In this document: positions 1 through 64,000 of the stretch, piece after piece
Position numbering within the stretch: the stretch's first letter is position 1
Layout of the letters: each line of letters opens with the position of its first letter
NCBI GenBank assembly: GCA_964558645.1
Contig: CAZLEV010000003.1
Coordinates: 64,001-128,000 of the forward strand
DNA from: an uncultured archaeon
GTDB taxonomy: Archaea; Asgardarchaeota; Thorarchaeia; Thorarchaeales; Thorarchaeaceae
Length of the DNA stretch: 64,000 bases
Direction of reading: 5' to 3'
Translations under genes and position numbers: made by a program
Notes under the pieces: model-generated
What the model saw: the letters and a program-made list of their open reading frames with translations, nothing else
Database searches by the model: none
What the model was told of the DNA's origin: nothing

Positions 1-1152
1 AAATGTCTTCAAATATACGCCGAGTTCCACATCCTCGACGAGCTCCTCGAAGGAGTAGTTCCCTGGCTCAAAGTATGTGTTTGCCATCCGTATAATCGGT
101 TCTCGATTGTACTTGGCGGAGCGTGCGGCACCATTGGACTCCATTCCAAATCTCTGACCAAACTCTCTGTTTAGGAGAGGTTCGTTGATGATACCCTTCT
201 TGATGAGTTCCCTCTTTCGGGCCTTGACACCTTCATCATCGTACAGGTAGAATCCACCTGTATTAGGTATAGTTGGATCTTCACTCACATTCACGGCGTC
301 ACTTCCTACCCGCGACTTCCCCATTTCAAGGTCTCGCCAGAAGCTCTCTCCTGCCTGTGCTCCTTCTCGACCTTTGATTCTGTCGCCCTCGCTGGGATGT
401 CCAACGTTCTCGTGTGCAATGATTCCGGCTACTTCAGGTCCTACAATCATGTCAACTGGCCTGCTGAGGAGTTCTTTGACTGCCACGGCCTCATTGGCTG
501 CTTTCTGAAGTAGCTTGACTTCTTCGCTTAGATTATCGATTACATTCCCTTCCTCGATTCGTTCCCAGCCGCCCGCCTGAGTCATATCGAGAAACTTCTG
601 TTCAGAGCCCTTTTCTCCCTTAGCTGTCATGAGGGCAAAAGCGAAGATATGCGACAACATGCTAGCTATCTCTGTCCCTTCGCTTGTCACAACGTACTTC
701 TCACTTTGCGACGGTGTCAATATCAGAGTGAACTGCGGGAGTCCGTTCATGACCGAGTTCATCTCATCGGCAGTAGCCATGATGGTTTCTGTGTCCACAT
801 CCTCTATCTGCTGTCTGGCATCTATTTCCCATTCGGCCTTGTTTGTAACGGGTTCGCCGAAGTCGATCGGCTCTTTCCGGTTACCATGCTTAGCCATCTC
901 GAAAGCTTCAGAAATCGCTTCTCTTGCGACTTCTTTGTTCAGCCTGTCAAACGTGCCGAATCCCATGTTGCCATTGACAAGCATTCGAACTCCAATGCCC
1001 GAATCAGGCTGCGTTCCTGCGGAGACAGGTGCGCCATTTCTATAGACAAATCCTCTACTGAGTCTGTCTTCGAAACGCGCTTCCACATAAGATGCTCCAA
1101 GGTCGCGACCTAGTTCAACGCAGTATTCTGCAAGGTCCTTACCATTAGCCAC
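1..1152 (-). CDS. tldD: TldD/PmbA family metalloprotease (TldD-like), 3' end runs off the window
   Basis: Manual translation of the minus strand (absent from the ORF track because it is open at the edge): GKDLAEYCVELGRDLGASYVEARFE...GIGVRMLVNGNMGF...AGIIAHENVGHPSEGDRI (HExxGH)...YDDEGV...PIIRMANTYFEPG. GTG start is approximate. Confidence 0.85.
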   Translation of the reverse strand, partial: MANGKDLAEYCVELGRDLGASYVEARFEDRLSRGFVYRNGAPVSAGTQPDSGIGVRMLVNGNMGFGTFDRLNKEVAREAISEAFEMAKHGNRKEPIDFGEPVTNKAEWEIDARQQIEDVDTETIMATADEMNSVMNGLPQFTLILTPSQSEKYVVTSEGTEIASMLSHIFAFALMTAKGEKGSEQKFLDMTQAGGWERIEEGNVIDNLSEEVKLLQKAANEAVAVKELLSRPVDMIVGPEVAGIIAHENVGHPSEGDRIKGREGAQAGESFWRDLEMGKSRVGSDAVNVSEDPTIPNTGGFYLYDDEGVKARKRELIKKGIINEPLLNREFGQRFGMESNGAARSAKYNREPIIRMANTYFEPGNYSFEELVEDVELGVYLKTF

Positions 1153-1320
1153 TATTGGCACCACGTCTTCAGAGAAAAGAGCACTGGTAGATAAATTGAT
1201 GGGACAAAGCACGGAGGATGCGCGGCTGAAAGACTGGATGAAGTCGTGTCTGTAAAGCTTGAACTCTTATAAGCACTGAAAGTTGCTCTCTTGTTGTCAA
1301 GAAATTAAGAGGCTGTCAAT

Positions 1321-2682
1321 ATGACTGAACGGATAGCAATCATCGGTTGTGGTGCCGCAGGTGCCACTGCAGCTCTGCAAGCACGCAAATTCAACAGGGA
1401 AGCTGAGATCACTGTTTTCAACACCGAGGTGTATTCCCAATATTCTAGGTGTGGTCTTCCGTATACTATCTCGGGAAAGGTCCGAGAGTTCGAGGACCTT
1501 GTGCTCATGCCTCCAGATAACTGGGGGATGTTGAAGATTGACGCCAAGTTGGGTGTTACTGTCACTGCCATAGACCACGACAACAAAGAACTAAGCTTCG
1601 AGGGCCCTGATGAATCAGGCACTCTGGAGTATGATTCGCTCATTTTCGCAACAGGTGCAGTGAACGCGGACCCGCCAATCAAGGGTCTGGACAAAGAGAG
1701 GGTCTACGGGCTCAGAACGCTGGATGACGCGAAAGCGCTGGCGAAGGAGGCTGACAAAGCCAAGGACATTCTCATCGTTGGTGGAGGGCTTGTGGGCATG
1801 GAGACTGCCGAGGCGTTCCGCGAGAGGGGTCTCAATGTCACGGTTGTCGAATTTCTGCCCAATATTCTCCTTGCCATGGTCGATTCTGATATGGCTGAGA
1901 TAATCGAGGAACACTGCAAAGAACATGGTCTGAATATAATGTGTAACAGTGCTGCCAAGGAAGTTATCGGCGACAAGGCCCCCAAGGCGGTATTGGTTGA
2001 AAGCAGAGAAACAGGTGAAGACAAGGAGATTCCGGCTGACGCCGTCGTTGTTGCAACTGGCGTTCGTCCCGTGACCGAGATTGCTCAGAGTATCGGTGTG
2101 GAAACTGGCCCCACTCGAGGCATAGTCGTTGATGATAGGATGGAGACCAACTTGAAAGATGTCTATTCTTGTGGTGACTGTGCCGAGCATGTAGATTTCG
2201 TCACCGGAAAGCCCATGGCCGGTGGTCTTGGTACCATTGCGGTCCGTCAGGCGAGAGTTGCGGGGATCAATGCAGCCGGGGGAGATGAGAAGTTTCCAGG
2301 AATTGTTGGAGCAAAGGTGACCAAATTGTTTGGGCTGGAGATTGCCTCGACTGGCCTCACTGAAAGTCTTGCAGAACGCTTTGAGGTCAAGATCAAGAAA
2401 GGGTCGGTGAAAGGTTTGACAAAGCCCCCCTACTATGTGGGTGGAAAAGAGATCAAAATCAAGACATTCTATGACTCGGATGGAGGAAAGATTGTTGGTG
2501 GGCAACTAGTGGGTGTTGAGGATGCTGCCATGCGTCTCAATGTTGTAACCGTGGGAATCCAGACCCACATGACGGCACCTGAGTTCTTCGACTTTGAGAA
2601 TTGCTATGCCCCTGCTATCTGTGATACTTGGGATCCCCTTGTGACCTCCGCTGAGGCTGCGAGGAAGCGTCTCAGGATGTAA
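1321..2682 (+). CDS. FAD-dependent pyridine nucleotide-disulfide oxidoreductase (CoA-disulfide reductase/NADH oxidase family)
   Basis: GCGAAG FAD motif, YSRCGLPY redox cysteine, GGGLVGME NAD(P)H motif, CGDC, C-terminal dimerisation domain with YAP. Confidence 0.9.
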   Translation: MTERIAIIGCGAAGATAALQARKFNREAEITVFNTEVYSQYSRCGLPYTISGKVREFEDLVLMPPDNWGMLKIDAKLGVTVTAIDHDNKELSFEGPDESGTLEYDSLIFATGAVNADPPIKGLDKERVYGLRTLDDAKALAKEADKAKDILIVGGGLVGMETAEAFRERGLNVTVVEFLPNILLAMVDSDMAEIIEEHCKEHGLNIMCNSAAKEVIGDKAPKAVLVESRETGEDKEIPADAVVVATGVRPVTEIAQSIGVETGPTRGIVVDDRMETNLKDVYSCGDCAEHVDFVTGKPMAGGLGTIAVRQARVAGINAAGGDEKFPGIVGAKVTKLFGLEIASTGLTESLAERFEVKIKKGSVKGLTKPPYYVGGKEIKIKTFYDSDGGKIVGGQLVGVEDAAMRLNVVTVGIQTHMTAPEFFDFENCYAPAICDTWDPLVTSAEAARKRLRM

Positions 2683-2703
2683 TTCTCGGGAGAATGAGAA
2701 TCT

Positions 2704-2737
2704 GGGCCAACAGGCTTGAGTTACAGCCTGTTGGTCC
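2704..2737. terminator. Hairpin between convergent genes, possible bidirectional terminator
   Basis: GGGCCAACAGGCT-N8-AGCCTGTTGGTCC inverted repeat between the stop codons at 2682 and 2738. Confidence 0.55.
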
Positions 2738-3214
2738 TTAGGGTGCGATGACGGAGCCGTTCTCAAGTGCGAACTCTAGAGAGCTGTATTGGGTAGGTGA
2801 ACTCGCAACAATGACTGCCTTCTTCAGTTTGGACTCCCTTTTTGCATGTATATGTAAAGCCTTGACGATCTCTTCAGCCACCTCCCAACTTGGAATCCTG
2901 GCGACTTCGTAACCTATGGTGTAGAAACCAACGTCCGATAGTTCTTGGTTGTGGGCAATCAGCAAAGCCTTCTCGGCTGCGTCATATATTGTCTGACGTC
3001 TGTCTGAGTCCGTGATTGACAGGGTTGGCCAGTACTCAATGACATCTGCTTGGACTTCGCGCATCATCGAAACGTCATATACAGGCAAGTATCTCCTGCT
3101 GGGCGGTCTCGAGGCAGGGGTCAAATCCTTCGAGACCAGCGCCAGTCCAGTCTTTTCATCAAATTGTCCCATGACAGCCTGGACCTGTATAGCACCAATA
3201 TTGCACTGCTTCAC
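2738..3214 (-). CDS. Degenerate macrodomain-like protein
   Basis: C-terminal DVGFYTIGYEVARIPSWEVAEEIVKAL resembles the macro 'IAFPAIGTG...EEAA' segment; lacks the NAAN/GGGV loop; GTGA overlap with the upstream macro gene. Confidence 0.55.
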   Translation of the reverse strand: MKQCNIGAIQVQAVMGQFDEKTGLALVSKDLTPASRPPSRRYLPVYDVSMMREVQADVIEYWPTLSITDSDRRQTIYDAAEKALLIAHNQELSDVGFYTIGYEVARIPSWEVAEEIVKALHIHAKRESKLKKAVIVASSPTQYSSLEFALENGSVIAP

Positions 3215-3747
3215 ATGTTCCCCTCCACGAGTTCTGTCAGAGCTTTCTCGAACGCTGGCTCTGATTCCGGATTGTATGCAACAAGTACGACCCGCTTCAC
3301 TCTTTGATTCTCTCTGGTATGACCTACGACTGCCCTGACAATGGCGCGGGCGGACTCTTCCATTGTCAATCCCCCTGCACCAGCTCCAATAGCCGGAAAC
3401 GCGACCTCCTCGAGACTCTCCTCGTCTGCAATCTTAAGTGCCTCCGCCACGCAGTTGGTTACGTTCTCAGATGTGGCTCTTCCTCCAGGTGGCATGCCCG
3501 CACAGTGAAGTACTCGTTTTGCAGCAAGCCTGCCGGCATTGGTGACTACCGACTCGCCAGGCTTGATTGGCCCCTTGGAGATAGCCTCCTTCTCGATCTC
3601 GGCTCCTCCCTTTCTCCTGATTGCTCCCGCCACTCCCGATCCCATCCACAGGTCTGAGTTGGCCGCATTCGCGATAGCATCAACACCTAGGTCTGTGATA
3701 TCTCCAACATAGGTTTCCACAGTAATATCGTTCACTTTCTTCTTCAC
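3211..3747 (-). CDS. Macrodomain protein (ADP-ribose binding/O-acetyl-ADP-ribose deacetylase, MacroD-like)
   Basis: GDIT, DAIANAAN, GSGVAGAI, AFPAIGAGAGG motifs; GTG start at 3747 after a GGAGGG RBS (ORF track starts at 3798). Confidence 0.9.
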   Translation of the reverse strand: MKKKVNDITVETYVGDITDLGVDAIANAANSDLWMGSGVAGAIRRKGGAEIEKEAISKGPIKPGESVVTNAGRLAAKRVLHCAGMPPGGRATSENVTNCVAEALKIADEESLEEVAFPAIGAGAGGLTMEESARAIVRAVVGHTRENQRVKRVVLVAYNPESEPAFEKALTELVEGNM

Positions 3748-3942
3748 AGAAGACCCTCCGAATGTCTTGAAACCAGAAGCAGTATGGGATAGACACAAGA
3801 AAAAGATTCCTAGCCATCTGGTTCAGCTCCATAAGTCTTCACAACTGGATGGTCTCAAGAGGTAGAACTATTTGCTGGTAATCCATTCCCTGACCAGGCG
3901 AGAATACTGACTGACCTCGATGACTCAGAACTCCAATCACTT

Positions 3943-4494
3943 GTGGCGGAATATGGTGTCCCCAAAAAGATCCACTTCGAAGCAGACTTCTTGGATTTTG
4001 AGTGTGATCTGATACGAAAGAGTGAGGCAAAGGGTAGAAACCATGATATCACATGCTTCATCCGACATGATGAAGACTGGGTTGTCATCCAGAAGCATGC
4101 TTACGCCGGCACCGGTATCTACAGAGCGCCATCGGGAGGTGCGAATCCTGGCGAGTCTCTTGAGGAGGCAGCTATTCGTGAGATGTGCGAGGAAACCGGC
4201 ATCATCGTGCAACTTCGCAGGTTTGTGCTAGATGTGAGTCTAGACATCCGTTGCTCTGACAGAACCGTACCGTGGAGGTCACTCGTATTCCTGGCTGACC
4301 CGGTCGGCGGAGCCCTTGAGATCATCGATGACTTCGAGATCTATGCCGTGAAAGTCATGTCACGCGAGGAGATTCTTGGAAACGTCCAAGATAGGATGGA
4401 GGATACCGGCTGGGGTGGGTTTGCCTATCGCGCCTTCTTGACACAGAATTTCTTCCAAGCACTTGACGAACTCGAAGAAGAAGAGAAGCGATAA
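3943..4494 (+). CDS. Nudix hydrolase
   Basis: Nudix box GGANPGESLEEAAIREMCEETGI. Confidence 0.85.
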   Translation: MAEYGVPKKIHFEADFLDFECDLIRKSEAKGRNHDITCFIRHDEDWVVIQKHAYAGTGIYRAPSGGANPGESLEEAAIREMCEETGIIVQLRRFVLDVSLDIRCSDRTVPWRSLVFLADPVGGALEIIDDFEIYAVKVMSREEILGNVQDRMEDTGWGGFAYRAFLTQNFFQALDELEEEEKR

Positions 4495-4538
4495 GGATCT
4501 GTAGACTCCCTATCGCACAAGTCTCAGTGATGTGTTAT

Positions 4539-5498
4539 CTATGGTTCCATTGTGATATGCAGTCTTCTGACAAGTTCCTTGTACCGATTCCGTACTGTCA
4601 CTTCAGTGACGCCTGCAGCCATTGCGATATCCCGTTGTGTGACTCGATTGTCAGTCAGTATTGATGCGATGTAGATAGCTGCTGCAGCAAGACCTCGAGG
4701 ATCTCTTCCTGTGATCAGATTGCGTTCTTTCTTCGCATTTTCGAGGATCTCAAGGACCTTCTGTTGAACTTCACCTGGGAGGCCGAGTTGCGTGATGAAT
4801 CTGGGTACATAGTTCGCAGGGTCGGATATCGGCATTCTTAGTTTAAGTTTCTCCACGAGAAGCCTGTAGTGCTGTCCTATCTTCTTCTTGCTTACCCGGG
4901 AATGTCTTGCTATCTCTTCAAGTGAACGTGGGGCCTCTCGTAGTCTGCATGCAGCATAGATTGCTGCGCCCACCATTGCATCGATGGAGCGACTCCTTGC
5001 CAGGCGACGGACGATTAGTTTCCTGTAGAGCAGGGCTGCAAGTTCCTTGATGCTCTTGCTTAGTCCCAGCTGTGATGTGAGCCTGTCAAGCTCAGACATG
5101 GCCTGAGCAAGGTTCCTATCAACCGAGCTGTGGACGCGTGTTCGAATCTGCCACTTTCTGAGTCGATAGATCTCGGAGCGTTTCTTGGCAGAGAATCGTC
5201 TGCCCTGCGAGTCGTAGTCCCTCCAATCTATCATGGTGGACAGACCCTTATCGTGAATGGCATAGTTCGTCGGAGCCCCTGCCCGAGACCGTGCGTTTCG
5301 CTCGTCCGCAGTAAAGGCTCTCCATTCAGGCCCCGTATCTATGCGGTGATCGCTCACTACAAGTCCGCAGGATGCACAGATACGCTCTCCCTTTTCGACG
5401 TCCTGTACAACGTCGTGTCCTCCACATTCGGGGCATGTGAAACCGTTCTCTGAACGGGAACGACCCTCCTGTTTCGTGCGATTTGAATTTGATGCCAT
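4539..5498 (-). CDS. tfb: Archaeal transcription initiation factor IIB
   Basis: Zn ribbon CPECG...CASCG, GPEWRAF B-reader, HDKGLST, two cyclin repeats, TEVTVRNRYKEL. Confidence 0.97.
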   Translation of the reverse strand: MASNSNRTKQEGRSRSENGFTCPECGGHDVVQDVEKGERICASCGLVVSDHRIDTGPEWRAFTADERNARSRAGAPTNYAIHDKGLSTMIDWRDYDSQGRRFSAKKRSEIYRLRKWQIRTRVHSSVDRNLAQAMSELDRLTSQLGLSKSIKELAALLYRKLIVRRLARSRSIDAMVGAAIYAACRLREAPRSLEEIARHSRVSKKKIGQHYRLLVEKLKLRMPISDPANYVPRFITQLGLPGEVQQKVLEILENAKKERNLITGRDPRGLAAAAIYIASILTDNRVTQRDIAMAAGVTEVTVRNRYKELVRRLHITMEP

Positions 5499-5649
5499 GA
5501 TCTATCTGACCTCTCTAACCTATGAACTAGAATATAGAGTGGCTTGCCCTTCCTTCATCTCAACAAAATCTGTTGGTGGTGGCTTCGGGTGATAAGAACA
5601 CTCATTCTCGCCCATCTGGTTCCGCTAAACTTATATATGCGGATGCGGG

Positions 5650-5664
5650 CTTATAAATCTTTCG
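5650..5664 (-). promoter_or_regulatory. BRE/TATA promoter of tfb
   Basis: Minus strand CGAAAGATTTATAAG (purine-rich BRE then TTTATAA) about 150 bp upstream of the tfb start. Confidence 0.55.
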
Positions 5665-5828
5665 GTGAAATTTGATGAGATGGCACATCAGCTAACCATC
5701 CTGCCCCCGTTTGTCAATGGACATCTCCCGATTTAAATGTAGCGCCACTCGGGAAGAGCCGCTGTTAGCTCTTGGGACGCGTTCCACGATTCGGATGTAA
5801 CTCTTTCTCTGTTGTCCCCTGAGCAGCC

Positions 5829-6962
5829 TTACTTGCGTCTGCCTATGATCTCGACGAAGGTATCGATCTCATCCGTGGTGTTGTAGAAGCTCGGGGAGAT
5901 TCTCAGCCTCCCGTGTCTGGCTGAACAGAACACACGCTGTTTTCGGAGTTCAACCTCGACTTGCTCTGCTCCGTCATATTCACAGGAGACTATAGGTGAG
6001 CAGTTCTCCTGATCGAAATCATAGTACTCAAGCCCGACTTCATCGAGCCGCTGCTTCAGGTAGGCTGCATTGTTGAGGGCTGTACTCTCCCTCACCTCAT
6101 CTTGCAGAGTCTGCAATATGTCCAACGCCTTTCTGAAGCCCGCATAGGCTACAAGTGGCGGAGATCCTCCCTCGAGCATACCCGCATCATCCCTGAATTC
6201 TCTGGAACCATAGGTGAAGTCCCGATGGTTCTTGACACTGTGCCATCCGATGAACCTGGGCTGTAAGATTTCTCTAACTTTAGGGCTCACATAGGCATAG
6301 CCGGCGCCAATCGGTCCACAGATCCACTTCGTGGCCTGGCCTGCGGCGAAATCCACATCCTGGTCAACCAGGTTGAAGTCTGCCCATCCAGCAGACTGGA
6401 TGATATCAGCTACAAGAAATCCATCGAACTCATGCACTGCATCAGCCAGTGCCTTCAGATTGCTTCTGTATCCCGAGCCGAACTGAACATGACTGATAGC
6501 TACGATTCTTGTGTTTTCATCGATGACTCGAGCAAAGTCCTCGAAGAGCGCTGCTCCGTTCACTGACTCCACAACTCGAAGCTCAACACCGTAGAGTTTC
6601 TCAATGTTTTGCCATGGTAGAAAATTCGATGGAAATTCCAAGTCGCATATGACGATATTTGCTTCGTCTGAGTAAGATATGGCGTGACCGAAAGAATTCA
6701 TTCCAATGGATGTGCTTGGCACGAATGCATAATCCGATGGTTCTCCACCCAGAAGCTTAGAGAGACTCGCCTTCACATCGCTGTAGAGTGAGTCTGTGTC
6801 GGTATAACCCCACTTTCCCTCGCTACGCTTCACCATGTACTCGTTCATCGCTTCAACGACTGGTTGCGAAGGAACGCCTGTAGATGCAGTATTGAGATAG
6901 AGCATAGACTTCATAGATGGCCAATATTTTTCGATTAATGAATAATCCAGTCTTGGGAGCAT
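5829..6962 (-). CDS. PLP-dependent aminotransferase class V (cysteine desulfurase/kynureninase-like fold)
   Basis: YLNTASTG, STSIG, EFPSN, DIIQSAG, ATKWICGP (PLP lysine), LRISPSFYN; likely ATG at 6962 (ORF track 7076). Confidence 0.85.
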   Translation of the reverse strand: MLPRLDYSLIEKYWPSMKSMLYLNTASTGVPSQPVVEAMNEYMVKRSEGKWGYTDTDSLYSDVKASLSKLLGGEPSDYAFVPSTSIGMNSFGHAISYSDEANIVICDLEFPSNFLPWQNIEKLYGVELRVVESVNGAALFEDFARVIDENTRIVAISHVQFGSGYRSNLKALADAVHEFDGFLVADIIQSAGWADFNLVDQDVDFAAGQATKWICGPIGAGYAYVSPKVREILQPRFIGWHSVKNHRDFTYGSREFRDDAGMLEGGSPPLVAYAGFRKALDILQTLQDEVRESTALNNAAYLKQRLDEVGLEYYDFDQENCSPIVSCEYDGAEQVEVELRKQRVFCSARHGRLRISPSFYNTTDEIDTFVEIIGRRK

Positions 6963-7191
6963 GAAAAAGGCGGATAATTCGTCACTGATAAATGCAACGA
7001 ATGTGAAAGAACGATAAAGCCTTTTTCTCTTGGTATCATGGCCGAAAGACCATATGGTTTGGCCCGTCCTTTGCACAATGGCAGCAGTAGTTGGAATATG
7101 GAGTTGAACTCACTTGATTGGGATTTCTTCTTCAAATAGAAAGACTTTTAGTGAATCAAAATCCGGAAGTGAATCTCGGGGATGGTTACTA

Positions 7192-8157
7192 ATGGTCGGC
7201 CTCTCAAAAAATGCACGAACACTGGAGGACAACTTGCCTCTCTCACTCGATTTCATTGCGGATAGCAAGCTTAGAGAGCTATCTGGTCTGGAAGATCCCG
7301 AATATTCACGGGCGAAGCAGGAGCTTGTTGACGCTGGTTTTGCCAAGATTGGAAGAGGCCGAGGTGGTCCGATTAGGCGGATGGGGACTCCAAGACAGAA
7401 GGTTCTCTCGAAGCTTCCCAAGGATGGCTCATTTGTTTCCAATGACAAAATCTACGAATCGCTTGGGATGTCTCCAGAGGAGTTCTATGCTGTTCAAGCC
7501 AAACTCGTCAATGAGGGAAAGGTCGTGGTTGGGAGAGGTCGTTACGGAAGGACAGCTCTAGTTGTTGATGACTCTCCTGTTGAAGATGACGAACACTACA
7601 ACAACGGTCTGGGAGCAACAAGTGATGAGGAGCTCCATGAAGAAGTGAAGCGATACTTCGATAGGAAATTAAAACCTAACTACGAGCCCTCACCTCCAAA
7701 TCTCTATATCTCAAAGATCACGGCACAGTCAAGGACGGGGCGGCGAGCCCCCCTCATTCCTGATATTTCGATTCTAACTATCATGAAATACGACTTTGTT
7801 CCGGGTACGCATCTTGAGGTTATCACTGCTGATGTGTGGAAGCATAACACACTTGTTCTGGAAGCAGTCTATGAGACCAAGGCCAACAGCATATACAGTC
7901 ACCGACCCTATCTAGTCTTCGAATGGATAAAGGATGTCGACTTCGAGAGAAGCGGACGAGACGCAAGAAACATCCTATCGGAGGCCAAGAGTCTAGGTGT
8001 TGGGCTGATAGAGATGAAGCCCGCTGATGATGACAAATGGGAGTTCCGCACAATACTCGGCCCACAACTCCATCATCCTGAATTAGGAGAGCTGAACTCG
8101 TTCATAGACTTGCGTTTCAGAGATGATCATGCACGGATCCGTGGAGCAATCGGGTAG
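7192..8157 (+). CDS. Hypothetical protein: two tandem winged-helix-like repeats plus a C-terminal PD-(D/E)XK nuclease-like domain
   Basis: Two ~54-aa repeats ending in GRGRGG/GRGRYG; PDI...LEVITADVWK...AVYE. Fold assignment is inferred. Confidence 0.55.
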   Translation: MVGLSKNARTLEDNLPLSLDFIADSKLRELSGLEDPEYSRAKQELVDAGFAKIGRGRGGPIRRMGTPRQKVLSKLPKDGSFVSNDKIYESLGMSPEEFYAVQAKLVNEGKVVVGRGRYGRTALVVDDSPVEDDEHYNNGLGATSDEELHEEVKRYFDRKLKPNYEPSPPNLYISKITAQSRTGRRAPLIPDISILTIMKYDFVPGTHLEVITADVWKHNTLVLEAVYETKANSIYSHRPYLVFEWIKDVDFERSGRDARNILSEAKSLGVGLIEMKPADDDKWEFRTILGPQLHHPELGELNSFIDLRFRDDHARIRGAIG

Positions 8158-8353
8158 AGAGTCCACCTTACCTTGTTTTGTGGCTCCGATATTGGGACTA
8201 TGCAATTCCATGCCTCCCTGATCCAGAGATGCATGTCTATTCGTCAGCTCAAATGGAAGCATGTTCTGCGCTTGTCGAAAAAAGCCCATTTTTCTTGAGT
8301 TCCGAATAATAACTGTAATATACTGCAATCTCTTTTCGGTATAGCACACATCC

Positions 8354-9574
8354 ATGGACAAGCCGATATTCGGGAGTAGAATATCTTTGAAATTCAATGA
8401 ATATCCAAGAGAATTTTTTCTTTTGGTCATCTCAACATTGGCAATCTTTCTTGCATACAACATCACTCTACCAATTCTGCCTCTTCATCTCTTGCTTCTA
8501 GGCGCAGGGTCTCTTGAGATTGGGGCTATCATGGGAACTCTATCATTTGTCCTTACCTTCACCAAGCTACCATCAGGAATCCTTGCACAAAGATCCACGA
8601 TGCAGAGGGCCCTTGCCTTTTCGGCAACTGGGCAAGCTATAACTCAGATTCTCTACTCCGTATGTACTGCTTCGAACTGCTTCATATTTGCTCAGATTTT
8701 TCATGCAATAACCTTAGCCCCGTTGGTGTCTGTGGGTATCGCATCTTCTCAGAAGATGGCGCCGGACGGTAGAAGGGGAGAAGCAATGGGTTTCTATTTG
8801 TGTGCCTACGGAATAGCGGCAACAGTCGGTCCAGTCATCTGTTCACTGTTGCTCCTTTGGATGAATTATGCACAGATATTCCTCATTTCCTCTGCTATAC
8901 CTTTACTGGGTGTTCTTCCATTTCTGTTCGTGAAGGGGTCTGTTCACTTGGGTATTGATGAAACAGGCTCTGAACGGAACGTGATTAAAGAGCTAGGCCT
9001 ACTAGTACGCTCTAGGAATGTGAATCTCGTTAGTTTTCTTCGTTTTCTCTATGCTACAACTTTCGGGTTTTTTGGTGCATTCTTCGTAATACACGCAGAG
9101 GTAAATCTTCTATTTCTTCCATCTGCGATAACGCTTATGCTTGCCGCGATGGGCGCAGCCGATTTAATTGCTCGGTTTCCTCTGGGGCGCATGCTTGACA
9201 GGATTGACTACAGGTGGGCCCTTGTGGGTTCGTATGCAATACTTGGGTTCCTCTACTATGTGCTATCAGAGATTCAAGCTCCCTTTGAGCTGACAGCTAT
9301 CCTCTTTCTGACTGGACTGGCAACAGGTGTAAGGGTCACCTCAGAATGGGTAATGCTGGCAGATAACTCTCCCGAGGGTGCCCGCTCGATGACGTCTGGC
9401 TATATGTCAACAATAGACAATATCGGCAGAGGGTTCGGTGCCACGCTCGGTGGATATATCGTGATGGCCTCCTCGATATCTCTAGGCTTCAAGCTAGCGG
9501 GAGCAATAATGTTTGTAGCCGCACTAGTATCTACGCAAGTAGGCGGTTCAGTCGATCCTGCCGTCCGTGAATAG
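8354..9574 (+). CDS. MFS transporter (paralog of 14320..15528)
   Basis: About 12 hydrophobic segments, GRMLDRIDYR loop; true start may be TTG near 8387. Confidence 0.88.
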   Translation: MDKPIFGSRISLKFNEYPREFFLLVISTLAIFLAYNITLPILPLHLLLLGAGSLEIGAIMGTLSFVLTFTKLPSGILAQRSTMQRALAFSATGQAITQILYSVCTASNCFIFAQIFHAITLAPLVSVGIASSQKMAPDGRRGEAMGFYLCAYGIAATVGPVICSLLLLWMNYAQIFLISSAIPLLGVLPFLFVKGSVHLGIDETGSERNVIKELGLLVRSRNVNLVSFLRFLYATTFGFFGAFFVIHAEVNLLFLPSAITLMLAAMGAADLIARFPLGRMLDRIDYRWALVGSYAILGFLYYVLSEIQAPFELTAILFLTGLATGVRVTSEWVMLADNSPEGARSMTSGYMSTIDNIGRGFGATLGGYIVMASSISLGFKLAGAIMFVAALVSTQVGGSVDPAVRE

Positions 9575-9669
9575 TCCGGCTGGTGACCCCAGTGATCTTT
9601 CCCGCTCGGTAGAGCGGAGGAATACTTGCTGCTGCTATTCAGCATCTGTTTGAAAACTGTTTACGAAGC

Positions 9670-9714
9670 AAAAAAAATTGGGGGATGTGAAGGTCTACCC
9701 ATCCTTCACATCCC
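9670..9714 (-). terminator. Hairpin plus U-tract terminator of the minus-strand operon 13967->9775
   Basis: Perfect 12-bp stem GGGATGTGAAGG/CCTTCACATCCC (9682-9714) followed on the minus strand by T8 (9670-9677). Confidence 0.7.
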
Positions 9715-9774
9715 GAGGAGGTCGTTTTCGACTCTTGGAGGTATAGGAGGTCTCAGAGTCAGAGTCCGTGGTTG

Positions 9775-10176
9775 TTAGGGGTATTTCCCCTTCTTCAAGA
9801 TTGTAACCATTCTGCCCGTACCTTTGATTACTCTTTGAGAATGAGGTATTTCCTTCGGAATGAATACCGTCACGGGAGCGGTCACAATGTATTTTTCGTC
9901 TTCGAGCGTAATTTCAGCCTGTAGAGGACTATCATTTCCCGGTTCATCGAGGAATATGAAGACCTGATCCACATCATGAGTATGCAGTTCCACATAGTCC
10001 GGCATGTCCTCGGGAACATTATCTATGTGGCGTGTTGTGACTCTGATTCCGGCGCCTTCATAGTGAATGTCATCAAGCAACACATAGGACTGCCCTGTCT
10101 TGTTCATGACAGAGCTATCATGATGTTTAATCTCCTCGCTAGGCCGAGGTTTTAGAATGGTATTCTCGTACTTCAT
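9775..10176 (-). CDS. Cupin-fold protein
   Basis: HTHDVDQVFIF and FIPKEIPHSQ cupin motifs. Confidence 0.75.
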   Translation of the reverse strand: MKYENTILKPRPSEEIKHHDSSVMNKTGQSYVLLDDIHYEGAGIRVTTRHIDNVPEDMPDYVELHTHDVDQVFIFLDEPGNDSPLQAEITLEDEKYIVTAPVTVFIPKEIPHSQRVIKGTGRMVTILKKGKYP

Positions 10177-10188
10177 GGGTGCACATCC

Positions 10189-11346
10189 TTACAGTTCTAG
10201 TCCACGATGGAGATTTGGTGTGAATATCTCATGGCCGTCTGAAGTAACATGAACAACATCCTCAACGTTGAATCCAGCAACTCCAGTCCAATAATACGGG
10301 ACTTCTATAGAGAGTACCATGTTCTCTTCGAGTTCGATGTGATTGTTGGGGTTGACCAGAGGCTCTTCCTCCGTGATGAGACCGAGACCGTGACCAAGAT
10401 GAGACCTCTCAAATTCAGGATAACCCATCTCTCGGACTGTTTCGATTCCGGTCTTGAAGAGGTCTGAGAACTTGACGCCTGGCTCTATCATATCGACAAT
10501 GCGCCTCTCTGCCTCAGCGAGAGCGCTGTATACTTTCACAATCTTCTCGGATGGTTCTCCCAGCACACGACAGCGAGCGAAATCACAGCGGTATCCATAG
10601 TATATAGCCCCACCGTCGAATCTCATGACATCACCTTTCTTTAACTTGTGGTCGAGAGGCCATCCGCGTCTAACCGTTGCAGACTCTTTGCCGATAGTTA
10701 GATTCTGATGAATTAGACCCTTGTGCATGAATCCTCCCTGTTTGGTGATTTCGAGCTGAAATGCCCCTAAGAAATCTGCTTCTGTCGCACCTTCCTTCGC
10801 AACTGCGAATGCAGCTTCGAATCCTTTCTCAGAGATTTCGCAGGCTCTCTTTATCCTGTCGACTTCTTCCTTGATTTTGACTGCTCTGATGTCTAGGAAG
10901 GTCTTGGAGGCATCGTGGAACTTCACGTCCGGAAGTTTGTCCACAATCTTTCTGAAGTCAACAATAGGCAAGGTCTTCTCCTCAATCCCGATAGTTGCCT
11001 TGGTGAGCCCTTTCTCTTTAAGAACATCTTCGAGTGCTACCACAGTGTTGTCGTAGACATCTATCTCATCCTCATTTTCCCTTTTGAAGTACGCCCAAGT
11101 CTTGGTGAATCTCTGGTCCTTGATGGGAGAAACGACTTTGGCGAGGTCTGCGTCCAAGGCAGTAACGCACAAGACTGGATCTCCATCAAGAGGAATCAGA
11201 ACGAACTGTCCAAAACCGCTCGAGAAACCCCTGAAGCGGTCTATGAACGGAATGTATAGATCTCCTGCGTAGAAGAAGTTCTCGGGAGAGGAAGCAAGGA
11301 GAGCATCCAGCTTCCGCTCCTTCATTATTTTCTTTGCTCTCTTCAT
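10189..11346 (-). CDS. M24 family Xaa-Pro peptidase/creatinase-like amidohydrolase
   Basis: Creatinase N-domain (LDALLASSPENFFY), DGG...GYRCDFAR, GHGLG, IEVP, VEDVV. Confidence 0.9.
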   Translation of the reverse strand: MKRAKKIMKERKLDALLASSPENFFYAGDLYIPFIDRFRGFSSGFGQFVLIPLDGDPVLCVTALDADLAKVVSPIKDQRFTKTWAYFKRENEDEIDVYDNTVVALEDVLKEKGLTKATIGIEEKTLPIVDFRKIVDKLPDVKFHDASKTFLDIRAVKIKEEVDRIKRACEISEKGFEAAFAVAKEGATEADFLGAFQLEITKQGGFMHKGLIHQNLTIGKESATVRRGWPLDHKLKKGDVMRFDGGAIYYGYRCDFARCRVLGEPSEKIVKVYSALAEAERRIVDMIEPGVKFSDLFKTGIETVREMGYPEFERSHLGHGLGLITEEEPLVNPNNHIELEENMVLSIEVPYYWTGVAGFNVEDVVHVTSDGHEIFTPNLHRGLEL

Positions 11347-11400
11347 GTTGATTGGCGTTTTCTACATCTCCTTTCATTTCATCATAATAACGAACAACAT

Positions 11401-12483
11401 CTAGACAACGTACTTATCGTTTGGATACTCATCCATGTACCTATCACGTCGATCGACAATGACCGTGACGACATTCTGGCCTTCGTCCAGATTCTCAGCA
11501 ACTTTCAGGGCTGCATGCACGTTTGCGCCAGAAGACATACCACAGTAGATACCCTCTTCCTTGCACAGCCTGTTGGCCATGTTCCTAGCATCGTCCTGAG
11601 TCACACCGAACCATTCATCTGGATACCCTCTCTTGTACATCTTCTCTACAATCGAGTCTTCTGTTACCCATTTCTCAAGTCCGAGCATCTCACATATCTT
11701 CATTCGGAGTGGTGGCCGTCCCATTGTTGTGCTATCCATGATGTCCGTACTGATATCTACCAGGCTGGTTCCTTCGTCAGGAACCACTCCAAAGGTATAC
11801 GGTTCAACACCATGATTCTTCAGTGCTGTTGCCACTCCCAAAAACGTGGCACCTGATCCCACCGATGCGCCCCATGCATCAATCTTACCCTCTAGTTGAG
11901 TGTGAATCTCTTCACCCATGGGGATCTGCCCTTCCCAGTTCGCATCATTGTAGATCTGGTCAACCCAGACGACATCAGGGTTGTCACGTTCCATCTCATA
12001 CATGTGGTACTTTCCGGCGATTATGACAGCGAACCTGCGTTCTTTGTCGGTTTCGAAGGCATCTAATACCTCATCGCACGGCAGTGGGCAGGGATAGTGA
12101 TTCGCACCGAAGGCAGAGCTGATTTTGAGTCTAGCGCTCATATTCTTGTCTCCGGAGTGTAGGAAATGAGCATAGGTGCAGAGTTTGATTTTGTAGCCCT
12201 TCATGGCACAGACAAAAGCCAGGGCTGGAGCTGTGTTTCCAGCGGATGCATCACAGACCGTCCCGCCCGGCTCGAGTTTCTTTCCGTTCCAGGTATCGCC
12301 CCTCTCTGCAGCTTCGATCATGGAGAGTGCCATTCTGTCCTTGTAGCTCCCACTGGGGTTGAGGTGTTCGAGTTTCACGAATACGTTTGCGGGAACATCC
12401 TTGCCGACTCTGTTTAGCTTAAGCAGAGGGGTATTCCCTATCACTTCTAGCATGCTTTCCTTATAGTCCATTTTTGTGGTCAC
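11401..12483 (-). CDS. Cysteine synthase/cystathionine beta-synthase family PLP enzyme (divergent)
   Basis: IGNTPL, KLEHLNPSGSYKDR (PLP Lys), GMSSGAN, DRRDRY; substrate loop is ASAGNTA rather than TSGNTG. Confidence 0.88.
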   Translation of the reverse strand: MTTKMDYKESMLEVIGNTPLLKLNRVGKDVPANVFVKLEHLNPSGSYKDRMALSMIEAAERGDTWNGKKLEPGGTVCDASAGNTAPALAFVCAMKGYKIKLCTYAHFLHSGDKNMSARLKISSAFGANHYPCPLPCDEVLDAFETDKERRFAVIIAGKYHMYEMERDNPDVVWVDQIYNDANWEGQIPMGEEIHTQLEGKIDAWGASVGSGATFLGVATALKNHGVEPYTFGVVPDEGTSLVDISTDIMDSTTMGRPPLRMKICEMLGLEKWVTEDSIVEKMYKRGYPDEWFGVTQDDARNMANRLCKEEGIYCGMSSGANVHAALKVAENLDEGQNVVTVIVDRRDRYMDEYPNDKYVV

Positions 12484-12503
12484 CTTCTCAGGTTATTGTT
12501 CAC

Positions 12504-13967
12504 CTACTTCTCTATCTCGCTAGCCCACTTCGCAATGGTTTCAAGCGTCTTCACGAGTCCCCTTACACAGAGCTCAACAACATCTGGAATCAGTTTACCT
12601 TCCGAATCTAGGTTGCCTTGGCCCATGACCAAGAACAGATTTCCGTCATAGCATAGTGGAGGTCGGATCCCTAGCTGCGGGGTTCCTTTCTGTATCAGAT
12701 TGCTGGCTGCGTACATGTCCTCTATACTGAATATTGGCATTCCCCACTTGTCTCCCTTCCAAGTGTCGGCGTAGTTGATTTCTACAGCCATTCCGTTTAC
12801 AGTAGGAGTTATCCTCCAGCCATTCTGCTGTATGAGATCAGATTCAGAGGTCGTGGCTTTGATGATCTTGTGCATGGTTGCAACATTTTCTCTCATCATG
12901 TCTTCTTTCGCGAGAAGGTTTTCAAGCGCAACGACAACTCCAGCCAGTGCCTCCTTCCCGGGGTCCGCCATAACATGTGCCGCTTTTCCATACGAGGATG
13001 CTGTGCCTTCACGTGCTCCATGAACTCCCATTGCCTTGCGTACAGGGACCATAACGTCTTCCTTTCCGAGAATAAGGCCGCACGTGGGACCTCCTGCTGC
13101 TTTGTCCATGCTGTACATCATTATGTCTGCGCCGTTCTGCCTGGGATCAATTCCTAAGAATGGAGTTCCTCTTGCGTTGTCGCAGATGTAGGGTACATCA
13201 TACTTGTTTGCGAGGCCACCGATGAGTTTCTGAAGCTTTGGTGTTCCATCCTTGTCCTTAATGTCGTATCCGTAACCAATCGTGTCATAGCCAAGTGACG
13301 TGAATGCTGCAAGCCTGTCAATATGCCTCTCCGCAACGGTCTGCATCCTTTCAGCTGACGCCTCAGGGTCAACTTCTGTGAGTATTGGTACAGGATGGTA
13401 CTTGATACCGTGAGCAGGGTAACGAGCTCCTTCGAGAGGGACAATAAGGGTATCGAGATTGGACAACCTCTTTCCCGAGAGTCCGAGCTCTCCTGATGTG
13501 ACTCCTCGGTCACTGAAGAGTTCTTTGTACTTGGGTGGAAACGGACGGCCATATCCTCCCTGATGATGCAAGTGTCTCTCGTAGGGCGCAATATATGCTG
13601 ACCTATAGGCGTCACCTCTGCCTAGAGTGGGTGGCGTTACAAGAGCCTCAAATGATACCCAAAGAGCCGCTTCGGCTGTACTCACTACAGTGGCATCATA
13701 GTCGTCCCCATATACATCCTTGACCATATCACGCACTCTATCGATATAGGTGACAAGCGAGATTACTTCCTTGCTGGCGTTATGCATCGCATCGAGAATA
13801 TTATCAGCGATGGTGGGTGGTGTTCCAGATCCCCCACCCATACCGATTCTACCATACTTATCCTTTGGAACCTTGACCTCGTCTGACTGTGCCTTTATAT
13901 CAGACATGATTTCCGACTTGTGTTTTTCAAGATACTGATACATCCTGAACTTATTATTATCTGACAT
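12504..13967 (-). CDS. Fold-type I PLP-dependent enzyme, SelA-like/uncharacterised
   Basis: PYICDNARG and MYSMDKAAGGPTCGLILGK resemble the SelA-like PLP lysine motif. Confidence 0.65.
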   Translation of the reverse strand: MSDNNKFRMYQYLEKHKSEIMSDIKAQSDEVKVPKDKYGRIGMGGGSGTPPTIADNILDAMHNASKEVISLVTYIDRVRDMVKDVYGDDYDATVVSTAEAALWVSFEALVTPPTLGRGDAYRSAYIAPYERHLHHQGGYGRPFPPKYKELFSDRGVTSGELGLSGKRLSNLDTLIVPLEGARYPAHGIKYHPVPILTEVDPEASAERMQTVAERHIDRLAAFTSLGYDTIGYGYDIKDKDGTPKLQKLIGGLANKYDVPYICDNARGTPFLGIDPRQNGADIMMYSMDKAAGGPTCGLILGKEDVMVPVRKAMGVHGAREGTASSYGKAAHVMADPGKEALAGVVVALENLLAKEDMMRENVATMHKIIKATTSESDLIQQNGWRITPTVNGMAVEINYADTWKGDKWGMPIFSIEDMYAASNLIQKGTPQLGIRPPLCYDGNLFLVMGQGNLDSEGKLIPDVVELCVRGLVKTLETIAKWASEIEK

Positions 13968-13995
13968 ATTTTGAAATACGATGCTTCTCCCTAAT

Positions 13996-14281
13996 ATATT
14001 CTCTGATATTCCCCCGTCCGCGACGGATATTCAATGAAAAATCCGTAACTTGGCTGACGACAGAAACACAGTTCTTTCGTTCTCTTGTTGAATTATCGGA
14101 GACACGACTTCTCCTTTCACTTCAGAAGATGCCTTCAATCGGCCATCCGGGGGCCGTTTCTGGGATGCTTCGCTTGGAGGTTTTTCACTTGATATGTACT
14201 TGACCACAGGAAGAGGCATTGAAGTGGTCGCAAATACCGGTTTTTATATGAAGGTTTATTTTCCCGATATTCGGAATATTC
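13996..14281. promoter_or_regulatory. Divergent promoter region with repeated ATATTC boxes (putative operator)
   Basis: ATATTC at 13996, 14006, 14027, 14267 and 14276; ATATTC-G-GAATAT palindrome at 14267-14279; TTTTTATA TATA-like element near 14241. Confidence 0.55.
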
Positions 14282-14319
14282 GCTCGGGTTTACAATAATC
14301 GTGAGAGTCATGATGTTCT

Positions 14320-15528
14320 ATGATGAGTGAGAAAGGCTATCCATCAGAGTTCTATGTCCTGATCGCTACCTCAGTAACAGTCTTCCTTGCTGTTGAAACA
14401 ACCCGTCCGATTCTCCCGTTGCACGTCACGGCGATTGGAGCATCTCCTGTTGAGCTGGGCCTCATCATAGGATTGCTCTCGTTTGGATTGATGATTGCGA
14501 AGATTCCACTGGGTGCGTTTTCGGAAGCAGTTCCTGCTAAGAATATATTGGGTATAGCGGCAGTGGGCCAGAGCGTAGTTCAATGGATGTATTCGATCGC
14601 ATCGACTACAGAGGCCTTCTACGCTATACAGATCATTCATGCCATCATCATCGCACCGGTGGTACCTGTTGCAGTGGCTGTATCTCAGAATCTTGCTCCT
14701 CGCGGCCGCGAGAGTGAAACCATGGGGGCATTCTTAACATCATACGGAATCGCTTCGATGGCCGGCAGTTTCCTTTGTTCATTTCTTCTCACCATAATGG
14801 ACTATGCTCAGATATTCCAAGTGGCAGCGATTGTCCCTCTATTAGGCCTAGTACTTTTGATCATCGCCCGAAACGGCGAGTACTTGAGGGAGCCAACAGG
14901 TGGAGAAGAGCGTCCGGGTCTTGCTTCTTCTATGACTAATATACTGAGGTCGAGAGATATGCTGTTGCTCTCTTATCTCCGTCTAGCCTACGCGATCACC
15001 TATGCATTCTTCATTACCTTCTTCATCATCTACGCAGAGAACTCTCTCCTGATTCCAGCTGCTCTCGTAGCGTTGCTCTTTGGTGTGAGGAGTGCAACAG
15101 ATATGGCGGTGAGACTTCCGGTTGGGAAGATGTTGAACAAGACAGACTACAAGTGGTGTATTGTTGTAGCGTTTCTGTCACTCTCCGCAATATACTACCT
15201 TATCTCTGAGATGACGGATTACATAGTGTTGGCAGTGTTGATGGCCGTGTTTGGTATAATGATCGGCCTCCGCGTTGTTTCCGAATACACCATGCTTGCT
15301 GAGCATTCGGAGCCGGGGGCTAGGAGTGTGTCAGCAGCCTACTTATCTACAATGTTCAATATTGGTTCAGGGTTTGGATCTGTAGCTGCAGGAATTCTAG
15401 CAACCATTCTTGGTATTCCATCCATCTTCAAGATAGCAGCAGTATTGATGGTCACAGCCGCGATTGCAGCTCTTGCAATCACTAGTGATGCTAAGCAAGC
15501 AGATGTTCTCCACCCAGGATCGAACTAA
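14320..15528 (+). CDS. MFS transporter (paralog of 8354..9574)
   Basis: 12-TM pattern; shares YPxEFxxL and GxRVxSExxMLAxxSxxGARS with the 8354 MFS. Confidence 0.88.
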   Translation: MMSEKGYPSEFYVLIATSVTVFLAVETTRPILPLHVTAIGASPVELGLIIGLLSFGLMIAKIPLGAFSEAVPAKNILGIAAVGQSVVQWMYSIASTTEAFYAIQIIHAIIIAPVVPVAVAVSQNLAPRGRESETMGAFLTSYGIASMAGSFLCSFLLTIMDYAQIFQVAAIVPLLGLVLLIIARNGEYLREPTGGEERPGLASSMTNILRSRDMLLLSYLRLAYAITYAFFITFFIIYAENSLLIPAALVALLFGVRSATDMAVRLPVGKMLNKTDYKWCIVVAFLSLSAIYYLISEMTDYIVLAVLMAVFGIMIGLRVVSEYTMLAEHSEPGARSVSAAYLSTMFNIGSGFGSVAAGILATILGIPSIFKIAAVLMVTAAIAALAITSDAKQADVLHPGSN

Positions 15529-15596
15529 GAGTCGCCATGCCGCTTAATTCGAAAACAACAAATAACTAACAGTCGCCCGTTTCTGTCGGGATATTA

Positions 15597-17027
15597 ATGA
15601 CATTATTGGAAGAAATTCATGCGTATATCGATAGTCACAGCGATGTTCATCTTGAGGGCTTGCAGGATTTTGTCAAGCATCCAAGTATTTCAGTTGAGGG
15701 TCGCGGTACACGCGAGTGTGCCCGGTTTATCAATCAGTGGATGGTTGAAATCGGGTTTCAGATGGTTGAGCTCTACACCCCCGAAGGGAATCCAACTATA
15801 TACGGTGAATATTCCTCCTCGGCTAATCCGGATAAGACACTCTTGCTATATGGCGCATACGATAGCAATCCTGTGGAAGAGGAAAAATGGCATTCTCCTC
15901 CATTCAGCGGCGAAATCGTTGAGAAGCCGGGGTTGGGTAAGTGTTTGGTCGCCAGAGGTGTCAATAACAAGATGAAAGTGACAGGCATCCTAAATGCGAT
16001 TTCTAGTATTCAAAGTGTTTCCGAGGATCTTCCTGTAAACATCATTGTCGTTATCGATGGTGAAGAAGAGATGTTCAGTCCGAATCTTCCATCTTTTGTT
16101 TCAGAATACGCCGAGCATCTGAAGGCTGCAGATGCTCTTTACATGCCCTTCTCTTCTCAGAATTCTAAGGGCGTAGCTAGGGTTCAACTTGGCTATAAGG
16201 GAGTTTCATATCTTGAGTTGAGCTGTTCACACGAAACGTGGCATAGAGGCCCGAGTGATGAGATTCATAGTATGCACAGAGCCGCGGTTGACAATCCTGT
16301 GTGGTATCTGATCCACGCACTGGCATCCATGACAACCAAGAACGGCAACGAAGTTGTAGTCAATGGATTCGGTGATGCTATTGCTCCTCCTGAGCCGGGT
16401 TTTGTGAAGCTTGTAGAGAGTCTAGCTGAAGACTTCGATGTCAGCTCCTACAAAGAAGGGCTGGGAGTAGATCATCTCATGGATGATGAAGAAGAGCCGT
16501 TGGATGTGCTCAAGAAACTCTTCTTCACGTCACAAATCAACATAGACGGGATTTGGGGCGGCTACATTGGAGAAGGCGCAGAGGCGGTTGTTCCGCCAGA
16601 AGCAAGGGCCAAGCTTGACATCCGACTTATTCCTGAACAGAAACCTGTTAGGGTCCGCAGGCTAATCGAGAATCACCTTACATTACACGGCTTCAATGGA
16701 ATCACTATTGATGAATTGGCGGCAGTTGAGACTTGTCGAACCTCAGTAGATGATGAAATCGCAAGGTCTCTGATTCAGGCCTACGATAGCATCGGGGTTC
16801 ATGCTCAGGTATGGCCCAGCTCATTGGCCACGATTCCCATCTATGTCTTCAACCAGCCCCCGTTGAGCCTGCCGTTTGCCACTGGCTGTGTCGGCTTCGG
16901 TGGTCACACTCACGGAAGCAATGAGTATTTCGTTGTTGAAGGGAACGGCGACATTCAGGGGTTGGCGGGTTACGAGAAACTCATTGCGTCTGTTATCTGC
17001 CATTTTGGGCAATGTAATAGGACATAG
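15597..17027 (+). CDS. M20/M25/M40 family metallo-hydrolase with altered metal ligands
   Basis: PSIS, W.SPPF, GEEE, GYKG, HGSNEY; YGAYD replaces YGHYD and ARGVNNK replaces RGxxDDK. Confidence 0.85.
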   Translation: MTLLEEIHAYIDSHSDVHLEGLQDFVKHPSISVEGRGTRECARFINQWMVEIGFQMVELYTPEGNPTIYGEYSSSANPDKTLLLYGAYDSNPVEEEKWHSPPFSGEIVEKPGLGKCLVARGVNNKMKVTGILNAISSIQSVSEDLPVNIIVVIDGEEEMFSPNLPSFVSEYAEHLKAADALYMPFSSQNSKGVARVQLGYKGVSYLELSCSHETWHRGPSDEIHSMHRAAVDNPVWYLIHALASMTTKNGNEVVVNGFGDAIAPPEPGFVKLVESLAEDFDVSSYKEGLGVDHLMDDEEEPLDVLKKLFFTSQINIDGIWGGYIGEGAEAVVPPEARAKLDIRLIPEQKPVRVRRLIENHLTLHGFNGITIDELAAVETCRTSVDDEIARSLIQAYDSIGVHAQVWPSSLATIPIYVFNQPPLSLPFATGCVGFGGHTHGSNEYFVVEGNGDIQGLAGYEKLIASVICHFGQCNRT

Positions 17028-17222
17028 AATGGAGTCTTCGTTCTGCCGAGGATTAGTGTGTGACGCGATGCAGCAGATATCTCTCCGCCTAACACCTTAG
17101 TCGAGGGTGGAGTTGTGGCCATCGAGTATTCGTGCCAATATTCCTTGTAAGGATGACTCCTCTAATCGAAAAAGAAAACACGTTTATATATTGCGTCGAT
17201 ATTCATCCAATGGCTGATTAAA

Positions 17223-18206
17223 ATGAAGATATTCTCCGACATCGATGATATTCTAAAGAAAAAAGGGGTTGTTGAATCCGGGTGGTTAAGAGTATCAACT
17301 CGGTCAGATGGTTCGCCGTATGGTATTCCCATTAACGTACTATGTGGGGACGAGTCTGGGCCTGTCTTCCTTGTTGAGGCCTGTTGTCACGGTGATGAGG
17401 CCGAGGGCACACTCGCTGCTGTCAGCTTGGTGAGAGAACTGGACACCAGTGCTATTAGAGGGAGCGTCATCGTCGTTCCTGCTCTGAATACTAGGGCATA
17501 CGAGTCATGTACAAGGGGTAATCCTGATGAGAGATACAACTATGACATGAACCGTCTCTTCCCTGGCAATCCAGACGGTTCCGTGTCACAGAAAATCATC
17601 CATACCTATGTTTCAAAAATCGTGTCAAGAGCAGACTATGTAGTTTCTTTGCACGGCGGTGGCAACCTCTTCTATCTTGCGAACCGCGTTATGGTAAGCA
17701 AAGACCCGAAGTCGATACAGTTGGCAAAGGCAATGGGCCCAGAGTGGACGTATCTGCATCAGAGCCATCATCCGGGGACACTCTTGGTGGAATGTGCCGA
17801 CCGGGGAATCCCCTGCGTAATTGCCGAGCTCGGTGGTTCAAGTAACAGGCTCCCGGATGCTCTAATGAGAAATGTCAGTGCCTTTGTGGATGCAGTGAAA
17901 AACATCATGAGATCTGTGGGAGTTATAGAGGGAGATGTCGCGTTTCCAAAGAGATGGGGGGTTCTTGAAGGAACGAATGTGCGGTGTAGATTCGGTGGAA
18001 TCATGATGCCCACGGAAAAATGCAGAATCCGTACGGATGTCAAGAAGGGCGATCACATGGTGACAATCTATGACCTCTTCGGCAAAGAACTAGAGAAGGT
18101 ACTAGCGCCTCAAGATGGCATGGTCTTGGGAGTACCTGTACTCCCGGTTGCTTATCCGGGCAACAACATTCTTACTATAGCAAGAGTGAGCGAGTGGATT
18201 GAGTGA
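17223..18206 (+). CDS. Succinylglutamate desuccinylase/aspartoacylase family (M14) deacylase
   Basis: HGDEAEG, DMNRLFPG, SLHGGG, AELGG, C-terminal barrel-sandwich hybrid domain. Confidence 0.9.
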   Translation: MKIFSDIDDILKKKGVVESGWLRVSTRSDGSPYGIPINVLCGDESGPVFLVEACCHGDEAEGTLAAVSLVRELDTSAIRGSVIVVPALNTRAYESCTRGNPDERYNYDMNRLFPGNPDGSVSQKIIHTYVSKIVSRADYVVSLHGGGNLFYLANRVMVSKDPKSIQLAKAMGPEWTYLHQSHHPGTLLVECADRGIPCVIAELGGSSNRLPDALMRNVSAFVDAVKNIMRSVGVIEGDVAFPKRWGVLEGTNVRCRFGGIMMPTEKCRIRTDVKKGDHMVTIYDLFGKELEKVLAPQDGMVLGVPVLPVAYPGNNILTIARVSEWIE

Positions 18207-18224
18207 CTTCAGTTAAGGGATTGA

Positions 18225-19094
18225 GTGTCAATGAAAGCACAAGTCAGTCTGACGGTTTCGGAAGCTAAGAGAATCATAGCAAAAGGGATCGCATCCAGAA
18301 CTGATGTCAAAAACGCACTTGAACAAGGCCGCATTCTTCTCAAGGGCGGGACGACGGTTTCTGCTATTGCAGACGAACTCATCGGACGAAGTCTGAGAAT
18401 TGGTGGTCGAATAACACCGAGGGGTACTAAGAACGCACTTGAGAAACATAACCAGCCGCACTGTGTTCTTGTTGATAGAGATTCAATTCGAGATGCTGAC
18501 ACAGACATCGAAGAAATCACCGGTAGTCTAGGCCGAGATGACATGATTATCACAAGTGCAAACGCAATCGATGCTGGTGGGAATGCTGCCATGATGGCAG
18601 CAGCTCCTCTTGGGCATTATCCTGGTCGCGCTATGGGTGGATTCTCTAGTCAAGGCTGCAAAGTGATAATTGCAGTGGGTCTTGAGAAGATGATTCCTGG
18701 GACCATTAGGCAAGCCATCCTTGCATCGGGTCGAGAGTCGATTGACATGGCGTTGGGGTCAGCTGTTGGCTTGATCCCACTGACTGGAGAAGTATTCACT
18801 GAATTGGAGGCCATCTCGACTCTTGCAGATGTCGAAGTCACCGTCATTGGCGCGGGAGGCATCCTGGGAGCTGAAGGATCAACTACAATGGTTATTGATG
18901 GACCTGAAAACCAAGTTAGAGCTATCCTTGATACCATAATCTCTATCAAAGGTGCAATAATCAGTGGAACATCAGAAAGCCTTGAAGAATGCGTGCAAGG
19001 TTGTCGTCAATGTCGCAATCATCTTGCCTGCATGTACAAGCTTGGAATGCTTGCCGAGAATTTTTCAAGAATCAAGAAGGATAGAGAGAAATAA
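18225..19094 (+). CDS. Conserved hypothetical protein (NagB/RpiA/CoA-transferase-like fold, C-terminal Cys cluster)
   Basis: LTVSEAKRIIAKG, GGTT, ANAID, VGLEK, GAGGILGAEGS, CxxxCxxCxxHxxC tail. Confidence 0.6.
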   Translation: MSMKAQVSLTVSEAKRIIAKGIASRTDVKNALEQGRILLKGGTTVSAIADELIGRSLRIGGRITPRGTKNALEKHNQPHCVLVDRDSIRDADTDIEEITGSLGRDDMIITSANAIDAGGNAAMMAAAPLGHYPGRAMGGFSSQGCKVIIAVGLEKMIPGTIRQAILASGRESIDMALGSAVGLIPLTGEVFTELEAISTLADVEVTVIGAGGILGAEGSTTMVIDGPENQVRAILDTIISIKGAIISGTSESLEECVQGCRQCRNHLACMYKLGMLAENFSRIKKDREK

Positions 19095-19141
19095 ATGCAT
19101 GTATTTTCTGTATTTACATATATTCACGAAGGTGTCCGTTA

Positions 19142-19462
19142 ATGGCTAAAGAATATAAAACTCCTTATGAAACGCACGAAATTGTCGCAGAAGTTGTATC
19201 AGTGCACGGACTGGGCGGCGAAGATACAGGCGGAAAAGGTCCTTGTAGATACTACAAACCGGGTGACAAAATACTGTTCAAAGAGGCCGAGATAGAAGGC
19301 GTGATTTGCTATAGCGCACTGGTCACAATGATGCACAAGATTCATCCCATGCGAGTTGGCTTCCAATATCCTTGGGCAAAAGATGGTATTATTGTACATG
19401 CCTGCCCAGATGCAGCTAGGCCAGTGGTGTTTCATATTCGAAGAGCTGAGAAGAAAGAATAG
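19142..19462 (+). CDS. TIGR04076-like small Cys-containing protein
   Basis: GPCRYYKPGDKI, ICYSAL, ACPD...PVVFHIRR pattern. Confidence 0.7.
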   Translation: MAKEYKTPYETHEIVAEVVSVHGLGGEDTGGKGPCRYYKPGDKILFKEAEIEGVICYSALVTMMHKIHPMRVGFQYPWAKDGIIVHACPDAARPVVFHIRRAEKKE

Positions 19463-19480
19463 AATTGATGGTGATGTTGA

Positions 19481-20836
19481 TTGCCTACTGTAAGTGAAGT
19501 ACTGGCTGATTGGGCAGCGGGGATAGATCTTAGTGAAGTTCCCAAGGACTTTGTAGAAGCTGCCAAGATGGATATACTTGATATACTGGGATGCGGGCTA
19601 TTCGGTTCCAATCTGCCGTGGGTTCGGATATCCTCAGGACTTGTCAAGGACTGGGGCGGCAAAGAGGAAGCGACTGTCTGGGGGCACGACTGGAAGGCGC
19701 CAGCTGTAAACGCTGTCTTAGCTAATGCTCATGCAGTCAATTCGTTCGAGTTCGATGACACGTATGTCCCCACAGGAATTCACCCTGGCGCCCTTGTTGT
19801 GACTTCAGCAATTGCTTCCGCGGAGTGCTTGGATTCAGTGAGTGGAACTGAACTCCTTGGTGCTGTTTTTGCTGGGCATGAAGTATCTGCCAGAGTCAGG
19901 GCTGGGTTGGGCTGGTCTATTCTGCACGGATGGAATAGCACTGCGATATGCTCGACCTTTGGGGCTGCTGTTGCTTCCGCTAAGATCATGGCCCTTGACA
20001 CCGACGGAATCGTCAATGCCATGGGGATTGCAGGTCCTTACGTTGGAGGTCTGCTTACATATGGTTTTGGAGCTATGGCAAAACGACTTGTAAACGCGCG
20101 TTCGGCCCAAGGTGCAATCATGGCATCTTTTTTGGCAGCGCGAGGATTTACCGGATTCAGAGACATCCTTGAGTCTCCTCAGGGTGGATTCTGCTTAGCT
20201 CATTCACCAGATTGCACGATTGATCAGATACTTGAGGGACTAGGAGAAATCTACGAAATCAGCAAACTGAGACTGAAGAAATACCCCTGTTGCACAAGCT
20301 TCCATGCCGTAGTTGACGCCGTTGCCGAAATCATCGATGAACATTCGCTGAAGCCTGATGAAATTAGGAGAGTTACGATTCAGACAACATCAGGTGCCCT
20401 CAAGAACAACGTCGGTGACGCCTATGACAATATTTCTTCTGCTCAGATGAGCATGGAATATGCGGTCGCCGCAAGGATTGTCGACGGGGAGCTAGGCATC
20501 GGCCAGTACACTGATGAAAGAATAAGAGATTCCGAGCTTAGAGCCATGGTCCAGCGCACTGCAACAGAAGTTGACCCGAATCTAGATGCGAGAGGGCTTG
20601 ACAACAGGATGGCTGCGAAAGCAGAAATTGAAACCAACCATGGGCTCACTGTTAAGAGCTCGTATATTCTCCAGCCCAAGAAGATGACTCAGAACGAGGT
20701 CGTGGAGAAGTTCCGGAAGCTTGCTCAGACCTGTCTGGAAGAAGATAGGGTTGAGGATATCATAGAACTGGTCATGAATATGAGGAATTGTGACGATGTC
20801 AGAGATCTGACATCATTGCTCAGCAAGGAAACATAA
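19481..20836 (+). CDS. MmgE/PrpD family protein
   Basis: LDILGC, EFDDT...HPG, GFTG, LKKYPCCTSFH, EKFR. Confidence 0.92.
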   Translation: MPTVSEVLADWAAGIDLSEVPKDFVEAAKMDILDILGCGLFGSNLPWVRISSGLVKDWGGKEEATVWGHDWKAPAVNAVLANAHAVNSFEFDDTYVPTGIHPGALVVTSAIASAECLDSVSGTELLGAVFAGHEVSARVRAGLGWSILHGWNSTAICSTFGAAVASAKIMALDTDGIVNAMGIAGPYVGGLLTYGFGAMAKRLVNARSAQGAIMASFLAARGFTGFRDILESPQGGFCLAHSPDCTIDQILEGLGEIYEISKLRLKKYPCCTSFHAVVDAVAEIIDEHSLKPDEIRRVTIQTTSGALKNNVGDAYDNISSAQMSMEYAVAARIVDGELGIGQYTDERIRDSELRAMVQRTATEVDPNLDARGLDNRMAAKAEIETNHGLTVKSSYILQPKKMTQNEVVEKFRKLAQTCLEEDRVEDIIELVMNMRNCDDVRDLTSLLSKET

Positions 20837-20843
20837 CGAGAGA

Positions 20844-21905
20844 ATGGTGTATAAGATGAAGAATAACAGCAATTTTACAATTCTTGCGCACACAGACTAT
20901 CTCATTGATGTAGCTGAAAGGCGTAGTCGTGGAGAAACGCATGTTTTCGAACGTAGACACTACCCAGTTCTGAAAGAAGGAGGAGTGAACGTCATTTGTG
21001 ATCACGTTGGCGGTGGCACTAATATGTTCTCTCTTTTCCCCTTGAGTAAAATAGTTACAAATGCAGACCCTCTTGAGCGGTCGCTGAGCGGGATAGATTA
21101 CATGCGGAGTGAAGCGCAAGAGAGCACAGAGAGGGTTTCCATAATCACTCAGTACAGTGATTTCGAGCAAATCGTGGGAGAAAAAAACCTGGGAATAGTG
21201 CTGTGCTTACAGGGAGGTTCGCCGATTCGGCAAGACTTAGCTCTTCTTCGCACCTTTTATCGACTCGGGATTCGATGCCTGCATCTCACAGCAAACCGAA
21301 GGAATCAGATATCTGATAGCTGCATGGGGCGAACTAGTGGCGGACTGACAGAGTTTGGTGTCAGTGTTGTAGAAGAGATGAATAGACTTGGCATGGTGAT
21401 AGACATCTCACAGCTCTCACCGAAGGGATGCCACGATGTACTTGAGTTATCTTCCGATCCAGTAATAGCTTCGAATTCTAATGCCAAATCACTTTGTAGC
21501 CATCCGCGGAATCTTGATGACGATGTCATAGAGAAAGTCGGGTCAAACGGTGGAGTTATCTGTATCCACTGTCTACCTGCTTTTCTTGTTGATTCAGGAC
21601 AGGCATCAGTCAGAGATATGGTCAGACATATTGAATGTATAGATGGCCTCATTGGTATAGAACATGTGGGGGTTGGCCCCGATTTGCTTGAGAACTGGCC
21701 TGAAGAACAGCATGCCGCCATATGGGAATCGGGACAGGATCTGGGTAACAAGACGATACAGTTTGAATACCCCGACGGGTTTCAGAGTATCTCTGATATG
21801 CCTAATCTACGTGCGAGCCTGCTGGAGCAAGGGTATTCTGAGGATGATGTGAGTGGAGTAATGGGCAACAACCTTCTGAGAGTCTTTCGCCGTGTATGGA
21901 AGTAG
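20844..21905 (+). CDS. Membrane dipeptidase (M19) family amidohydrolase with altered metal ligands
   Basis: HTD, GLTEFG, EMNRLGMVIDIS, HPRNL, GIEHVGVGPD, GNNLLRV; LQGG, DISQ and ASNS replace the canonical EG, DxSH and xSHS. Confidence 0.88.
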   Translation: MVYKMKNNSNFTILAHTDYLIDVAERRSRGETHVFERRHYPVLKEGGVNVICDHVGGGTNMFSLFPLSKIVTNADPLERSLSGIDYMRSEAQESTERVSIITQYSDFEQIVGEKNLGIVLCLQGGSPIRQDLALLRTFYRLGIRCLHLTANRRNQISDSCMGRTSGGLTEFGVSVVEEMNRLGMVIDISQLSPKGCHDVLELSSDPVIASNSNAKSLCSHPRNLDDDVIEKVGSNGGVICIHCLPAFLVDSGQASVRDMVRHIECIDGLIGIEHVGVGPDLLENWPEEQHAAIWESGQDLGNKTIQFEYPDGFQSISDMPNLRASLLEQGYSEDDVSGVMGNNLLRVFRRVWK

Positions 21906-22584
21906 TAATGATGCATATCGCTACTGAATTCAAAGGAGTTATTTGAACTGCTCATGTGGATGTGCCGATAATCTGCAGATACAGGCTTTCTATGGTCTTG
22001 TCTTGAACCTCATTACGATTCGCCCGTTCATCTAAACTCCCTTCTGTTTGGAGAGCAACATGCAAAGGGTCACTGCCATCATTCCATCATTGAGAGTATG
22101 CCTGCCGAAACAAGCATCGATTAGCGAGTCAAACACCGCGATGAAGGTAAGGCATGGGGGGTTCATCCCCCACTCTGCGAAGAGCAAAGATTGGTTTTGT
22201 CTTTGCGATAGGTACCTCTACCTTCAGTAATAGTTCCCTCTTTCCCTCTGATTAGGGGAATGCCTGCTGTTGCAGCCAACGAGAGTACACACGCTGTAAT
22301 GAACCTTCCCAGCGATCTTGGCTCTAAGATTGCTGTTCTGATAGTGATTACAACTGCGCTCTCATGAGCCGTGGTTGGGGGTCAGCGATGCAGTTTCGCA
22401 CTCTAGCGACTAGATCTAGGGGTTTTGTGTACTCCAGTTAGAGACCAGATCTGTACCCACATTCCTAGTTCTCAGGTTTCTGTCGACCTCAGTGTAATGG
22501 ACTGCTGGGACTACGCTCATGAGTCAAGGCAGACCATCGGCCCTATTCAGAGATTACACGACCGATTCACAAGGCATCGGGTTA

Positions 22585-23670
22585 TCACAATCTGTATTCG
22601 ACGTACTTTCCACCGCATGGAGAAGAATTGGCCACCCAGCACATCCTCTCCTTTGGTTGAAGGATGACGTTGCTTCGTGTTTGTATCCCTTCGCCGTGTC
22701 TACAGATTGAATTCGCGCCGTTTGGAGGCACATTTCCGTACTTGTGATCACTCATTATTTGCTTGGTTCTCTCAAAATCCAATTGACCGTAGTTATCAGT
22801 AAGCAGCTCCACGAGTCTGTCGTACCGTGCATAAGATGATGGATATTGATCTCGCGAAGCAGGTCCAAGGTATCTCATTTCTTTATTGTGATAATGGTTG
22901 GTGGAAACAATGAAATGATTCTTAGACTGAACGATGAAGAGCTTGTTCGTTGAGAAGCTTATTCTTGCGATGTTTCCGCCAGCGTCCACAATGTCAACAT
23001 TCTCACCTGCATGAGACCACTTTGGAACTTGCTTCACGTAATCAATGAATTCATCTACTGTACTGCAGGATTCTAGCCCGATTCTGGTGGCTATCAAAGG
23101 TGGCAGTCCAACTCCTCCGCCCCTCAGCTGTCGGATGCCCGATCCCACAAAGGTCAGTCCCTTCTGATTGAAACCGATTACCGATGGCCTACCAAGATTG
23201 CCTGCCAATCCCCGTCCTATGAAGCTGTACCGTTTCTTTGGATTGATGCGGAAAGTGAAGCCAATCCGCTTGTTCATCATATCTGGTGACCAGTCGGAGT
23301 TCTGACTCGCTATTTGCATTCCGTTTCGAGTGGCACTTCCTGAGGCCACAAATGACGAACACTGAGGAAGCGCATGTGAAACAGTGTCCCGGATTTCCCA
23401 GAAGAAGAGAATGAGCAAAGCTAAGGAGTAAGGAATTCCTGATCCGTCAGATATTCCCCTGGTTTCATCCAATATCTCGGGATGTGTGTTAGACAATAGC
23501 AGCTCGTAGCTATCAACAGCCTTCTCATAGGCACTCTCAGAAATGCCAAGGGTTGCCATGTCCTCTCTGACAAACGGAACCACCGTCTGTACAATGGTCG
23601 CTTGAAGCTCCTCGCCGTGTTGTCGGCCTATATCATAGTGTGACCCTTGGAGTCGAACCAGATCATTCAT
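22585..23670 (-). CDS. C45 family Ntn hydrolase (acyl-CoA:6-APA acyltransferase-like)
   Basis: GSHYDIGRQHG, QCSSF nucleophile Cys, QNSDW, TNHY, SICRH. Confidence 0.88.
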   Translation of the reverse strand: MNDLVRLQGSHYDIGRQHGEELQATIVQTVVPFVREDMATLGISESAYEKAVDSYELLLSNTHPEILDETRGISDGSGIPYSLALLILFFWEIRDTVSHALPQCSSFVASGSATRNGMQIASQNSDWSPDMMNKRIGFTFRINPKKRYSFIGRGLAGNLGRPSVIGFNQKGLTFVGSGIRQLRGGGVGLPPLIATRIGLESCSTVDEFIDYVKQVPKWSHAGENVDIVDAGGNIARISFSTNKLFIVQSKNHFIVSTNHYHNKEMRYLGPASRDQYPSSYARYDRLVELLTDNYGQLDFERTKQIMSDHKYGNVPPNGANSICRHGEGIQTRSNVILQPKERMCWVANSSPCGGKYVEYRL

Positions 23671-23749
23671 TTCTTACGTCCCTCGCATGAACGTAGACTC
23701 TCTCGAGTTGGGCACATCTTTTTCAGAGGTTGATTCCAGTTCAGATTAT

Positions 23750-24832
23750 TCAGTTCCATATGCTCACTTCTTGATATTGGTTTATGCATGGGGGTCCATG
23801 AGAAATCATCATCCTTACATTCGTCAGGTCAATGATCATGGACGCATTTGTCTGCATCTGGCGCAGGCTGGGAAGCTTCTCATCAGGATGGCGACAGACC
23901 GAGTGCGGTTTGCTGAAGTGATCCGTGAAAACTCTCTTGAAACTCTCGATTGATAAAGAGCCTACTTCCGATGAAAGAATCTTGTCCGCGCGATGTTTTC
24001 TGATTAGAGTGTCAGGCGATTTGAGTACCTTGTTATCTGTTACCTTTGGGTTGTTGGCTGTAAAGTGATTCGTATGGGTCAGAAAACCCGTTGAAGGAAA
24101 GATGAAGTCTGCAGTCTTTGGAGTGGCTTCAATGTCAACGCATTCGCCATCGACATGTGTGACGAGGTAGTTATGGGATGAACACCTGGGGACGGCAGTT
24201 ACAGCCTTTATTGCGTCGACAAAATTACTGCTAGAGAGTATTCCTCGTTTGATGAAGAGGTGCGGGATTCCTTCCATTGACCAACCACTGGAAAGCAGGG
24301 AATTCGCACAGAGGCCGATACCTGCTGAATTAATCCCATTGCCGCCGATTGTTCCGGCCTCAGTGAACTGGAAAATGTCTGGACCCTCTTTCTGTTTTAT
24401 CCTAAGAAGAATGTGGGTCTGCTGAAACAACTCGCTCCAATCGTCGTTCTGACCGATGAGTGTGGTTCTTTCCTCTGTGCACTCCGGAAGTGCAGCAATC
24501 GTTGTGCAACCACTCCATACGCCATCTACCTTCAGACTGAAAAACTCGTAGACGGAATTCAGAAAGAGAATGACATCAAAGGTTGTATTCGCGCCTTCAG
24601 AGATTCCCTCCATTTCCTCTATCATTCTGGCGTCATATCTCTCTACGTGTTTTTGACATTCTTCTGCCTTCCGGACTGCCTTCTCCCAAGAGAGGCCGAA
24701 ATAGTCCTCCGAGTCGATAAGGGACCGAAGAATCTCTACTCTCTTGGCAATAAGCTTTGCGCACTTTGAACCATATTCGTGTCCCCGCTCGTACGGAGCT
24801 CCTTGGATGCTGATTTGTGGAAATTTGTTCAT
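23750..24832 (-). CDS. C45 family Ntn hydrolase
   Basis: GAPYERGHEYG, GCTT, GQNDDW, GINSAGI, HTNHF, SVCRH; ATG at 24832 (ORF track 24892). Confidence 0.9.
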   Translation of the reverse strand: MNKFPQISIQGAPYERGHEYGSKCAKLIAKRVEILRSLIDSEDYFGLSWEKAVRKAEECQKHVERYDARMIEEMEGISEGANTTFDVILFLNSVYEFFSLKVDGVWSGCTTIAALPECTEERTTLIGQNDDWSELFQQTHILLRIKQKEGPDIFQFTEAGTIGGNGINSAGIGLCANSLLSSGWSMEGIPHLFIKRGILSSSNFVDAIKAVTAVPRCSSHNYLVTHVDGECVDIEATPKTADFIFPSTGFLTHTNHFTANNPKVTDNKVLKSPDTLIRKHRADKILSSEVGSLSIESFKRVFTDHFSKPHSVCRHPDEKLPSLRQMQTNASMIIDLTNVRMMISHGPPCINQYQEVSIWN

Positions 24833-24845
24833 TCGACCTTGACTC

Positions 24846-25349
24846 CTATTGGCCGTGTGTCCTGCTTGTCTGGTCAGACGCGTTGTGTCCAAATGTTATT
24901 TCATCATCAAGACCAATCTCCAAGGTTGCTGTTGTCCTATCTAATGTTGTCTTCATGATGCGTTTGAGGTTCTCTGATTCAGCATAGACCAAAATGTTGA
25001 GATGATTTGGCTCGTGAATGTCGCTGAAACCGACAACCCTCCCAATTCGCATGTCGCTGATGTGTACATCTTCACCCACCACAATGATGCCTCCTGAAGT
25101 GACTTCGAAGAAACCTAAATACAGGACAGATTCCACTACATCACCTGGCGAAACACCATCCTGATCGGTAGCTGTAATCTCTACGACGGTGTATCTTGGG
25201 AACGACCTGCTTCGCGGGAACATGAGATTTGTCCCCCTTTTCAGTAGCCTTAGGCCTGAAACCGCGACCATCTTCCCAAGGACAGCTCTCTTCTTTGAAC
25301 TCGCCCAATGGTCTGGTATCTTCTCACTTTGATATGGTTCATCTGTCAT
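24846..25349 (-). CDS. DUF6917-like hypothetical protein
   Basis: RG..L..PRSR, YLGFFEV..GG.IVVG, GFSDIHEPNHLNI pattern. Confidence 0.6.
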   Translation of the reverse strand: MTDEPYQSEKIPDHWASSKKRAVLGKMVAVSGLRLLKRGTNLMFPRSRSFPRYTVVEITATDQDGVSPGDVVESVLYLGFFEVTSGGIIVVGEDVHISDMRIGRVVGFSDIHEPNHLNILVYAESENLKRIMKTTLDRTTATLEIGLDDEITFGHNASDQTSRTHGQ

Positions 25350-25560
25350 TTTGGTGGTCTCAAGGATTATTTGTGCTAATTTAGAGAATTATTGGAGCGT
25401 GGAGTAATATTGCCTTTATTTCTTTCGTTTTTTCATTCACCTGTGAGTACTCCATTAGGTAAGATACTGGGTCTTGAATCCAAAGGCAGTTTCGAAGCGC
25501 CAATTGTTGCCAAGATTTCGGGCTCAAGGGTGATCCACTGGATTCACGTTCACAGATATG

Positions 25561-26859
25561 TTAAGAGATGGGGTTGAAGATTTTCTCAAGAATATCAGTA
25601 GCCTTGTCAATATCCGCTTCTGTGGTAATCAGGGGCGGACAAAGACGAAGGGTGTTGTGATATACTCCGCCTGGAAACATAAGGAGTCCGTTCTTTGCTG
25701 AAGCCTCAATTATCGCTGCTGTTTCTTCCGGTGCCGGTTCATTAGTATTCGTTTCTTTGACCAGTTCTATTCCGAGCAGCAATCCGCATCCCCTAATCTG
25801 TCCGACAAGTGGATGCTCCCCGAGGATGTCATGGAGTCTTCTTCGAAGGTACTTCCCTGTTCTTGCGCATTGCTCAAGCAGGCTCTTTTCTTCAATTAGT
25901 GAGATAGTTGCAAGTGCAGCTGCACACGCAACAGGATTTCCTGAGAAAGTCCCTCCACCTCTGAAATGGGTCATGATATCCTTTCGCCCTATCACCGCCC
26001 CTAATGATAGCCCAGACGCCAAAGGTTTCGCCATATAGAGGAGATCAACTTCGACCTCCCAATTCTGAACGCCAAACCATTTTCCCGTCCTACCCATCCC
26101 AGTGACAACTTCATCAACTGCAATTAGGATTCCATATTCGTCACATAGTCTTCGCAGACCTTTCATGTATCCTTCGGGTAGAGGGACAACCCCTCCGTGT
26201 ACTTGTACGGGCTCTATGAAGAACACTGCTGTTTCGTCAGGGGGTATAACCTCGGTTTCAAGCTGATAACGGATGAATTCGAGGCATTCAAGTCTGCATG
26301 ATTCAGCTTCCCTGCTGAAGGGGCACCTGAAGCAGTATGGATATGGCACGTATAGAATGCCTGGCACTTGAGGGACACCGTACTTTCTGCCGTCAGGGCT
26401 TGTATTCAGTGCAAGTGCCCCCATAGAGGTCTGACCGTGAAAGCAACCGAAAGTACAGACCGCCATAGGTCTTCCAGAGTACTGTCTTGCTAATCTTAGA
26501 GAGAGTTCAGTAGCCTGAGAACCTGTGTTGCAGAATCCCACCATTCCCGACGACAACTCTTTTGGGGCTATTCTTTTGAGGGTCTCTGCAAGCACAACTC
26601 TCTGTTCGTTCATTACCCAGCCAAGTGATGTCAATCCTGTATGTTCTAGTTGCGTCATCACAGCTGACATGACTTCTGGAGGACAGTGGCCAAGATTGGC
26701 TGTCTGTCCCCCCGATGTGAAGTCGAGGTAGGAACGCCCCTGAATATCTTTCAGATGGATACCTTCCGCTTGAGTAATGAGCATGGAGGGGAATCTGTAG
26801 TTACGTGCGCATGATTCTGCGTTTCTTTCTATCCATGTGTTTTCCATTTCTTGTTTCAT
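25561..26859 (-). CDS. Class III aminotransferase (4-aminobutyrate/ornithine aminotransferase-like)
   Basis: YLDFTSG, TGSQATE, FHGQT, IEPVQ, DEVVTGMGRTG, MAKPLASG, GGTFSGNP. Confidence 0.93.
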   Translation of the reverse strand: MKQEMENTWIERNAESCARNYRFPSMLITQAEGIHLKDIQGRSYLDFTSGGQTANLGHCPPEVMSAVMTQLEHTGLTSLGWVMNEQRVVLAETLKRIAPKELSSGMVGFCNTGSQATELSLRLARQYSGRPMAVCTFGCFHGQTSMGALALNTSPDGRKYGVPQVPGILYVPYPYCFRCPFSREAESCRLECLEFIRYQLETEVIPPDETAVFFIEPVQVHGGVVPLPEGYMKGLRRLCDEYGILIAVDEVVTGMGRTGKWFGVQNWEVEVDLLYMAKPLASGLSLGAVIGRKDIMTHFRGGGTFSGNPVACAAALATISLIEEKSLLEQCARTGKYLRRRLHDILGEHPLVGQIRGCGLLLGIELVKETNTNEPAPEETAAIIEASAKNGLLMFPGGVYHNTLRLCPPLITTEADIDKATDILEKIFNPIS

Positions 26860-26903
26860 CTCGCATAAAGGTGATAATTGATCTACACGTGAACGATGTC
26901 TGG

Positions 26904-26934
26904 AAAAAAAGAGAGAAGCGCCCCGAAGGGCGCT
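26904..26934 (-). terminator. Intrinsic-type terminator downstream of the SBP gene
   Basis: Minus strand AGCGCCC-TTCG-GGGCGCT (cUUCGg tetraloop) followed by TCTCTCTTTTTTT. Confidence 0.75.
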
Positions 26935-26966
26935 AGGAGGATCAGCAGTTCCAATGTTCTTCTAGG

Positions 26967-28586
26967 CTACGCGAAGTAGGCTCTGTGGTAATTGACATCC
27001 CACTGAAGCCCACCGAACCAGATACCTTGCAAGGAGGCGTCTCCGAACTGGAAGAGCTTAGGCCTGTAGAGGAAGATATTCGGAACCCATTCTGCCCAGA
27101 GTTCCTGAAGTTCGGTGACAAGCTCAATGAACTCGGTTTCGTTTGTTGTTCCTGCAGCTTGGGCGATGAGATCATCTATCGCAGGATAGAGGGGACCCAT
27201 GTCGCCTTCTGTGACTTTGCATCTGCCAGTTCCGTATCCATAGGAGGACATGAATGGAACGTTCCAGTTGTCTGCTGCTGGATAGTCTGCTCTCCACCGC
27301 CACAAGGTCATCTCCTGATTGTCAGTATTCCTGTACTGGTCTCTGAAGACACCAATTTCTTGAGTTTCGATTGTCACATCGAAGCCCGCGGCTAGGGCGT
27401 ATTCCTTAATGACCTGAAGCATATCGGCCTCCCGCGATGTGTAGCTACCCGAAGTGTAGATTGTCATCTCAATAGGAGTTTCGTATCCTGCGTCATCAAT
27501 GAGTTGGAGAGCCGTTGCCGGTTCATAGTCATAGGGGGAGACTTCAGCATACCCTGCGTACTCCGCGGGTAAGTAGCTGTAGAGCCTGTCTGCTTCGCCC
27601 TCGTAGACGGTATCAATGATAACGTCGTAGTTTATGGCGTAAGCAAAGGCCTGTCGCAGTAGCTTGTTGTTTGGGAATGTGTCGTGGACTGTGGTGTTAA
27701 AGTTGAATTGCAGCCAACGTGCAGAAGAAGCTGTGCTTATGTCGTAGCTCTGCAAGTCAGGATTTTCCAGAAGACTTGGATAGTCGTCTTCATTGAGTAC
27801 TCCTAGGCTAAGATCGACAGTTCCACGCTCAAGTGCCAGCTTAAGTGTAGAGGCATCTGGAATCACGATGTACTCAAGGGTCTGAATGCGATGGGTTTCA
27901 CCGGGAACTGCGTTCCACCAGTCAAGATGCGCATCGAGTATTGCTTCTTGATCTGTAACATAACTGGTGAGCTGGTATGGACCAGTACCGATATACTCGC
28001 CTTCATAGATTTCTAGTCCTGCGTCCCGTGCGGCCTCTGATGCAGTTGGACTGGGAATCTTACCCGGGACGGCGGCCAGCATGTATCTAAAAGCAACGTT
28101 TGGATAATTGAGAACAAATCGCACGGTGTAGGTATCAACAATCTCTGTCCTGTTAAGGAGAGCTTGATGGAACATGTATGTTATACCTTGCTGGATCTCA
28201 AACATGGAATCGAAGTGATCCTTGACAGCTGTTGCGTTGAAATCTGTCCCGTCCTGGAACTTGACGCCTTGTCGAAGAGAGAACGTCCATGTCAGACCAT
28301 CTTCGGAAACCTCGCCCATATCTGCCGCAAGAACAGGTTCAAGCTCGAAGATTTCTCCGTATTCATAACCAAACAGACCCTCGTAGATCTGCCTGATAAG
28401 ATCATTGTCTCCTCCTCTCGCTGTCTGAGGATGAAGGTTTCTTCCTATTTCTACTGGAGCCCCAAGAACCAAGGTAGTCCTGTCCTCAGCAGTTGTGGGA
28501 GTCAGTTGCCAAAGGTAAAGCAGACCTGCACTTTGGATTATAACTATAATCACCAGGACTGTAATTACCATCTTCTCTTTTTTCAA
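26967..28586 (-). CDS. ABC transporter substrate-binding protein, family 5 (Opp/DppA)
   Basis: N-terminal TM anchor, IYEGL, SEDGLTWTFSLRQGVKFQDGTDFNA, GTGPY, LRQAFAYAIN. Confidence 0.93.
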   Translation of the reverse strand: MKKEKMVITVLVIIVIIQSAGLLYLWQLTPTTAEDRTTLVLGAPVEIGRNLHPQTARGGDNDLIRQIYEGLFGYEYGEIFELEPVLAADMGEVSEDGLTWTFSLRQGVKFQDGTDFNATAVKDHFDSMFEIQQGITYMFHQALLNRTEIVDTYTVRFVLNYPNVAFRYMLAAVPGKIPSPTASEAARDAGLEIYEGEYIGTGPYQLTSYVTDQEAILDAHLDWWNAVPGETHRIQTLEYIVIPDASTLKLALERGTVDLSLGVLNEDDYPSLLENPDLQSYDISTASSARWLQFNFNTTVHDTFPNNKLLRQAFAYAINYDVIIDTVYEGEADRLYSYLPAEYAGYAEVSPYDYEPATALQLIDDAGYETPIEMTIYTSGSYTSREADMLQVIKEYALAAGFDVTIETQEIGVFRDQYRNTDNQEMTLWRWRADYPAADNWNVPFMSSYGYGTGRCKVTEGDMGPLYPAIDDLIAQAAGTTNETEFIELVTELQELWAEWVPNIFLYRPKLFQFGDASLQGIWFGGLQWDVNYHRAYFA

Positions 28587-28720
28587 TCTTATTTACTCCT
28601 TCTCGTGTTTTTTCGATGGGAATAGTATATTCGTTATAGTCGAGCCATATAAAAAAGTACCGACCAATAATCTATTCTCTCCATACATATATAACGGGAT
28701 ATCCTATGAGTTTCAAGATT

Positions 28721-29848
28721 CTATAGGCGATATTTGGCATATTTGCCTTTACACGGGTTTCCGTCTGAGATCCAGAACTCCTTTCGACTCGGCAATGAGA
28801 TCATATTGGATAATGTGTGATGTGTTTCTCCGTGTCGGCAAATGGAGTTGTTTCCTTCAGGTGGTTGGTCACCGTACTTATGATCTGACATAATAGTCTG
28901 AACTCCATTAAGGTCTATGTGGCCATACTTTTCCCATCCGAGTTCTACTAACCTTTCATATCTTTTGAAAGTCGACATATAGTCTTCGACGCTTCTGGGC
29001 CCGAAATTCCTCATCTCCGGATTGTGATAGTGGTTTGTTGAAACAACGAAGTGGTTCCTCGTCTGTATAGTCATTATTCTCTTGGTTGAGAATGATATTC
29101 TTGCCATGTTTCCTTCACTGTCCACGACATCGACATTCTCTCCTGCGTGTGAGTAGTATGGTATTCTTCTCACCAGTTGAACGAATTCATCAACGCTACT
29201 ACATCTCTCGAGCCCAATTCTCGTTATTATCAGAGGCGGAAAACCGAAATCAGCATCTCTGAATTGAACAATGCCAGAACCCACGAATGCTAATCCCTTT
29301 TCATTAAATCCAATTACGGAGTTTCGACCAAGATTACCGGCTAGTCCTCTTCCAATGAAACGATATCGACCTTCGGGACTAATATGAAAGACTTGAGCTA
29401 GGCCTTTTCCATGCATCGTAAGGGGCCAATCCGAGTTCTGTGTTGCAATAGGCATTTCGTCAGCTGTTGCATCTCCAGCTGCCACAAAGGAAGAGCAATC
29501 GGAATCACCTGTCGCGGTAGGCGTTGAATCGACAGATGCACCTTTGGTGTGGCTCACAGTATCTCTGACCTCCCAGAAGAACAGAAGCATCAGTGCAGTC
29601 TCATAATCCAATTCGGCTCCTTCAGCAAGCCCTCTGGCCTCGTCAATGACTTCTGGAAACTCTGATCCGATGAGATCTTCATATCTCTTGGTTATTTTTC
29701 TGATGCCTTCATTTGAGAGGGCAAGTTCCTTCATTTCTGTTTCCACAAAGGGAATCACGTTGTTCGAAATGATACTTTGCAGTTGAGTTCCATGCTGCAC
29801 GCCTATTTCGTAATGGCTACCTGTAAATCGGTGCATTTTCTGTGTCAT
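28721..29848 (-). CDS. C45 family Ntn hydrolase (close paralog of 22585..23670)
   Basis: DCSSF nucleophile, QNSDW; shares GRGLAGNLGR, SHAGENVD and STNHYHN with the 22585 gene. Confidence 0.9.
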   Translation of the reverse strand: MTQKMHRFTGSHYEIGVQHGTQLQSIISNNVIPFVETEMKELALSNEGIRKITKRYEDLIGSEFPEVIDEARGLAEGAELDYETALMLLFFWEVRDTVSHTKGASVDSTPTATGDSDCSSFVAAGDATADEMPIATQNSDWPLTMHGKGLAQVFHISPEGRYRFIGRGLAGNLGRNSVIGFNEKGLAFVGSGIVQFRDADFGFPPLIITRIGLERCSSVDEFVQLVRRIPYYSHAGENVDVVDSEGNMARISFSTKRIMTIQTRNHFVVSTNHYHNPEMRNFGPRSVEDYMSTFKRYERLVELGWEKYGHIDLNGVQTIMSDHKYGDQPPEGNNSICRHGETHHTLSNMISLPSRKEFWISDGNPCKGKYAKYRL

Positions 29849-30254
29849 ATTATATCGACTCTGGAATAAAGGAGCATTCCCGCAATAAATAGGTTACTTC
29901 TTCTGTTATATTGAGGATAAAACTCGATTATCAGACTTCAGCTGCAGCGCTTCTGTGTCCGGCATACAAGGTGCTGCTATATTCCTTTCTCAATTCTTCT
30001 TCAATGCTACAGGTAGTCGCCTCTTTAGTCAAGTACAGTCACGGCGTATCTGAGTTCTGAGAAGACGTGAAACAAATCGGACACAACACCGAGACTTGTT
30101 GTGGGACGGGATTCTAGTAGCGAGGGAGCATTAGAGCACCAAGGTTTCTCTTTTTGAGAATAGTCTCCCCGGGCGCACCTGGGTTAAAGCGCGTGAGCCA
30201 TTTCCGGCTACGACGATTTCCTGCAACCGGAACAGAAGGTTTGCAGCAGTTGAG

Positions 30255-31283
30255 TCAACTCTCTTCAATCCAGTTGCCGACCCCATGGCAAGCAACCCTC
30301 CTTCCTCCGAACTCCCTAAGCTGTGGTTCATCTGTCCTGCAGATGTCCTTAGAATATATACATCGTGTACTAAATCTACATCCAGGTGGTAAATCGACTG
30401 CGCTAGGCATCTCATCTTCAGATGGGAGCGATTGGAGGTGATGCTTGGTTCTAGGGTCGAGCGTAGCCAGTGCTGACTTGAGGAGCATGGTATATGGGTG
30501 ATACGGTTCTTCCAAGACATCCTTGCTTGGTCCTTCTTCTGCTATCCGTCCGAGATACATAATGCCAATCGTCTTGCACATGTACTGGGCGCTAGCCAAA
30601 TCGTGCGTTATGAGCAACATGGTGAGATCATGCTCATCCTTCAGTTGTCGAAGGAGGTTGAGTATTCCAGCTCTGACTGATAAATCCAACATGGAAACAG
30701 GCTCATCTGCCACTATGAATTTGGGGTTCAGCGCAAGTGCCCTTGCAATACTGAGTCTCTGCCGTTGCCCGCCACTAATCTGATTGGGATGTTTGCTGAG
30801 GAAGACTTCCGGAGGCACTAATCCAACATCTTCAAGGAGCTTGTAGACTCTTTCGTCCTTTTCTTCTTTGCACTCGCATATCTTATGGATTCGAAACGGC
30901 TCAGTGAGTATCTCGTCGGCCGTCAGCCTGACGGGCAGACTTGAGAATGGATCCTGATAGATAATCTGCATCTCGCGACGAAATGGTTTCATCTTCTTTC
31001 TTCCAAGATGGGAGATGTCATGACCCATGAATTGTAGAGATCCGTCGGTGGGTTCTAATAGCCGAATCAGAAGCTTTCCGAGTGTAGTCTTTCCACAGCC
31101 ACTCTCTCCTACTATGCCATACGTGGTCCCATCTTCAATCACGATGTCAACTCCATCGACGGCCTTGACATATGCGTTTGGGGCTCTGGATATGATTGCG
31201 CCGAGTCCCTTGCTTAGAGGGAACCATTTCTTCAAGTTCTGAGTCTGGATTATAGCTCGTTTGGCTTCATCTCTGCCTGACAT
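30255..31283 (-). CDS. Oligopeptide/dipeptide ABC ATP-binding protein (OppF/DppF)
   Basis: GESGCGKTT, ISGGQRQR, DEPVSMLD, C-terminal GCRFSTRC...VACH; ATG at 31283 (ORF track 31364). Confidence 0.93.
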   Translation of the reverse strand: MSGRDEAKRAIIQTQNLKKWFPLSKGLGAIISRAPNAYVKAVDGVDIVIEDGTTYGIVGESGCGKTTLGKLLIRLLEPTDGSLQFMGHDISHLGRKKMKPFRREMQIIYQDPFSSLPVRLTADEILTEPFRIHKICECKEEKDERVYKLLEDVGLVPPEVFLSKHPNQISGGQRQRLSIARALALNPKFIVADEPVSMLDLSVRAGILNLLRQLKDEHDLTMLLITHDLASAQYMCKTIGIMYLGRIAEEGPSKDVLEEPYHPYTMLLKSALATLDPRTKHHLQSLPSEDEMPSAVDLPPGCRFSTRCIYSKDICRTDEPQLREFGGRRVACHGVGNWIEES

Positions 31284-31287
31284 TGAA

Positions 31288-32256
31288 TCATACCTCTCTC
31301 CAGTTATGGCATTCAATATAGGATCTCTTGCGTCCTTCGATAGGCTCTCCGATTGGCTTGACATTTCTGCATATCTCAGTCATATACGGACATCTGGGAT
31401 GGAAGGGACATCCGCTTGGTGGACTCAGCAAATTCGGGGGAGTGCCTGGTATTACAGTCAGTTCCTTATCCAGCTGGTCTATAGTGGGAAACGATCCGAG
31501 GAGTCCCATTGTATATGGGTGCTTGGGCTCTAGAATCAAATCCTCTGCATATCCCGTTTCCATGATTCTGCCCGCGTACATAATCGCAATGCGTTCACAC
31601 ACCTCTGACAGGACAGCAAGGTCATGAGTGATCCACATCACTGAAAGACCCAGTTTCACCTTCAGATCGTGAATCATCTTCAGAATCGAATGCTGAACGA
31701 CAACATCCAAAGCCGTAGTAGGCTCGTCCAAGAACAAGACCTTTGGATCTGATATCAATGACATCGCAATGAGGACTCTTTGTTTCATTCCGCCTGAGAA
31801 CTCGTGAGGGTAGTTACTTATTCTAGATGGGTCAATCCCCACCATTTCTAGAAGTTTTCTTGCCTTGTCGAGTGCATCCCCTTTATTGAAATCGTCGTAT
31901 CTGGTTAGAGGTTCAATCATCTGGTCGGAAATCCTGAACATGGGATTGAGGGCATGCATCGATTGCTGCAAAACCAGTGCAAGGTCATTCCATCTGTATT
32001 CCACGAATTCTCTCTTATCGAGGGGCATCAGGTCAACACCCTTGTAGATCACCGACCCCTCGATTACCTTATGCGGAGGATGGATTAGCCGCAGAATGGA
32101 CATCGCTAGAGTTGTCTTGCCACATCCTGACTCGCCTGCAATCCCAAGTGTTTCGTTCTCACTGAGACCAAGACTGCATCCATCGACGGCTTTCACGGGA
32201 CCCGATGCAGTGATGTAGCGTGTCTTCATGTCCTTAACTGTCAGTATCTCGCTCAT
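31288..32256 (-). CDS. Oligopeptide/dipeptide ABC ATP-binding protein (OppD/DppD)
   Basis: GESGCGKTT, FSGGMKQR, DEPTTALD, GCPFHPRC. Confidence 0.94.
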   Translation of the reverse strand: MSEILTVKDMKTRYITASGPVKAVDGCSLGLSENETLGIAGESGCGKTTLAMSILRLIHPPHKVIEGSVIYKGVDLMPLDKREFVEYRWNDLALVLQQSMHALNPMFRISDQMIEPLTRYDDFNKGDALDKARKLLEMVGIDPSRISNYPHEFSGGMKQRVLIAMSLISDPKVLFLDEPTTALDVVVQHSILKMIHDLKVKLGLSVMWITHDLAVLSEVCERIAIMYAGRIMETGYAEDLILEPKHPYTMGLLGSFPTIDQLDKELTVIPGTPPNLLSPPSGCPFHPRCPYMTEICRNVKPIGEPIEGRKRSYIECHNWREV

Positions 32257-32259
32257 TCT

Positions 32260-33177
32260 CTATATCTCCTCCAGCGAAGTTCCAAGAATCTTGTTCAATG
32301 AGTCTCCGAGCAGACTAAAGCCTAGAACTGTCATGAATATGAAGGCCGAGGGAATCATGGTTGTCCACCAGACACCCGATAATATGGTCTGGCGGGCCGC
32401 TGCTAGATCAGAACCCCACTCTGGTGTTGGCGGAGGTACTCCTAGGCCAAGGAAACCAAGACCCGATATGCTTAGTATAGCTGTAGCAACGCTTATTGTG
32501 AACACAACAACAAGAACTGAGAAGGTCAACGGGAGTACATGACGAAAGACGATGTATAAATCGCTAGCACCGAGAGATACTTCCGCTTCTATAAACTCCT
32601 CTTCAGAGATAGAAACAGCTGCACTCCTTGTCGTTCTGTAGAATCTGGGAACGAGGCCGATAGCAACTGCAATAGAAGTATACAATGGCCCTCCGCCTAA
32701 GGCCACGGACACAAGCAAGGCCGTGAGAAAGGCCGGAAACGCATAAAGACCATCCATAGGTAAAGTCAGAAGTCGGTCGAGCCATCCGCCGTAGTAGCCG
32801 GCAAGGACTCCTAATAGTACTCCAATGCTCGAGGCTATGAGCACGGAAATCAATCCAACAAGCAGTGATACTCTTGCCCCGAAGATAATCCTACTCCATA
32901 CGTCCCTGCCGAGTGTGTCAGTGCCGAAGATATTTGGAAAACCGGGAGGTTGGAGAACGTTTTCAGGATATATCGTCGTCGGGCTATAGGGCGCTATGAA
33001 GTCCGCGACAAGCCCAAGGAGAACAACAAACAGCACGAGACCCAGACCAAGAAAGAACGAAGCTTGGTCTACCCTCTGAAGCGACCACAGCTTGCTTTCC
33101 CTAATTCTGTTACTTGCCTTTGAGAAGTATTCTTTTAGTACTTCTAACGGCGGTCTACTGCTTTCACTTATCTGCAT
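32260..33177 (-). CDS. Oligopeptide/dipeptide ABC permease (OppC/DppC)
   Basis: FGTDTLGRD, EAA-like loop, LGFLGLG.PPPTPEWG. Confidence 0.93.
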   Translation of the reverse strand: MQISESSRPPLEVLKEYFSKASNRIRESKLWSLQRVDQASFFLGLGLVLFVVLLGLVADFIAPYSPTTIYPENVLQPPGFPNIFGTDTLGRDVWSRIIFGARVSLLVGLISVLIASSIGVLLGVLAGYYGGWLDRLLTLPMDGLYAFPAFLTALLVSVALGGGPLYTSIAVAIGLVPRFYRTTRSAAVSISEEEFIEAEVSLGASDLYIVFRHVLPLTFSVLVVVFTISVATAILSISGLGFLGLGVPPPTPEWGSDLAAARQTILSGVWWTTMIPSAFIFMTVLGFSLLGDSLNKILGTSLEEI

Positions 33178-33216
33178 GGTCTTTCTATACCTCTCTCAGT
33201 CTATTAGCTGTTTAGA

Positions 33217-34224
33217 TTAGAATCTCATTCTTGGATCCAGATAGTAGTATGATATATCGATAAGAAGCCCGATGACTGCATTAGTTAGAACAAATAGGGT
33301 CACCACTCCTTGAGTAAGTATGTAGTCTCTTAACGATGCGGCGGTCAGCAATAGTGAGCCTAGACCATTCAGAACGAATACGGATTCAATCAGAACCGAG
33401 CCGGTTAGAAGCGCCCCTGCTTGCATGGCCGTAATCGTAACCACAGGTAGAAGCGCATTTCTGAACGCATGTTTGTTCACGATTGTCTTTTCAGACATGC
33501 CTTTTGCTTCTGCAAGAAGGCAATAACTCCGTTTCATCGCTTTCAGAGTTTCAGACCGTGTTAGCCTTATTGTAACTGCAGCATACCCGGATGCGAGTAC
33601 GAGGGAAGGCAGAAGGAAATGTGAGAACGCATCAACAAAGGCCACAAAATCTCCGGCGAGCAATGAATCGAGGAGTATCATTCCAGTAATAGGTGGTGGC
33701 CTGATTCCTGGGCTTCGAGTGCCAAAGATGGGCAAAACCTGCAGGTAAACTCCGAATATAAGCTGGCACATAACCCCAAGAACGAAGACCGGGATCGCGT
33801 ATAAAGACAGAGTTGCCAGTCTAGTCACATGATCCTCCATCTTACCTGCATTGCGAGCACTCCTCCTTCCGACTGCTATTCCGATTACGACGGAGAAAAT
33901 CCACGCAAGAATTGCCAGTTGTATAGTGACTCCTGCACGCTGCCATATCAGAAATGAAACGTCCTCCCTGAGAATGAAAGATCTTCCGAAGTTTCCAGTA
34001 AAGGCACTTAGCATATAATCAAAGTATTGCATGTGCAGAGGTTGGTCGAGTCCTAGATCAGCTCGAACTTTCTCAATCACTTCTGGAGGTGCATCCTCGC
34101 CAACCATGTTAAGAACTGGATCACCGGGGATGATGTGAATCACAACGAAGATGAAGGTCATCATGAAGAACACGACAAGCGCCATCGTTACTAATCGGTT
34201 TAGAATGTACTTCTTGAAACCCAT
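33217..34224 (-). CDS. Oligopeptide/dipeptide ABC permease (OppB/DppB)
   Basis: PGDP, LGLDQP, AKG...HAFRNALLP, IESVF, LDPR. Confidence 0.93.
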   Translation of the reverse strand: MGFKKYILNRLVTMALVVFFMMTFIFVVIHIIPGDPVLNMVGEDAPPEVIEKVRADLGLDQPLHMQYFDYMLSAFTGNFGRSFILREDVSFLIWQRAGVTIQLAILAWIFSVVIGIAVGRRSARNAGKMEDHVTRLATLSLYAIPVFVLGVMCQLIFGVYLQVLPIFGTRSPGIRPPPITGMILLDSLLAGDFVAFVDAFSHFLLPSLVLASGYAAVTIRLTRSETLKAMKRSYCLLAEAKGMSEKTIVNKHAFRNALLPVVTITAMQAGALLTGSVLIESVFVLNGLGSLLLTAASLRDYILTQGVVTLFVLTNAVIGLLIDISYYYLDPRMRF

Positions 34225-34658
34225 GGGTTATCATCCTCAGGCGTAGGGGCATAGGCCAAAATATTCGATATAAAAGTGTCGCTTGCAGTAAAATAGGGAA
34301 GAATATCCTGCGCAAACTATCAAATAATATCAGCATCCCGGTTTTCGAGCTTATTTTCTCTTTAGTACCAAGGTGGGGCGCTGGGGGGTTGCCTTGGACC
34401 TGCAGCTCATTTGAAGCTTGAGTGAAGCTAGTGTTATGCTGTTAGGGGAAAAATCAATAGTGGCAAGTCCATTACAGTAGAGAGGCTAAATGAGAGCCAC
34501 AGGCGGTTCTGTGGTTTCCAGATGACAACACGTATACATTCGCTTGTGACACTCATACCTCGATCAGGACCTTTACAATTGCTGGGTCGGACGAACTGAA
34601 GAAACGACTGAGATCACACTGAGTAGTAAACCAGCTTCCCATTTCCGTCAGGTCAATA

Positions 34659-34733
34659 ATATTCCCTGAATATTTTGTCGCCAAGAGTTAAATATTGGAA
34701 TATTATGAAAATATTGTATTGTTGTAGATATTC
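34659..34733 (+). promoter_or_regulatory. Cluster of AATATT/ATATTC boxes upstream of the aspartate dehydrogenase-like gene
   Basis: AATATTC-CCT-GAATATT (34658-34674), AATATT at 34691, 34699 and 34710, ATATTC at 34728. Confidence 0.55.
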
Positions 34734-34765
34734 AAAAGCGAACACAGATGATTCCTGGTGATACT

Positions 34766-35551
34766 ATGGATAAGAAAATCGGTCTAATTGGATTTGGACG
34801 AATCGGATTATACGTTTATGAGATGACTGAAAACGATGAGAGTGTATCTCTCGATTTTGCGCTTGACGCAGACCCGGAAAAGACCAAAGCGCTCGATGAG
34901 AGAAAGGTGCTTAGCAGTGCGGAGCAGATTGGAAGTCGGGTTGTTGATCTTGTTGTGGAAGCAGCAAACTCAGATGTTGTCAGAGAACTAGCTCCCAAGA
35001 TTTTGAAATCGAATGATTTGATGGTTTTATCAGTCACGGCTCTTGCTGATGCAGAGTTCTACGACGAGCTCAGGGATGTCTGTGCGAAGAATGGAACACG
35101 TTTGTTCATTCCACACGGCGCATTGTTGGGAATGGATGGACTTTTTGATGCGAAGCACACACTTGACGAAGTCACGATAACGACTACAAAGAACCCCCGA
35201 AACATAGATTTCAGCTACACAGACAAATATAGCGCGGCAGACATCAAGGAGCCTACCGTATTGTACGATGGACCCGCCAGAGGAATATGCAGTATGTTTC
35301 CTAGGAATGTGAACTCACATGCAATTGTGGCCCTAGCAGGGATTGGTTTTGACAAGACTCGTGCAGTTCTGATAGCTGATCCCACGTCAGATGATGCAGT
35401 ACAGCATATTGTCGCAAGAGGTGAGGGAACAGTCCTTGAGATAAAGAGGTCTTCAGCCATCAAGGGAGTGACGGGAGAGTATACCCTTGCCTCCATCTAC
35501 GGTTCCATTCGAAGAGCTGTTCTGAGCCCCCATGGAGTGAATATAGTGTGA
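34766..35551 (+). CDS. L-aspartate dehydrogenase family protein (NadX-like, DUF108)
   Basis: IGFGRIG Rossmann motif, VVEAA, PHGALLGMD, YDGPAR...FPRNVN. Confidence 0.85.
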   Translation: MDKKIGLIGFGRIGLYVYEMTENDESVSLDFALDADPEKTKALDERKVLSSAEQIGSRVVDLVVEAANSDVVRELAPKILKSNDLMVLSVTALADAEFYDELRDVCAKNGTRLFIPHGALLGMDGLFDAKHTLDEVTITTTKNPRNIDFSYTDKYSAADIKEPTVLYDGPARGICSMFPRNVNSHAIVALAGIGFDKTRAVLIADPTSDDAVQHIVARGEGTVLEIKRSSAIKGVTGEYTLASIYGSIRRAVLSPHGVNIV

Positions 35552-35597
35552 AACACACCTGTGATGCTTCTCAGGAACGAATGGAGAGTAGAAAGGA

Positions 35598-36935
35598 ATG
35601 ACAACATTAGATGAGAGAATTGCGAGTTTCGTGGATGAGCTATCTTACAGGTCTCTTCCTAAAGATGTAGTGGAACATGCCAAGACCTTGATTCTGCATC
35701 ACCTATATACGGGCTATGCAGGAATAAGTGAGGAAGAAACGCAGATTGCTGCATCGATTGCATTAGATGACATTAGGGGCGAGGGAGAGTCCACCGTACT
35801 TGGTAGGAAGCGTAAGACCTCCGCGCCACTGGCGGCATTTGTTAACGCAACATTCATGCATGGAGTTCAGCAAGAAGACACCTATCGCGGCCTTCATCCC
35901 GGCCCTCATACTATCCCGGCGGCAATTGCGATTGGTGAGGAGCGTAAGGGCGACGGCGTCACCTTCCTTGAGTCGATAGTCGCAGGGTATGAGGTCAATC
36001 TTCATCTGGGGGAGTCATTTGCCAAGTATACGAGCCCCAACGGGTGGAGAGGGACAACCATCTATGGTGTTCTCGGGGTTGCCGCAACATCTGCCAAGAT
36101 GCTGGGCCTAGATAGTCCACAGATTGCTGACGCTCTGTCGCATTCCACGAATATGGCCGGCGGTTTGATGCAGTGTTGGCTGGAAGGGACTCCTGAATGG
36201 CTATATGCTAGCGGTCTTGCTGCTCAGAATGGTCTCGTGAGCGCGCTGCTTGCTGAGCGCGGAGCGGTCGGAGCTCGTTCATCCTTTGCCGGTCCAAAGG
36301 GATTCCTGAAGGCCTTCTGCGGTATAGTTCCTGACGACGCTGAGGAGCTACCGGACAAGATGGAGCGGGAGTTCCTAACACCCAAGGTCATTCTCAAACC
36401 TTATTCAGTTATTACTTCAATTCTCCCCGTTATTCACAACGTAGTTATGCTTCGTGAGAGAGAAGGTATCATTTGGGATGAGATAAAGTCGATTGAGATT
36501 GTAGCTGAGCCGCGGGTCACTCACGGCCCTCTTGCAGCCTCGATTCTCGATTCTGGACCGTACACAAACAAAACACAGGCCTACAAATCATTGCCGTGTG
36601 CAACAGGCATTGCGTTGCGTTTCGGCACAGTGCTCCCGCATACTGTTTCCAAGTTCGAGAACAAGGATGTGAGTAGTCTGGCGGCATTGGTTGATGTTAA
36701 GATGGAGGAATCCTATGAGAGTTTCTATAGCTCCGTAGAAATACTCACGCAAGATGGTTCGAAGTACTCTATCGAAGGCGAGGCCTTTCCGAGTCTTAGT
36801 CCAGAGGAGGTTCGGGAGAATCTGCTGCTTGCAGCTTCTGAATACGTTGGAGAAGAGAAGACTCGCAAGATGATCGGCGTCATTGAGAATCTTGAGAGAG
36901 AGTCTGTTGAATCTCTCTCGAAGTGTCTTTCCTGA
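35598..36935 (+). CDS. MmgE/PrpD family protein (second, divergent)
   Basis: AAFVNA...QEDT...HPG, GYEV, GWRGT, GPKGF, LKPYS. Confidence 0.88.
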   Translation: MTTLDERIASFVDELSYRSLPKDVVEHAKTLILHHLYTGYAGISEEETQIAASIALDDIRGEGESTVLGRKRKTSAPLAAFVNATFMHGVQQEDTYRGLHPGPHTIPAAIAIGEERKGDGVTFLESIVAGYEVNLHLGESFAKYTSPNGWRGTTIYGVLGVAATSAKMLGLDSPQIADALSHSTNMAGGLMQCWLEGTPEWLYASGLAAQNGLVSALLAERGAVGARSSFAGPKGFLKAFCGIVPDDAEELPDKMEREFLTPKVILKPYSVITSILPVIHNVVMLREREGIIWDEIKSIEIVAEPRVTHGPLAASILDSGPYTNKTQAYKSLPCATGIALRFGTVLPHTVSKFENKDVSSLAALVDVKMEESYESFYSSVEILTQDGSKYSIEGEAFPSLSPEEVRENLLLAASEYVGEEKTRKMIGVIENLERESVESLSKCLS

Positions 36936-37003
36936 GGCAGAAGAAATGTCCTGCGCCTAGACCATTAGAACAATCTGTAGTTGGCTCATGGAATACTGCG
37001 CCC

Positions 37004-37408
37004 CTACAGATTGGCTCTTTGTTTCGTGGATGACTTCACGAAATCTAGGATCCTCTCAAATGTTTCTGTATGAATCATGTGTTCGATTTTGCAGGCATCC
37101 ATTTCGGCTGTTTCTTCATCAATGCCCAGAAGCATGAAGAACTCCTTGAGCACACGATAGGTCTTCTCTAACTCCATTGCAACCTTTCGACCCTTCTTGG
37201 TGAGGTTGACAGTCCTGTATCGTTCATAATCAACCATGTTGAGCTCAGAGAGCTTCTTGAGGGCCACTGTAACACTGGGTGCTTTGACCTCCATTGCTTG
37301 AGCGATGTCCGACACGCTTGCTGAGCCGTTTTTCATCTCCAATCTGTGAATCGTCTTCACATACATCTCCATGGCATCACTCAAGGTCACGATGATCTTC
37401 TCCTGCAT
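37004..37408 (-). CDS. DtxR/MntR family metal-dependent transcriptional regulator
   Basis: EMYVKTI, HTH SDIAQAMEVKAPSVT, LTKKG, DACKIEH. Confidence 0.9.
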   Translation of the reverse strand: MQEKIIVTLSDAMEMYVKTIHRLEMKNGSASVSDIAQAMEVKAPSVTVALKKLSELNMVDYERYRTVNLTKKGRKVAMELEKTYRVLKEFFMLLGIDEETAEMDACKIEHMIHTETFERILDFVKSSTKQRANL

Positions 37409-37667
37409 TAGCGTACATCCTCCCTTTGTCAGTTACATAATAGGTCTCACCCAGATCCCCTATCAGATTGCACCCAGATGCCATTGGGCATGATGAGCAG
37501 CCCGCATCTTTTGGTGCAGTACATTCGCTAGGTCGCAAGAGACCTCTACGAACCAGCAGTTGGAGGATGTCCTGAAGTGTAGCCTCTTGAATACCCACCT
37601 TTTTCGCGATTTGCTTCTCAGTAAGCATCCCCTCAGCGATGATGAGACGAAGTATCTTCTTGATCAA
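37377..37667 (-). CDS. FeoC-like winged-helix protein with Cys cluster
   Basis: wHTH (IAKKVGI...LQLLVRRG) followed by C-x6-CxxC-x5-C, in the feo operon. Confidence 0.7.
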   Translation of the reverse strand: MIKKILRLIIAEGMLTEKQIAKKVGIQEATLQDILQLLVRRGLLRPSECTAPKDAGCSSCPMASGCNLIGDLGETYYVTDKGRMYANAGEDHRDLE

Positions 37668-38131
37668 TGACCCTGCCCTCCTGATATCCGATGCCCATTT
37701 TCATGGAGCTGGCTGAATGCGCTGGAGATTCCAAGGACTGCAAGTGTGATGACAAAAAGCCAAATAGATGGAGTGAGATGCTGTTGCACAGTCCAATCGC
37801 TCCAGTCCTCGAACCCTAGTATCCAACCGAGCGTTCCTGTGCCGATTATGACCAGTTGTACCACGCATATCAGGCCCGCTATTAGGATTCCAACGACCAC
37901 AAAAGACACGCCCTCCCGTTTCCCGCTTCGAATCGGTTTCACACCAGTAAGGAAGACTGAGGCAACCACTACTAGCAAGAGTCCTCCGAGGAAGTCAGTC
38001 ATTCCCACAACATACGGGAGGAATCCGAGAGAAACTCCAATCTGCAAGACTCCTGCGGCAAGGTAAGCCACTCCTAGCACGAGTGCCAGCACGAGCGCGT
38101 TCTTGTTCACAATCTCTGGAATCTCAGCCAA
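37664..38131 (-). CDS. Hypothetical membrane protein in the feo operon
   Basis: Four hydrophobic helices; overlaps its neighbours. Confidence 0.65.
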   Translation of the reverse strand: MAEIPEIVNKNALVLALVLGVAYLAAGVLQIGVSLGFLPYVVGMTDFLGGLLLVVVASVFLTGVKPIRSGKREGVSFVVVGILIAGLICVVQLVIIGTGTLGWILGFEDWSDWTVQQHLTPSIWLFVITLAVLGISSAFSQLHENGHRISGGQGH

Positions 38132-39452
38132 AGAAGAACCCTCCTATGAGAACAGCGAGCGACGCCATGCCATATGCGAGAAGCACCTGATAGGCTACTG
38201 AAAACGCGGTCCATCCCCATGAACCTGTTTCCTTCTTGACAGCTCCAACAGTAGCGAGACAGGGGACATAGAGAAGAACGAACAGCATGAGTGCAAAAGC
38301 CGACACCGGACTTAGAGTTGCCATCAGTGCGGTCTCGATGGCCGTCTCTCCAGAAACAGAGAAGATAATTGACAGCGACTGAACAACTGCTTCTTTTGCC
38401 ACAAAGCCGAAAATAAGGGCAGCAACGACATGCCATGTGAATCCCAGATGAGCGAAAAAGGGTTGCATGCTGGCACCAATGATGGCGATGAATGATTGCT
38501 CAACTGGAACACCGTATCCTCCGGGTCCGAAAGCAGAGAGCCCCCAGACAATGAGGCTTCCGGCAAGAAGAAAGGTGCCCGCCTGCTTCAAGAAGAGAAC
38601 TCCTCTATCCCACATATGTCGGAAAGAGCCGTGTATCGTTGGCAGTTGGTACATAGATAGCTCCATGATGAGAGGTGAAGACTCCTCCTTCAGAATAGTG
38701 CGTTTGAGGACCATAGCCACGATGATGGCCATGATGATTCCAATGATATACATCAAGAATACCATGGTACCTGTGAAGGTCGGGAAGAAGACTCCTGCAA
38801 TGAGTATATACAACGGCAGCCGTCCTGCACAGGACATCAACGGACTGACCAATATCGTTGTCAATCGATTGGATTCTCCATCTACTGTACGGGCCGCCAT
38901 GACTGCTGCGACGCTGCACCCGAAACCAAGGAGTAGTGGAATGAACGAACGCCCTTGGAGCCCCATCTTTGTCATCCATCTGTCCATCACGAACGCCGCC
39001 CGTGAGAGATACCCTGTGTCCTCTAAGATGGATATGGCAAGATAGAGCAAGAATATGGGTGGAATGAAAGTCAGAATGAATCCTACCCCTCCGAGGATCC
39101 CCTCAGTGACAAGTGATGCTAACCACGGAATGGGTATCTGCGATGTGAATCCGCCTAACCATTCAAACAGAGCCTCTATCATAGTCATGAATACCAGGGA
39201 TGCCTCAAAAGTGAAGGTGAACATCGCCCACATCGTTACGAGGAAAATTGGCACTCCGAGATACTTGTGAAGAAACACCTCGTCAAGCATGTCGCTAAGC
39301 TGCCACTTTCCTGCTCCAGGTTCATAGGCCTCGCAAAGGATGTCTCCAATGACCTCGTAGCGCTCATCAGCTAGTACAATCTGAGGATCGATTATGAGCT
39401 GCTCCTCGACGAGGGCTTCACCATTCCTTCTGGCATTCTCGGTCGCTTTCAA
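38124..39452 (-). CDS. feoB: Ferrous iron transporter FeoB, membrane domain (split gene)
   Basis: LEDTGYLSRAAF, GFGCSV, MSCAGRL, AKEAVV, LYVPCLAT. Confidence 0.92.
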   Translation of the reverse strand: MKATENARRNGEALVEEQLIIDPQIVLADERYEVIGDILCEAYEPGAGKWQLSDMLDEVFLHKYLGVPIFLVTMWAMFTFTFEASLVFMTMIEALFEWLGGFTSQIPIPWLASLVTEGILGGVGFILTFIPPIFLLYLAISILEDTGYLSRAAFVMDRWMTKMGLQGRSFIPLLLGFGCSVAAVMAARTVDGESNRLTTILVSPLMSCAGRLPLYILIAGVFFPTFTGTMVFLMYIIGIIMAIIVAMVLKRTILKEESSPLIMELSMYQLPTIHGSFRHMWDRGVLFLKQAGTFLLAGSLIVWGLSAFGPGGYGVPVEQSFIAIIGASMQPFFAHLGFTWHVVAALIFGFVAKEAVVQSLSIIFSVSGETAIETALMATLSPVSAFALMLFVLLYVPCLATVGAVKKETGSWGWTAFSVAYQVLLAYGMASLAVLIGGFFFG

Positions 39453-40261
39453 ACGGCCACCTCCAACAGTTGCTTCTGGAGTTCTTCATCACTAATCAGA
39501 CTCATAACATCGGGGTCACGTTCTAGTATCCTCAAGGCAAGCCAACGCGGCGGGAATCTGTCAAGAATCTCTCGTTCATCCCGCAGAATCTCAAGAATCT
39601 GTTTCAGTTTCCTCTCAATCTCGGTACTGTACTTGATCCTTGGTGGCTTCAATCGTTCGAATTCTCCGTGATGATGCTCTCGAGGATGATAGTGAAGATG
39701 GTCTCCTCCATTGATGTCACCTGGCAGATGGAGGTCTGCTCTCTCATACCTCTCCTTCGACAGTGCGTGTTCTTCAGCAGCCTCAAGGATCGCCTGCTTG
39801 AGGTTGTCCATTCCCTCCCCCTTTGTGGCTACAGTCGTGACAACCTTCGCTCCGAGCCTCTCTGAAAGTCTCTGTGTGTCGAGCTTATCTCCTCGGCTCC
39901 TGACCACATCATACATGTTTAGAACTACAACAAGGTTGAGCTGCAGTTCCACGAGTAATAGAGTGAGGTAGAGATTTCTCTCTATCTGGGAGGCATTGAC
40001 GATATCGACAACCACATCAGGCCTTGTGTGGATGAGATAGTCTCTAGCAACCCTCTCATCTTCGGAGAGTGCACTCAGGCTATACACACCGGGAAGGTCA
40101 ACAATCTCAAACTCATGTCCCTTGTACTCGAAGAACCCTATCTTCTGCTCAACTGTCTTCCCCGGCCAATTGCCTGTGTGCTGCTTCAAACCTGTCAGGT
40201 TATTGAAGACCACTGACTTTCCAACGTTTGGATTCCCTATCAGAGCAACACGAACCTTCAT
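39449..40261 (-). CDS. feoB: Ferrous iron transporter FeoB, GTPase domain (split gene)
   Basis: GNPNVGKS, GNWPGKTVE, DLPGVYSL, NMYD; His-rich insert. Confidence 0.92.
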   Translation of the reverse strand: MKVRVALIGNPNVGKSVVFNNLTGLKQHTGNWPGKTVEQKIGFFEYKGHEFEIVDLPGVYSLSALSEDERVARDYLIHTRPDVVVDIVNASQIERNLYLTLLLVELQLNLVVVLNMYDVVRSRGDKLDTQRLSERLGAKVVTTVATKGEGMDNLKQAILEAAEEHALSKERYERADLHLPGDINGGDHLHYHPREHHHGEFERLKPPRIKYSTEIERKLKQILEILRDEREILDRFPPRWLALRILERDPDVMSLISDEELQKQLLEVAV

Positions 40262-40653
40262 CTTGCTGATGTCGCCTCCTTAACTAGCACCCTCTCAGCC
40301 AACGCGTGTCCAAGGGCAATTCTGGTCCCTCTTATCTCTACAAGTACAGGTCCCTTTGATCCGCCCTGAACCACCTTGAATTTACATCCTCTTGTAAGCC
40401 CCAAATCGACAAGTCTTCCCATTATCTCTCTCATTTCAGAATGCGGGTTCTTTCTGAAATGCTGTTTGAAGGGTCCTTTCATGAGCTTGTGACGCCTACC
40501 CCGACGACCATGACCACGTCCTCTCCTAGGCCCGATAACAGCATCTACCTTGCTTCCTGCGAGACCTATTATCGCGTATTCTGCGCCCGGTTCTGCCTCT
40601 GTAAGCCTCTGAACTGTTGAAGTCTCCTTGTCATGTGAACCGGTATCATCCAT
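40258..40653 (-). CDS. feoA: FeoA family protein with basic insertion
   Basis: RLVDLGLTRG...GPVLVEIRGTRIALG..LAERVLV. Confidence 0.85.
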   Translation of the reverse strand: MDDTGSHDKETSTVQRLTEAEPGAEYAIIGLAGSKVDAVIGPRRGRGHGRRGRRHKLMKGPFKQHFRKNPHSEMREIMGRLVDLGLTRGCKFKVVQGGSKGPVLVEIRGTRIALGHALAERVLVKEATSAR

Positions 40654-40731
40654 ATGCTTCTGCTTCCTTGCTTTCTACTAGGTTGACCTTATGGAGAGCC
40701 TTCTGTTTGATTTTGAGCTTAGACACCAAAC

Positions 40732-40766
40732 TTAGCTTCGACTAACTCCAACTTAGACTAGTCTAA
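40732..40766. promoter_or_regulatory. Two DtxR/MntR-type operator palindromes upstream of feoA
   Basis: TTAGCTTCGACTAA (40732-40745) and the perfect palindrome TTAGACTAGTCTAA (40753-40766), TTAG-N6-CTAA, 21 bp apart, just downstream of a minus-strand TTATAT box near 40785. Confidence 0.7.
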
Positions 40767-40873
40767 ATCAGAGACGAGCGCAATATAAGGCTTGTCACAC
40801 GGACCTCATTCCATTGTTCGCACGAAGGGCGCAATGGTTATCTTCGTGTCTATCATTGAGAAGGTGAGCTGCT

Positions 40874-42259
40874 ATGCCTTATCACAACACACCCTTGAAA
40901 TACGGAAACTACATCATTGACGAGTTCATTCCGAAGTCGTTGACCGATGTTCAGGTTCTCAAGATTGAAGAGTTTGAGCCGGCCTTTTCTGACTTTGACG
41001 AGAGACTCAATGAGGTGCTTGCCAATCCTCTGGGAACGAAACCATTTGACGGAATGGTTTCAGACCTCTACTCTGAGGGAGAAACGGTCATCATCATAGT
41101 TGATGACAATACGCGTCCGAACATTCACACACGAGCCATTCTGCCTCGATTGACAGGACGTTTGATGAACAGTGGTGTACGCAAGGAAGACATCAAGATC
41201 ATTGTTGCCAGTGGGTCACATGTCCCACCAAGAGCATTTGCACTCGAAAACAAGATTCTCAATTCAGAGCTCTATGCGGAGTGGAAGGATAACATTCTGA
41301 TTCATGACTGTGACTCAGGGAACCGCCACATGGGAAAGACATCTCGAGGTACTCCGATTTTCATTGATGAACGAGTCATAGACTCATGTTTCGTCATTGC
41401 GCTCAGCGACTCGGAGTATCACTACTTCGCCGGGCAGGCGGGTACTGTGAAGCTATTCTGCCCTGGCGTGGCCGGCAGAGAAACCATCCGAGTCAATCAT
41501 CCGAGGATGTTTGATGTAGAGAAGGGATTTGTTCCCGGCTGTCGCTTGGGGAACACCGAGGACAATCCTGTCATTCAAGATATGATTGAGATCACTGAGC
41601 AGATGAAGCAGCATCTCATGATATTCTGCATTGATACTATCGTACACCATGGCGAGATCGTGTACCTGCAGGCGGGTGACATTATAGATTGTCACAAGGC
41701 AGCTTCTGCTCCTCTCAGAGATCTAAGAGTCGTAGATGTTCAGGAACCAGCCGATATTGTGTTTGTATCTGTGGGCGAGCTCGGAATCAATCTATACCAG
41801 GCTGGCAAGGGAGTCCACGCCGCTTGGAATGCTGTTCGTCATGACCTCAAGGGTTGGATTATTCTTCTTGCGCCTTGCCAAGAAGGTGTGGGGAGTGCAG
41901 CATATGAGGAGGCAATGACTGCTGCTAAGGACATGATGGTGAAAGATGCTCTTAGATTCGTGATTGAGAAGTATGGCTCTGAACAGACATTCAAGATAGG
42001 AAATCAGAAACCACCTGACCTTTTCAGAATCCTGCTTGATGTTGCGGAGAAGAACATCAAAGTCGTGACCGAGCTCGATCCTGAGCCAATGGGCGATATC
42101 TATCGGATGGAGGCCTGTAATCCTGAAACTCCTGAAGATAGCCAACGAGTGTTGAGAGAGCTGGTCCAGCGGTATCTGAAAGAGAACCCCGATAACAAGA
42201 ATCCTCGCATCTATGTGCTGGATGACCCTGGGCTCCTTATCAATGTCAAGAACCGTTGA
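40874..42259 (+). CDS. LarA family (nickel-pincer) racemase/epimerase
   Basis: DDNTRP, ASGSH, HDCD, GKTSRGTP, HYFAG..G..K, NLYQAGK. Confidence 0.85.
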   Translation: MPYHNTPLKYGNYIIDEFIPKSLTDVQVLKIEEFEPAFSDFDERLNEVLANPLGTKPFDGMVSDLYSEGETVIIIVDDNTRPNIHTRAILPRLTGRLMNSGVRKEDIKIIVASGSHVPPRAFALENKILNSELYAEWKDNILIHDCDSGNRHMGKTSRGTPIFIDERVIDSCFVIALSDSEYHYFAGQAGTVKLFCPGVAGRETIRVNHPRMFDVEKGFVPGCRLGNTEDNPVIQDMIEITEQMKQHLMIFCIDTIVHHGEIVYLQAGDIIDCHKAASAPLRDLRVVDVQEPADIVFVSVGELGINLYQAGKGVHAAWNAVRHDLKGWIILLAPCQEGVGSAAYEEAMTAAKDMMVKDALRFVIEKYGSEQTFKIGNQKPPDLFRILLDVAEKNIKVVTELDPEPMGDIYRMEACNPETPEDSQRVLRELVQRYLKENPDNKNPRIYVLDDPGLLINVKNR

Positions 42260-42364
42260 ACAGGCTTCGATTGTGATGGCCCCGAAAAGGCCTGCGAACG
42301 AGTCAACTGTCAATATCGACCAACAGACCACTGCACTAAGCAGATAGAATATGGTTCAGATTTC

Positions 42365-43801
42365 TTACTCAATCTTCCAGGTGGGGCCATCCTTAGTGTC
42401 AGAGATTGATATTCCCGCGCCTCCCAATCTCTCTCTGATCATGTCAGCAGTTGCATAGTCTTTCTCTTCTCGTGCTCTCTCTCTGAGTTCAAGTAGCAGT
42501 TCAACAGCTTCCTTGAGCATCTTCTGTGAGGCGTCACTTTGGGTATCAGTTGTTCTCTCTATGTCGAGTCCGAGAACAGCAAGAAGTTCTGTGAGTGTAG
42601 CGAGTGATTCGCGAAGCACCGCAGGGCTCTCTGCTTCTGAAGAATGAGTGTTGATTTCACGAACAAAGGAATAGAGTGCCGCAAATGCTCCGGGCGAGTT
42701 GAAATCGTCATCCATCTCACGTTCGAAGTTCTGCCTTACTACCTCGATTGCAGTCCTCAAGATATCGTCTGAATCACCATGACCAAGACCTTTCCGTTCA
42801 AGGATGGAGATTCTGCCACGGATAGTGTCTGCTGCGTTGCGAAATCGTCCCATTGACTGTTCTGCTTGTTGAAGTGCCTGTGTGTTATAATCGAGTGGTT
42901 GCCGATAGTGGCCGGACATGAGGAACAGTCTCACTGCCTGATTGTCAAAATTGTCAAGAACCTCCCGTGCGGTGAAGAAGTTGCCTTCGGACTTCGACAT
43001 CTTCTCAGTGTTTATGGTGAGAAACCCATTGTGTAGCCAGTACTTGACAGGCACATCCACATCATATGCAGCTGATGTCTGGGCAATCTCGTTCTCGTGG
43101 TGTGGAAATATAAGATCCTGACCGCCTCCGTGGATGTCAAATGGAACTCCTAAGTAGTGCTTGCCCATCACAGAGCATTCCATGTGCCATCCCGGTCTTC
43201 CTCTTCCCCACGGGCTATCCCACGACGGCTCACCCGGTTTCTCTGCCTTCCAGAGTGCGAAGTCTCGGGGATCCTGTTTCTTCTCATCAACCCCTACTCT
43301 GGCACCAGCAGCCAACTCGTCTAGTTGGACGCCTGATAACTGTCCATATGCCTGGAACTCGCTTACGTCGAAGTAGACGTCGCCATCGATAACGTAGGCC
43401 TTGTTATGCTCGATTATCTTCTCTATCATCTCTATCATTTGCTGAATATGTTCAGTTGCTCTGGGGTTGATATTTGCAGGTTTGAGATTGAGTTCATCGG
43501 CAATCTGGCGGTATTCTGTGATGAACTTCTCTGCGAGTTCGGAGACCTCTATCCCTTGTTGGTTGGCTCTGTCTATCATTTTATCGTCAATGTCTGTGAA
43601 ATTCGTGACATAGTAGACATTGAATCCGCGATACTCGAGATAGCGTCGGATCATGTCAAAGACAACAAATGACCGAGCATTCCCAATGTGGGGGTAATCG
43701 TACACTGTTGGACCGCAAACATACATGCCAACTTTCCTGTCGTTTAGCGGCCGGAGTTCTTCCTTCTTGCGTGTACGGGTGTTGTAGAGTTCGATCATCA
43801 T
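42365..43801 (-). CDS. cysS: Cysteine--tRNA ligase
   Basis: CGPTVY..PHIGNAR, DFALWK, GRPGWHMEC, DIHGGGQDLIFPHHENE, KMSKS, DDDFN. Confidence 0.97.
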   Translation of the reverse strand: MMIELYNTRTRKKEELRPLNDRKVGMYVCGPTVYDYPHIGNARSFVVFDMIRRYLEYRGFNVYYVTNFTDIDDKMIDRANQQGIEVSELAEKFITEYRQIADELNLKPANINPRATEHIQQMIEMIEKIIEHNKAYVIDGDVYFDVSEFQAYGQLSGVQLDELAAGARVGVDEKKQDPRDFALWKAEKPGEPSWDSPWGRGRPGWHMECSVMGKHYLGVPFDIHGGGQDLIFPHHENEIAQTSAAYDVDVPVKYWLHNGFLTINTEKMSKSEGNFFTAREVLDNFDNQAVRLFLMSGHYRQPLDYNTQALQQAEQSMGRFRNAADTIRGRISILERKGLGHGDSDDILRTAIEVVRQNFEREMDDDFNSPGAFAALYSFVREINTHSSEAESPAVLRESLATLTELLAVLGLDIERTTDTQSDASQKMLKEAVELLLELRERAREEKDYATADMIRERLGGAGISISDTKDGPTWKIE

Positions 43802-44086
43802 ATCTACCGACTTGAGGAAAGAACTGCTGACATAAAAAGGCCTCTGCAACATTTGCCCATACTTCTCCAGAGAACACTATAGGACAGAATGCAATGACAA
43901 CTCACAACTCCGACTAACTGAGCTGCAAGATACTGTAGGAAGAGCCAGCACTCTGACTGGTCCTGCTAAATGCATCGATGATATATTCTGTGTTGGCAGT
44001 GCTTCGATGGATTGCCGAGGTTCGCGACTTTTATATCGTTGCAGCACAGTCGTTCGGTACTAGATGATGACTGCGGAGACCTAAGA

Positions 44087-44842
44087 ATGGACGAAGACGC
44101 AGAGAAGCTCATAGAACGAGCTCGTGAACTACACCGCGATGAGCGATACGAAGAGGCCGAGAGTATTCTCCGTAAAGGTCTAGAGGGGTATCCTGATAAC
44201 GAAGAACTGAAGGTTGAGCTTGGCATTACTCTTGCGTCAATGGCTCGGGATGAGAGAGCTGAAAGAGTTCTACGCAGTGTTCTTGACACCAATCCTACAC
44301 ATGAGAGAGCAGCAGGAGCTCTCGGACGTCTGCTTGACAGTTGTCTTCGAAGCGATGAGGCCGAGGCAATCTATCGTGACATAATCGAGCTAGAACCAAG
44401 GAGCCATCATGTCTTTGAAGACCTAGTTCGGTTGCTGGTGTCCGAAGGGAGAACGCCCGAGGCCCTCAGCCTTGCGCGGGAACATGCAGAGGCCTACCCA
44501 CGAGACTATGAGGCATATGACGCTCTTCGGGTGGTCCTGCTCAAGATTGAGGATGACATGGACTCATTCCTCGATAGGGATCTTGGGAAACCCGGGAATC
44601 TCCTCAGAGTTCTTTCAAATTATCTTGAGCAGTATTCGGTCTATCGGCAGATGCTGGAGCAGGTTGACCAACAGACACTCGAAACTGAGAATAGACGTGA
44701 GATTCTAGAAGATGAGATCGACCGGGTAATCGCTGAAATATGCGCTCTACGAGATCATATCGAGTCCAACAGAGATGTCCTATCTCCTGGTGTTCTTGCT
44801 GCGGCGGATGAGTTGACATCCCAGAGGTCAGCCTCTGAATGA
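44087..44842 (+). CDS. Tetratricopeptide repeat protein
   Basis: Repeated TPR-like units (YEEAESILRKGLEGYPDN, AERVLRSVLDTNPTH, AEAIYRDIIELEPRS). Confidence 0.75.
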   Translation: MDEDAEKLIERARELHRDERYEEAESILRKGLEGYPDNEELKVELGITLASMARDERAERVLRSVLDTNPTHERAAGALGRLLDSCLRSDEAEAIYRDIIELEPRSHHVFEDLVRLLVSEGRTPEALSLAREHAEAYPRDYEAYDALRVVLLKIEDDMDSFLDRDLGKPGNLLRVLSNYLEQYSVYRQMLEQVDQQTLETENRREILEDEIDRVIAEICALRDHIESNRDVLSPGVLAAADELTSQRSASE

Positions 44843-44860
44843 GAGCGACTCGTATTGGTT

Positions 44861-45157
44861 CTACTGCCACATGTAACCAAGGATCTCCTCATCTTGAGGT
44901 TTCTCTGCTTCAGAGATATAGACAATATGCTGATTGCCTTGATTCGCAAGCCAAATATGATATGGCTTTTCTCCGAGGGTTTCAAGGAGATCAACTCTCT
45001 GTTCTGCATCCATTCCCATCACTCTCAGCAGGGTACTGATGTTAACAGCTCTGTCCAAGTTTTTACTGACCGTAGCCATGATTCTCTTTTCTGACCCCTC
45101 TTCCATGTTCAGGATTTCCTTGTTTCTAAGAACCGACTTTATCCTCATCTGCTTCAC
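44861..45157 (-). CDS. Hypothetical protein
   Basis: 98-aa ORF with plausible composition, convergent with the TPR gene. Confidence 0.55.
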   Translation of the reverse strand: MKQMRIKSVLRNKEILNMEEGSEKRIMATVSKNLDRAVNISTLLRVMGMDAEQRVDLLETLGEKPYHIWLANQGNQHIVYISEAEKPQDEEILGYMWQ

Positions 45158-45299
45158 GAGGAGGCATTGTCATGCGCGAGAAATAAGGCTAACTTTCTCA
45201 GACGAGAATGAACCCATCATGTGTTGAATCTCTTTCCCTTAGGAGTGGGGGACTAAGAGGCCTGCGACAAGCCCTGAATAAGCATTGTCAGAGTTGCGT

Positions 45300-45530
45300 T
45301 CATATCTTTCTCTTTTTTCTGAGACGGAGGTGGGTACCCACAAGGCCCGCAGATAAGAGCGCGACGATGCTAAGAATAAGAACCTGAAGATGCAGGCTGC
45401 TCATATCAGATTCAACAACAACAGTGATTACTTCACTTAGTGAATTCCTGTATGGATCTCTTGCTATAACCAACAAGTGATACTCACCTGACAACAGAGT
45501 TACGGTGCTGATAATAGTCCCTGTAGAAGT
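45300..45530 (-). pseudogene. Remnant of a surface-protein C-terminus (beta-strand, TM helix, basic tail)
   Basis: LSGEYHLLVIARDPYRN...LILSIVALLSAGLVG..LRLRKKRKI with no intact upstream body. Confidence 0.35.
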
Positions 45531-45702
45531 TTGCGATTGCAGTCATAGGCAGAAGAAGAGGTGTTTCAAGCTGATATCGTGGACCATTTTGAGAACTATT
45601 CTCTAAATTCAGTAATCCTGATGCAGGGCTATTCAGCCCGTTGGTGAGGTTCAGCGCGCCACTAGAACGTGAGGCATCTCACAAGAAAAGGAGTCTAAGA
45701 GA

Positions 45703-46041
45703 TTGTCAGAAACAGGTATTGAACAAGTAGCAGATAAGATCGTCTTCGGTCTGAATCTAGGATACGGCGTCTTTCTCGCGCTATTCTCACTATCCGGTTT
45801 GATATTCCTAGGCCCGATTGCAGCAGTTGGAGTCATGCTCGGACTAGCCCTAGTTCTGATCGCGTGGATGTTCCTCAAGCCGGTGAAGAAGGAAGGACGG
45901 TTGTACGCTATCATCGTCAACATAATCACTATACCCACGGCGGCCCTTCTGCCGTTTCCACTGTGGGCATTCCCGATTACGTTCGCTGTTTTGATTGTGT
46001 TCATAATGCTCGTCCCACCAATTAGAGAACCGCATACGTGA
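45703..46041 (+). CDS. Small hypothetical membrane protein
   Basis: 112 aa, four hydrophobic segments, AGGAG RBS upstream. Confidence 0.6.
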   Translation: MSETGIEQVADKIVFGLNLGYGVFLALFSLSGLIFLGPIAAVGVMLGLALVLIAWMFLKPVKKEGRLYAIIVNIITIPTAALLPFPLWAFPITFAVLIVFIMLVPPIREPHT

Positions 46042-46159
46042 GACCTTTTGCGGCAACCGTCGGAGGTGGCCATTTCTTTTTCTTCTTCCATCTAGAACCA
46101 GTGAGATGACTGTACATGGACAATGGATTTAAACCAGAACCTTTCCCCAGGGAGCTACG

Positions 46160-47485
46160 TTGAGCCTCCTAGGATATTCAAGACTGAAAGCTAGAGAGTT
46201 CACTGGACTATCCACTTTTCAAATCCTGACATACTTTCGCAGGGCTATCGTCTACACTTTCTTGTCACTCTATCTGCGGTCGCTTGGCCTCTCAACAACT
46301 GAAGTGACCCTAATGGCCACTGTCGGGATGATTGCCAATGCATTCACCCAATCCCTCCTCTGGGGGAATCTACTGGACAAATACAGAAGGCCTGCGGACT
46401 TTATTGCCATTGGTGAGTTTCTTGCTGGCGTTGGGCACTTCTTCCTGGTTATGGGGTATGTCTTCTTCCTCGGTCTGGGCCAAACGATGGCTGCAGGCTA
46501 TGTCATCATTTTTGGTCTGGGTGGGATCGAAGTATTCTGGAGCATGTCGAATGTTGGCTGGTCTGCATTGGTATCCAAACTGACTGATATCGAAGAGAGG
46601 AAGAAGCTCATGGGGCAGTTTTCCACAATCGGTGGCTTCGGTGGAATCGGGGGTGCACTTCTCGGTGGATACCTCTACGATGTTGGAGGCTTCGCTGACG
46701 GCACCATCTTCAATGTCGCGGCAGTCATCATGATAATTTCCAGCATCATTGTGTATCTCACTATCCGCGCTAAGGATGAGGAGGATATTGAGCTCTCTGA
46801 AGAGGAGTCTGATGAGATTCCATCGTTGGGCAGCCTGCCATCTCAGCTCAGAACCGCCTATGTCCTCTTCATCGCAGCCCTGGTCTTCATCAACTTCGGA
46901 AGAAACTCCATATCCATCATCACCAGTCTGTTTCTTGAAGACCCCACTGGATTCGGAGCATCAGGATTGGATATCGCTCTCTTCAGCAACGTGCGCAGCG
47001 CTGCAAACATGATAGCAGGTCTCATCGTGGGTTCGGTGGTCGCGAAGACCGACGACAACAAGGCCTTGATGGCTGGAGTGATAACATCGATTACTGGAAT
47101 CCTTTGGCTGACAATAACTCCTACCTTCACACTCGCACTGATCGCTTCGTTCCTTAGGGGCGCATCAGAGGTCATCATCGGAGCCGCGAGCTATTCGATT
47201 GTTGCAGAAATGGCACCTGAAGAATACCGCGGGAGACTGTTTGCGTACTACAACACTACCTTCTTCCTCTCGTGGGGAATTGCTGCGACACTGATTGCAG
47301 GTCCAGTAGCAGATCTCCTCATCGCTGAGGGTGCATCAAATGCAGATGCCTACCGAGGTAGTTTCATCACTGCGATTGTTCTTGTTTCGATTGGTGTTGC
47401 GTTGCTTCTCTTTGCATTCAGATATGCAAAACGAAACGTCCTCTCTCACTCAGACGAAGATGGAACAGGCGTCATCTCTGAATGA
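46160..47485 (+). CDS. MFS transporter
   Basis: 12-TM pattern, WGNLLDKYRR motif A, APEEYRGR. Confidence 0.88.
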   Translation: MSLLGYSRLKAREFTGLSTFQILTYFRRAIVYTFLSLYLRSLGLSTTEVTLMATVGMIANAFTQSLLWGNLLDKYRRPADFIAIGEFLAGVGHFFLVMGYVFFLGLGQTMAAGYVIIFGLGGIEVFWSMSNVGWSALVSKLTDIEERKKLMGQFSTIGGFGGIGGALLGGYLYDVGGFADGTIFNVAAVIMIISSIIVYLTIRAKDEEDIELSEEESDEIPSLGSLPSQLRTAYVLFIAALVFINFGRNSISIITSLFLEDPTGFGASGLDIALFSNVRSAANMIAGLIVGSVVAKTDDNKALMAGVITSITGILWLTITPTFTLALIASFLRGASEVIIGAASYSIVAEMAPEEYRGRLFAYYNTTFFLSWGIAATLIAGPVADLLIAEGASNADAYRGSFITAIVLVSIGVALLLFAFRYAKRNVLSHSDEDGTGVISE

Positions 47486-47737
47486 GCTATGTGCTATATC
47501 GCCATAGAACTCTCTGATTGTATGGCGACCCCTCTGTTCTTACGACAACTGCTTGCCATTTTTGCCGATATCATTTTAAGGATTCCGGGAGTGATTTGGA
47601 TTAGGAAGCCGGTTTGGCGGAGCAGCTACGCAACAGACTGCAGATCTGTACCACCTAGGTGCAAATCCCAGAGCCGGCTCCACTTCTTCTTTGGCCTATT
47701 GGCAAGAGAGTGTTAATCGAGTCGCGCTCACTAACTC
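47347..47737 (+). repeat. Direct repeat copy 1 (MFS 3' end, spacer, tRNA-Cys)
   Basis: Colinear and ungapped with 57188..57578 (offset 9841); 82/83 identical at the left, 2 mismatches over 47550-47690, diverged middle. Confidence 0.92.
47608..47682 (+). tRNA. tRNA-Cys(GCA), copy 1 (A51.C63 T-stem mismatch)
   Basis: GCCGGTT/AGCCGGC acceptor, ACAGA-CTGCAGA-TCTGT anticodon arm, U73 discriminator, encoded CCA. Confidence 0.88.
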
Positions 47738-47833
47738 GAAAGTAGGAACATTGAGTACATTAATGGTCTAGATAACACTGCCAAGGAATACGAAGGAAAA
47801 AATACATAGGGCTTATGGTTTACCCTTGCCCCT

Positions 47834-48733
47834 TCATTGGTTATTCTCAACAAAGAAACCCATTTCCTCCAGCTCTCCTCTGAGGACCTTCATTTTTGAT
47901 AAGGTTTCAGAACGTTTGGCGCAAAACAATGGACCGCCTATTTTTCGCTCCGCCAGTTGTTTATCCAGAGAGGTCAGGACTGAACGCAATTCGCTAAGAC
48001 GGTTCTTGAGATTTGCCGCATACGATTTGCTTTCTGATTCAGACACCTGTAAAGGTTTCTGCCGTTCTCTGATTAGGCCATCTTGGATATGAAGAACCCT
48101 GTCAGCATCACGGACCATGTTCGCATCATGTGTAACCATTATGACGGTTTTCCCTAAGTCAGTAACTGAGTGACGAAGATAACCAACTACTTCAAGGGCA
48201 TTTGTGGAATCAAGAATTCCGGTTGGTTCATCAGCAAGAATGATCGGAGGATCATTAGCTAGGGCTCCAGCGATGGCTACACGTTGGCGTTCTCCGCCGC
48301 TCATTTCGGATGGGGTATGTTCAGCCCTTTCCAGAATGCCCACCATCTCCAGGAGTTCAGTCGCACGTTCATGACGCCGCTTCTTGTCAACGTCCATGGC
48401 AATCATCGGAACTTGTACATTCTCAAATGCAGTAAGGGTAGGAATGAGATTCAAATCTTGAAAGACATACCCGATCTTCGTAAGACGATACCTGTCCTGT
48501 TCTTTTTCTGAGAGGGTAGATAGGGTGATGCCATCTACCTCTACCGAACCTGCTGTGGGAACATCTACTGCACTTAGAATATTAAGAAATGTAGTTTTTC
48601 CACTTCCAGAGGGACCCATGATTGCAATGAATTCTGCCTGCTTTACAGTCAGTGATGCTCCTCGTAGAGCTTGCACTTCAACTGAACCAGTACGGTAGAC
48701 TTTTACTAAATCAACAACTCGAATGATATTCAA
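47834..48733 (-). CDS. ABC transporter ATP-binding protein (LolD/MacB/SalX type) with C-terminal helical extension
   Basis: GPSGSGKTT, MSGGERQRVAIA, ADEPTG, VTHD. Confidence 0.93.
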   Translation of the reverse strand: MNIIRVVDLVKVYRTGSVEVQALRGASLTVKQAEFIAIMGPSGSGKTTFLNILSAVDVPTAGSVEVDGITLSTLSEKEQDRYRLTKIGYVFQDLNLIPTLTAFENVQVPMIAMDVDKKRRHERATELLEMVGILERAEHTPSEMSGGERQRVAIAGALANDPPIILADEPTGILDSTNALEVVGYLRHSVTDLGKTVIMVTHDANMVRDADRVLHIQDGLIRERQKPLQVSESESKSYAANLKNRLSELRSVLTSLDKQLAERKIGGPLFCAKRSETLSKMKVLRGELEEMGFFVENNQ

Positions 48734-51495
48734 TATACCTTCCTCCTTTTTACAAGATTGGCATTCCGATTAAACATGTAAAAGATTGAATAAACGGTGA
48801 CGACAACAATCAGTAACTCCACAACAAGTACAACGCTTGATGAAATATCGATGATGAACCTATAAGGCACTCCTTGGGTACTCGATGCACTCATCTGTTT
48901 GATAGAGGAATAGGACAGCAACAAACCCAAAGGTATTCCGATTGTGAATGCGAGTAAGATATGAGTGACAAATCCTGAAAGTAGAATCAATGTCCTTGAA
49001 TGGTGTGAGATCCCCCGCCTCATGAGAGATATCAAGTCCTGCTCCATTCGTAGACTATATGCAGTACAAATAAGTGCAAGCCCGGAGATTGTGACAGCAA
49101 ATCCGAAAGAAGTGGTAATGGTGTTGACTGCATTTGGGCCCCGATATTCAGGGCCACTTAGTAAAGAAACAATTTTTTCACTGGCGATTTCAACACTCGC
49201 AGAAGAATCGATGGCAAGGATTTGCTGTCTAATTTCTTCTATGTTAGCCTCGTCAGATAACCGCGTCAAGATTCTTACCTCATATTGCGTTCTCTCAAGT
49301 ATCTCCACAAAATCCATGGGAACAAGAATACCCTCTGTGATTCCAGTAGCGTCATAATGAGGCATGTAGTCCATCAGTCCACTTACAGTCAGATTAACCA
49401 AGCTAACCGAAAATGGCTGCAAAGATAATGAGAGGGAATCTCCCACACCTAACCCAATTCTCTCAACAAATGACTGTTCAGCAATGCATTGATTTCCATT
49501 GAGCGAAGCGATAATATCGTGACCTGAACTTCCAGAAAACCAGCCGGCTTCGTAATACGCTGAATCTAACCAGCTGTCAACATCAATAGTCGCAACCGAA
49601 AGCCGCTGGTTTACCAGATACATTTGTGCTACGTAGACTTCGCTGTAGACAGGAGTATTCTCATTAACCTCAAGAGCACTTCGGGTCGCATTCAAATAAT
49701 CGCTACTAGATAGTGTTATTGTCATGTCAGAGCCGATTCTGGCTTGAATCGATCTAGTGTCATGATTAAGCTGAGAAGAAGCCAGTATTGGATTCATAGT
49801 TGAGAATGCTACAATGAAACAGAGAATAAAGAGCAAAGAAATGCTGTGTTCCATGTCTCTCATGGAACGGGAAGCAAAAACCGAGCCCAAATCTCCATTA
49901 ATTACTCTCCCTCCTTTGTCAGCTATTTTCTGAGGGAGCTCGAGATACCTAGTTATATACATCGCTATTGCATATGCAAGAATGATAGGACTAATGGGAC
50001 TAATCCACCGGATTACATTGCGTAGAAAGTCCAGAATTATTATTATCAAAGCATTTGATAGCGAGGATATTACCATCTGGTAAATCACATTACCGTCGAG
50101 CAAATCCCACAAGACTTGGATGATGGCAAGAAGAGTCAATGCGACTACGTATCTGAATGGAACGACGGACTCCTCACTTGAGTGATTATCTTCTTCAGAA
50201 TCTGAGTCTTTTATTTGATCAGTTAGCTGCCCATTACGTCCAGCAAGCATCAAAAAACCAGAACAACCAACAGAAAGAAGGGTTGTCAGTCCCAGTACAT
50301 ATAGAACCTGCATGGGAAAAATAGAAACGTGAAAAACAAGAAGGATCGCGCTCTTCGTTTGAAGGAACAAATATAAGAGAAAACCAACAACACCAACAAC
50401 AAATCCAACTACTCCTCCAAGAATTCCGTTTACTATTGATTCAGTGACCGCAAGCAAATTGACATCAGTACCACTGAAACCCCTTATCCGTAATTTACCA
50501 AGATTGACTTTCCGATGTTTCCAAGTAATGCCATATGATACATAGACGAGGTAAGCTGATACAAAGAGAATGTTAATGAGTGATTCTTGAGCTTGAGAGT
50601 TCTGTTTGTTTGACCAAGAAAGAATGTCCTTCATGAGTACGCCCAGATTGTTCGTCACGACAGAGGAAGGTGAAACACTTTGCACAACGTTCTTTGTTGA
50701 AGTGGTGATTTGGGTCAAGTGAAAGATGGAAGATTCTATTTGAAATGGGTTTATTACCTCTTCTCCAATAGTAGACAACAGCCAATTTGAATACCCTTGG
50801 AGAAACTCCAGAGAAAGAGTATCCTCTATGGATTCCATTATCCATCTGTAATCCATGATAACGACGTTGCCATAAATCGAAACGCTCGCATCATGCGCAG
50901 AACTAAGTATACCACGGGATATGTTCTTTTGAGATGATGTCAATTCCCTTGTTCTAATCTCATCGAGAGGTAGGTGGACCTGTTGCAAGTATCCATCTTT
51001 GTATAACGAAATGTTAGCATCGATAAGCGGGTTAATTCCTTCGTAATTGGTGAAATTGCCATCATCAGAAACAACTGCGGCGTTGCTTGCGTGATCTTCG
51101 TTCCATTCTGATGGTCTTACGGATTCGAAGTAGTGAGTATCAGAGTCAATTGCCGCTATTGTAGTGTTATGCCGGATTGAAGGATTCTCCCGTTCGTATA
51201 CAACACCATGAAAGATAGCAAATCGTTCACACGATTCAATTCCTTGGATCGATTTTACTTGTTCAGTTAGTGCTTCTGTTTGACTGCCATTGATACCATC
51301 CGGAGAAATTAGGTTGACTGTCATATCGACAAGAATGTCGCTTCGAGCATCGGAAACCGCTTCAGCACTTGAGAAAGAGAGAATGAGATTAGACTGAGTA
51401 ATCAAGGCCGAGCAAAGAATGAAAGAAATAAGTGTGAAAGTGTAGCCAACTTTGTCTCGGAATAATCCTCGAAGCAAGAGCTCCCTAATTGGCAT
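48730..51495 (-). CDS. FtsX/MacB-like ABC permease
   Basis: Two TM-extracellular-TM halves, LRIRGFS motif, IGSDM. Confidence 0.78.
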   Translation of the reverse strand: MPIRELLLRGLFRDKVGYTFTLISFILCSALITQSNLILSFSSAEAVSDARSDILVDMTVNLISPDGINGSQTEALTEQVKSIQGIESCERFAIFHGVVYERENPSIRHNTTIAAIDSDTHYFESVRPSEWNEDHASNAAVVSDDGNFTNYEGINPLIDANISLYKDGYLQQVHLPLDEIRTRELTSSQKNISRGILSSAHDASVSIYGNVVIMDYRWIMESIEDTLSLEFLQGYSNWLLSTIGEEVINPFQIESSIFHLTQITTSTKNVVQSVSPSSVVTNNLGVLMKDILSWSNKQNSQAQESLINILFVSAYLVYVSYGITWKHRKVNLGKLRIRGFSGTDVNLLAVTESIVNGILGGVVGFVVGVVGFLLYLFLQTKSAILLVFHVSIFPMQVLYVLGLTTLLSVGCSGFLMLAGRNGQLTDQIKDSDSEEDNHSSEESVVPFRYVVALTLLAIIQVLWDLLDGNVIYQMVISSLSNALIIIILDFLRNVIRWISPISPIILAYAIAMYITRYLELPQKIADKGGRVINGDLGSVFASRSMRDMEHSISLLFILCFIVAFSTMNPILASSQLNHDTRSIQARIGSDMTITLSSSDYLNATRSALEVNENTPVYSEVYVAQMYLVNQRLSVATIDVDSWLDSAYYEAGWFSGSSGHDIIASLNGNQCIAEQSFVERIGLGVGDSLSLSLQPFSVSLVNLTVSGLMDYMPHYDATGITEGILVPMDFVEILERTQYEVRILTRLSDEANIEEIRQQILAIDSSASVEIASEKIVSLLSGPEYRGPNAVNTITTSFGFAVTISGLALICTAYSLRMEQDLISLMRRGISHHSRTLILLSGFVTHILLAFTIGIPLGLLLSYSSIKQMSASSTQGVPYRFIIDISSSVVLVVELLIVVVTVYSIFYMFNRNANLVKRRKVY

Positions 51496-54213
51496 TTATG
51501 GCCCCCTCCATTTGGTCACATAGCACGACAATCTCATTAGGGCAGCACAAAGTACCGAAATAAATGGAACAAAAATAATCGAAAATATACCGAATGAGAA
51601 TACTGGTATTACCAAAGCTGGCACTGGGCCAGACATGCCTCGGATGAACCCCAGTGAAGTGAAAGCTCCTATCGCCACGCCAACCATGATGAAAATCATC
51701 AGTGGTGCAATTTCCCAGTAGAGGAGACCACTGATTCTCTTGCGCCCAAAGCCGTGAATTTGTAAATTGCGAATTTCCTCAGCTCTGTTATTTCTGACCG
51801 ATGCAGTAAGTGAGAAAATACCTAATAATGAGAGCGGGATGGCAAAGAGAACACTGATTAGTCTGAAATCAACAAGAGAAACGCTCAGATTCATTTCTAA
51901 TGTATTAACATCATCTGCAGATTGAATCCGGTATATAGGTAGATTCATCATTTCAAGGGAGTGAATGACCTCTGATTTGACGGCGGAATCCTCAACGCGG
52001 ACGAGCACTCTATCACGAGTTGCAATGAGTCCCTCCAAGGCATCACAGAATTGAGTATTCACATATGACCATGTTTCTTCGCAGAGATATTCAGCGCCGG
52101 AACCAACAGACGATTCCACAAGGATGGGATCAGGTCCATATAGTCCAATAATGTGAAGAACCCATGAATGATCGTTGAGTGAGAGAGTTATGAAGTCGCC
52201 AATAGCTAAGCCAAGTCTAGCTGCCACTAGCCGTTCAAGGATAATTGTGTCATTGCTAACGAGTGATTGAATTCCTTGAGAGCTGTCATTGAATGCAAAC
52301 CAACTTCGACGGTAGTATGCTGCCGAAGTCCAGTTTTGCGGCTCAATTCCTCTTATTCTAATTCTGTCTGTAATGGCATCGAGAGAAAATTCGCGCTCTA
52401 CTGCGAGGGAATCGACTCCTGATAAGTCAAGGACTTTCTCCAATTCGAAACTATTATTTCCTACACTCAACTGAAATGAAATGTCAGAACCGTTTTCGAC
52501 GAGGGCAAACTCACGATGATGTGCCGTCATTATATCAAGAGATAGTGATGTCCAAGTAGCATAGCCAACGACAAGTGCGAGAATTAGAGCAAGATGGGCA
52601 TTACGTTCTCGATTTCGATAGAGATTCCTTGACGCAAGTATCCCAAGCGTGCCTTTGAGTCTGGCTGAAATGCCTGACAGCTCGTAAAGAACTCTTTCCG
52701 ATGTTGCGGATAAAGATGCTAGACCATACATGAGAAGCAGGGGGCCGATGACATTGAGAATGTAATCTATCGAAATCCACGTAGAGAATACGATTTGTAC
52801 AAAGACATCTTCGAAGCCGCCTGCAGCCATCATCATTTCGAAGGGGTCAATTCTGGCCATCCATGCAGCCATCTTGTAAATCCCTAAAGCTGTACAAAGA
52901 AGAGGAAGGCCAATACCTCGATTTCGTGTTTCTTCATAATGAGTAATCTTGTTGATTAATCCTTGAGAATGTTCAGCAAAGGAATGAAGAGTAACATGGG
53001 CGGTATATGCAGGTATTGATGCGGCAATCACCACTATCATCGAAAAGGCCGCTATATCTAAGGCCGCGGAATCAATATGAGAGAAGCTAGAATATGCACC
53101 AACAATTCCCAGCGTCAAGCCCACTACCAACGAAGCTAGTGTGACAACAAAAGAATGCCAATACTGTCCTATTCTAATGAAGCCCAGTGAATACCCCTTA
53201 GTTCTTAATAGACGGATTTCTCTCTTCTTCCTCTTAGCAGTCCGAATTCCCTGAATTCTTGCTATAATCAAGGTTAGAAAAATTATGGGAAGAAAGCTGG
53301 TAACAAGGTCAAATAATAGACTATCGTAATACTGCTTCAGACTACTCAGCTTGCCTTCAAGATTTGAACCGATAACATATCTTCCATTACCGCCTAATGC
53401 CAAAGTCAATTTAGTCTTCATTTCATCTATGAGATTGGTTACTGAGCCAAGGACTATGTTTTGTTGAACCAAGTCTTGATCCAGCGTTATGGCTGTGTGG
53501 CAAAGCAGCGCTGGGGATAAGCTTGTTGCTCTCTCAGAGATGAAATCCAGTATTGGTGCAATAGTTTCACCGAAATTGGTTAACACGACTGAAGCGGGAC
53601 TGGTTTGGCTTATCATTCCAGGTGCATTTGAATATTCGAAAAACAATGCTGAAAGGTCAATGTCTGTCGATACGAGTCCGGAAACTGTTAGATTAAGCGA
53701 CACGGAAGGTACAACTGAGCTTCCCTTCTCGAAATAAGGAATTGAAAAGGGTATTGTCGAGTTTAGGTCATAGTGGAGAGCAGCTTCAGTATTCACGACT
53801 ACAAGACACTGGTTAACATCCGGAATATCAAAGGCATCATGAAAAGTGAAATGTTGCCAGATATCCGAATCCGCCTCCAAAGCGACGAAACCCTTTGGCG
53901 ATTCTCCTCCGCTGGAAATGACAGATATGGCAACCGATTCCGCATGACCCACTCCTTCCACCGAATCCAGCAATGAAATGCGATTCTGTAGGTCTGATTC
54001 TGATAGAACGCCTTGATGCTGAACTGTCATGTCAAAAACAATTTGTTTGGTAGTATCAACTGCCGCCTGTCGAAATACAATATTCGAGGATAGAAAGAGG
54101 AGGGTCAATGCCAGAATAACAAGAAACGGACTGATGCAGTCACTAAGGAAATGCTTCTTCTTTCTGCGTATCTGTTTGGTCGAGTAGATACATGATTTAA
54201 AGATATGACTCAT
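51496..54213 (-). CDS. FtsX/MacB-like ABC permease
   Basis: REIRLLRTKGYS, RNLYRNRER, GSDI, EEIRNLQIHGF. Confidence 0.8.
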   Translation of the reverse strand: MSHIFKSCIYSTKQIRRKKKHFLSDCISPFLVILALTLLFLSSNIVFRQAAVDTTKQIVFDMTVQHQGVLSESDLQNRISLLDSVEGVGHAESVAISVISSGGESPKGFVALEADSDIWQHFTFHDAFDIPDVNQCLVVVNTEAALHYDLNSTIPFSIPYFEKGSSVVPSVSLNLTVSGLVSTDIDLSALFFEYSNAPGMISQTSPASVVLTNFGETIAPILDFISERATSLSPALLCHTAITLDQDLVQQNIVLGSVTNLIDEMKTKLTLALGGNGRYVIGSNLEGKLSSLKQYYDSLLFDLVTSFLPIIFLTLIIARIQGIRTAKRKKREIRLLRTKGYSLGFIRIGQYWHSFVVTLASLVVGLTLGIVGAYSSFSHIDSAALDIAAFSMIVVIAASIPAYTAHVTLHSFAEHSQGLINKITHYEETRNRGIGLPLLCTALGIYKMAAWMARIDPFEMMMAAGGFEDVFVQIVFSTWISIDYILNVIGPLLLMYGLASLSATSERVLYELSGISARLKGTLGILASRNLYRNRERNAHLALILALVVGYATWTSLSLDIMTAHHREFALVENGSDISFQLSVGNNSFELEKVLDLSGVDSLAVEREFSLDAITDRIRIRGIEPQNWTSAAYYRRSWFAFNDSSQGIQSLVSNDTIILERLVAARLGLAIGDFITLSLNDHSWVLHIIGLYGPDPILVESSVGSGAEYLCEETWSYVNTQFCDALEGLIATRDRVLVRVEDSAVKSEVIHSLEMMNLPIYRIQSADDVNTLEMNLSVSLVDFRLISVLFAIPLSLLGIFSLTASVRNNRAEEIRNLQIHGFGRKRISGLLYWEIAPLMIFIMVGVAIGAFTSLGFIRGMSGPVPALVIPVFSFGIFSIIFVPFISVLCAALMRLSCYVTKWRGP

Positions 54214-54236
54214 CAGTCCTTCTTCACTCCAGCAGA

Positions 54237-55214
54237 CTAAAAGCCTCTCTTCTTGCCGCTACGCTTTCTCTTGTTGCCTCGCCGATTATTACTTCTCGCA
54301 TTCTTTAGGGCTTTTACCGATATGAAGAACATCCCTACAAACACGCCAATCCCCGCTATTAGATAGACCATTGAAAATGGAATGCCAGCAGTCTGCACGG
54401 GTTCGCCAAGGTCAAAGCTGGTGTTAATCAGGGTGATTTTTCCGGATCCAGATGAAAGATTGCAGGTACCCATTAGAAAGAAATCTATCGGGCTATCCAC
54501 AATCTCAAGTAGCAATCCAGTGTCATAATCAAAACTGTACACCGAACTCTGATTTTTTCCGAGTACGTCTTCTCCCAAGGCATCAAAAGTATATATTCTT
54601 TGCAACCCATCCATTGTGTCAATTACAACTGGACTCTCATACGACCGGCGTTCCCCCATAAGAGGGTCAAAACCATTCCTTGAAGATAGTATCTTTCCTT
54701 CCCCTTGATCCTCTCGCTCTCCAAATAGCCTAAAGATGCCTGTCATACCGAGGTGAGCACCACTTCGAACTGTGTACTCTCCTGTTTCGGTATTCAAGCT
54801 GAAATTGAAACTCGCAGAATAATGGTATTTATCTGGATTTTGTGAGGTGAAGGAGGCATTGACCATGTTGATTTCATCTGTTTGTTCTATAACCTCAAGC
54901 TCAAGCGTCAGCTCTATCAAATCTCCCTCGTAGCCTACAACATACGTGGAATTCTCAAGTTGTACATGTGCAAATTCGAACTTGTACGTGAAAGTCAGCC
55001 CCTTAGAAAGGGGAGCGAGAGACATCTTCTTTTGTGTCCGCGGTTCGCCAGGTGCTGAGATACTACCAGAAACCTCATAGAGAGTGTTTGCATTTCCCAA
55101 TTGAGGGATGGAGGGAATTTGCACCATAAGCAGAATCAGTATTAGGTAAACAATGCAGATATTGTCGGATATTTGGTCTAGTTCATTCATTTGATACATT
55201 TCATCTACTCCCAA
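54237..55214 (-). CDS. Hypothetical membrane-anchored extracellular protein
   Basis: N-terminal hydrophobic segment, beta-rich body (FDYDTGLLL), C-terminal TM plus strongly basic tail. Confidence 0.7.
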   Translation of the reverse strand: MGVDEMYQMNELDQISDNICIVYLILILLMVQIPSIPQLGNANTLYEVSGSISAPGEPRTQKKMSLAPLSKGLTFTYKFEFAHVQLENSTYVVGYEGDLIELTLELEVIEQTDEINMVNASFTSQNPDKYHYSASFNFSLNTETGEYTVRSGAHLGMTGIFRLFGEREDQGEGKILSSRNGFDPLMGERRSYESPVVIDTMDGLQRIYTFDALGEDVLGKNQSSVYSFDYDTGLLLEIVDSPIDFFLMGTCNLSSGSGKITLINTSFDLGEPVQTAGIPFSMVYLIAGIGVFVGMFFISVKALKNARSNNRRGNKRKRSGKKRGF

Positions 55215-55267
55215 CTTGTATTTTGATCATTCATTTTCGAGTCATAAAACGATGGAGCCATAACCGG

Positions 55268-55308
55268 AAAAAAATCGGGCTGGTGGGCAACTAAACACCA
55301 ACCAGCCC
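55268..55308 (-). terminator. Hairpin plus U-tract after the small secreted protein gene
   Basis: GGGCTGGT...ACCAGCCC (55277-55308) followed on the minus strand by T7. Confidence 0.55.
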
Positions 55309-55365
55309 TCCTATTGTCTCTATCAATAATGAATCGACTAAGTTTCTACGAAGCTACTACTCTCA

Positions 55366-55827
55366 TTACACCCTCCAATCAACAAATACAAGATCGTTGC
55401 CTGTATCCCCTTGGAGATAGACATCAGTGTAAAGTTTGGTTGTCTTTCTTTCAATCTGGATCCAACCCCATGGAGACCATAATCCTGTTCCAAAGTCATA
55501 GAAGCAACTCACTCTTACAAAGTTGGAATACCCCATTGTATCCTCTTCTGTTTCGGGCGTATTGAATAGGACAACTGGCCAAACGATATGGTACTTGGGC
55601 ATTGAATCATACCACGTTAAATCCCAGTCTTCACCTTCTGCGGTCGTGCCTATTCCAATATACGACCCAAACCAGTTCCACCCAGTCCAAGCATCATCCA
55701 AATTGACCCTATATAGATGGGACTCATGCACAGCTTGCACAGTTGGTGTGACAAAGGCTACAACTGTGATGCCCGTAAAGGCAAGAGCTAGGGCCAATGA
55801 TGCCAAGTATATTTCTCTATTATTCAT
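55366..55827 (-). CDS. Small secreted Trp/aromatic-rich protein
   Basis: Signal peptide ending V-Q-A, ~120-aa mature part with 9 Trp; AGGTGA RBS upstream. Confidence 0.7.
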   Translation of the reverse strand: MNNREIYLASLALALAFTGITVVAFVTPTVQAVHESHLYRVNLDDAWTGWNWFGSYIGIGTTAEGEDWDLTWYDSMPKYHIVWPVVLFNTPETEEDTMGYSNFVRVSCFYDFGTGLWSPWGWIQIERKTTKLYTDVYLQGDTGNDLVFVDWRV

Positions 55828-56501
55828 CTTCTTTCACCTGTTTTACAGTTGCTTAGAAAGGAGATTCAGATGTTATTCTATCTCCATCCTCGGCGCAAGA
55901 GAGCAATCAGAACGTAGTATATCACTGGAATTTGTACTAAAGATTCGCATGCCGTCTCTGATGTGTACCTAGTATACACATAATCATAATCCTGCTCCTC
56001 TAATACCAAGCTTAGTTATTCGTTATAGAATATAAAGATGACCACGGTTCATGCATAGAAACGTGAATTGCCAAATCTATTCAAATTAATCGCTGGAATC
56101 ACCGGAGACATGCACCATCGAACATCGAAATGTATCGAAACGCTATATGAAAAGGCCCCATTTTTCGTGAAGTTGAAGCCATTTACGCTAGAATCTCATT
56201 TTGTTCACGGGAACAGGACGAGTCTATTTTCAACCGGGTAGAATGGAGACATTAAATTCACAGTACAGATGCATAAGCAACATCGTTTCTCTATGAAGCG
56301 TGATATAGGAAGGACCCTACAAAAACAGACAACGAGAGCGTCAATATCTTAACAAACGGACACAACGAAGGACACTGAGTGTGGAGTACTAATGCAGCGG
56401 TGGTAGGTGGCTGGATCCCATCTATGAGAATGGGCTCTGTGTGAAAAGTCGAGGAGAGTAATAGAAGGATATGTGACCAGACTGGCTGGTTCGCATGATT
56501 C

Positions 56502-57335
56502 ATGTCTTACTCTTCATCGTACGACACAGCCAAGTCTCGTCATCCTCAGTTCTTGCTCCATGAGCTTATGAAGCTTCGTACTATGGTCCCCACCCGATCC
56601 TCTACCCTGGGCCGACCTGTCGATTTTCCCCTCCCTGCTCTCTTTGTCCTCCTGGGCCTCAAGTTCGACTCCGGCCTCAGCTACCGGAGCTTCGTGGCCC
56701 AGCTCTCCTCCAACCCGCAGCTCCTTGAACTCCTCGGTCTTAAGCGGGCGCCAAGCTATTCCATCCTCCAACAGGCACTCAGACGATTGGACACCCAGCT
56801 CCTCCACCAGATGTACCGGCTGCTGGCTCGGAGGAGGCCTCCTCCCAGACACATCGCCGTGGACGCCACGGGGTTCTCTCACGCCACCGGGGGTGAGTGG
56901 TACTCCGTGCGGTTCAAAACGACGCGGAGACGACGGTTCCACGGCCTGCACAACGCCGTCGACCCAGATAGCCTGATGATCACTGCATCCCGGGTCCGGG
57001 CGGGTCCCGGTGGCGATGCACAGCACCTGGTGGCGCTGATCCGACGGATCAGTCCTGCAAGCATTGAGGTGGTCTACGGTGACAGGGGGTACATCTCACG
57101 GAAGAATGTCCAGTTCATCAGTGATGTCGGTGCGTATCCTGCCATCGAACCGAAGGAAAACGCGGTACTAAGGCCACGGGGGAATCCTGCCTACCGAGGT
57201 AGTTTCATCACTGCGCTTGTTCTTGTTTCGATTGGTGTTGCGTTGCTTCTCTTTGCATTCAGATATGCAAGACGGAATGGACTCTCTCGTTCAGATCGTA
57301 ATGAAACCCGTTTCTTCTCTGAAAAGGTCACATGA
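56502..57335 (+). pseudogene. IS5-family (DDE) transposase, C-terminally truncated and fused in frame to a duplicated MFS C-terminus
   Basis: LSYR..., AVDATGF (D1), YGDRGY (D2); no E-motif region; the sequence after GNPAYR switches to GSFITALVLVSIG (MFS tail); markedly GC-rich. Confidence 0.85.
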
Positions 57336-57578
57336 AGGGTCATCTCAGAGTTTCCTGCTTGCATCGTAGTCCTAACGCTCGCATGAGCATTGCTTGCCAT
57401 TTTTGCCGATATCATTTTAAGGATTCCGGGAGTGATTCGGATTAGGAAGCCGGTTTGGCGGAGCAGCTACGCAACAGACTGCAGATCTGTACCACCTGGG
57501 TGCAAATCCCAGAGCCGGCTCCACTTCTTCTCTGGTCTATTGTCAAGAGATTGTTAGTCGAGTCATGCTCACCAACTC
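57188..57578 (+). repeat. Direct repeat copy 2 (MFS 3' end, spacer, tRNA-Cys)
   Basis: Matches 47347..47737. Confidence 0.92.
57449..57523 (+). tRNA. tRNA-Cys(GCA), copy 2 (perfect T-stem)
   Basis: Same cloverleaf as copy 1 but with the CTGGG/CCCAG T-stem intact; U73, CCA encoded. Confidence 0.92.
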
Positions 57579-57685
57579 CGAAGAGCCGAAAGCCGTTCAA
57601 ATGGTACGCTAACGTCAGTGATTCGGAGGTCTTATCTGAATGGTACAGGATATAGATATGGAGATATGTGTATATAGAGGTGTCA

Positions 57686-58957
57686 TTGATGAAGACCTCC
57701 CGACAAGTCGGCCGTTTCGGCATTCTCATACTCATTGCAATAGCTGTCTTCTCCACTCCGATTCTCATCTGGCATTTAACAAGAGCCCCCTCTACTATGC
57801 AATTGCCTGCTCCCGATTTGGTGGGTTATCTCCCTCTCTCTGACGCCTTGGGTATTGATGTCGTCGATGATTCTTTTGAAGGTCAGGCTCTGAATCTAAC
57901 TGATGTTTCTCAGCTCTTGTGGTCGATGCAGGGGATGACCAGTGCTGCCGGGTTCAGAGTCGCTCCCTCTGCAGGGGGAACATATCCGCTTGAGGTCTTT
58001 GTAGCTGTGAACCGCGTGTCAGACCTAGAAACCGGTTTCTATCGCTACAATCCCAATGGTCATTCTTTGACCGAAGTTTCAATCAACGAAAGCGCAGATC
58101 TTACTGATTGCTTTGCTGTTGATGATAGGGTAGTTCTAGAAGAAGCGTCCGTTGTATTGGCAGTCTTCGCTGAATATGCACGAACGACACAGAGATATGG
58201 TGCGAGGGGGATTCAGTATGTTCATCTCGAGGTAGGCCATGTGCTACAGAATGCCTTTCTCCAGATGGCAGCCCTTGATCTGCGAACCAAGCCGATATTG
58301 AATTTGGATGAGGGAATGCTTCAAGGGTTCATGAATACCGCCTATCATCCTCTTCTCGTCTTGCCTGTTGGAAGATCTTGGACTCTTGGGCCATTGAGAA
58401 ACGTCCCGATGGATGGTACTGAAATGACCGTCGAGCAGGCAATCAACAGTCGCCGTTCTGTGAGAGATTACCTGAACCATAGTTTTCCTAATGAGAAGCT
58501 TCTTGAAATCCTTAACAGCTGCGCCTTGGCCCCTCTGATCGGAGGCAATGCATCGCATTACAGCTTACGTCTAGTATTGCGAGATGTTACGCTGCTTGAT
58601 ACAGGACTCCACGAATTCTCTTTGACAAATGGGACTCTTACAATGCTGAGCGATGAGAATCTGGTTGAAAGCATCTTCGAAGCAGGTCTCAGTCAGCCTT
58701 GGATTCGCGAAGCCCAGGTCAATCTGGTCATCTCTGCAGAGTTTGGATGGACGCGGCAATTGCATGATGCGGATTTTCAGTGGAGGATGATGCTTTACAA
58801 TATCGGGATGCTGAGCCAGATTGTCTATCTCAAGTGCGCGTCCATGGGTCTAGGTACCGTTGCAGTAGGCGGGCTCTATGAGGATCAGGTCGCCCAAGTA
58901 GTTCAAGTTCCTGAAGGGTTCACCTCTGTATACATCATGCCCATTGGAGTTCTATAA
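57686..58957 (+). CDS. SagB/ThcOx-family (nitroreductase fold) protein with two domains and an N-terminal TM
   Basis: RVAPSAGGTYPLEVF, RYGARG...LEVGH..QN; second domain RRSVRDY...GLGTVAVGG; GAGGTG RBS. Confidence 0.85.
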   Translation: MMKTSRQVGRFGILILIAIAVFSTPILIWHLTRAPSTMQLPAPDLVGYLPLSDALGIDVVDDSFEGQALNLTDVSQLLWSMQGMTSAAGFRVAPSAGGTYPLEVFVAVNRVSDLETGFYRYNPNGHSLTEVSINESADLTDCFAVDDRVVLEEASVVLAVFAEYARTTQRYGARGIQYVHLEVGHVLQNAFLQMAALDLRTKPILNLDEGMLQGFMNTAYHPLLVLPVGRSWTLGPLRNVPMDGTEMTVEQAINSRRSVRDYLNHSFPNEKLLEILNSCALAPLIGGNASHYSLRLVLRDVTLLDTGLHEFSLTNGTLTMLSDENLVESIFEAGLSQPWIREAQVNLVISAEFGWTRQLHDADFQWRMMLYNIGMLSQIVYLKCASMGLGTVAVGGLYEDQVAQVVQVPEGFTSVYIMPIGVL

Positions 58958-59005
58958 CTCAACTGCACAAGACCTATCTCTGTCCCCTGTGAATGAATCG
59001 CTCGA

Positions 59006-61198
59006 ATGTCCATGAGTGACCTTGATGGCAATCTTGCTCTGAGAATAGTAGACGAAACAAGGCAGATTGCTGACCGTCTCGGAATCACTTCCGAGCACTC
59101 CCAGCGTCATGTTATGGAATGCACACGTCTGGCGTCACTCAACTGGCTTTATCGCCGCACATACGGCCACAGAAATGCGGTTGATGAACTGTTCTTTCGA
59201 AGGCTTACATTCTTTGGAGAGAAATTAGGACTCGATCAGTCGCGTGTTGTCGACGATGTCCGACAGCTCCTGGAGGCATTCCGCAGTAGCAGTTTGATGG
59301 AAGAACTTGGGCGTTCTCCGTGTTATAGTCCTACAAGCCTTATGCTGAAACTCCATTCGATAGGGGCCTTTAGACCTATTAGCCATTCTATGGTTCAGAA
59401 AAGACGGCGCATTCTTGGAAGCTACTTCACGCCTATGCCTTTGGCTCAACATATCGTTGGAATCACCCTCGGACCTTGGCTGGAAGAGAGAAACCTGCGA
59501 GAGAGCTCTTCCGCTTGGGAGCGCGCTGCCCGTGATTTCACACTAATCGACCCGGCCTGCGGCCCGGGGGCGTTTCTTCTTTCTGCGGTTGATTATCTGT
59601 CTAGCCAGCTCAAGCGGAAATGTGACAGGACTAACTACAGACGGAATCTGTCCTTGTTTGTTGATGGTCTCTATGGAGTTGAACTTGATGGGGCTAGTGT
59701 GGAGGTTGCTCATAGAGTGCTAAACCACAGGTTGACAGAGCTTGGGCTGGAGAAGCCGATACCTAGTTCACACATAATTCAAGGTGATTCCTTGATTGGT
59801 TTTCTTAGGGAGCAATCAGGTGCTCCGAAGGAGTATCTATCTAGCCCATCGATCAATGAATTCAATTGGAACGAACGTTTTGAGTGCGAGATGCTGGAGC
59901 AAGGCGGATTCCGTTTTGTGGTGATGAATCCTCCATATGACAGACTCCATCCAAGCCGTGCTGAGTACATCAGAGAGCGCCTTTCTCAAGGCGAACGCGA
60001 AGTCGATATGGAAGGTTTTGAGGCATACAAGACTGAGTTGAAACAAAGAGTTGAGTACTTCAGGAACTCTGGTGAATATAGCCTTGCAAACAAGTACACC
60101 TTAGATACTCACAGGCTGTTCATCGAGCGAGCACTTCGCATCTCAAGAAGTGACGCTCGACTAGGTTTCATCGTTCCTGCATCGGTTCTCGGGGACCTCT
60201 CGGCTGCAGCTTTGAGAGAGGAGATCCTCACCAAGCACTCCATCTATCGCCTTGAAGAATACCAAGAAGGATCCTCGCTTTTCCCCAACGTGACACAGGC
60301 CCTCTGTATTATGAGTGTGAAGAAGGGAAGCCCCAGTGGTATCATCCCTGCTGCTTTCGGTCTTCGGCATCTGCATTCTCGTTCAAAGTTACGACTCGAG
60401 AGTATCTCTGTTCAAAGGATAGAAAACCTCTCAGGAAGTGAGTATATCATTCCACGCTTGAAGTCACAGGATTGGCAGATACTTGACATTATACACAAGC
60501 ATGCAAGCTTGAACAGGCATGACTGGGTACGTATATGTAGAGGGGAGCTTGACCTCACTCTGGATAAGAATCTGATAAGTGCAGATAATGATAAGCCTCC
60601 ACTTCTCAGAGGGTCACACATCAGAAGATTCGTTCATACCTCGAGTATTGAGATTGAGGACTTCGTCGACTATGATGCTTTCAAAGAGAAGCATAGCACC
60701 TCGGAACGCATTGCTCACTCGGAGCGGGAGCGAATCGCTTGTCAGCAGGTCTCGAATCGGAAGCAACGCTGGAGGTTGAAATTCGCGCTCGTGGAACCTC
60801 ATGTAGTGTTGGCAAACTCCTGCAACTACCTGACTCTTACCTGCTGTGGGAGTAGGCCTCTCCTCCTATACCTCTTAGGGGTTCTGAACTCCTCACTCCT
60901 AAACTGGCGGTTTGACATCACAAATACCAACAATCATGTTTCCAATAGAGAACTGGGGCACCTGCCGATTCCGTCGCCTTTTGATTTAACCCCAGAAGCA
61001 GAGCATCTTTACGATGCGATTGTGAAGGATGTCGGAGCTATATTGAACGGAGACACAGATTGTAGTCACAGACTAGAAGGACATGTATTTCAACTCTATG
61101 AGATACCTTCTGCACAAGCCCGAATCGTTCTATCTCACCTTGCCGCAGAGGAGAGAGAAGTCGAAGCTATCGTGCGAGGAATGGATGAAGCCATGTAA
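59006..61198 (+). CDS. N6-adenine DNA methyltransferase (Alw26I/Eco31I/Esp3I type, gamma class)
   Basis: GSYFTP, IDPACGPGAFL (motif I), NPPY (motif IV), GELDLT, NSCNY, NNHVSNREL. Confidence 0.88.
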   Translation: MSMSDLDGNLALRIVDETRQIADRLGITSEHSQRHVMECTRLASLNWLYRRTYGHRNAVDELFFRRLTFFGEKLGLDQSRVVDDVRQLLEAFRSSSLMEELGRSPCYSPTSLMLKLHSIGAFRPISHSMVQKRRRILGSYFTPMPLAQHIVGITLGPWLEERNLRESSSAWERAARDFTLIDPACGPGAFLLSAVDYLSSQLKRKCDRTNYRRNLSLFVDGLYGVELDGASVEVAHRVLNHRLTELGLEKPIPSSHIIQGDSLIGFLREQSGAPKEYLSSPSINEFNWNERFECEMLEQGGFRFVVMNPPYDRLHPSRAEYIRERLSQGEREVDMEGFEAYKTELKQRVEYFRNSGEYSLANKYTLDTHRLFIERALRISRSDARLGFIVPASVLGDLSAAALREEILTKHSIYRLEEYQEGSSLFPNVTQALCIMSVKKGSPSGIIPAAFGLRHLHSRSKLRLESISVQRIENLSGSEYIIPRLKSQDWQILDIIHKHASLNRHDWVRICRGELDLTLDKNLISADNDKPPLLRGSHIRRFVHTSSIEIEDFVDYDAFKEKHSTSERIAHSERERIACQQVSNRKQRWRLKFALVEPHVVLANSCNYLTLTCCGSRPLLLYLLGVLNSSLLNWRFDITNTNNHVSNRELGHLPIPSPFDLTPEAEHLYDAIVKDVGAILNGDTDCSHRLEGHVFQLYEIPSAQARIVLSHLAAEEREVEAIVRGMDEAM

Positions 61199-61245
61199 CG
61201 CCACGCACTACATTTTTCAGTGTAACAGAGAATTCCAGTCTGCAC

Positions 61246-62511
61246 TTGGTGTACTTGATGACCATCGACTTGAGACCTGAAACCACGGATGAGAATAGAG
61301 CTGTTCTCTATAATCATGGGGCTCCTTCTCTCAGTGATCTTGACATCGAAATCATCAAGTCGGTGCCGCCTGGGGGCAACTGGGAAGACATACCTCTCAC
61401 TATTGCCAGGAAATCCAAGAGAATCATGCAGATTCGAAGGTCTGGTGGTCGTACAACATACTATGGTCGTTTAAGGAATGACCTCCCAAGCTACACCGTT
61501 AGCACATACTTCTACCGTCCCGGGAATGGTAGCTTCGCGCACCCTGTGCAAGACCGCATGATCTCGGTTCGAGAGGCAGCCAGGCTCCAGTCTTTCTTCG
61601 ATGACTACAGGTTTTTGGGCTCAGTAAGCTCCCAGTACAAACAGGTGGGGAATGCAGTACCACCTCTGCTTGCAAGGGCTGTTGGTATGACAATCCCTCG
61701 TGGAAAAGCTGTAGATTTGTTCTGTGGAGCGGGCGGCCTGTCGTGCGGCCTTCAGCTCGCAGGACATGAAATTGCGGTTGCCTCTGATGTGGAGAAGGCA
61801 ATGTGTGAGACATACTCATTCAATCATCCCAGTGTGAAGACCATACAGGCAGACATCTCTAACCCTAACGAATATGCGGCATTGATGTCTGCTATAGATG
61901 AATCTCTGGGAACTGATAAGCTCAGTTTGTTGGTGGGGGGCCCGCCCTGCCAAGGATTCTCAACCGCTGGAAAGTGGAGCCTATCAGACAATCGCAACAA
62001 TCTCATCGGCATCATGGTTAGGGCAATTGAAGACTTGTCACCAGACTTCTTCCTTATAGAAAATGTGACCGGGCTCTCATGGATTGGAAAGGGCAGAATC
62101 CTGAGGGGGTTGATTGAAAGGATTGAAGCGCTGGGATATGCCGTAGACTGGTTCATTCTGAAAGCTGAGCAATTCGGCGTTCCTCAGAGGAGAAGGCGTG
62201 TGTTCATTGTAGGTTCCTCTACGGAAAATGAACCACTAAGAAGACCTATGCCCCTGTTTTCAGCGATCAAGACTGGCACCAACCGTGCTGAACCCGCCTA
62301 CGACCCCCCTAATCTCCCCAAGCCTGTTTCCGTCATTGAGGCGATTTCTGATCTTCCTCCTTTGGAGACCGGCGAGGTCTATGAATCCTCTAACTATTCG
62401 ATATCTGATCCAGAATATGAATACCAGAAAGCAATGAGAGGCATCACAGATGTCAGTGATTTTCTCAAGCGACGAGCAGATCCGCAAGCGCATGACTCCC
62501 GCACCTTGTAA
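61246..62511 (+). CDS. DNA (cytosine-5) methyltransferase with circularly permuted motifs
   Basis: Motifs IX (ISVREAARLQSF) and X (YKQVGNAVPP) precede I (DLFCGAGG), IV (GGPPCQGFS), VI (ENV) and VIII (PQRRRRVF). Confidence 0.92.
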   Translation: MVYLMTIDLRPETTDENRAVLYNHGAPSLSDLDIEIIKSVPPGGNWEDIPLTIARKSKRIMQIRRSGGRTTYYGRLRNDLPSYTVSTYFYRPGNGSFAHPVQDRMISVREAARLQSFFDDYRFLGSVSSQYKQVGNAVPPLLARAVGMTIPRGKAVDLFCGAGGLSCGLQLAGHEIAVASDVEKAMCETYSFNHPSVKTIQADISNPNEYAALMSAIDESLGTDKLSLLVGGPPCQGFSTAGKWSLSDNRNNLIGIMVRAIEDLSPDFFLIENVTGLSWIGKGRILRGLIERIEALGYAVDWFILKAEQFGVPQRRRRVFIVGSSTENEPLRRPMPLFSAIKTGTNRAEPAYDPPNLPKPVSVIEAISDLPPLETGEVYESSNYSISDPEYEYQKAMRGITDVSDFLKRRADPQAHDSRTL

Positions 62512-62547
62512 GAACATCGGAAATGGTTTATAGCACATAACTATTTC

Positions 62548-64000
62548 ATGTCGTCCGTCGTTGCCCCAACAAGGAGAATCAGTTCAGTGATACGTTCTGC
62601 GTATCTTATAGACCTCATAGGCTCGAAGATCCTGTCAGAGATGAGCTTCGAGAACGAGAGTATGGTGAAGACCAGATTTGGCTTGATTATGGAGAGGATC
62701 TACAATCTTGTTGAGCGTGAACCCGACGCAGGATGCACCACAATCAGTGCGATAGACTTCAAGTGTCTGGTTGGCCGTCTGGATGAACGGACTGCGTTGC
62801 TTTGTGTCATCGAGGGAGAGCAGTGTGATGCTGAAGAGATGTCCGGTTTCAAGAAACTCAGAACGGCAGTTCAGGATTTGATTGCATCATCATCAGCCCT
62901 CGAAGAGAAGGACAGTTTTCCCTCCATGGCATCCGATATTCTCCAAAAGGACGTGAGAGTATGCTTCATCAGTCCCTCGAAGCCCCCTCCGCGGAACCGA
63001 ACTGGGCTGGCGGTCAGTCGAGTCGTTCAGCAAAAAGAGAAGGACGGTGATATTTTCACATCGGCGTTTTCGTTTGGTCCCTTAGGTGTGAGATTCTGCC
63101 AGATTGATCTTGATGCCGCTGCTTCCCGAGGTCTCCCCTCAGAGATGCAATCTTGCGACGTATACGCCATTGTCGTCAATTCCGAGGCTGAAACAGACGA
63201 GATCCGTTCCGTTGTACCAAGGGTCAGAGAAGTATATAGCGATGAAATAGTCATCGTACCCGGCCACGAAGAGTGTTTGGAATTGGCTCGCGACCTTGAG
63301 TATGAACTTGACCTCGTGCTATCCGATGCTTCATCTGGCGATCCAACTCATTTGGTTCTCTCCGCACTTGCAATGAGTGGGCTCATGGACATGCATCCCG
63401 AGCTCGCAATGAAACGCTGGAAGATTGAGGGATTCGAGAAGGATGAACAAGACGAGGTTCTCAGTGAAGAGAAAGTCCTCGGGCACCAAGCCTTCTTTGT
63501 TGTTGACAAGAACTTGGGTGATGCAATCTACACATACTATTACGAATCAAAGTCATCGGTTCTTTCACGGGCCCCAAACATTGTAGCGGCCTTGTCGATG
63601 TTCAATGTGGAATCCATGCAGCAGATGAAGACTGAGGTGTTCAAAGCAGGGAATCTCACCTACATCATGATAGAACGGGGTGACCTCATCTTCACTCTGA
63701 TAACAGGGAACAGGGCTGATGTGGACGAACTCAGACAGACTTTCTCGTTTCTGCCAGATCTGTACGCAGACGAGCAGCCCGAAGAGGTTGCGGCAGGAGA
63801 TGACCTTTATGCATCTCCACCATTTACCCTCAAACTTCTTGCCACTCTTCCTCCTGAAACACTCTCAAATCGAATGGCTCCATATCGTCTCTCCGCTCCC
63901 GATTGGGATCATTTCAAGTCAGATCTCGTGCGTGACTTTCTGATGGCTGTCTGGAACACGGTTGATGGCTCGTTAACTATCGAAACAATTGTACAGGGTG
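62548..64000 (+). CDS. Hypothetical multidomain protein, longin-like domains flanking a degenerate small-GTPase-like domain (partial, runs off the window)
   Basis: Stop-free frame from ATG 62548 to the edge by manual translation; IRSAYLIDLIG.. and QAFFVVDKNLGDAIYTYYY...LTYIMIERGDLIFTLIT resemble longin strands. Domain identity is inferred. Confidence 0.6.
   Translation, partial: MSSVVAPTRRISSVIRSAYLIDLIGSKILSEMSFENESMVKTRFGLIMERIYNLVEREPDAGCTTISAIDFKCLVGRLDERTALLCVIEGEQCDAEEMSGFKKLRTAVQDLIASSSALEEKDSFPSMASDILQKDVRVCFISPSKPPPRNRTGLAVSRVVQQKEKDGDIFTSAFSFGPLGVRFCQIDLDAAASRGLPSEMQSCDVYAIVVNSEAETDEIRSVVPRVREVYSDEIVIVPGHEECLELARDLEYELDLVLSDASSGDPTHLVLSALAMSGLMDMHPELAMKRWKIEGFEKDEQDEVLSEEKVLGHQAFFVVDKNLGDAIYTYYYESKSSVLSRAPNIVAALSMFNVESMQQMKTEVFKAGNLTYIMIERGDLIFTLITGNRADVDELRQTFSFLPDLYADEQPEEVAAGDDLYASPPFTLKLLATLPPETLSNRMAPYRLSAPDWDHFKSDLVRDFLMAVWNTVDGSLTIETIVQG

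Follow-up and report, generated by a model that had tools for sequence, protein, structure and literature searches.

An accessory gene island of Thorarchaeota that may serve the uptake and catabolism of an amide-linked amino-acid derivative

Do 24 neighbouring genes of an Asgard archaeon, many of them from hydrolase and amino-acid enzyme families, constitute a single pathway and, if so, on what compound would it act? The window, meaning the whole stretch of DNA analyzed, comprises 64,000 nt of a Thorarchaeota MAG (GCA_964558645.1, contig CAZLEV010000003.1, 64,001–128,000, forward), and the genes (g01 to g24) are located at window positions 8354–36935. The original prediction described them as one unit that takes up and breaks down an amide-rich, possibly metal-chelating compound. 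All 24 ORFs are found at the coordinates given there, and the family assignments are backed by strong matches in most cases, with the exception of the labels "SelA-like" (Pfam SelA, E 0.006) and "cupin" (E 0.097), which are weaker than claimed. We consider it somewhat better than an even bet that the island is dedicated to the uptake and catabolism of a small non-proteinogenic amide-linked amino-acid derivative, or of a few related ones.

That these genes form one conserved unit, as first proposed, is indicated by their distribution. The gene set was found as a block in at least eight other Asgard genomes. Among 86 genomes of the family, the SelA-like and cupin markers were present in exactly the same eight and g09 (at least 61% identity) in seven of those, while orthologs of these three genes were found in none of the remaining ones. 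By these three markers the island core is all-or-none within the family and, together with the recurrence of the block, this means that the clustering exceeds chance. The 11-gene core (g02–g12, with one MFS permease) was compared in G001, G013, G003, G016, G375 and L025/L026, where the genes are 52–97% identical and appear in shuffled order. Gene order differs between genera, the linkage persists through rearrangement in at least five of them, and the island extends to two genomes from a different Asgard family. The Dpp-type importer, the C45 hydrolases and DUF6917 accompany the core in most island-bearing genomes. The SelA-like gene lies here within the CysK operon and heads the CysK string in G016 and G375; in L025/L026 it heads instead the string running from AstE to M19, overlapping the AstE gene by 19 nt, and in G003 it is joined to that same string by a 4-nt overlap. 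This alternation ties the two operons together. The co-occurrence search recommended in the original prediction also gave a positive answer: SelA-like, CysK-like, C45 and PrpD genes do occur together, joined in three genomes by the AspDH-like gene.

The left edge may lie further out than first drawn. A class V PLP enzyme of SufS/EgtE-like type (5829–7076, −; Aminotran_5 E 1e-36; best NCBIfam match SufS, 108 bits for a cut-off of 475) and a familyless 347-aa protein (7114–8157, +; no match in Pfam or NCBIfam; orthologs 61–92% identical) adjoin the island in G001, G002 and G013 as well, so that the unit may begin at 5829. The island genes are spread over five or more transcription units, with some on each strand, and a search for an operator common to these units found none, which weakens the case for co-regulation.

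By their catalytic motifs, the M24, AstE and three C45 enzymes look intact. The M24 hydrolase, with a creatinase/prolidase N-domain (g03, 10189–11346, −; Peptidase_M24 E 2.5e-40, Creatinase_N), has prolidases and aminopeptidase P as its closest solved structures (DoeA gives E 1e-9) and conserves D243, D255, H319, E348 and E362, the five metal-ligand positions being placed by motif and not by structural alignment. The AstE/AspA-type zinc deacylase (g08, 17223–18206, +; AstE_AspA_cat E 1e-22; clan of M14) conserves its HxxE, H and E motifs, and its sole NCBIfam match is DoeB, at 101 bits for a cut-off of 403. The C45 Ntn hydrolases g13 (22585–23670, −; AAT E 2e-19), g14 (23750–24892, −) and g18 (28721–29848, −; about 55% identical to g13) score 188, 232 and 183 bits with the NCBIfam model C45_proenzyme (cut-off 85), and in all three the nucleophile Cys is conserved, within a C-S-S-F motif in g13 and a G-C-T-T motif in g14. 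The M20-family protein (g07, 15597–17027, +; M20 and M20_dimer; closest structure Sso-CP2, E 6.5e-50) has a degenerate metal site, with GAYD in place of the HxD motif and GVNNK in place of the motif of the bridging Asp; the canonical motifs are those usual in the family and were not read from an alignment, and the replacements are kept in six orthologs. Three metal ligands are missing in the M19 (renal dipeptidase) homologue (g12, 20844–21905, +; Peptidase_M19 E 7e-83), which carries Q, Q and N where Sco3058 has E, H and H. All six orthologs keep the first Q and the N, four of them keep the second Q, and the remaining two have H there. This type of ligand loss is confined to a small M19 subclade. 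Judging from these residues, g07 and g12 probably cannot work as binuclear metallopeptidases. The count of seven amide hydrolases proposed earlier is right as to families and, with the M20 and M19 metal sites degenerate, overstated as to function.

The hydrolases could also be part of a loose peptide-scavenging neighbourhood, in which independent modules (a dipeptide importer plus peptidases, an operon for amino-acid deamination and a module for dicarboxylates) have no substrate in common. Such an arrangement would be unremarkable in an archaeon feeding on detrital protein in sediment, and it agrees with the closest relatives of M24 (prolidase, aminopeptidase P), M20 (Sso-CP2 and CNDP2 dipeptidases), M19 (renal dipeptidase) and the binding protein (GsiB, HbpA, DppA), with the several transcription units lacking a detectable common operator, and with the fact that the modules are found apart in bacteria. 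However, we regard it as unlikely, because the core is all-or-none across the 86 family genomes, its linkage survives rearrangement and extends to a second Asgard family, and the SelA-like gene moves between operons. Besides, conserved degenerate M19 and M20 metal sites do not fit bulk peptide hydrolysis, and the two PrpD proteins, the cupin, g09, TIGR04076 and DUF6917 take no part in ordinary peptide utilization.

The PLP enzymes are the next source of evidence. The cysteine-synthase-like fold II enzyme (g04, 11401–12483, −; PALP E 3e-58; cysKM 181 bits for a cut-off of 344) is the most conserved gene of the island, with 75–97% identity among Asgard copies and homologs at 57–68% in other archaea and bacteria. 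Next to it is an orphan fold I enzyme, distantly SelA/DgaE-like (g05, 12504–13967, −), whose match to TIGR01437 (DgaE/selA_rel; E 1e-11) covers about 120 residues at 44 bits for a cut-off of 385; its S-M-D-K (PLP-lysine) motif is invariant and its bacterial homologs are about 52% identical. The class III aminotransferase (g16, 25561–26859, −; Aminotran_3 E 1e-97), which reaches no equivalog cut-off, belongs to the island in G001 and G013 too, and the G003 stretch ends in a 44% fragment of it. An aspartate-dehydrogenase-like NAD(P) enzyme (g23, 34748–35551, +; Asp_DH_C E 2e-19) is kept together with g24 in G001 and G013. It is the sole Asp_DH_C gene of the genome, is below every NCBIfam aspartate dehydrogenase cut-off, and nadB, nadA and nadC are located elsewhere, which bears out the earlier suspicion that it is not a housekeeping NadX.

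Enzymes of these families would also suit the salvage of thiol peptides or cysteine S-conjugates, in which glutathione-like conjugates would be imported, trimmed and cleaved at the C–S bond by beta-eliminating PLP enzymes, following the mercapturate/beta-lyase route. The CysK-like, SelA-like and flanking SufS/EgtE-like enzymes represent families that carry out sulfur amino-acid chemistry, Cys-Gly dipeptidases belong to the two families M19 and M20 (DUG1, CNDP2, renal dipeptidase and GliJ are among the solved relatives), and the binding protein scores well with GsiB. But the binding protein matches GsiB no better than NikA or DppA, with a score far under the cut-off, the two dipeptidase homologues are those without metal ligands, gamma-glutamyl transferase and ChaC-type genes are absent from the island, and a route of this kind has no use for PrpD, AstE and M24, all of which makes it a distinctly poor candidate.

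Transport would involve two systems. There are two MFS permeases (MFS_1 E 1e-35 for both, about 38% identical): g01 (8354–9574, +), with orthologs in the same genus only, and the core member g06 (14320–15528, +), whose orthologs (45–92% identity) are in every island copy. MFS proteins can be exporters, which counts against an uptake reading. A DppF, DppD, DppC and DppB-type ABC importer (g19–g22, 30255–34224, −; ABC_tran with oligo_HPY twice, BPD_transp_1 twice) has orthologs 62–97% identical beside the island in G001, G013, G003, G375 and L025/L026. The family 5 solute-binding protein (g17, 26967–28586, −; SBP_bac_5 E 9e-74) carries an N-terminal hydrophobic anchor and is closest to 5u4o, GsiB, HbpA and DppA.

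It is here that the metal-chelating compound of the original prediction has to be weighed, a carboxylate-rich amide that would enter via a Nik/Cnt-like ABC system and be dismantled to free its metal. Nickel-type models are the top NCBIfam matches of g17 (NikA, 148 bits for a cut-off of 393; CntA, 103 bits) and of one permease (Opp2B, 252 bits), a DtxR-type repressor with a split FeoB (37004–40261, −; Fe_dep_repress, FeoB_N, Gate, FeoB_C) lies outside the island, 69 bp past its end, here and in G001, and one may speculate that hydrolase homologues without metal ligands of their own use a metal borne by the substrate. Nevertheless, the Feo/DtxR adjacency is seen in one genus only (here and in G001) and did not turn up in the sequence retrieved around the island for G013 and G003, which leaves the link to metal uptake unsupported. 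The nickel and opine models are all far below cut-off, g17 scores about equally with NikA, GsiB, DppA and CntA, and it retains a peptide-type A-D-Y..D motif, aligned with the GDNGD segment of DppA. The aminopolycarboxylate part of the idea had as its one basis the likeness of PrpD to IDS epimerase. The MmgE/PrpD-family enzyme g11 (19481–20836, +; both PrpD domains; prpD equivalogs far below cut-off) is nearer in structure searches to cis-aconitate decarboxylase (E 2e-33) than to IDS epimerase (E 4e-28), and the second one, g24 (35598–36935, +; PrpD N-domain E 2e-54, C-domain weak), is about 25% identical to g11. Siderophore-type reductase, TonB-like and opine dehydrogenase genes are not present either, and we consider a metallophore very improbable.

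The remaining proteins are small or familyless. The cupin assignment of g02 (9775–10176, −; Cupin_2 E 0.097 only) is supported by a conserved HxH...H motif, seen in the orthologs as HTH(D/E) and PH. The 289-aa protein g09 (18225–19094, +), with a Cys-rich C-terminus and no family in Pfam/NCBIfam searches, is modelled by AF2 (pLDDT 84) with a weakly RpiA/eIF2B/DeoR_C-like fold (Z about 8), and its bacterial homologs sit within hydantoin-type clusters. The Cys-containing TIGR04076 protein g10 (19142–19462, +; E 2.6e-13; 50 bits for a cut-off of 33) conserves three Cys motifs. The DUF6917 beta-barrel protein g15 (24846–25349, −; E 2e-30) shares 47 nt with the start of g14, and its AF2 model (pLDDT 89) matches no fold above Z 4.3.

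The whole set is absent from every bacterial locus examined, but parts of it recur. Most of 72 bacterial loci have SelA-like and DUF6917 genes side by side, DUF6917 directly upstream in most, often with RidA, which points to an enamine/imine-forming lyase. Other unrelated organisms combine CysK-like, M24 and PrpD genes with a LIV-type amino-acid ABC importer, or two M24 genes, AstE, a ligand-poor M19, PrpD and SBP5 with other amidohydrolases. Scavenging of cell-wall peptides and D-amino acids (Dpp/Mpp-like import of stem peptides, L-D/gamma-tolerant cleavage and deamination of D- or diamino acids by the SelA-like lyase) is favoured by DgaE, the nearest named relative of that enzyme, which acts on a D-configured amino acid, by the preference of some M19 enzymes such as Sco3058 for L-Xaa-D-Xaa dipeptides, and by a Pseudothermotoga locus with SelA-like, DUF6917 and RidA genes next to a DAO-type oxidase, an Asp/Glu racemase and DAPDH_C, yet amidase, muramidase, LD-carboxypeptidase and racemase genes are absent from the island and its M19 homologue has no metal ligands, which leaves this the least probable of the readings.

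If the island does serve a dedicated amide-linked amino-acid derivative, the compound would enter via the core MFS permease and the Dpp-type system with its membrane-anchored binding protein, and in the cytoplasm the M24 hydrolase, the AstE/DoeB-like deacylase and the C45 hydrolases would cleave the amide. The unusual amino acid so freed would then lose its amino group or beta-substituent to the beta-active CysK-like and SelA/DgaE-like enzymes, aided in some genomes by the aminotransferase and the AspDH-like dehydrogenase, and PrpD-family enzymes would convert the leftover di- or tricarboxylate skeleton. Each activity is a family-level guess, since none of the enzymes reaches a curated equivalog cut-off, and the lack of a RidA gene within the island counts against the scheme. 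The M19 and M20 homologues, the cupin, g09, TIGR04076 and DUF6917 are members of the unit without an assigned step. The earlier statement that no described pathway corresponds to this combination agrees with the unmet cut-offs and with literature text searches, in which no published account was found. Ectoine breakdown, with its ring-opening M24 hydrolase, AstE-type deacylase and transaminase, follows a similar logic, although the island enzymes are not its orthologs. The Dpp/C45/DUF6917 part could act on a different substrate from that of the MFS-linked core. For these archaea, the locus is an accessory island that a genome has either complete or not at all, and it would provide for the uptake and use of such a compound.

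The 24 genes located between positions 8354 and 36935 of the window, in a Thorarchaeota MAG of 3.63 Mb (37 contigs, 93% complete), behave as one unit. Their number and the families that the original prediction had given them were borne out by the ORF listing and by profile searches. Two of the labels have to be read with care: SelA-like holds as a distant match that is weaker than stated (E 1e-11 across about 120 residues alone), and the cupin has a Pfam E-value of just 0.097, although its HxH...H motif is conserved. The genes are spread over at least five transcription units. An MFS permease (g01) makes up the first, on the forward strand; the SelA/DgaE-like PLP enzyme, the CysK-like PLP enzyme, M24 and the cupin (g05 to g02) follow on the reverse strand with gaps of 20, 54 and 12 nt. 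A second MFS permease, M20, an AstE-type deacylase, a 289-aa orphan, TIGR04076, PrpD1 and M19 (g06 to g12) are on the forward strand, DppBCDF, C45c, the binding protein, a class III aminotransferase, DUF6917, C45b and C45a (g22 to g13) on the reverse one, and an AspDH-like gene and PrpD2 (g23 and g24) again on the forward strand. A terminator-like hairpin lies 3' of the binding-protein gene. No shared operator was detected among the 11- and 12-mers compared across ten intergenic regions, the sigma-70 and terminator scans remained at background level (the sigma-70 model is not applicable to archaeal promoters), and the Rfam search gave two tRNAs alone, both outside the island. The convergent M19 and C45a genes are separated by a gap of 679 bp (window 21906-22584) where no ORF belongs to a family, nothing matches Rfam and a clear terminator is lacking.

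We have compared all the island proteins by tblastn with stretches of other genomes. A core formed by the cupin, M24, CysK-like, SelA-like, the second MFS permease, M20, AstE, the orphan g09, TIGR04076, PrpD1 and M19 is kept at 52–97% identity in two genomes of the same genus (G001 and G002), in genomes of four further genera of the family (G013, G003, G016 and G375) and in two from another Asgard family (G105 and G106, loci L025 and L026). The gene order varies from genome to genome. Specifically, the SelA-like gene is found inside the CysK operon in this window, G001 and G013, and first in the CysK string in G016 and G375; in G003 it is joined to the string that goes from AstE to M19, with a 4-nt overlap, and in G105 and G106 it is the first gene of that string, overlapping the AstE gene by 19 nt. 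That the gene changes operon although the two operons remain linked speaks for a common function. On every contig of sufficient length the core is adjoined by DppBCDF, a binding protein, DUF6917 and one or more C45 genes. The AspDH-like gene and PrpD2 are retained in G001 and G013, and so is the aminotransferase, of which a 44% fragment appears at the end of the G003 stretch. In G013 the triplet C45a-C45b-DUF6917 is duplicated (L012, G013:C22:226001-246000, locus positions 1400-4086 and 15061-17842).

Orthologs of the SelA-like protein, the cupin and g09 (at least 61% identity) appear in the same 8 of the 86 genomes of the family (7 for g09, one contig being cut) and in none of the remaining 78, an all-or-none pattern that is descriptive and not a statistical test, since these genomes are related. 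In the phylogeny of the SelA-like protein, all ten copies from islands group in a single clade (support 100) next to bacterial sequences (support 81), with the copies of the second Asgard family nested among those of Thorarchaeota, a topology that fits a possible transfer of the island between Asgard lineages. As the tree does not put the Asgard clade within the bacteria, neither a donor nor a direction of transfer with respect to bacteria can be named.

The state of the enzymes is mixed. M24 (g03) keeps residues at all five presumed metal-ligand positions, which we placed by motif, AstE (g08) keeps HxxE, H and the catalytic Glu, and the cupin (g02) its His motif. The three C45 proteins reach 188, 232 and 183 bits with the NCBIfam model C45_proenzyme (cut-off 85 bits), and the nucleophile Cys is kept in all three and conserved in orthologs. 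M19 (g12) matches Pfam Peptidase_M19 over its full length (E 6.8e-83, profile positions 11–318 of 319); in the alignment with Sco3058 (3id7) the bridging Glu is replaced by Q and two His by Q and N, and the binuclear zinc ligands besides HxD are missing. Q and N are kept in six of six orthologs, the middle position being Q in four and H in two. M20 (g07) is recognized by the Pfam models for M20 (E 1.7e-7) and its dimerisation domain (E 1.8e-11) and matches Sso-CP2 at E 6.5e-50. At the motif positions, which we assigned from the typical motifs of the family, it has GAYD at HxD and GVNNK at the bridging Asp, lacking the first His ligand and the bridging Asp, and both segments are conserved in six orthologs. 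Being kept in six orthologs at 55–65% identity, the ligand changes of M19 and M20 are selected features and not decay.

No curated equivalog fits the island enzymes. The CysK-like protein (g04) has the PLP-lysine motif S-Y-K-D-R, and its best score, 180.6 bits, is well below the NCBIfam cut-offs for cysKM, cysK and cysM (344–394 bits). The SelA-like protein (g05) scores 44.4 bits with selA_rel (cut-off 385) and 21.4 with selA (cut-off 268), along some 120 residues around the PLP lysine, and PrpD1 and PrpD2 score 41 and 22 bits with equivalogs whose cut-offs are 458–950 bits. The predicted complex of the SelA-like protein with DUF6917 had a score of 0.00, counted neither for nor against their pairing. 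Searches by fold, with nothing above Z 4.3 for DUF6917 and a weak RpiA/eIF2B/DeoR_C-like resemblance (Z about 8) for g09, name no function for either. Besides the island copy, Thorarchaeota widely retain another member of the g09 family: 62 of the 86 family genomes have a paralog of about 257–260 aa with about 33% identity (in the host MAG at C4:77806-78516, L168:7800-8582), which lies between an ABC-2 exporter pair and a gene of the fumarase/adenylosuccinate-lyase family that may simply be purB.

As had been anticipated, the AspDH-like gene (g23) does not go with NAD synthesis. The genome has no other Asp_DH_C gene, and nadA (about 35 kb off on the same contig), nadC (contig C6) and nadB (C9 and C11) lie elsewhere. 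The protein matches Pfam Asp_DH_C and falls short of the NCBIfam cut-offs for aspartate dehydrogenase (best scores 146.5 against 177 and 141 against 267 bits). The two nadB matches (C9:120381-121892 and C11:12365-13876) have identical score (547.7 bits) and length and probably reflect a piece of contig that is present twice in the MAG, for which a contamination of 6.3% is stated.

There are partial counterparts outside Asgard archaea. With the SelA-like protein as query, a scan limited to a single genome for each species gave 80 loci, 8 archaeal, all of which hold the core, and 72 bacterial, in which DUF6917 is the one island gene that travels along, mostly directly upstream and co-directional (28 of 52 pairs within 74 bp). 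The bacterial cluster also holds RidA, a GidA-like flavoprotein, a B12-binding protein of 606 aa and a KamB-like reactivase. Across these loci (L029-L100) the B12-binding domain of the 606-aa protein is N-terminal, a 359-aa protein just passes the NCBIfam cut-off for the KamB reactivase (210.8 against 210) and no KamD/KamE mutase was recognisable in the conserved set. Island and bacterial cluster have in common the SelA-like protein (about 52% identity) and DUF6917 (30–46%), but here the two genes are 11 kb apart and DUF6917 precedes a C45 gene. All 24 genes of the island in this window were assigned to families other than B12-binding or KamB-like, and tblastn with bacterial representatives against the G375 island copy (L166/L167) found DUF6917 and none of the B12-binding, KamB-like, RidA and flavoprotein genes. 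The position of RidA beside the SelA-like gene in bacteria suggests that the latter codes for an eliminating lyase. A SelA-like paralog of other Asgard genomes (41%), without island or B12-cluster neighbours, was discarded.

The CysK-like subfamily is found at 57–68% identity in Nitrososphaeria, Anaerolineales, Victivallales and Bathyarchaeia, in one genome beside M24, PrpD and a LIV-type amino-acid ABC importer and in a second beside M24 and a LIV-type importer. M19 belongs to a small subclade with lost metal ligands, one member of which adjoins SBP5, two M24 genes, AstE, PrpD and other amidohydrolases. The clusters where homologs of g09 (about 52% identity) occur are of hydantoin type and also contain genes for a hydantoin-racemase-like protein, DUF917, NicX, an NCS1 permease and hydantoinase A/B. 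The combination of M24, AstE, M19 and PrpD (plus CysK-like) is not unique to Asgard archaea, and as the partial sets recur apart in bacteria, the island joins modules that are separate there. A metagenomic contig (L122:668-2017) has a pair of M19 homologues from the ligand-poor subclade in tandem, and in its first 85 residues the second of them shares 65% identity with g12. Homologs of TIGR04076 in 32 of 73 genomes from a single class of Bacillota, 25–31% identical and without island-like neighbours, were not considered further.

The importers, the many amide hydrolases, the beta-active PLP enzymes and the dicarboxylate-type enzymes together point to catabolism. A biosynthetic role was set aside, as hydrolases and importers dominate and the island is devoid of any ligase or synthetase, NRPS or ATP-grasp gene. 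The nearest described logic is the breakdown of ectoine and hydroxyectoine, whose M24 (DoeA), AstE-type (DoeB), class III transaminase (DoeD) and fold II PLP (EutB) families are also present in the island locus. DoeB is the only NCBIfam match of g08, with a solved DoeB among its best structures, and g03 aligns full-length with DoeA, yet is closer to prolidases. However, g03 scores 71.7 bits with the DoeA model (TIGR02993, cut-off 613 bits), below prolidase-type models, and g08 101.2 bits with that of DoeB (TIGR02994, cut-off 402.7 bits), values so far below the cut-offs that they indicate resemblance and not membership. Besides, the fold II enzyme of the island is CysK-like and not EutB-like, DoeC and EutC are absent, and at least seven further core genes have no counterpart. 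Another described system with some likeness is the yxe operon of Bacillus subtilis, for S-(2-succino)cysteine, where an M20 amidohydrolase (YxeP) and a PrpD-family protein (YxeQ) would be combined, much as here, with an ABC importer that takes up a modified amino acid. The island, however, has nothing equivalent to the YxeK monooxygenase or the YxeL acetyltransferase, and its M20 is without ligands. The binding protein keeps an A-D-Y..D segment that aligns with GDNGD of DppA, a segment that binds the peptide amino terminus. The enzyme set, the likeness to ectoine breakdown, the bacterial RidA and this segment lead us to regard a small amino-acid derivative, amide-linked and with its amino group free, as the probable substrate, if with modest confidence.

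A loose neighbourhood of peptide-scavenging genes is an unlikely alternative, if the best of those considered. Like Dpp/Gsi/Nik-type importers with cytoplasmic dipeptidases, the island has a five-component family 5 ABC importer beside M19, M20 and M24 homologues, and the nearest relatives of the binding protein by sequence are an unnamed SBP, GsiB, HbpA and DppA; but no equivalog cut-off is reached, the metal sites of M19 and M20 are degenerate, and PrpD, PLP lyases and Ntn hydrolases are added. Rather doubtful is an undescribed multi-step pathway in which the ligand-less M19 and M20 would be re-purposed (e.g., the substrate bringing its own metal) and the SelA-like protein with DUF6917 would be a new PLP lyase family that performs the key cleavage (C-N or C-S), a pair that would also be at work in most of the 72 bacterial loci. 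If true, the substrate would define a new catabolic route common to Asgard archaea and anaerobic bacteria. Salvage of thiol peptides or cysteine conjugates seems less probable still.

The original prediction had raised the possibility of a metal-chelating compound and pointed to the adjacent Feo operon. This Feo/DtxR neighbour is real but accompanies the island within the genus only, and a metal link gains little from it. FeoB is split there (window 37004-40261), with a 4-nt overlap between the gene for the GTPase (39449-40261) and that for the membrane part (38124-39452), beside a DtxR-type repressor, an arrangement kept in G001 at 95–96% identity. The binding protein gives 148.4 bits with nikA (cut-off 393), 102.7 with CntA (cut-off 800), 133 with GsiB and 113 with DppA, similar scores for all four and far below cut-off in every case. 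Both domains of the MmgE/PrpD family are present in PrpD1, whose solved relatives iminodisuccinate epimerase and cis-aconitate decarboxylase match at E 4e-28 and 2e-33, respectively, a likeness at the family level only, and a C-N lyase of the fumarase family is missing. A metallophore or aminopolycarboxylate as substrate appears very unlikely, and cell-wall peptides or D-amino acids the least likely of all.

The cluster, probably a substrate-specific catabolic island, has no bearing on eukaryogenesis or any long-standing open question. No paper on it was found in literature text searches with DUF6917, TIGR04076 and combinations of family names. What is new is the all-or-none pattern across the family, the move of the SelA-like gene between operons, the ligand loss that is conserved in M19 and M20, with its subclade, and the two partial bacterial counterparts. 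That two peptidase homologues should consistently lack metal ligands poses a concrete question for enzymology. The island also links three orphan bacterial sets (SelA-like with DUF6917; CysK-like with M24 and PrpD; ligand-poor M19 with AstE, M24 and PrpD), so that one substrate could annotate many genes. Hardly any Asgard archaea have been brought into culture, and what they feed on is deduced from their genomes. As an accessory trait of 25–30 kb carried by about one in ten Thorarchaeota genomes, the island may be the signature of a particular food source in sediments.
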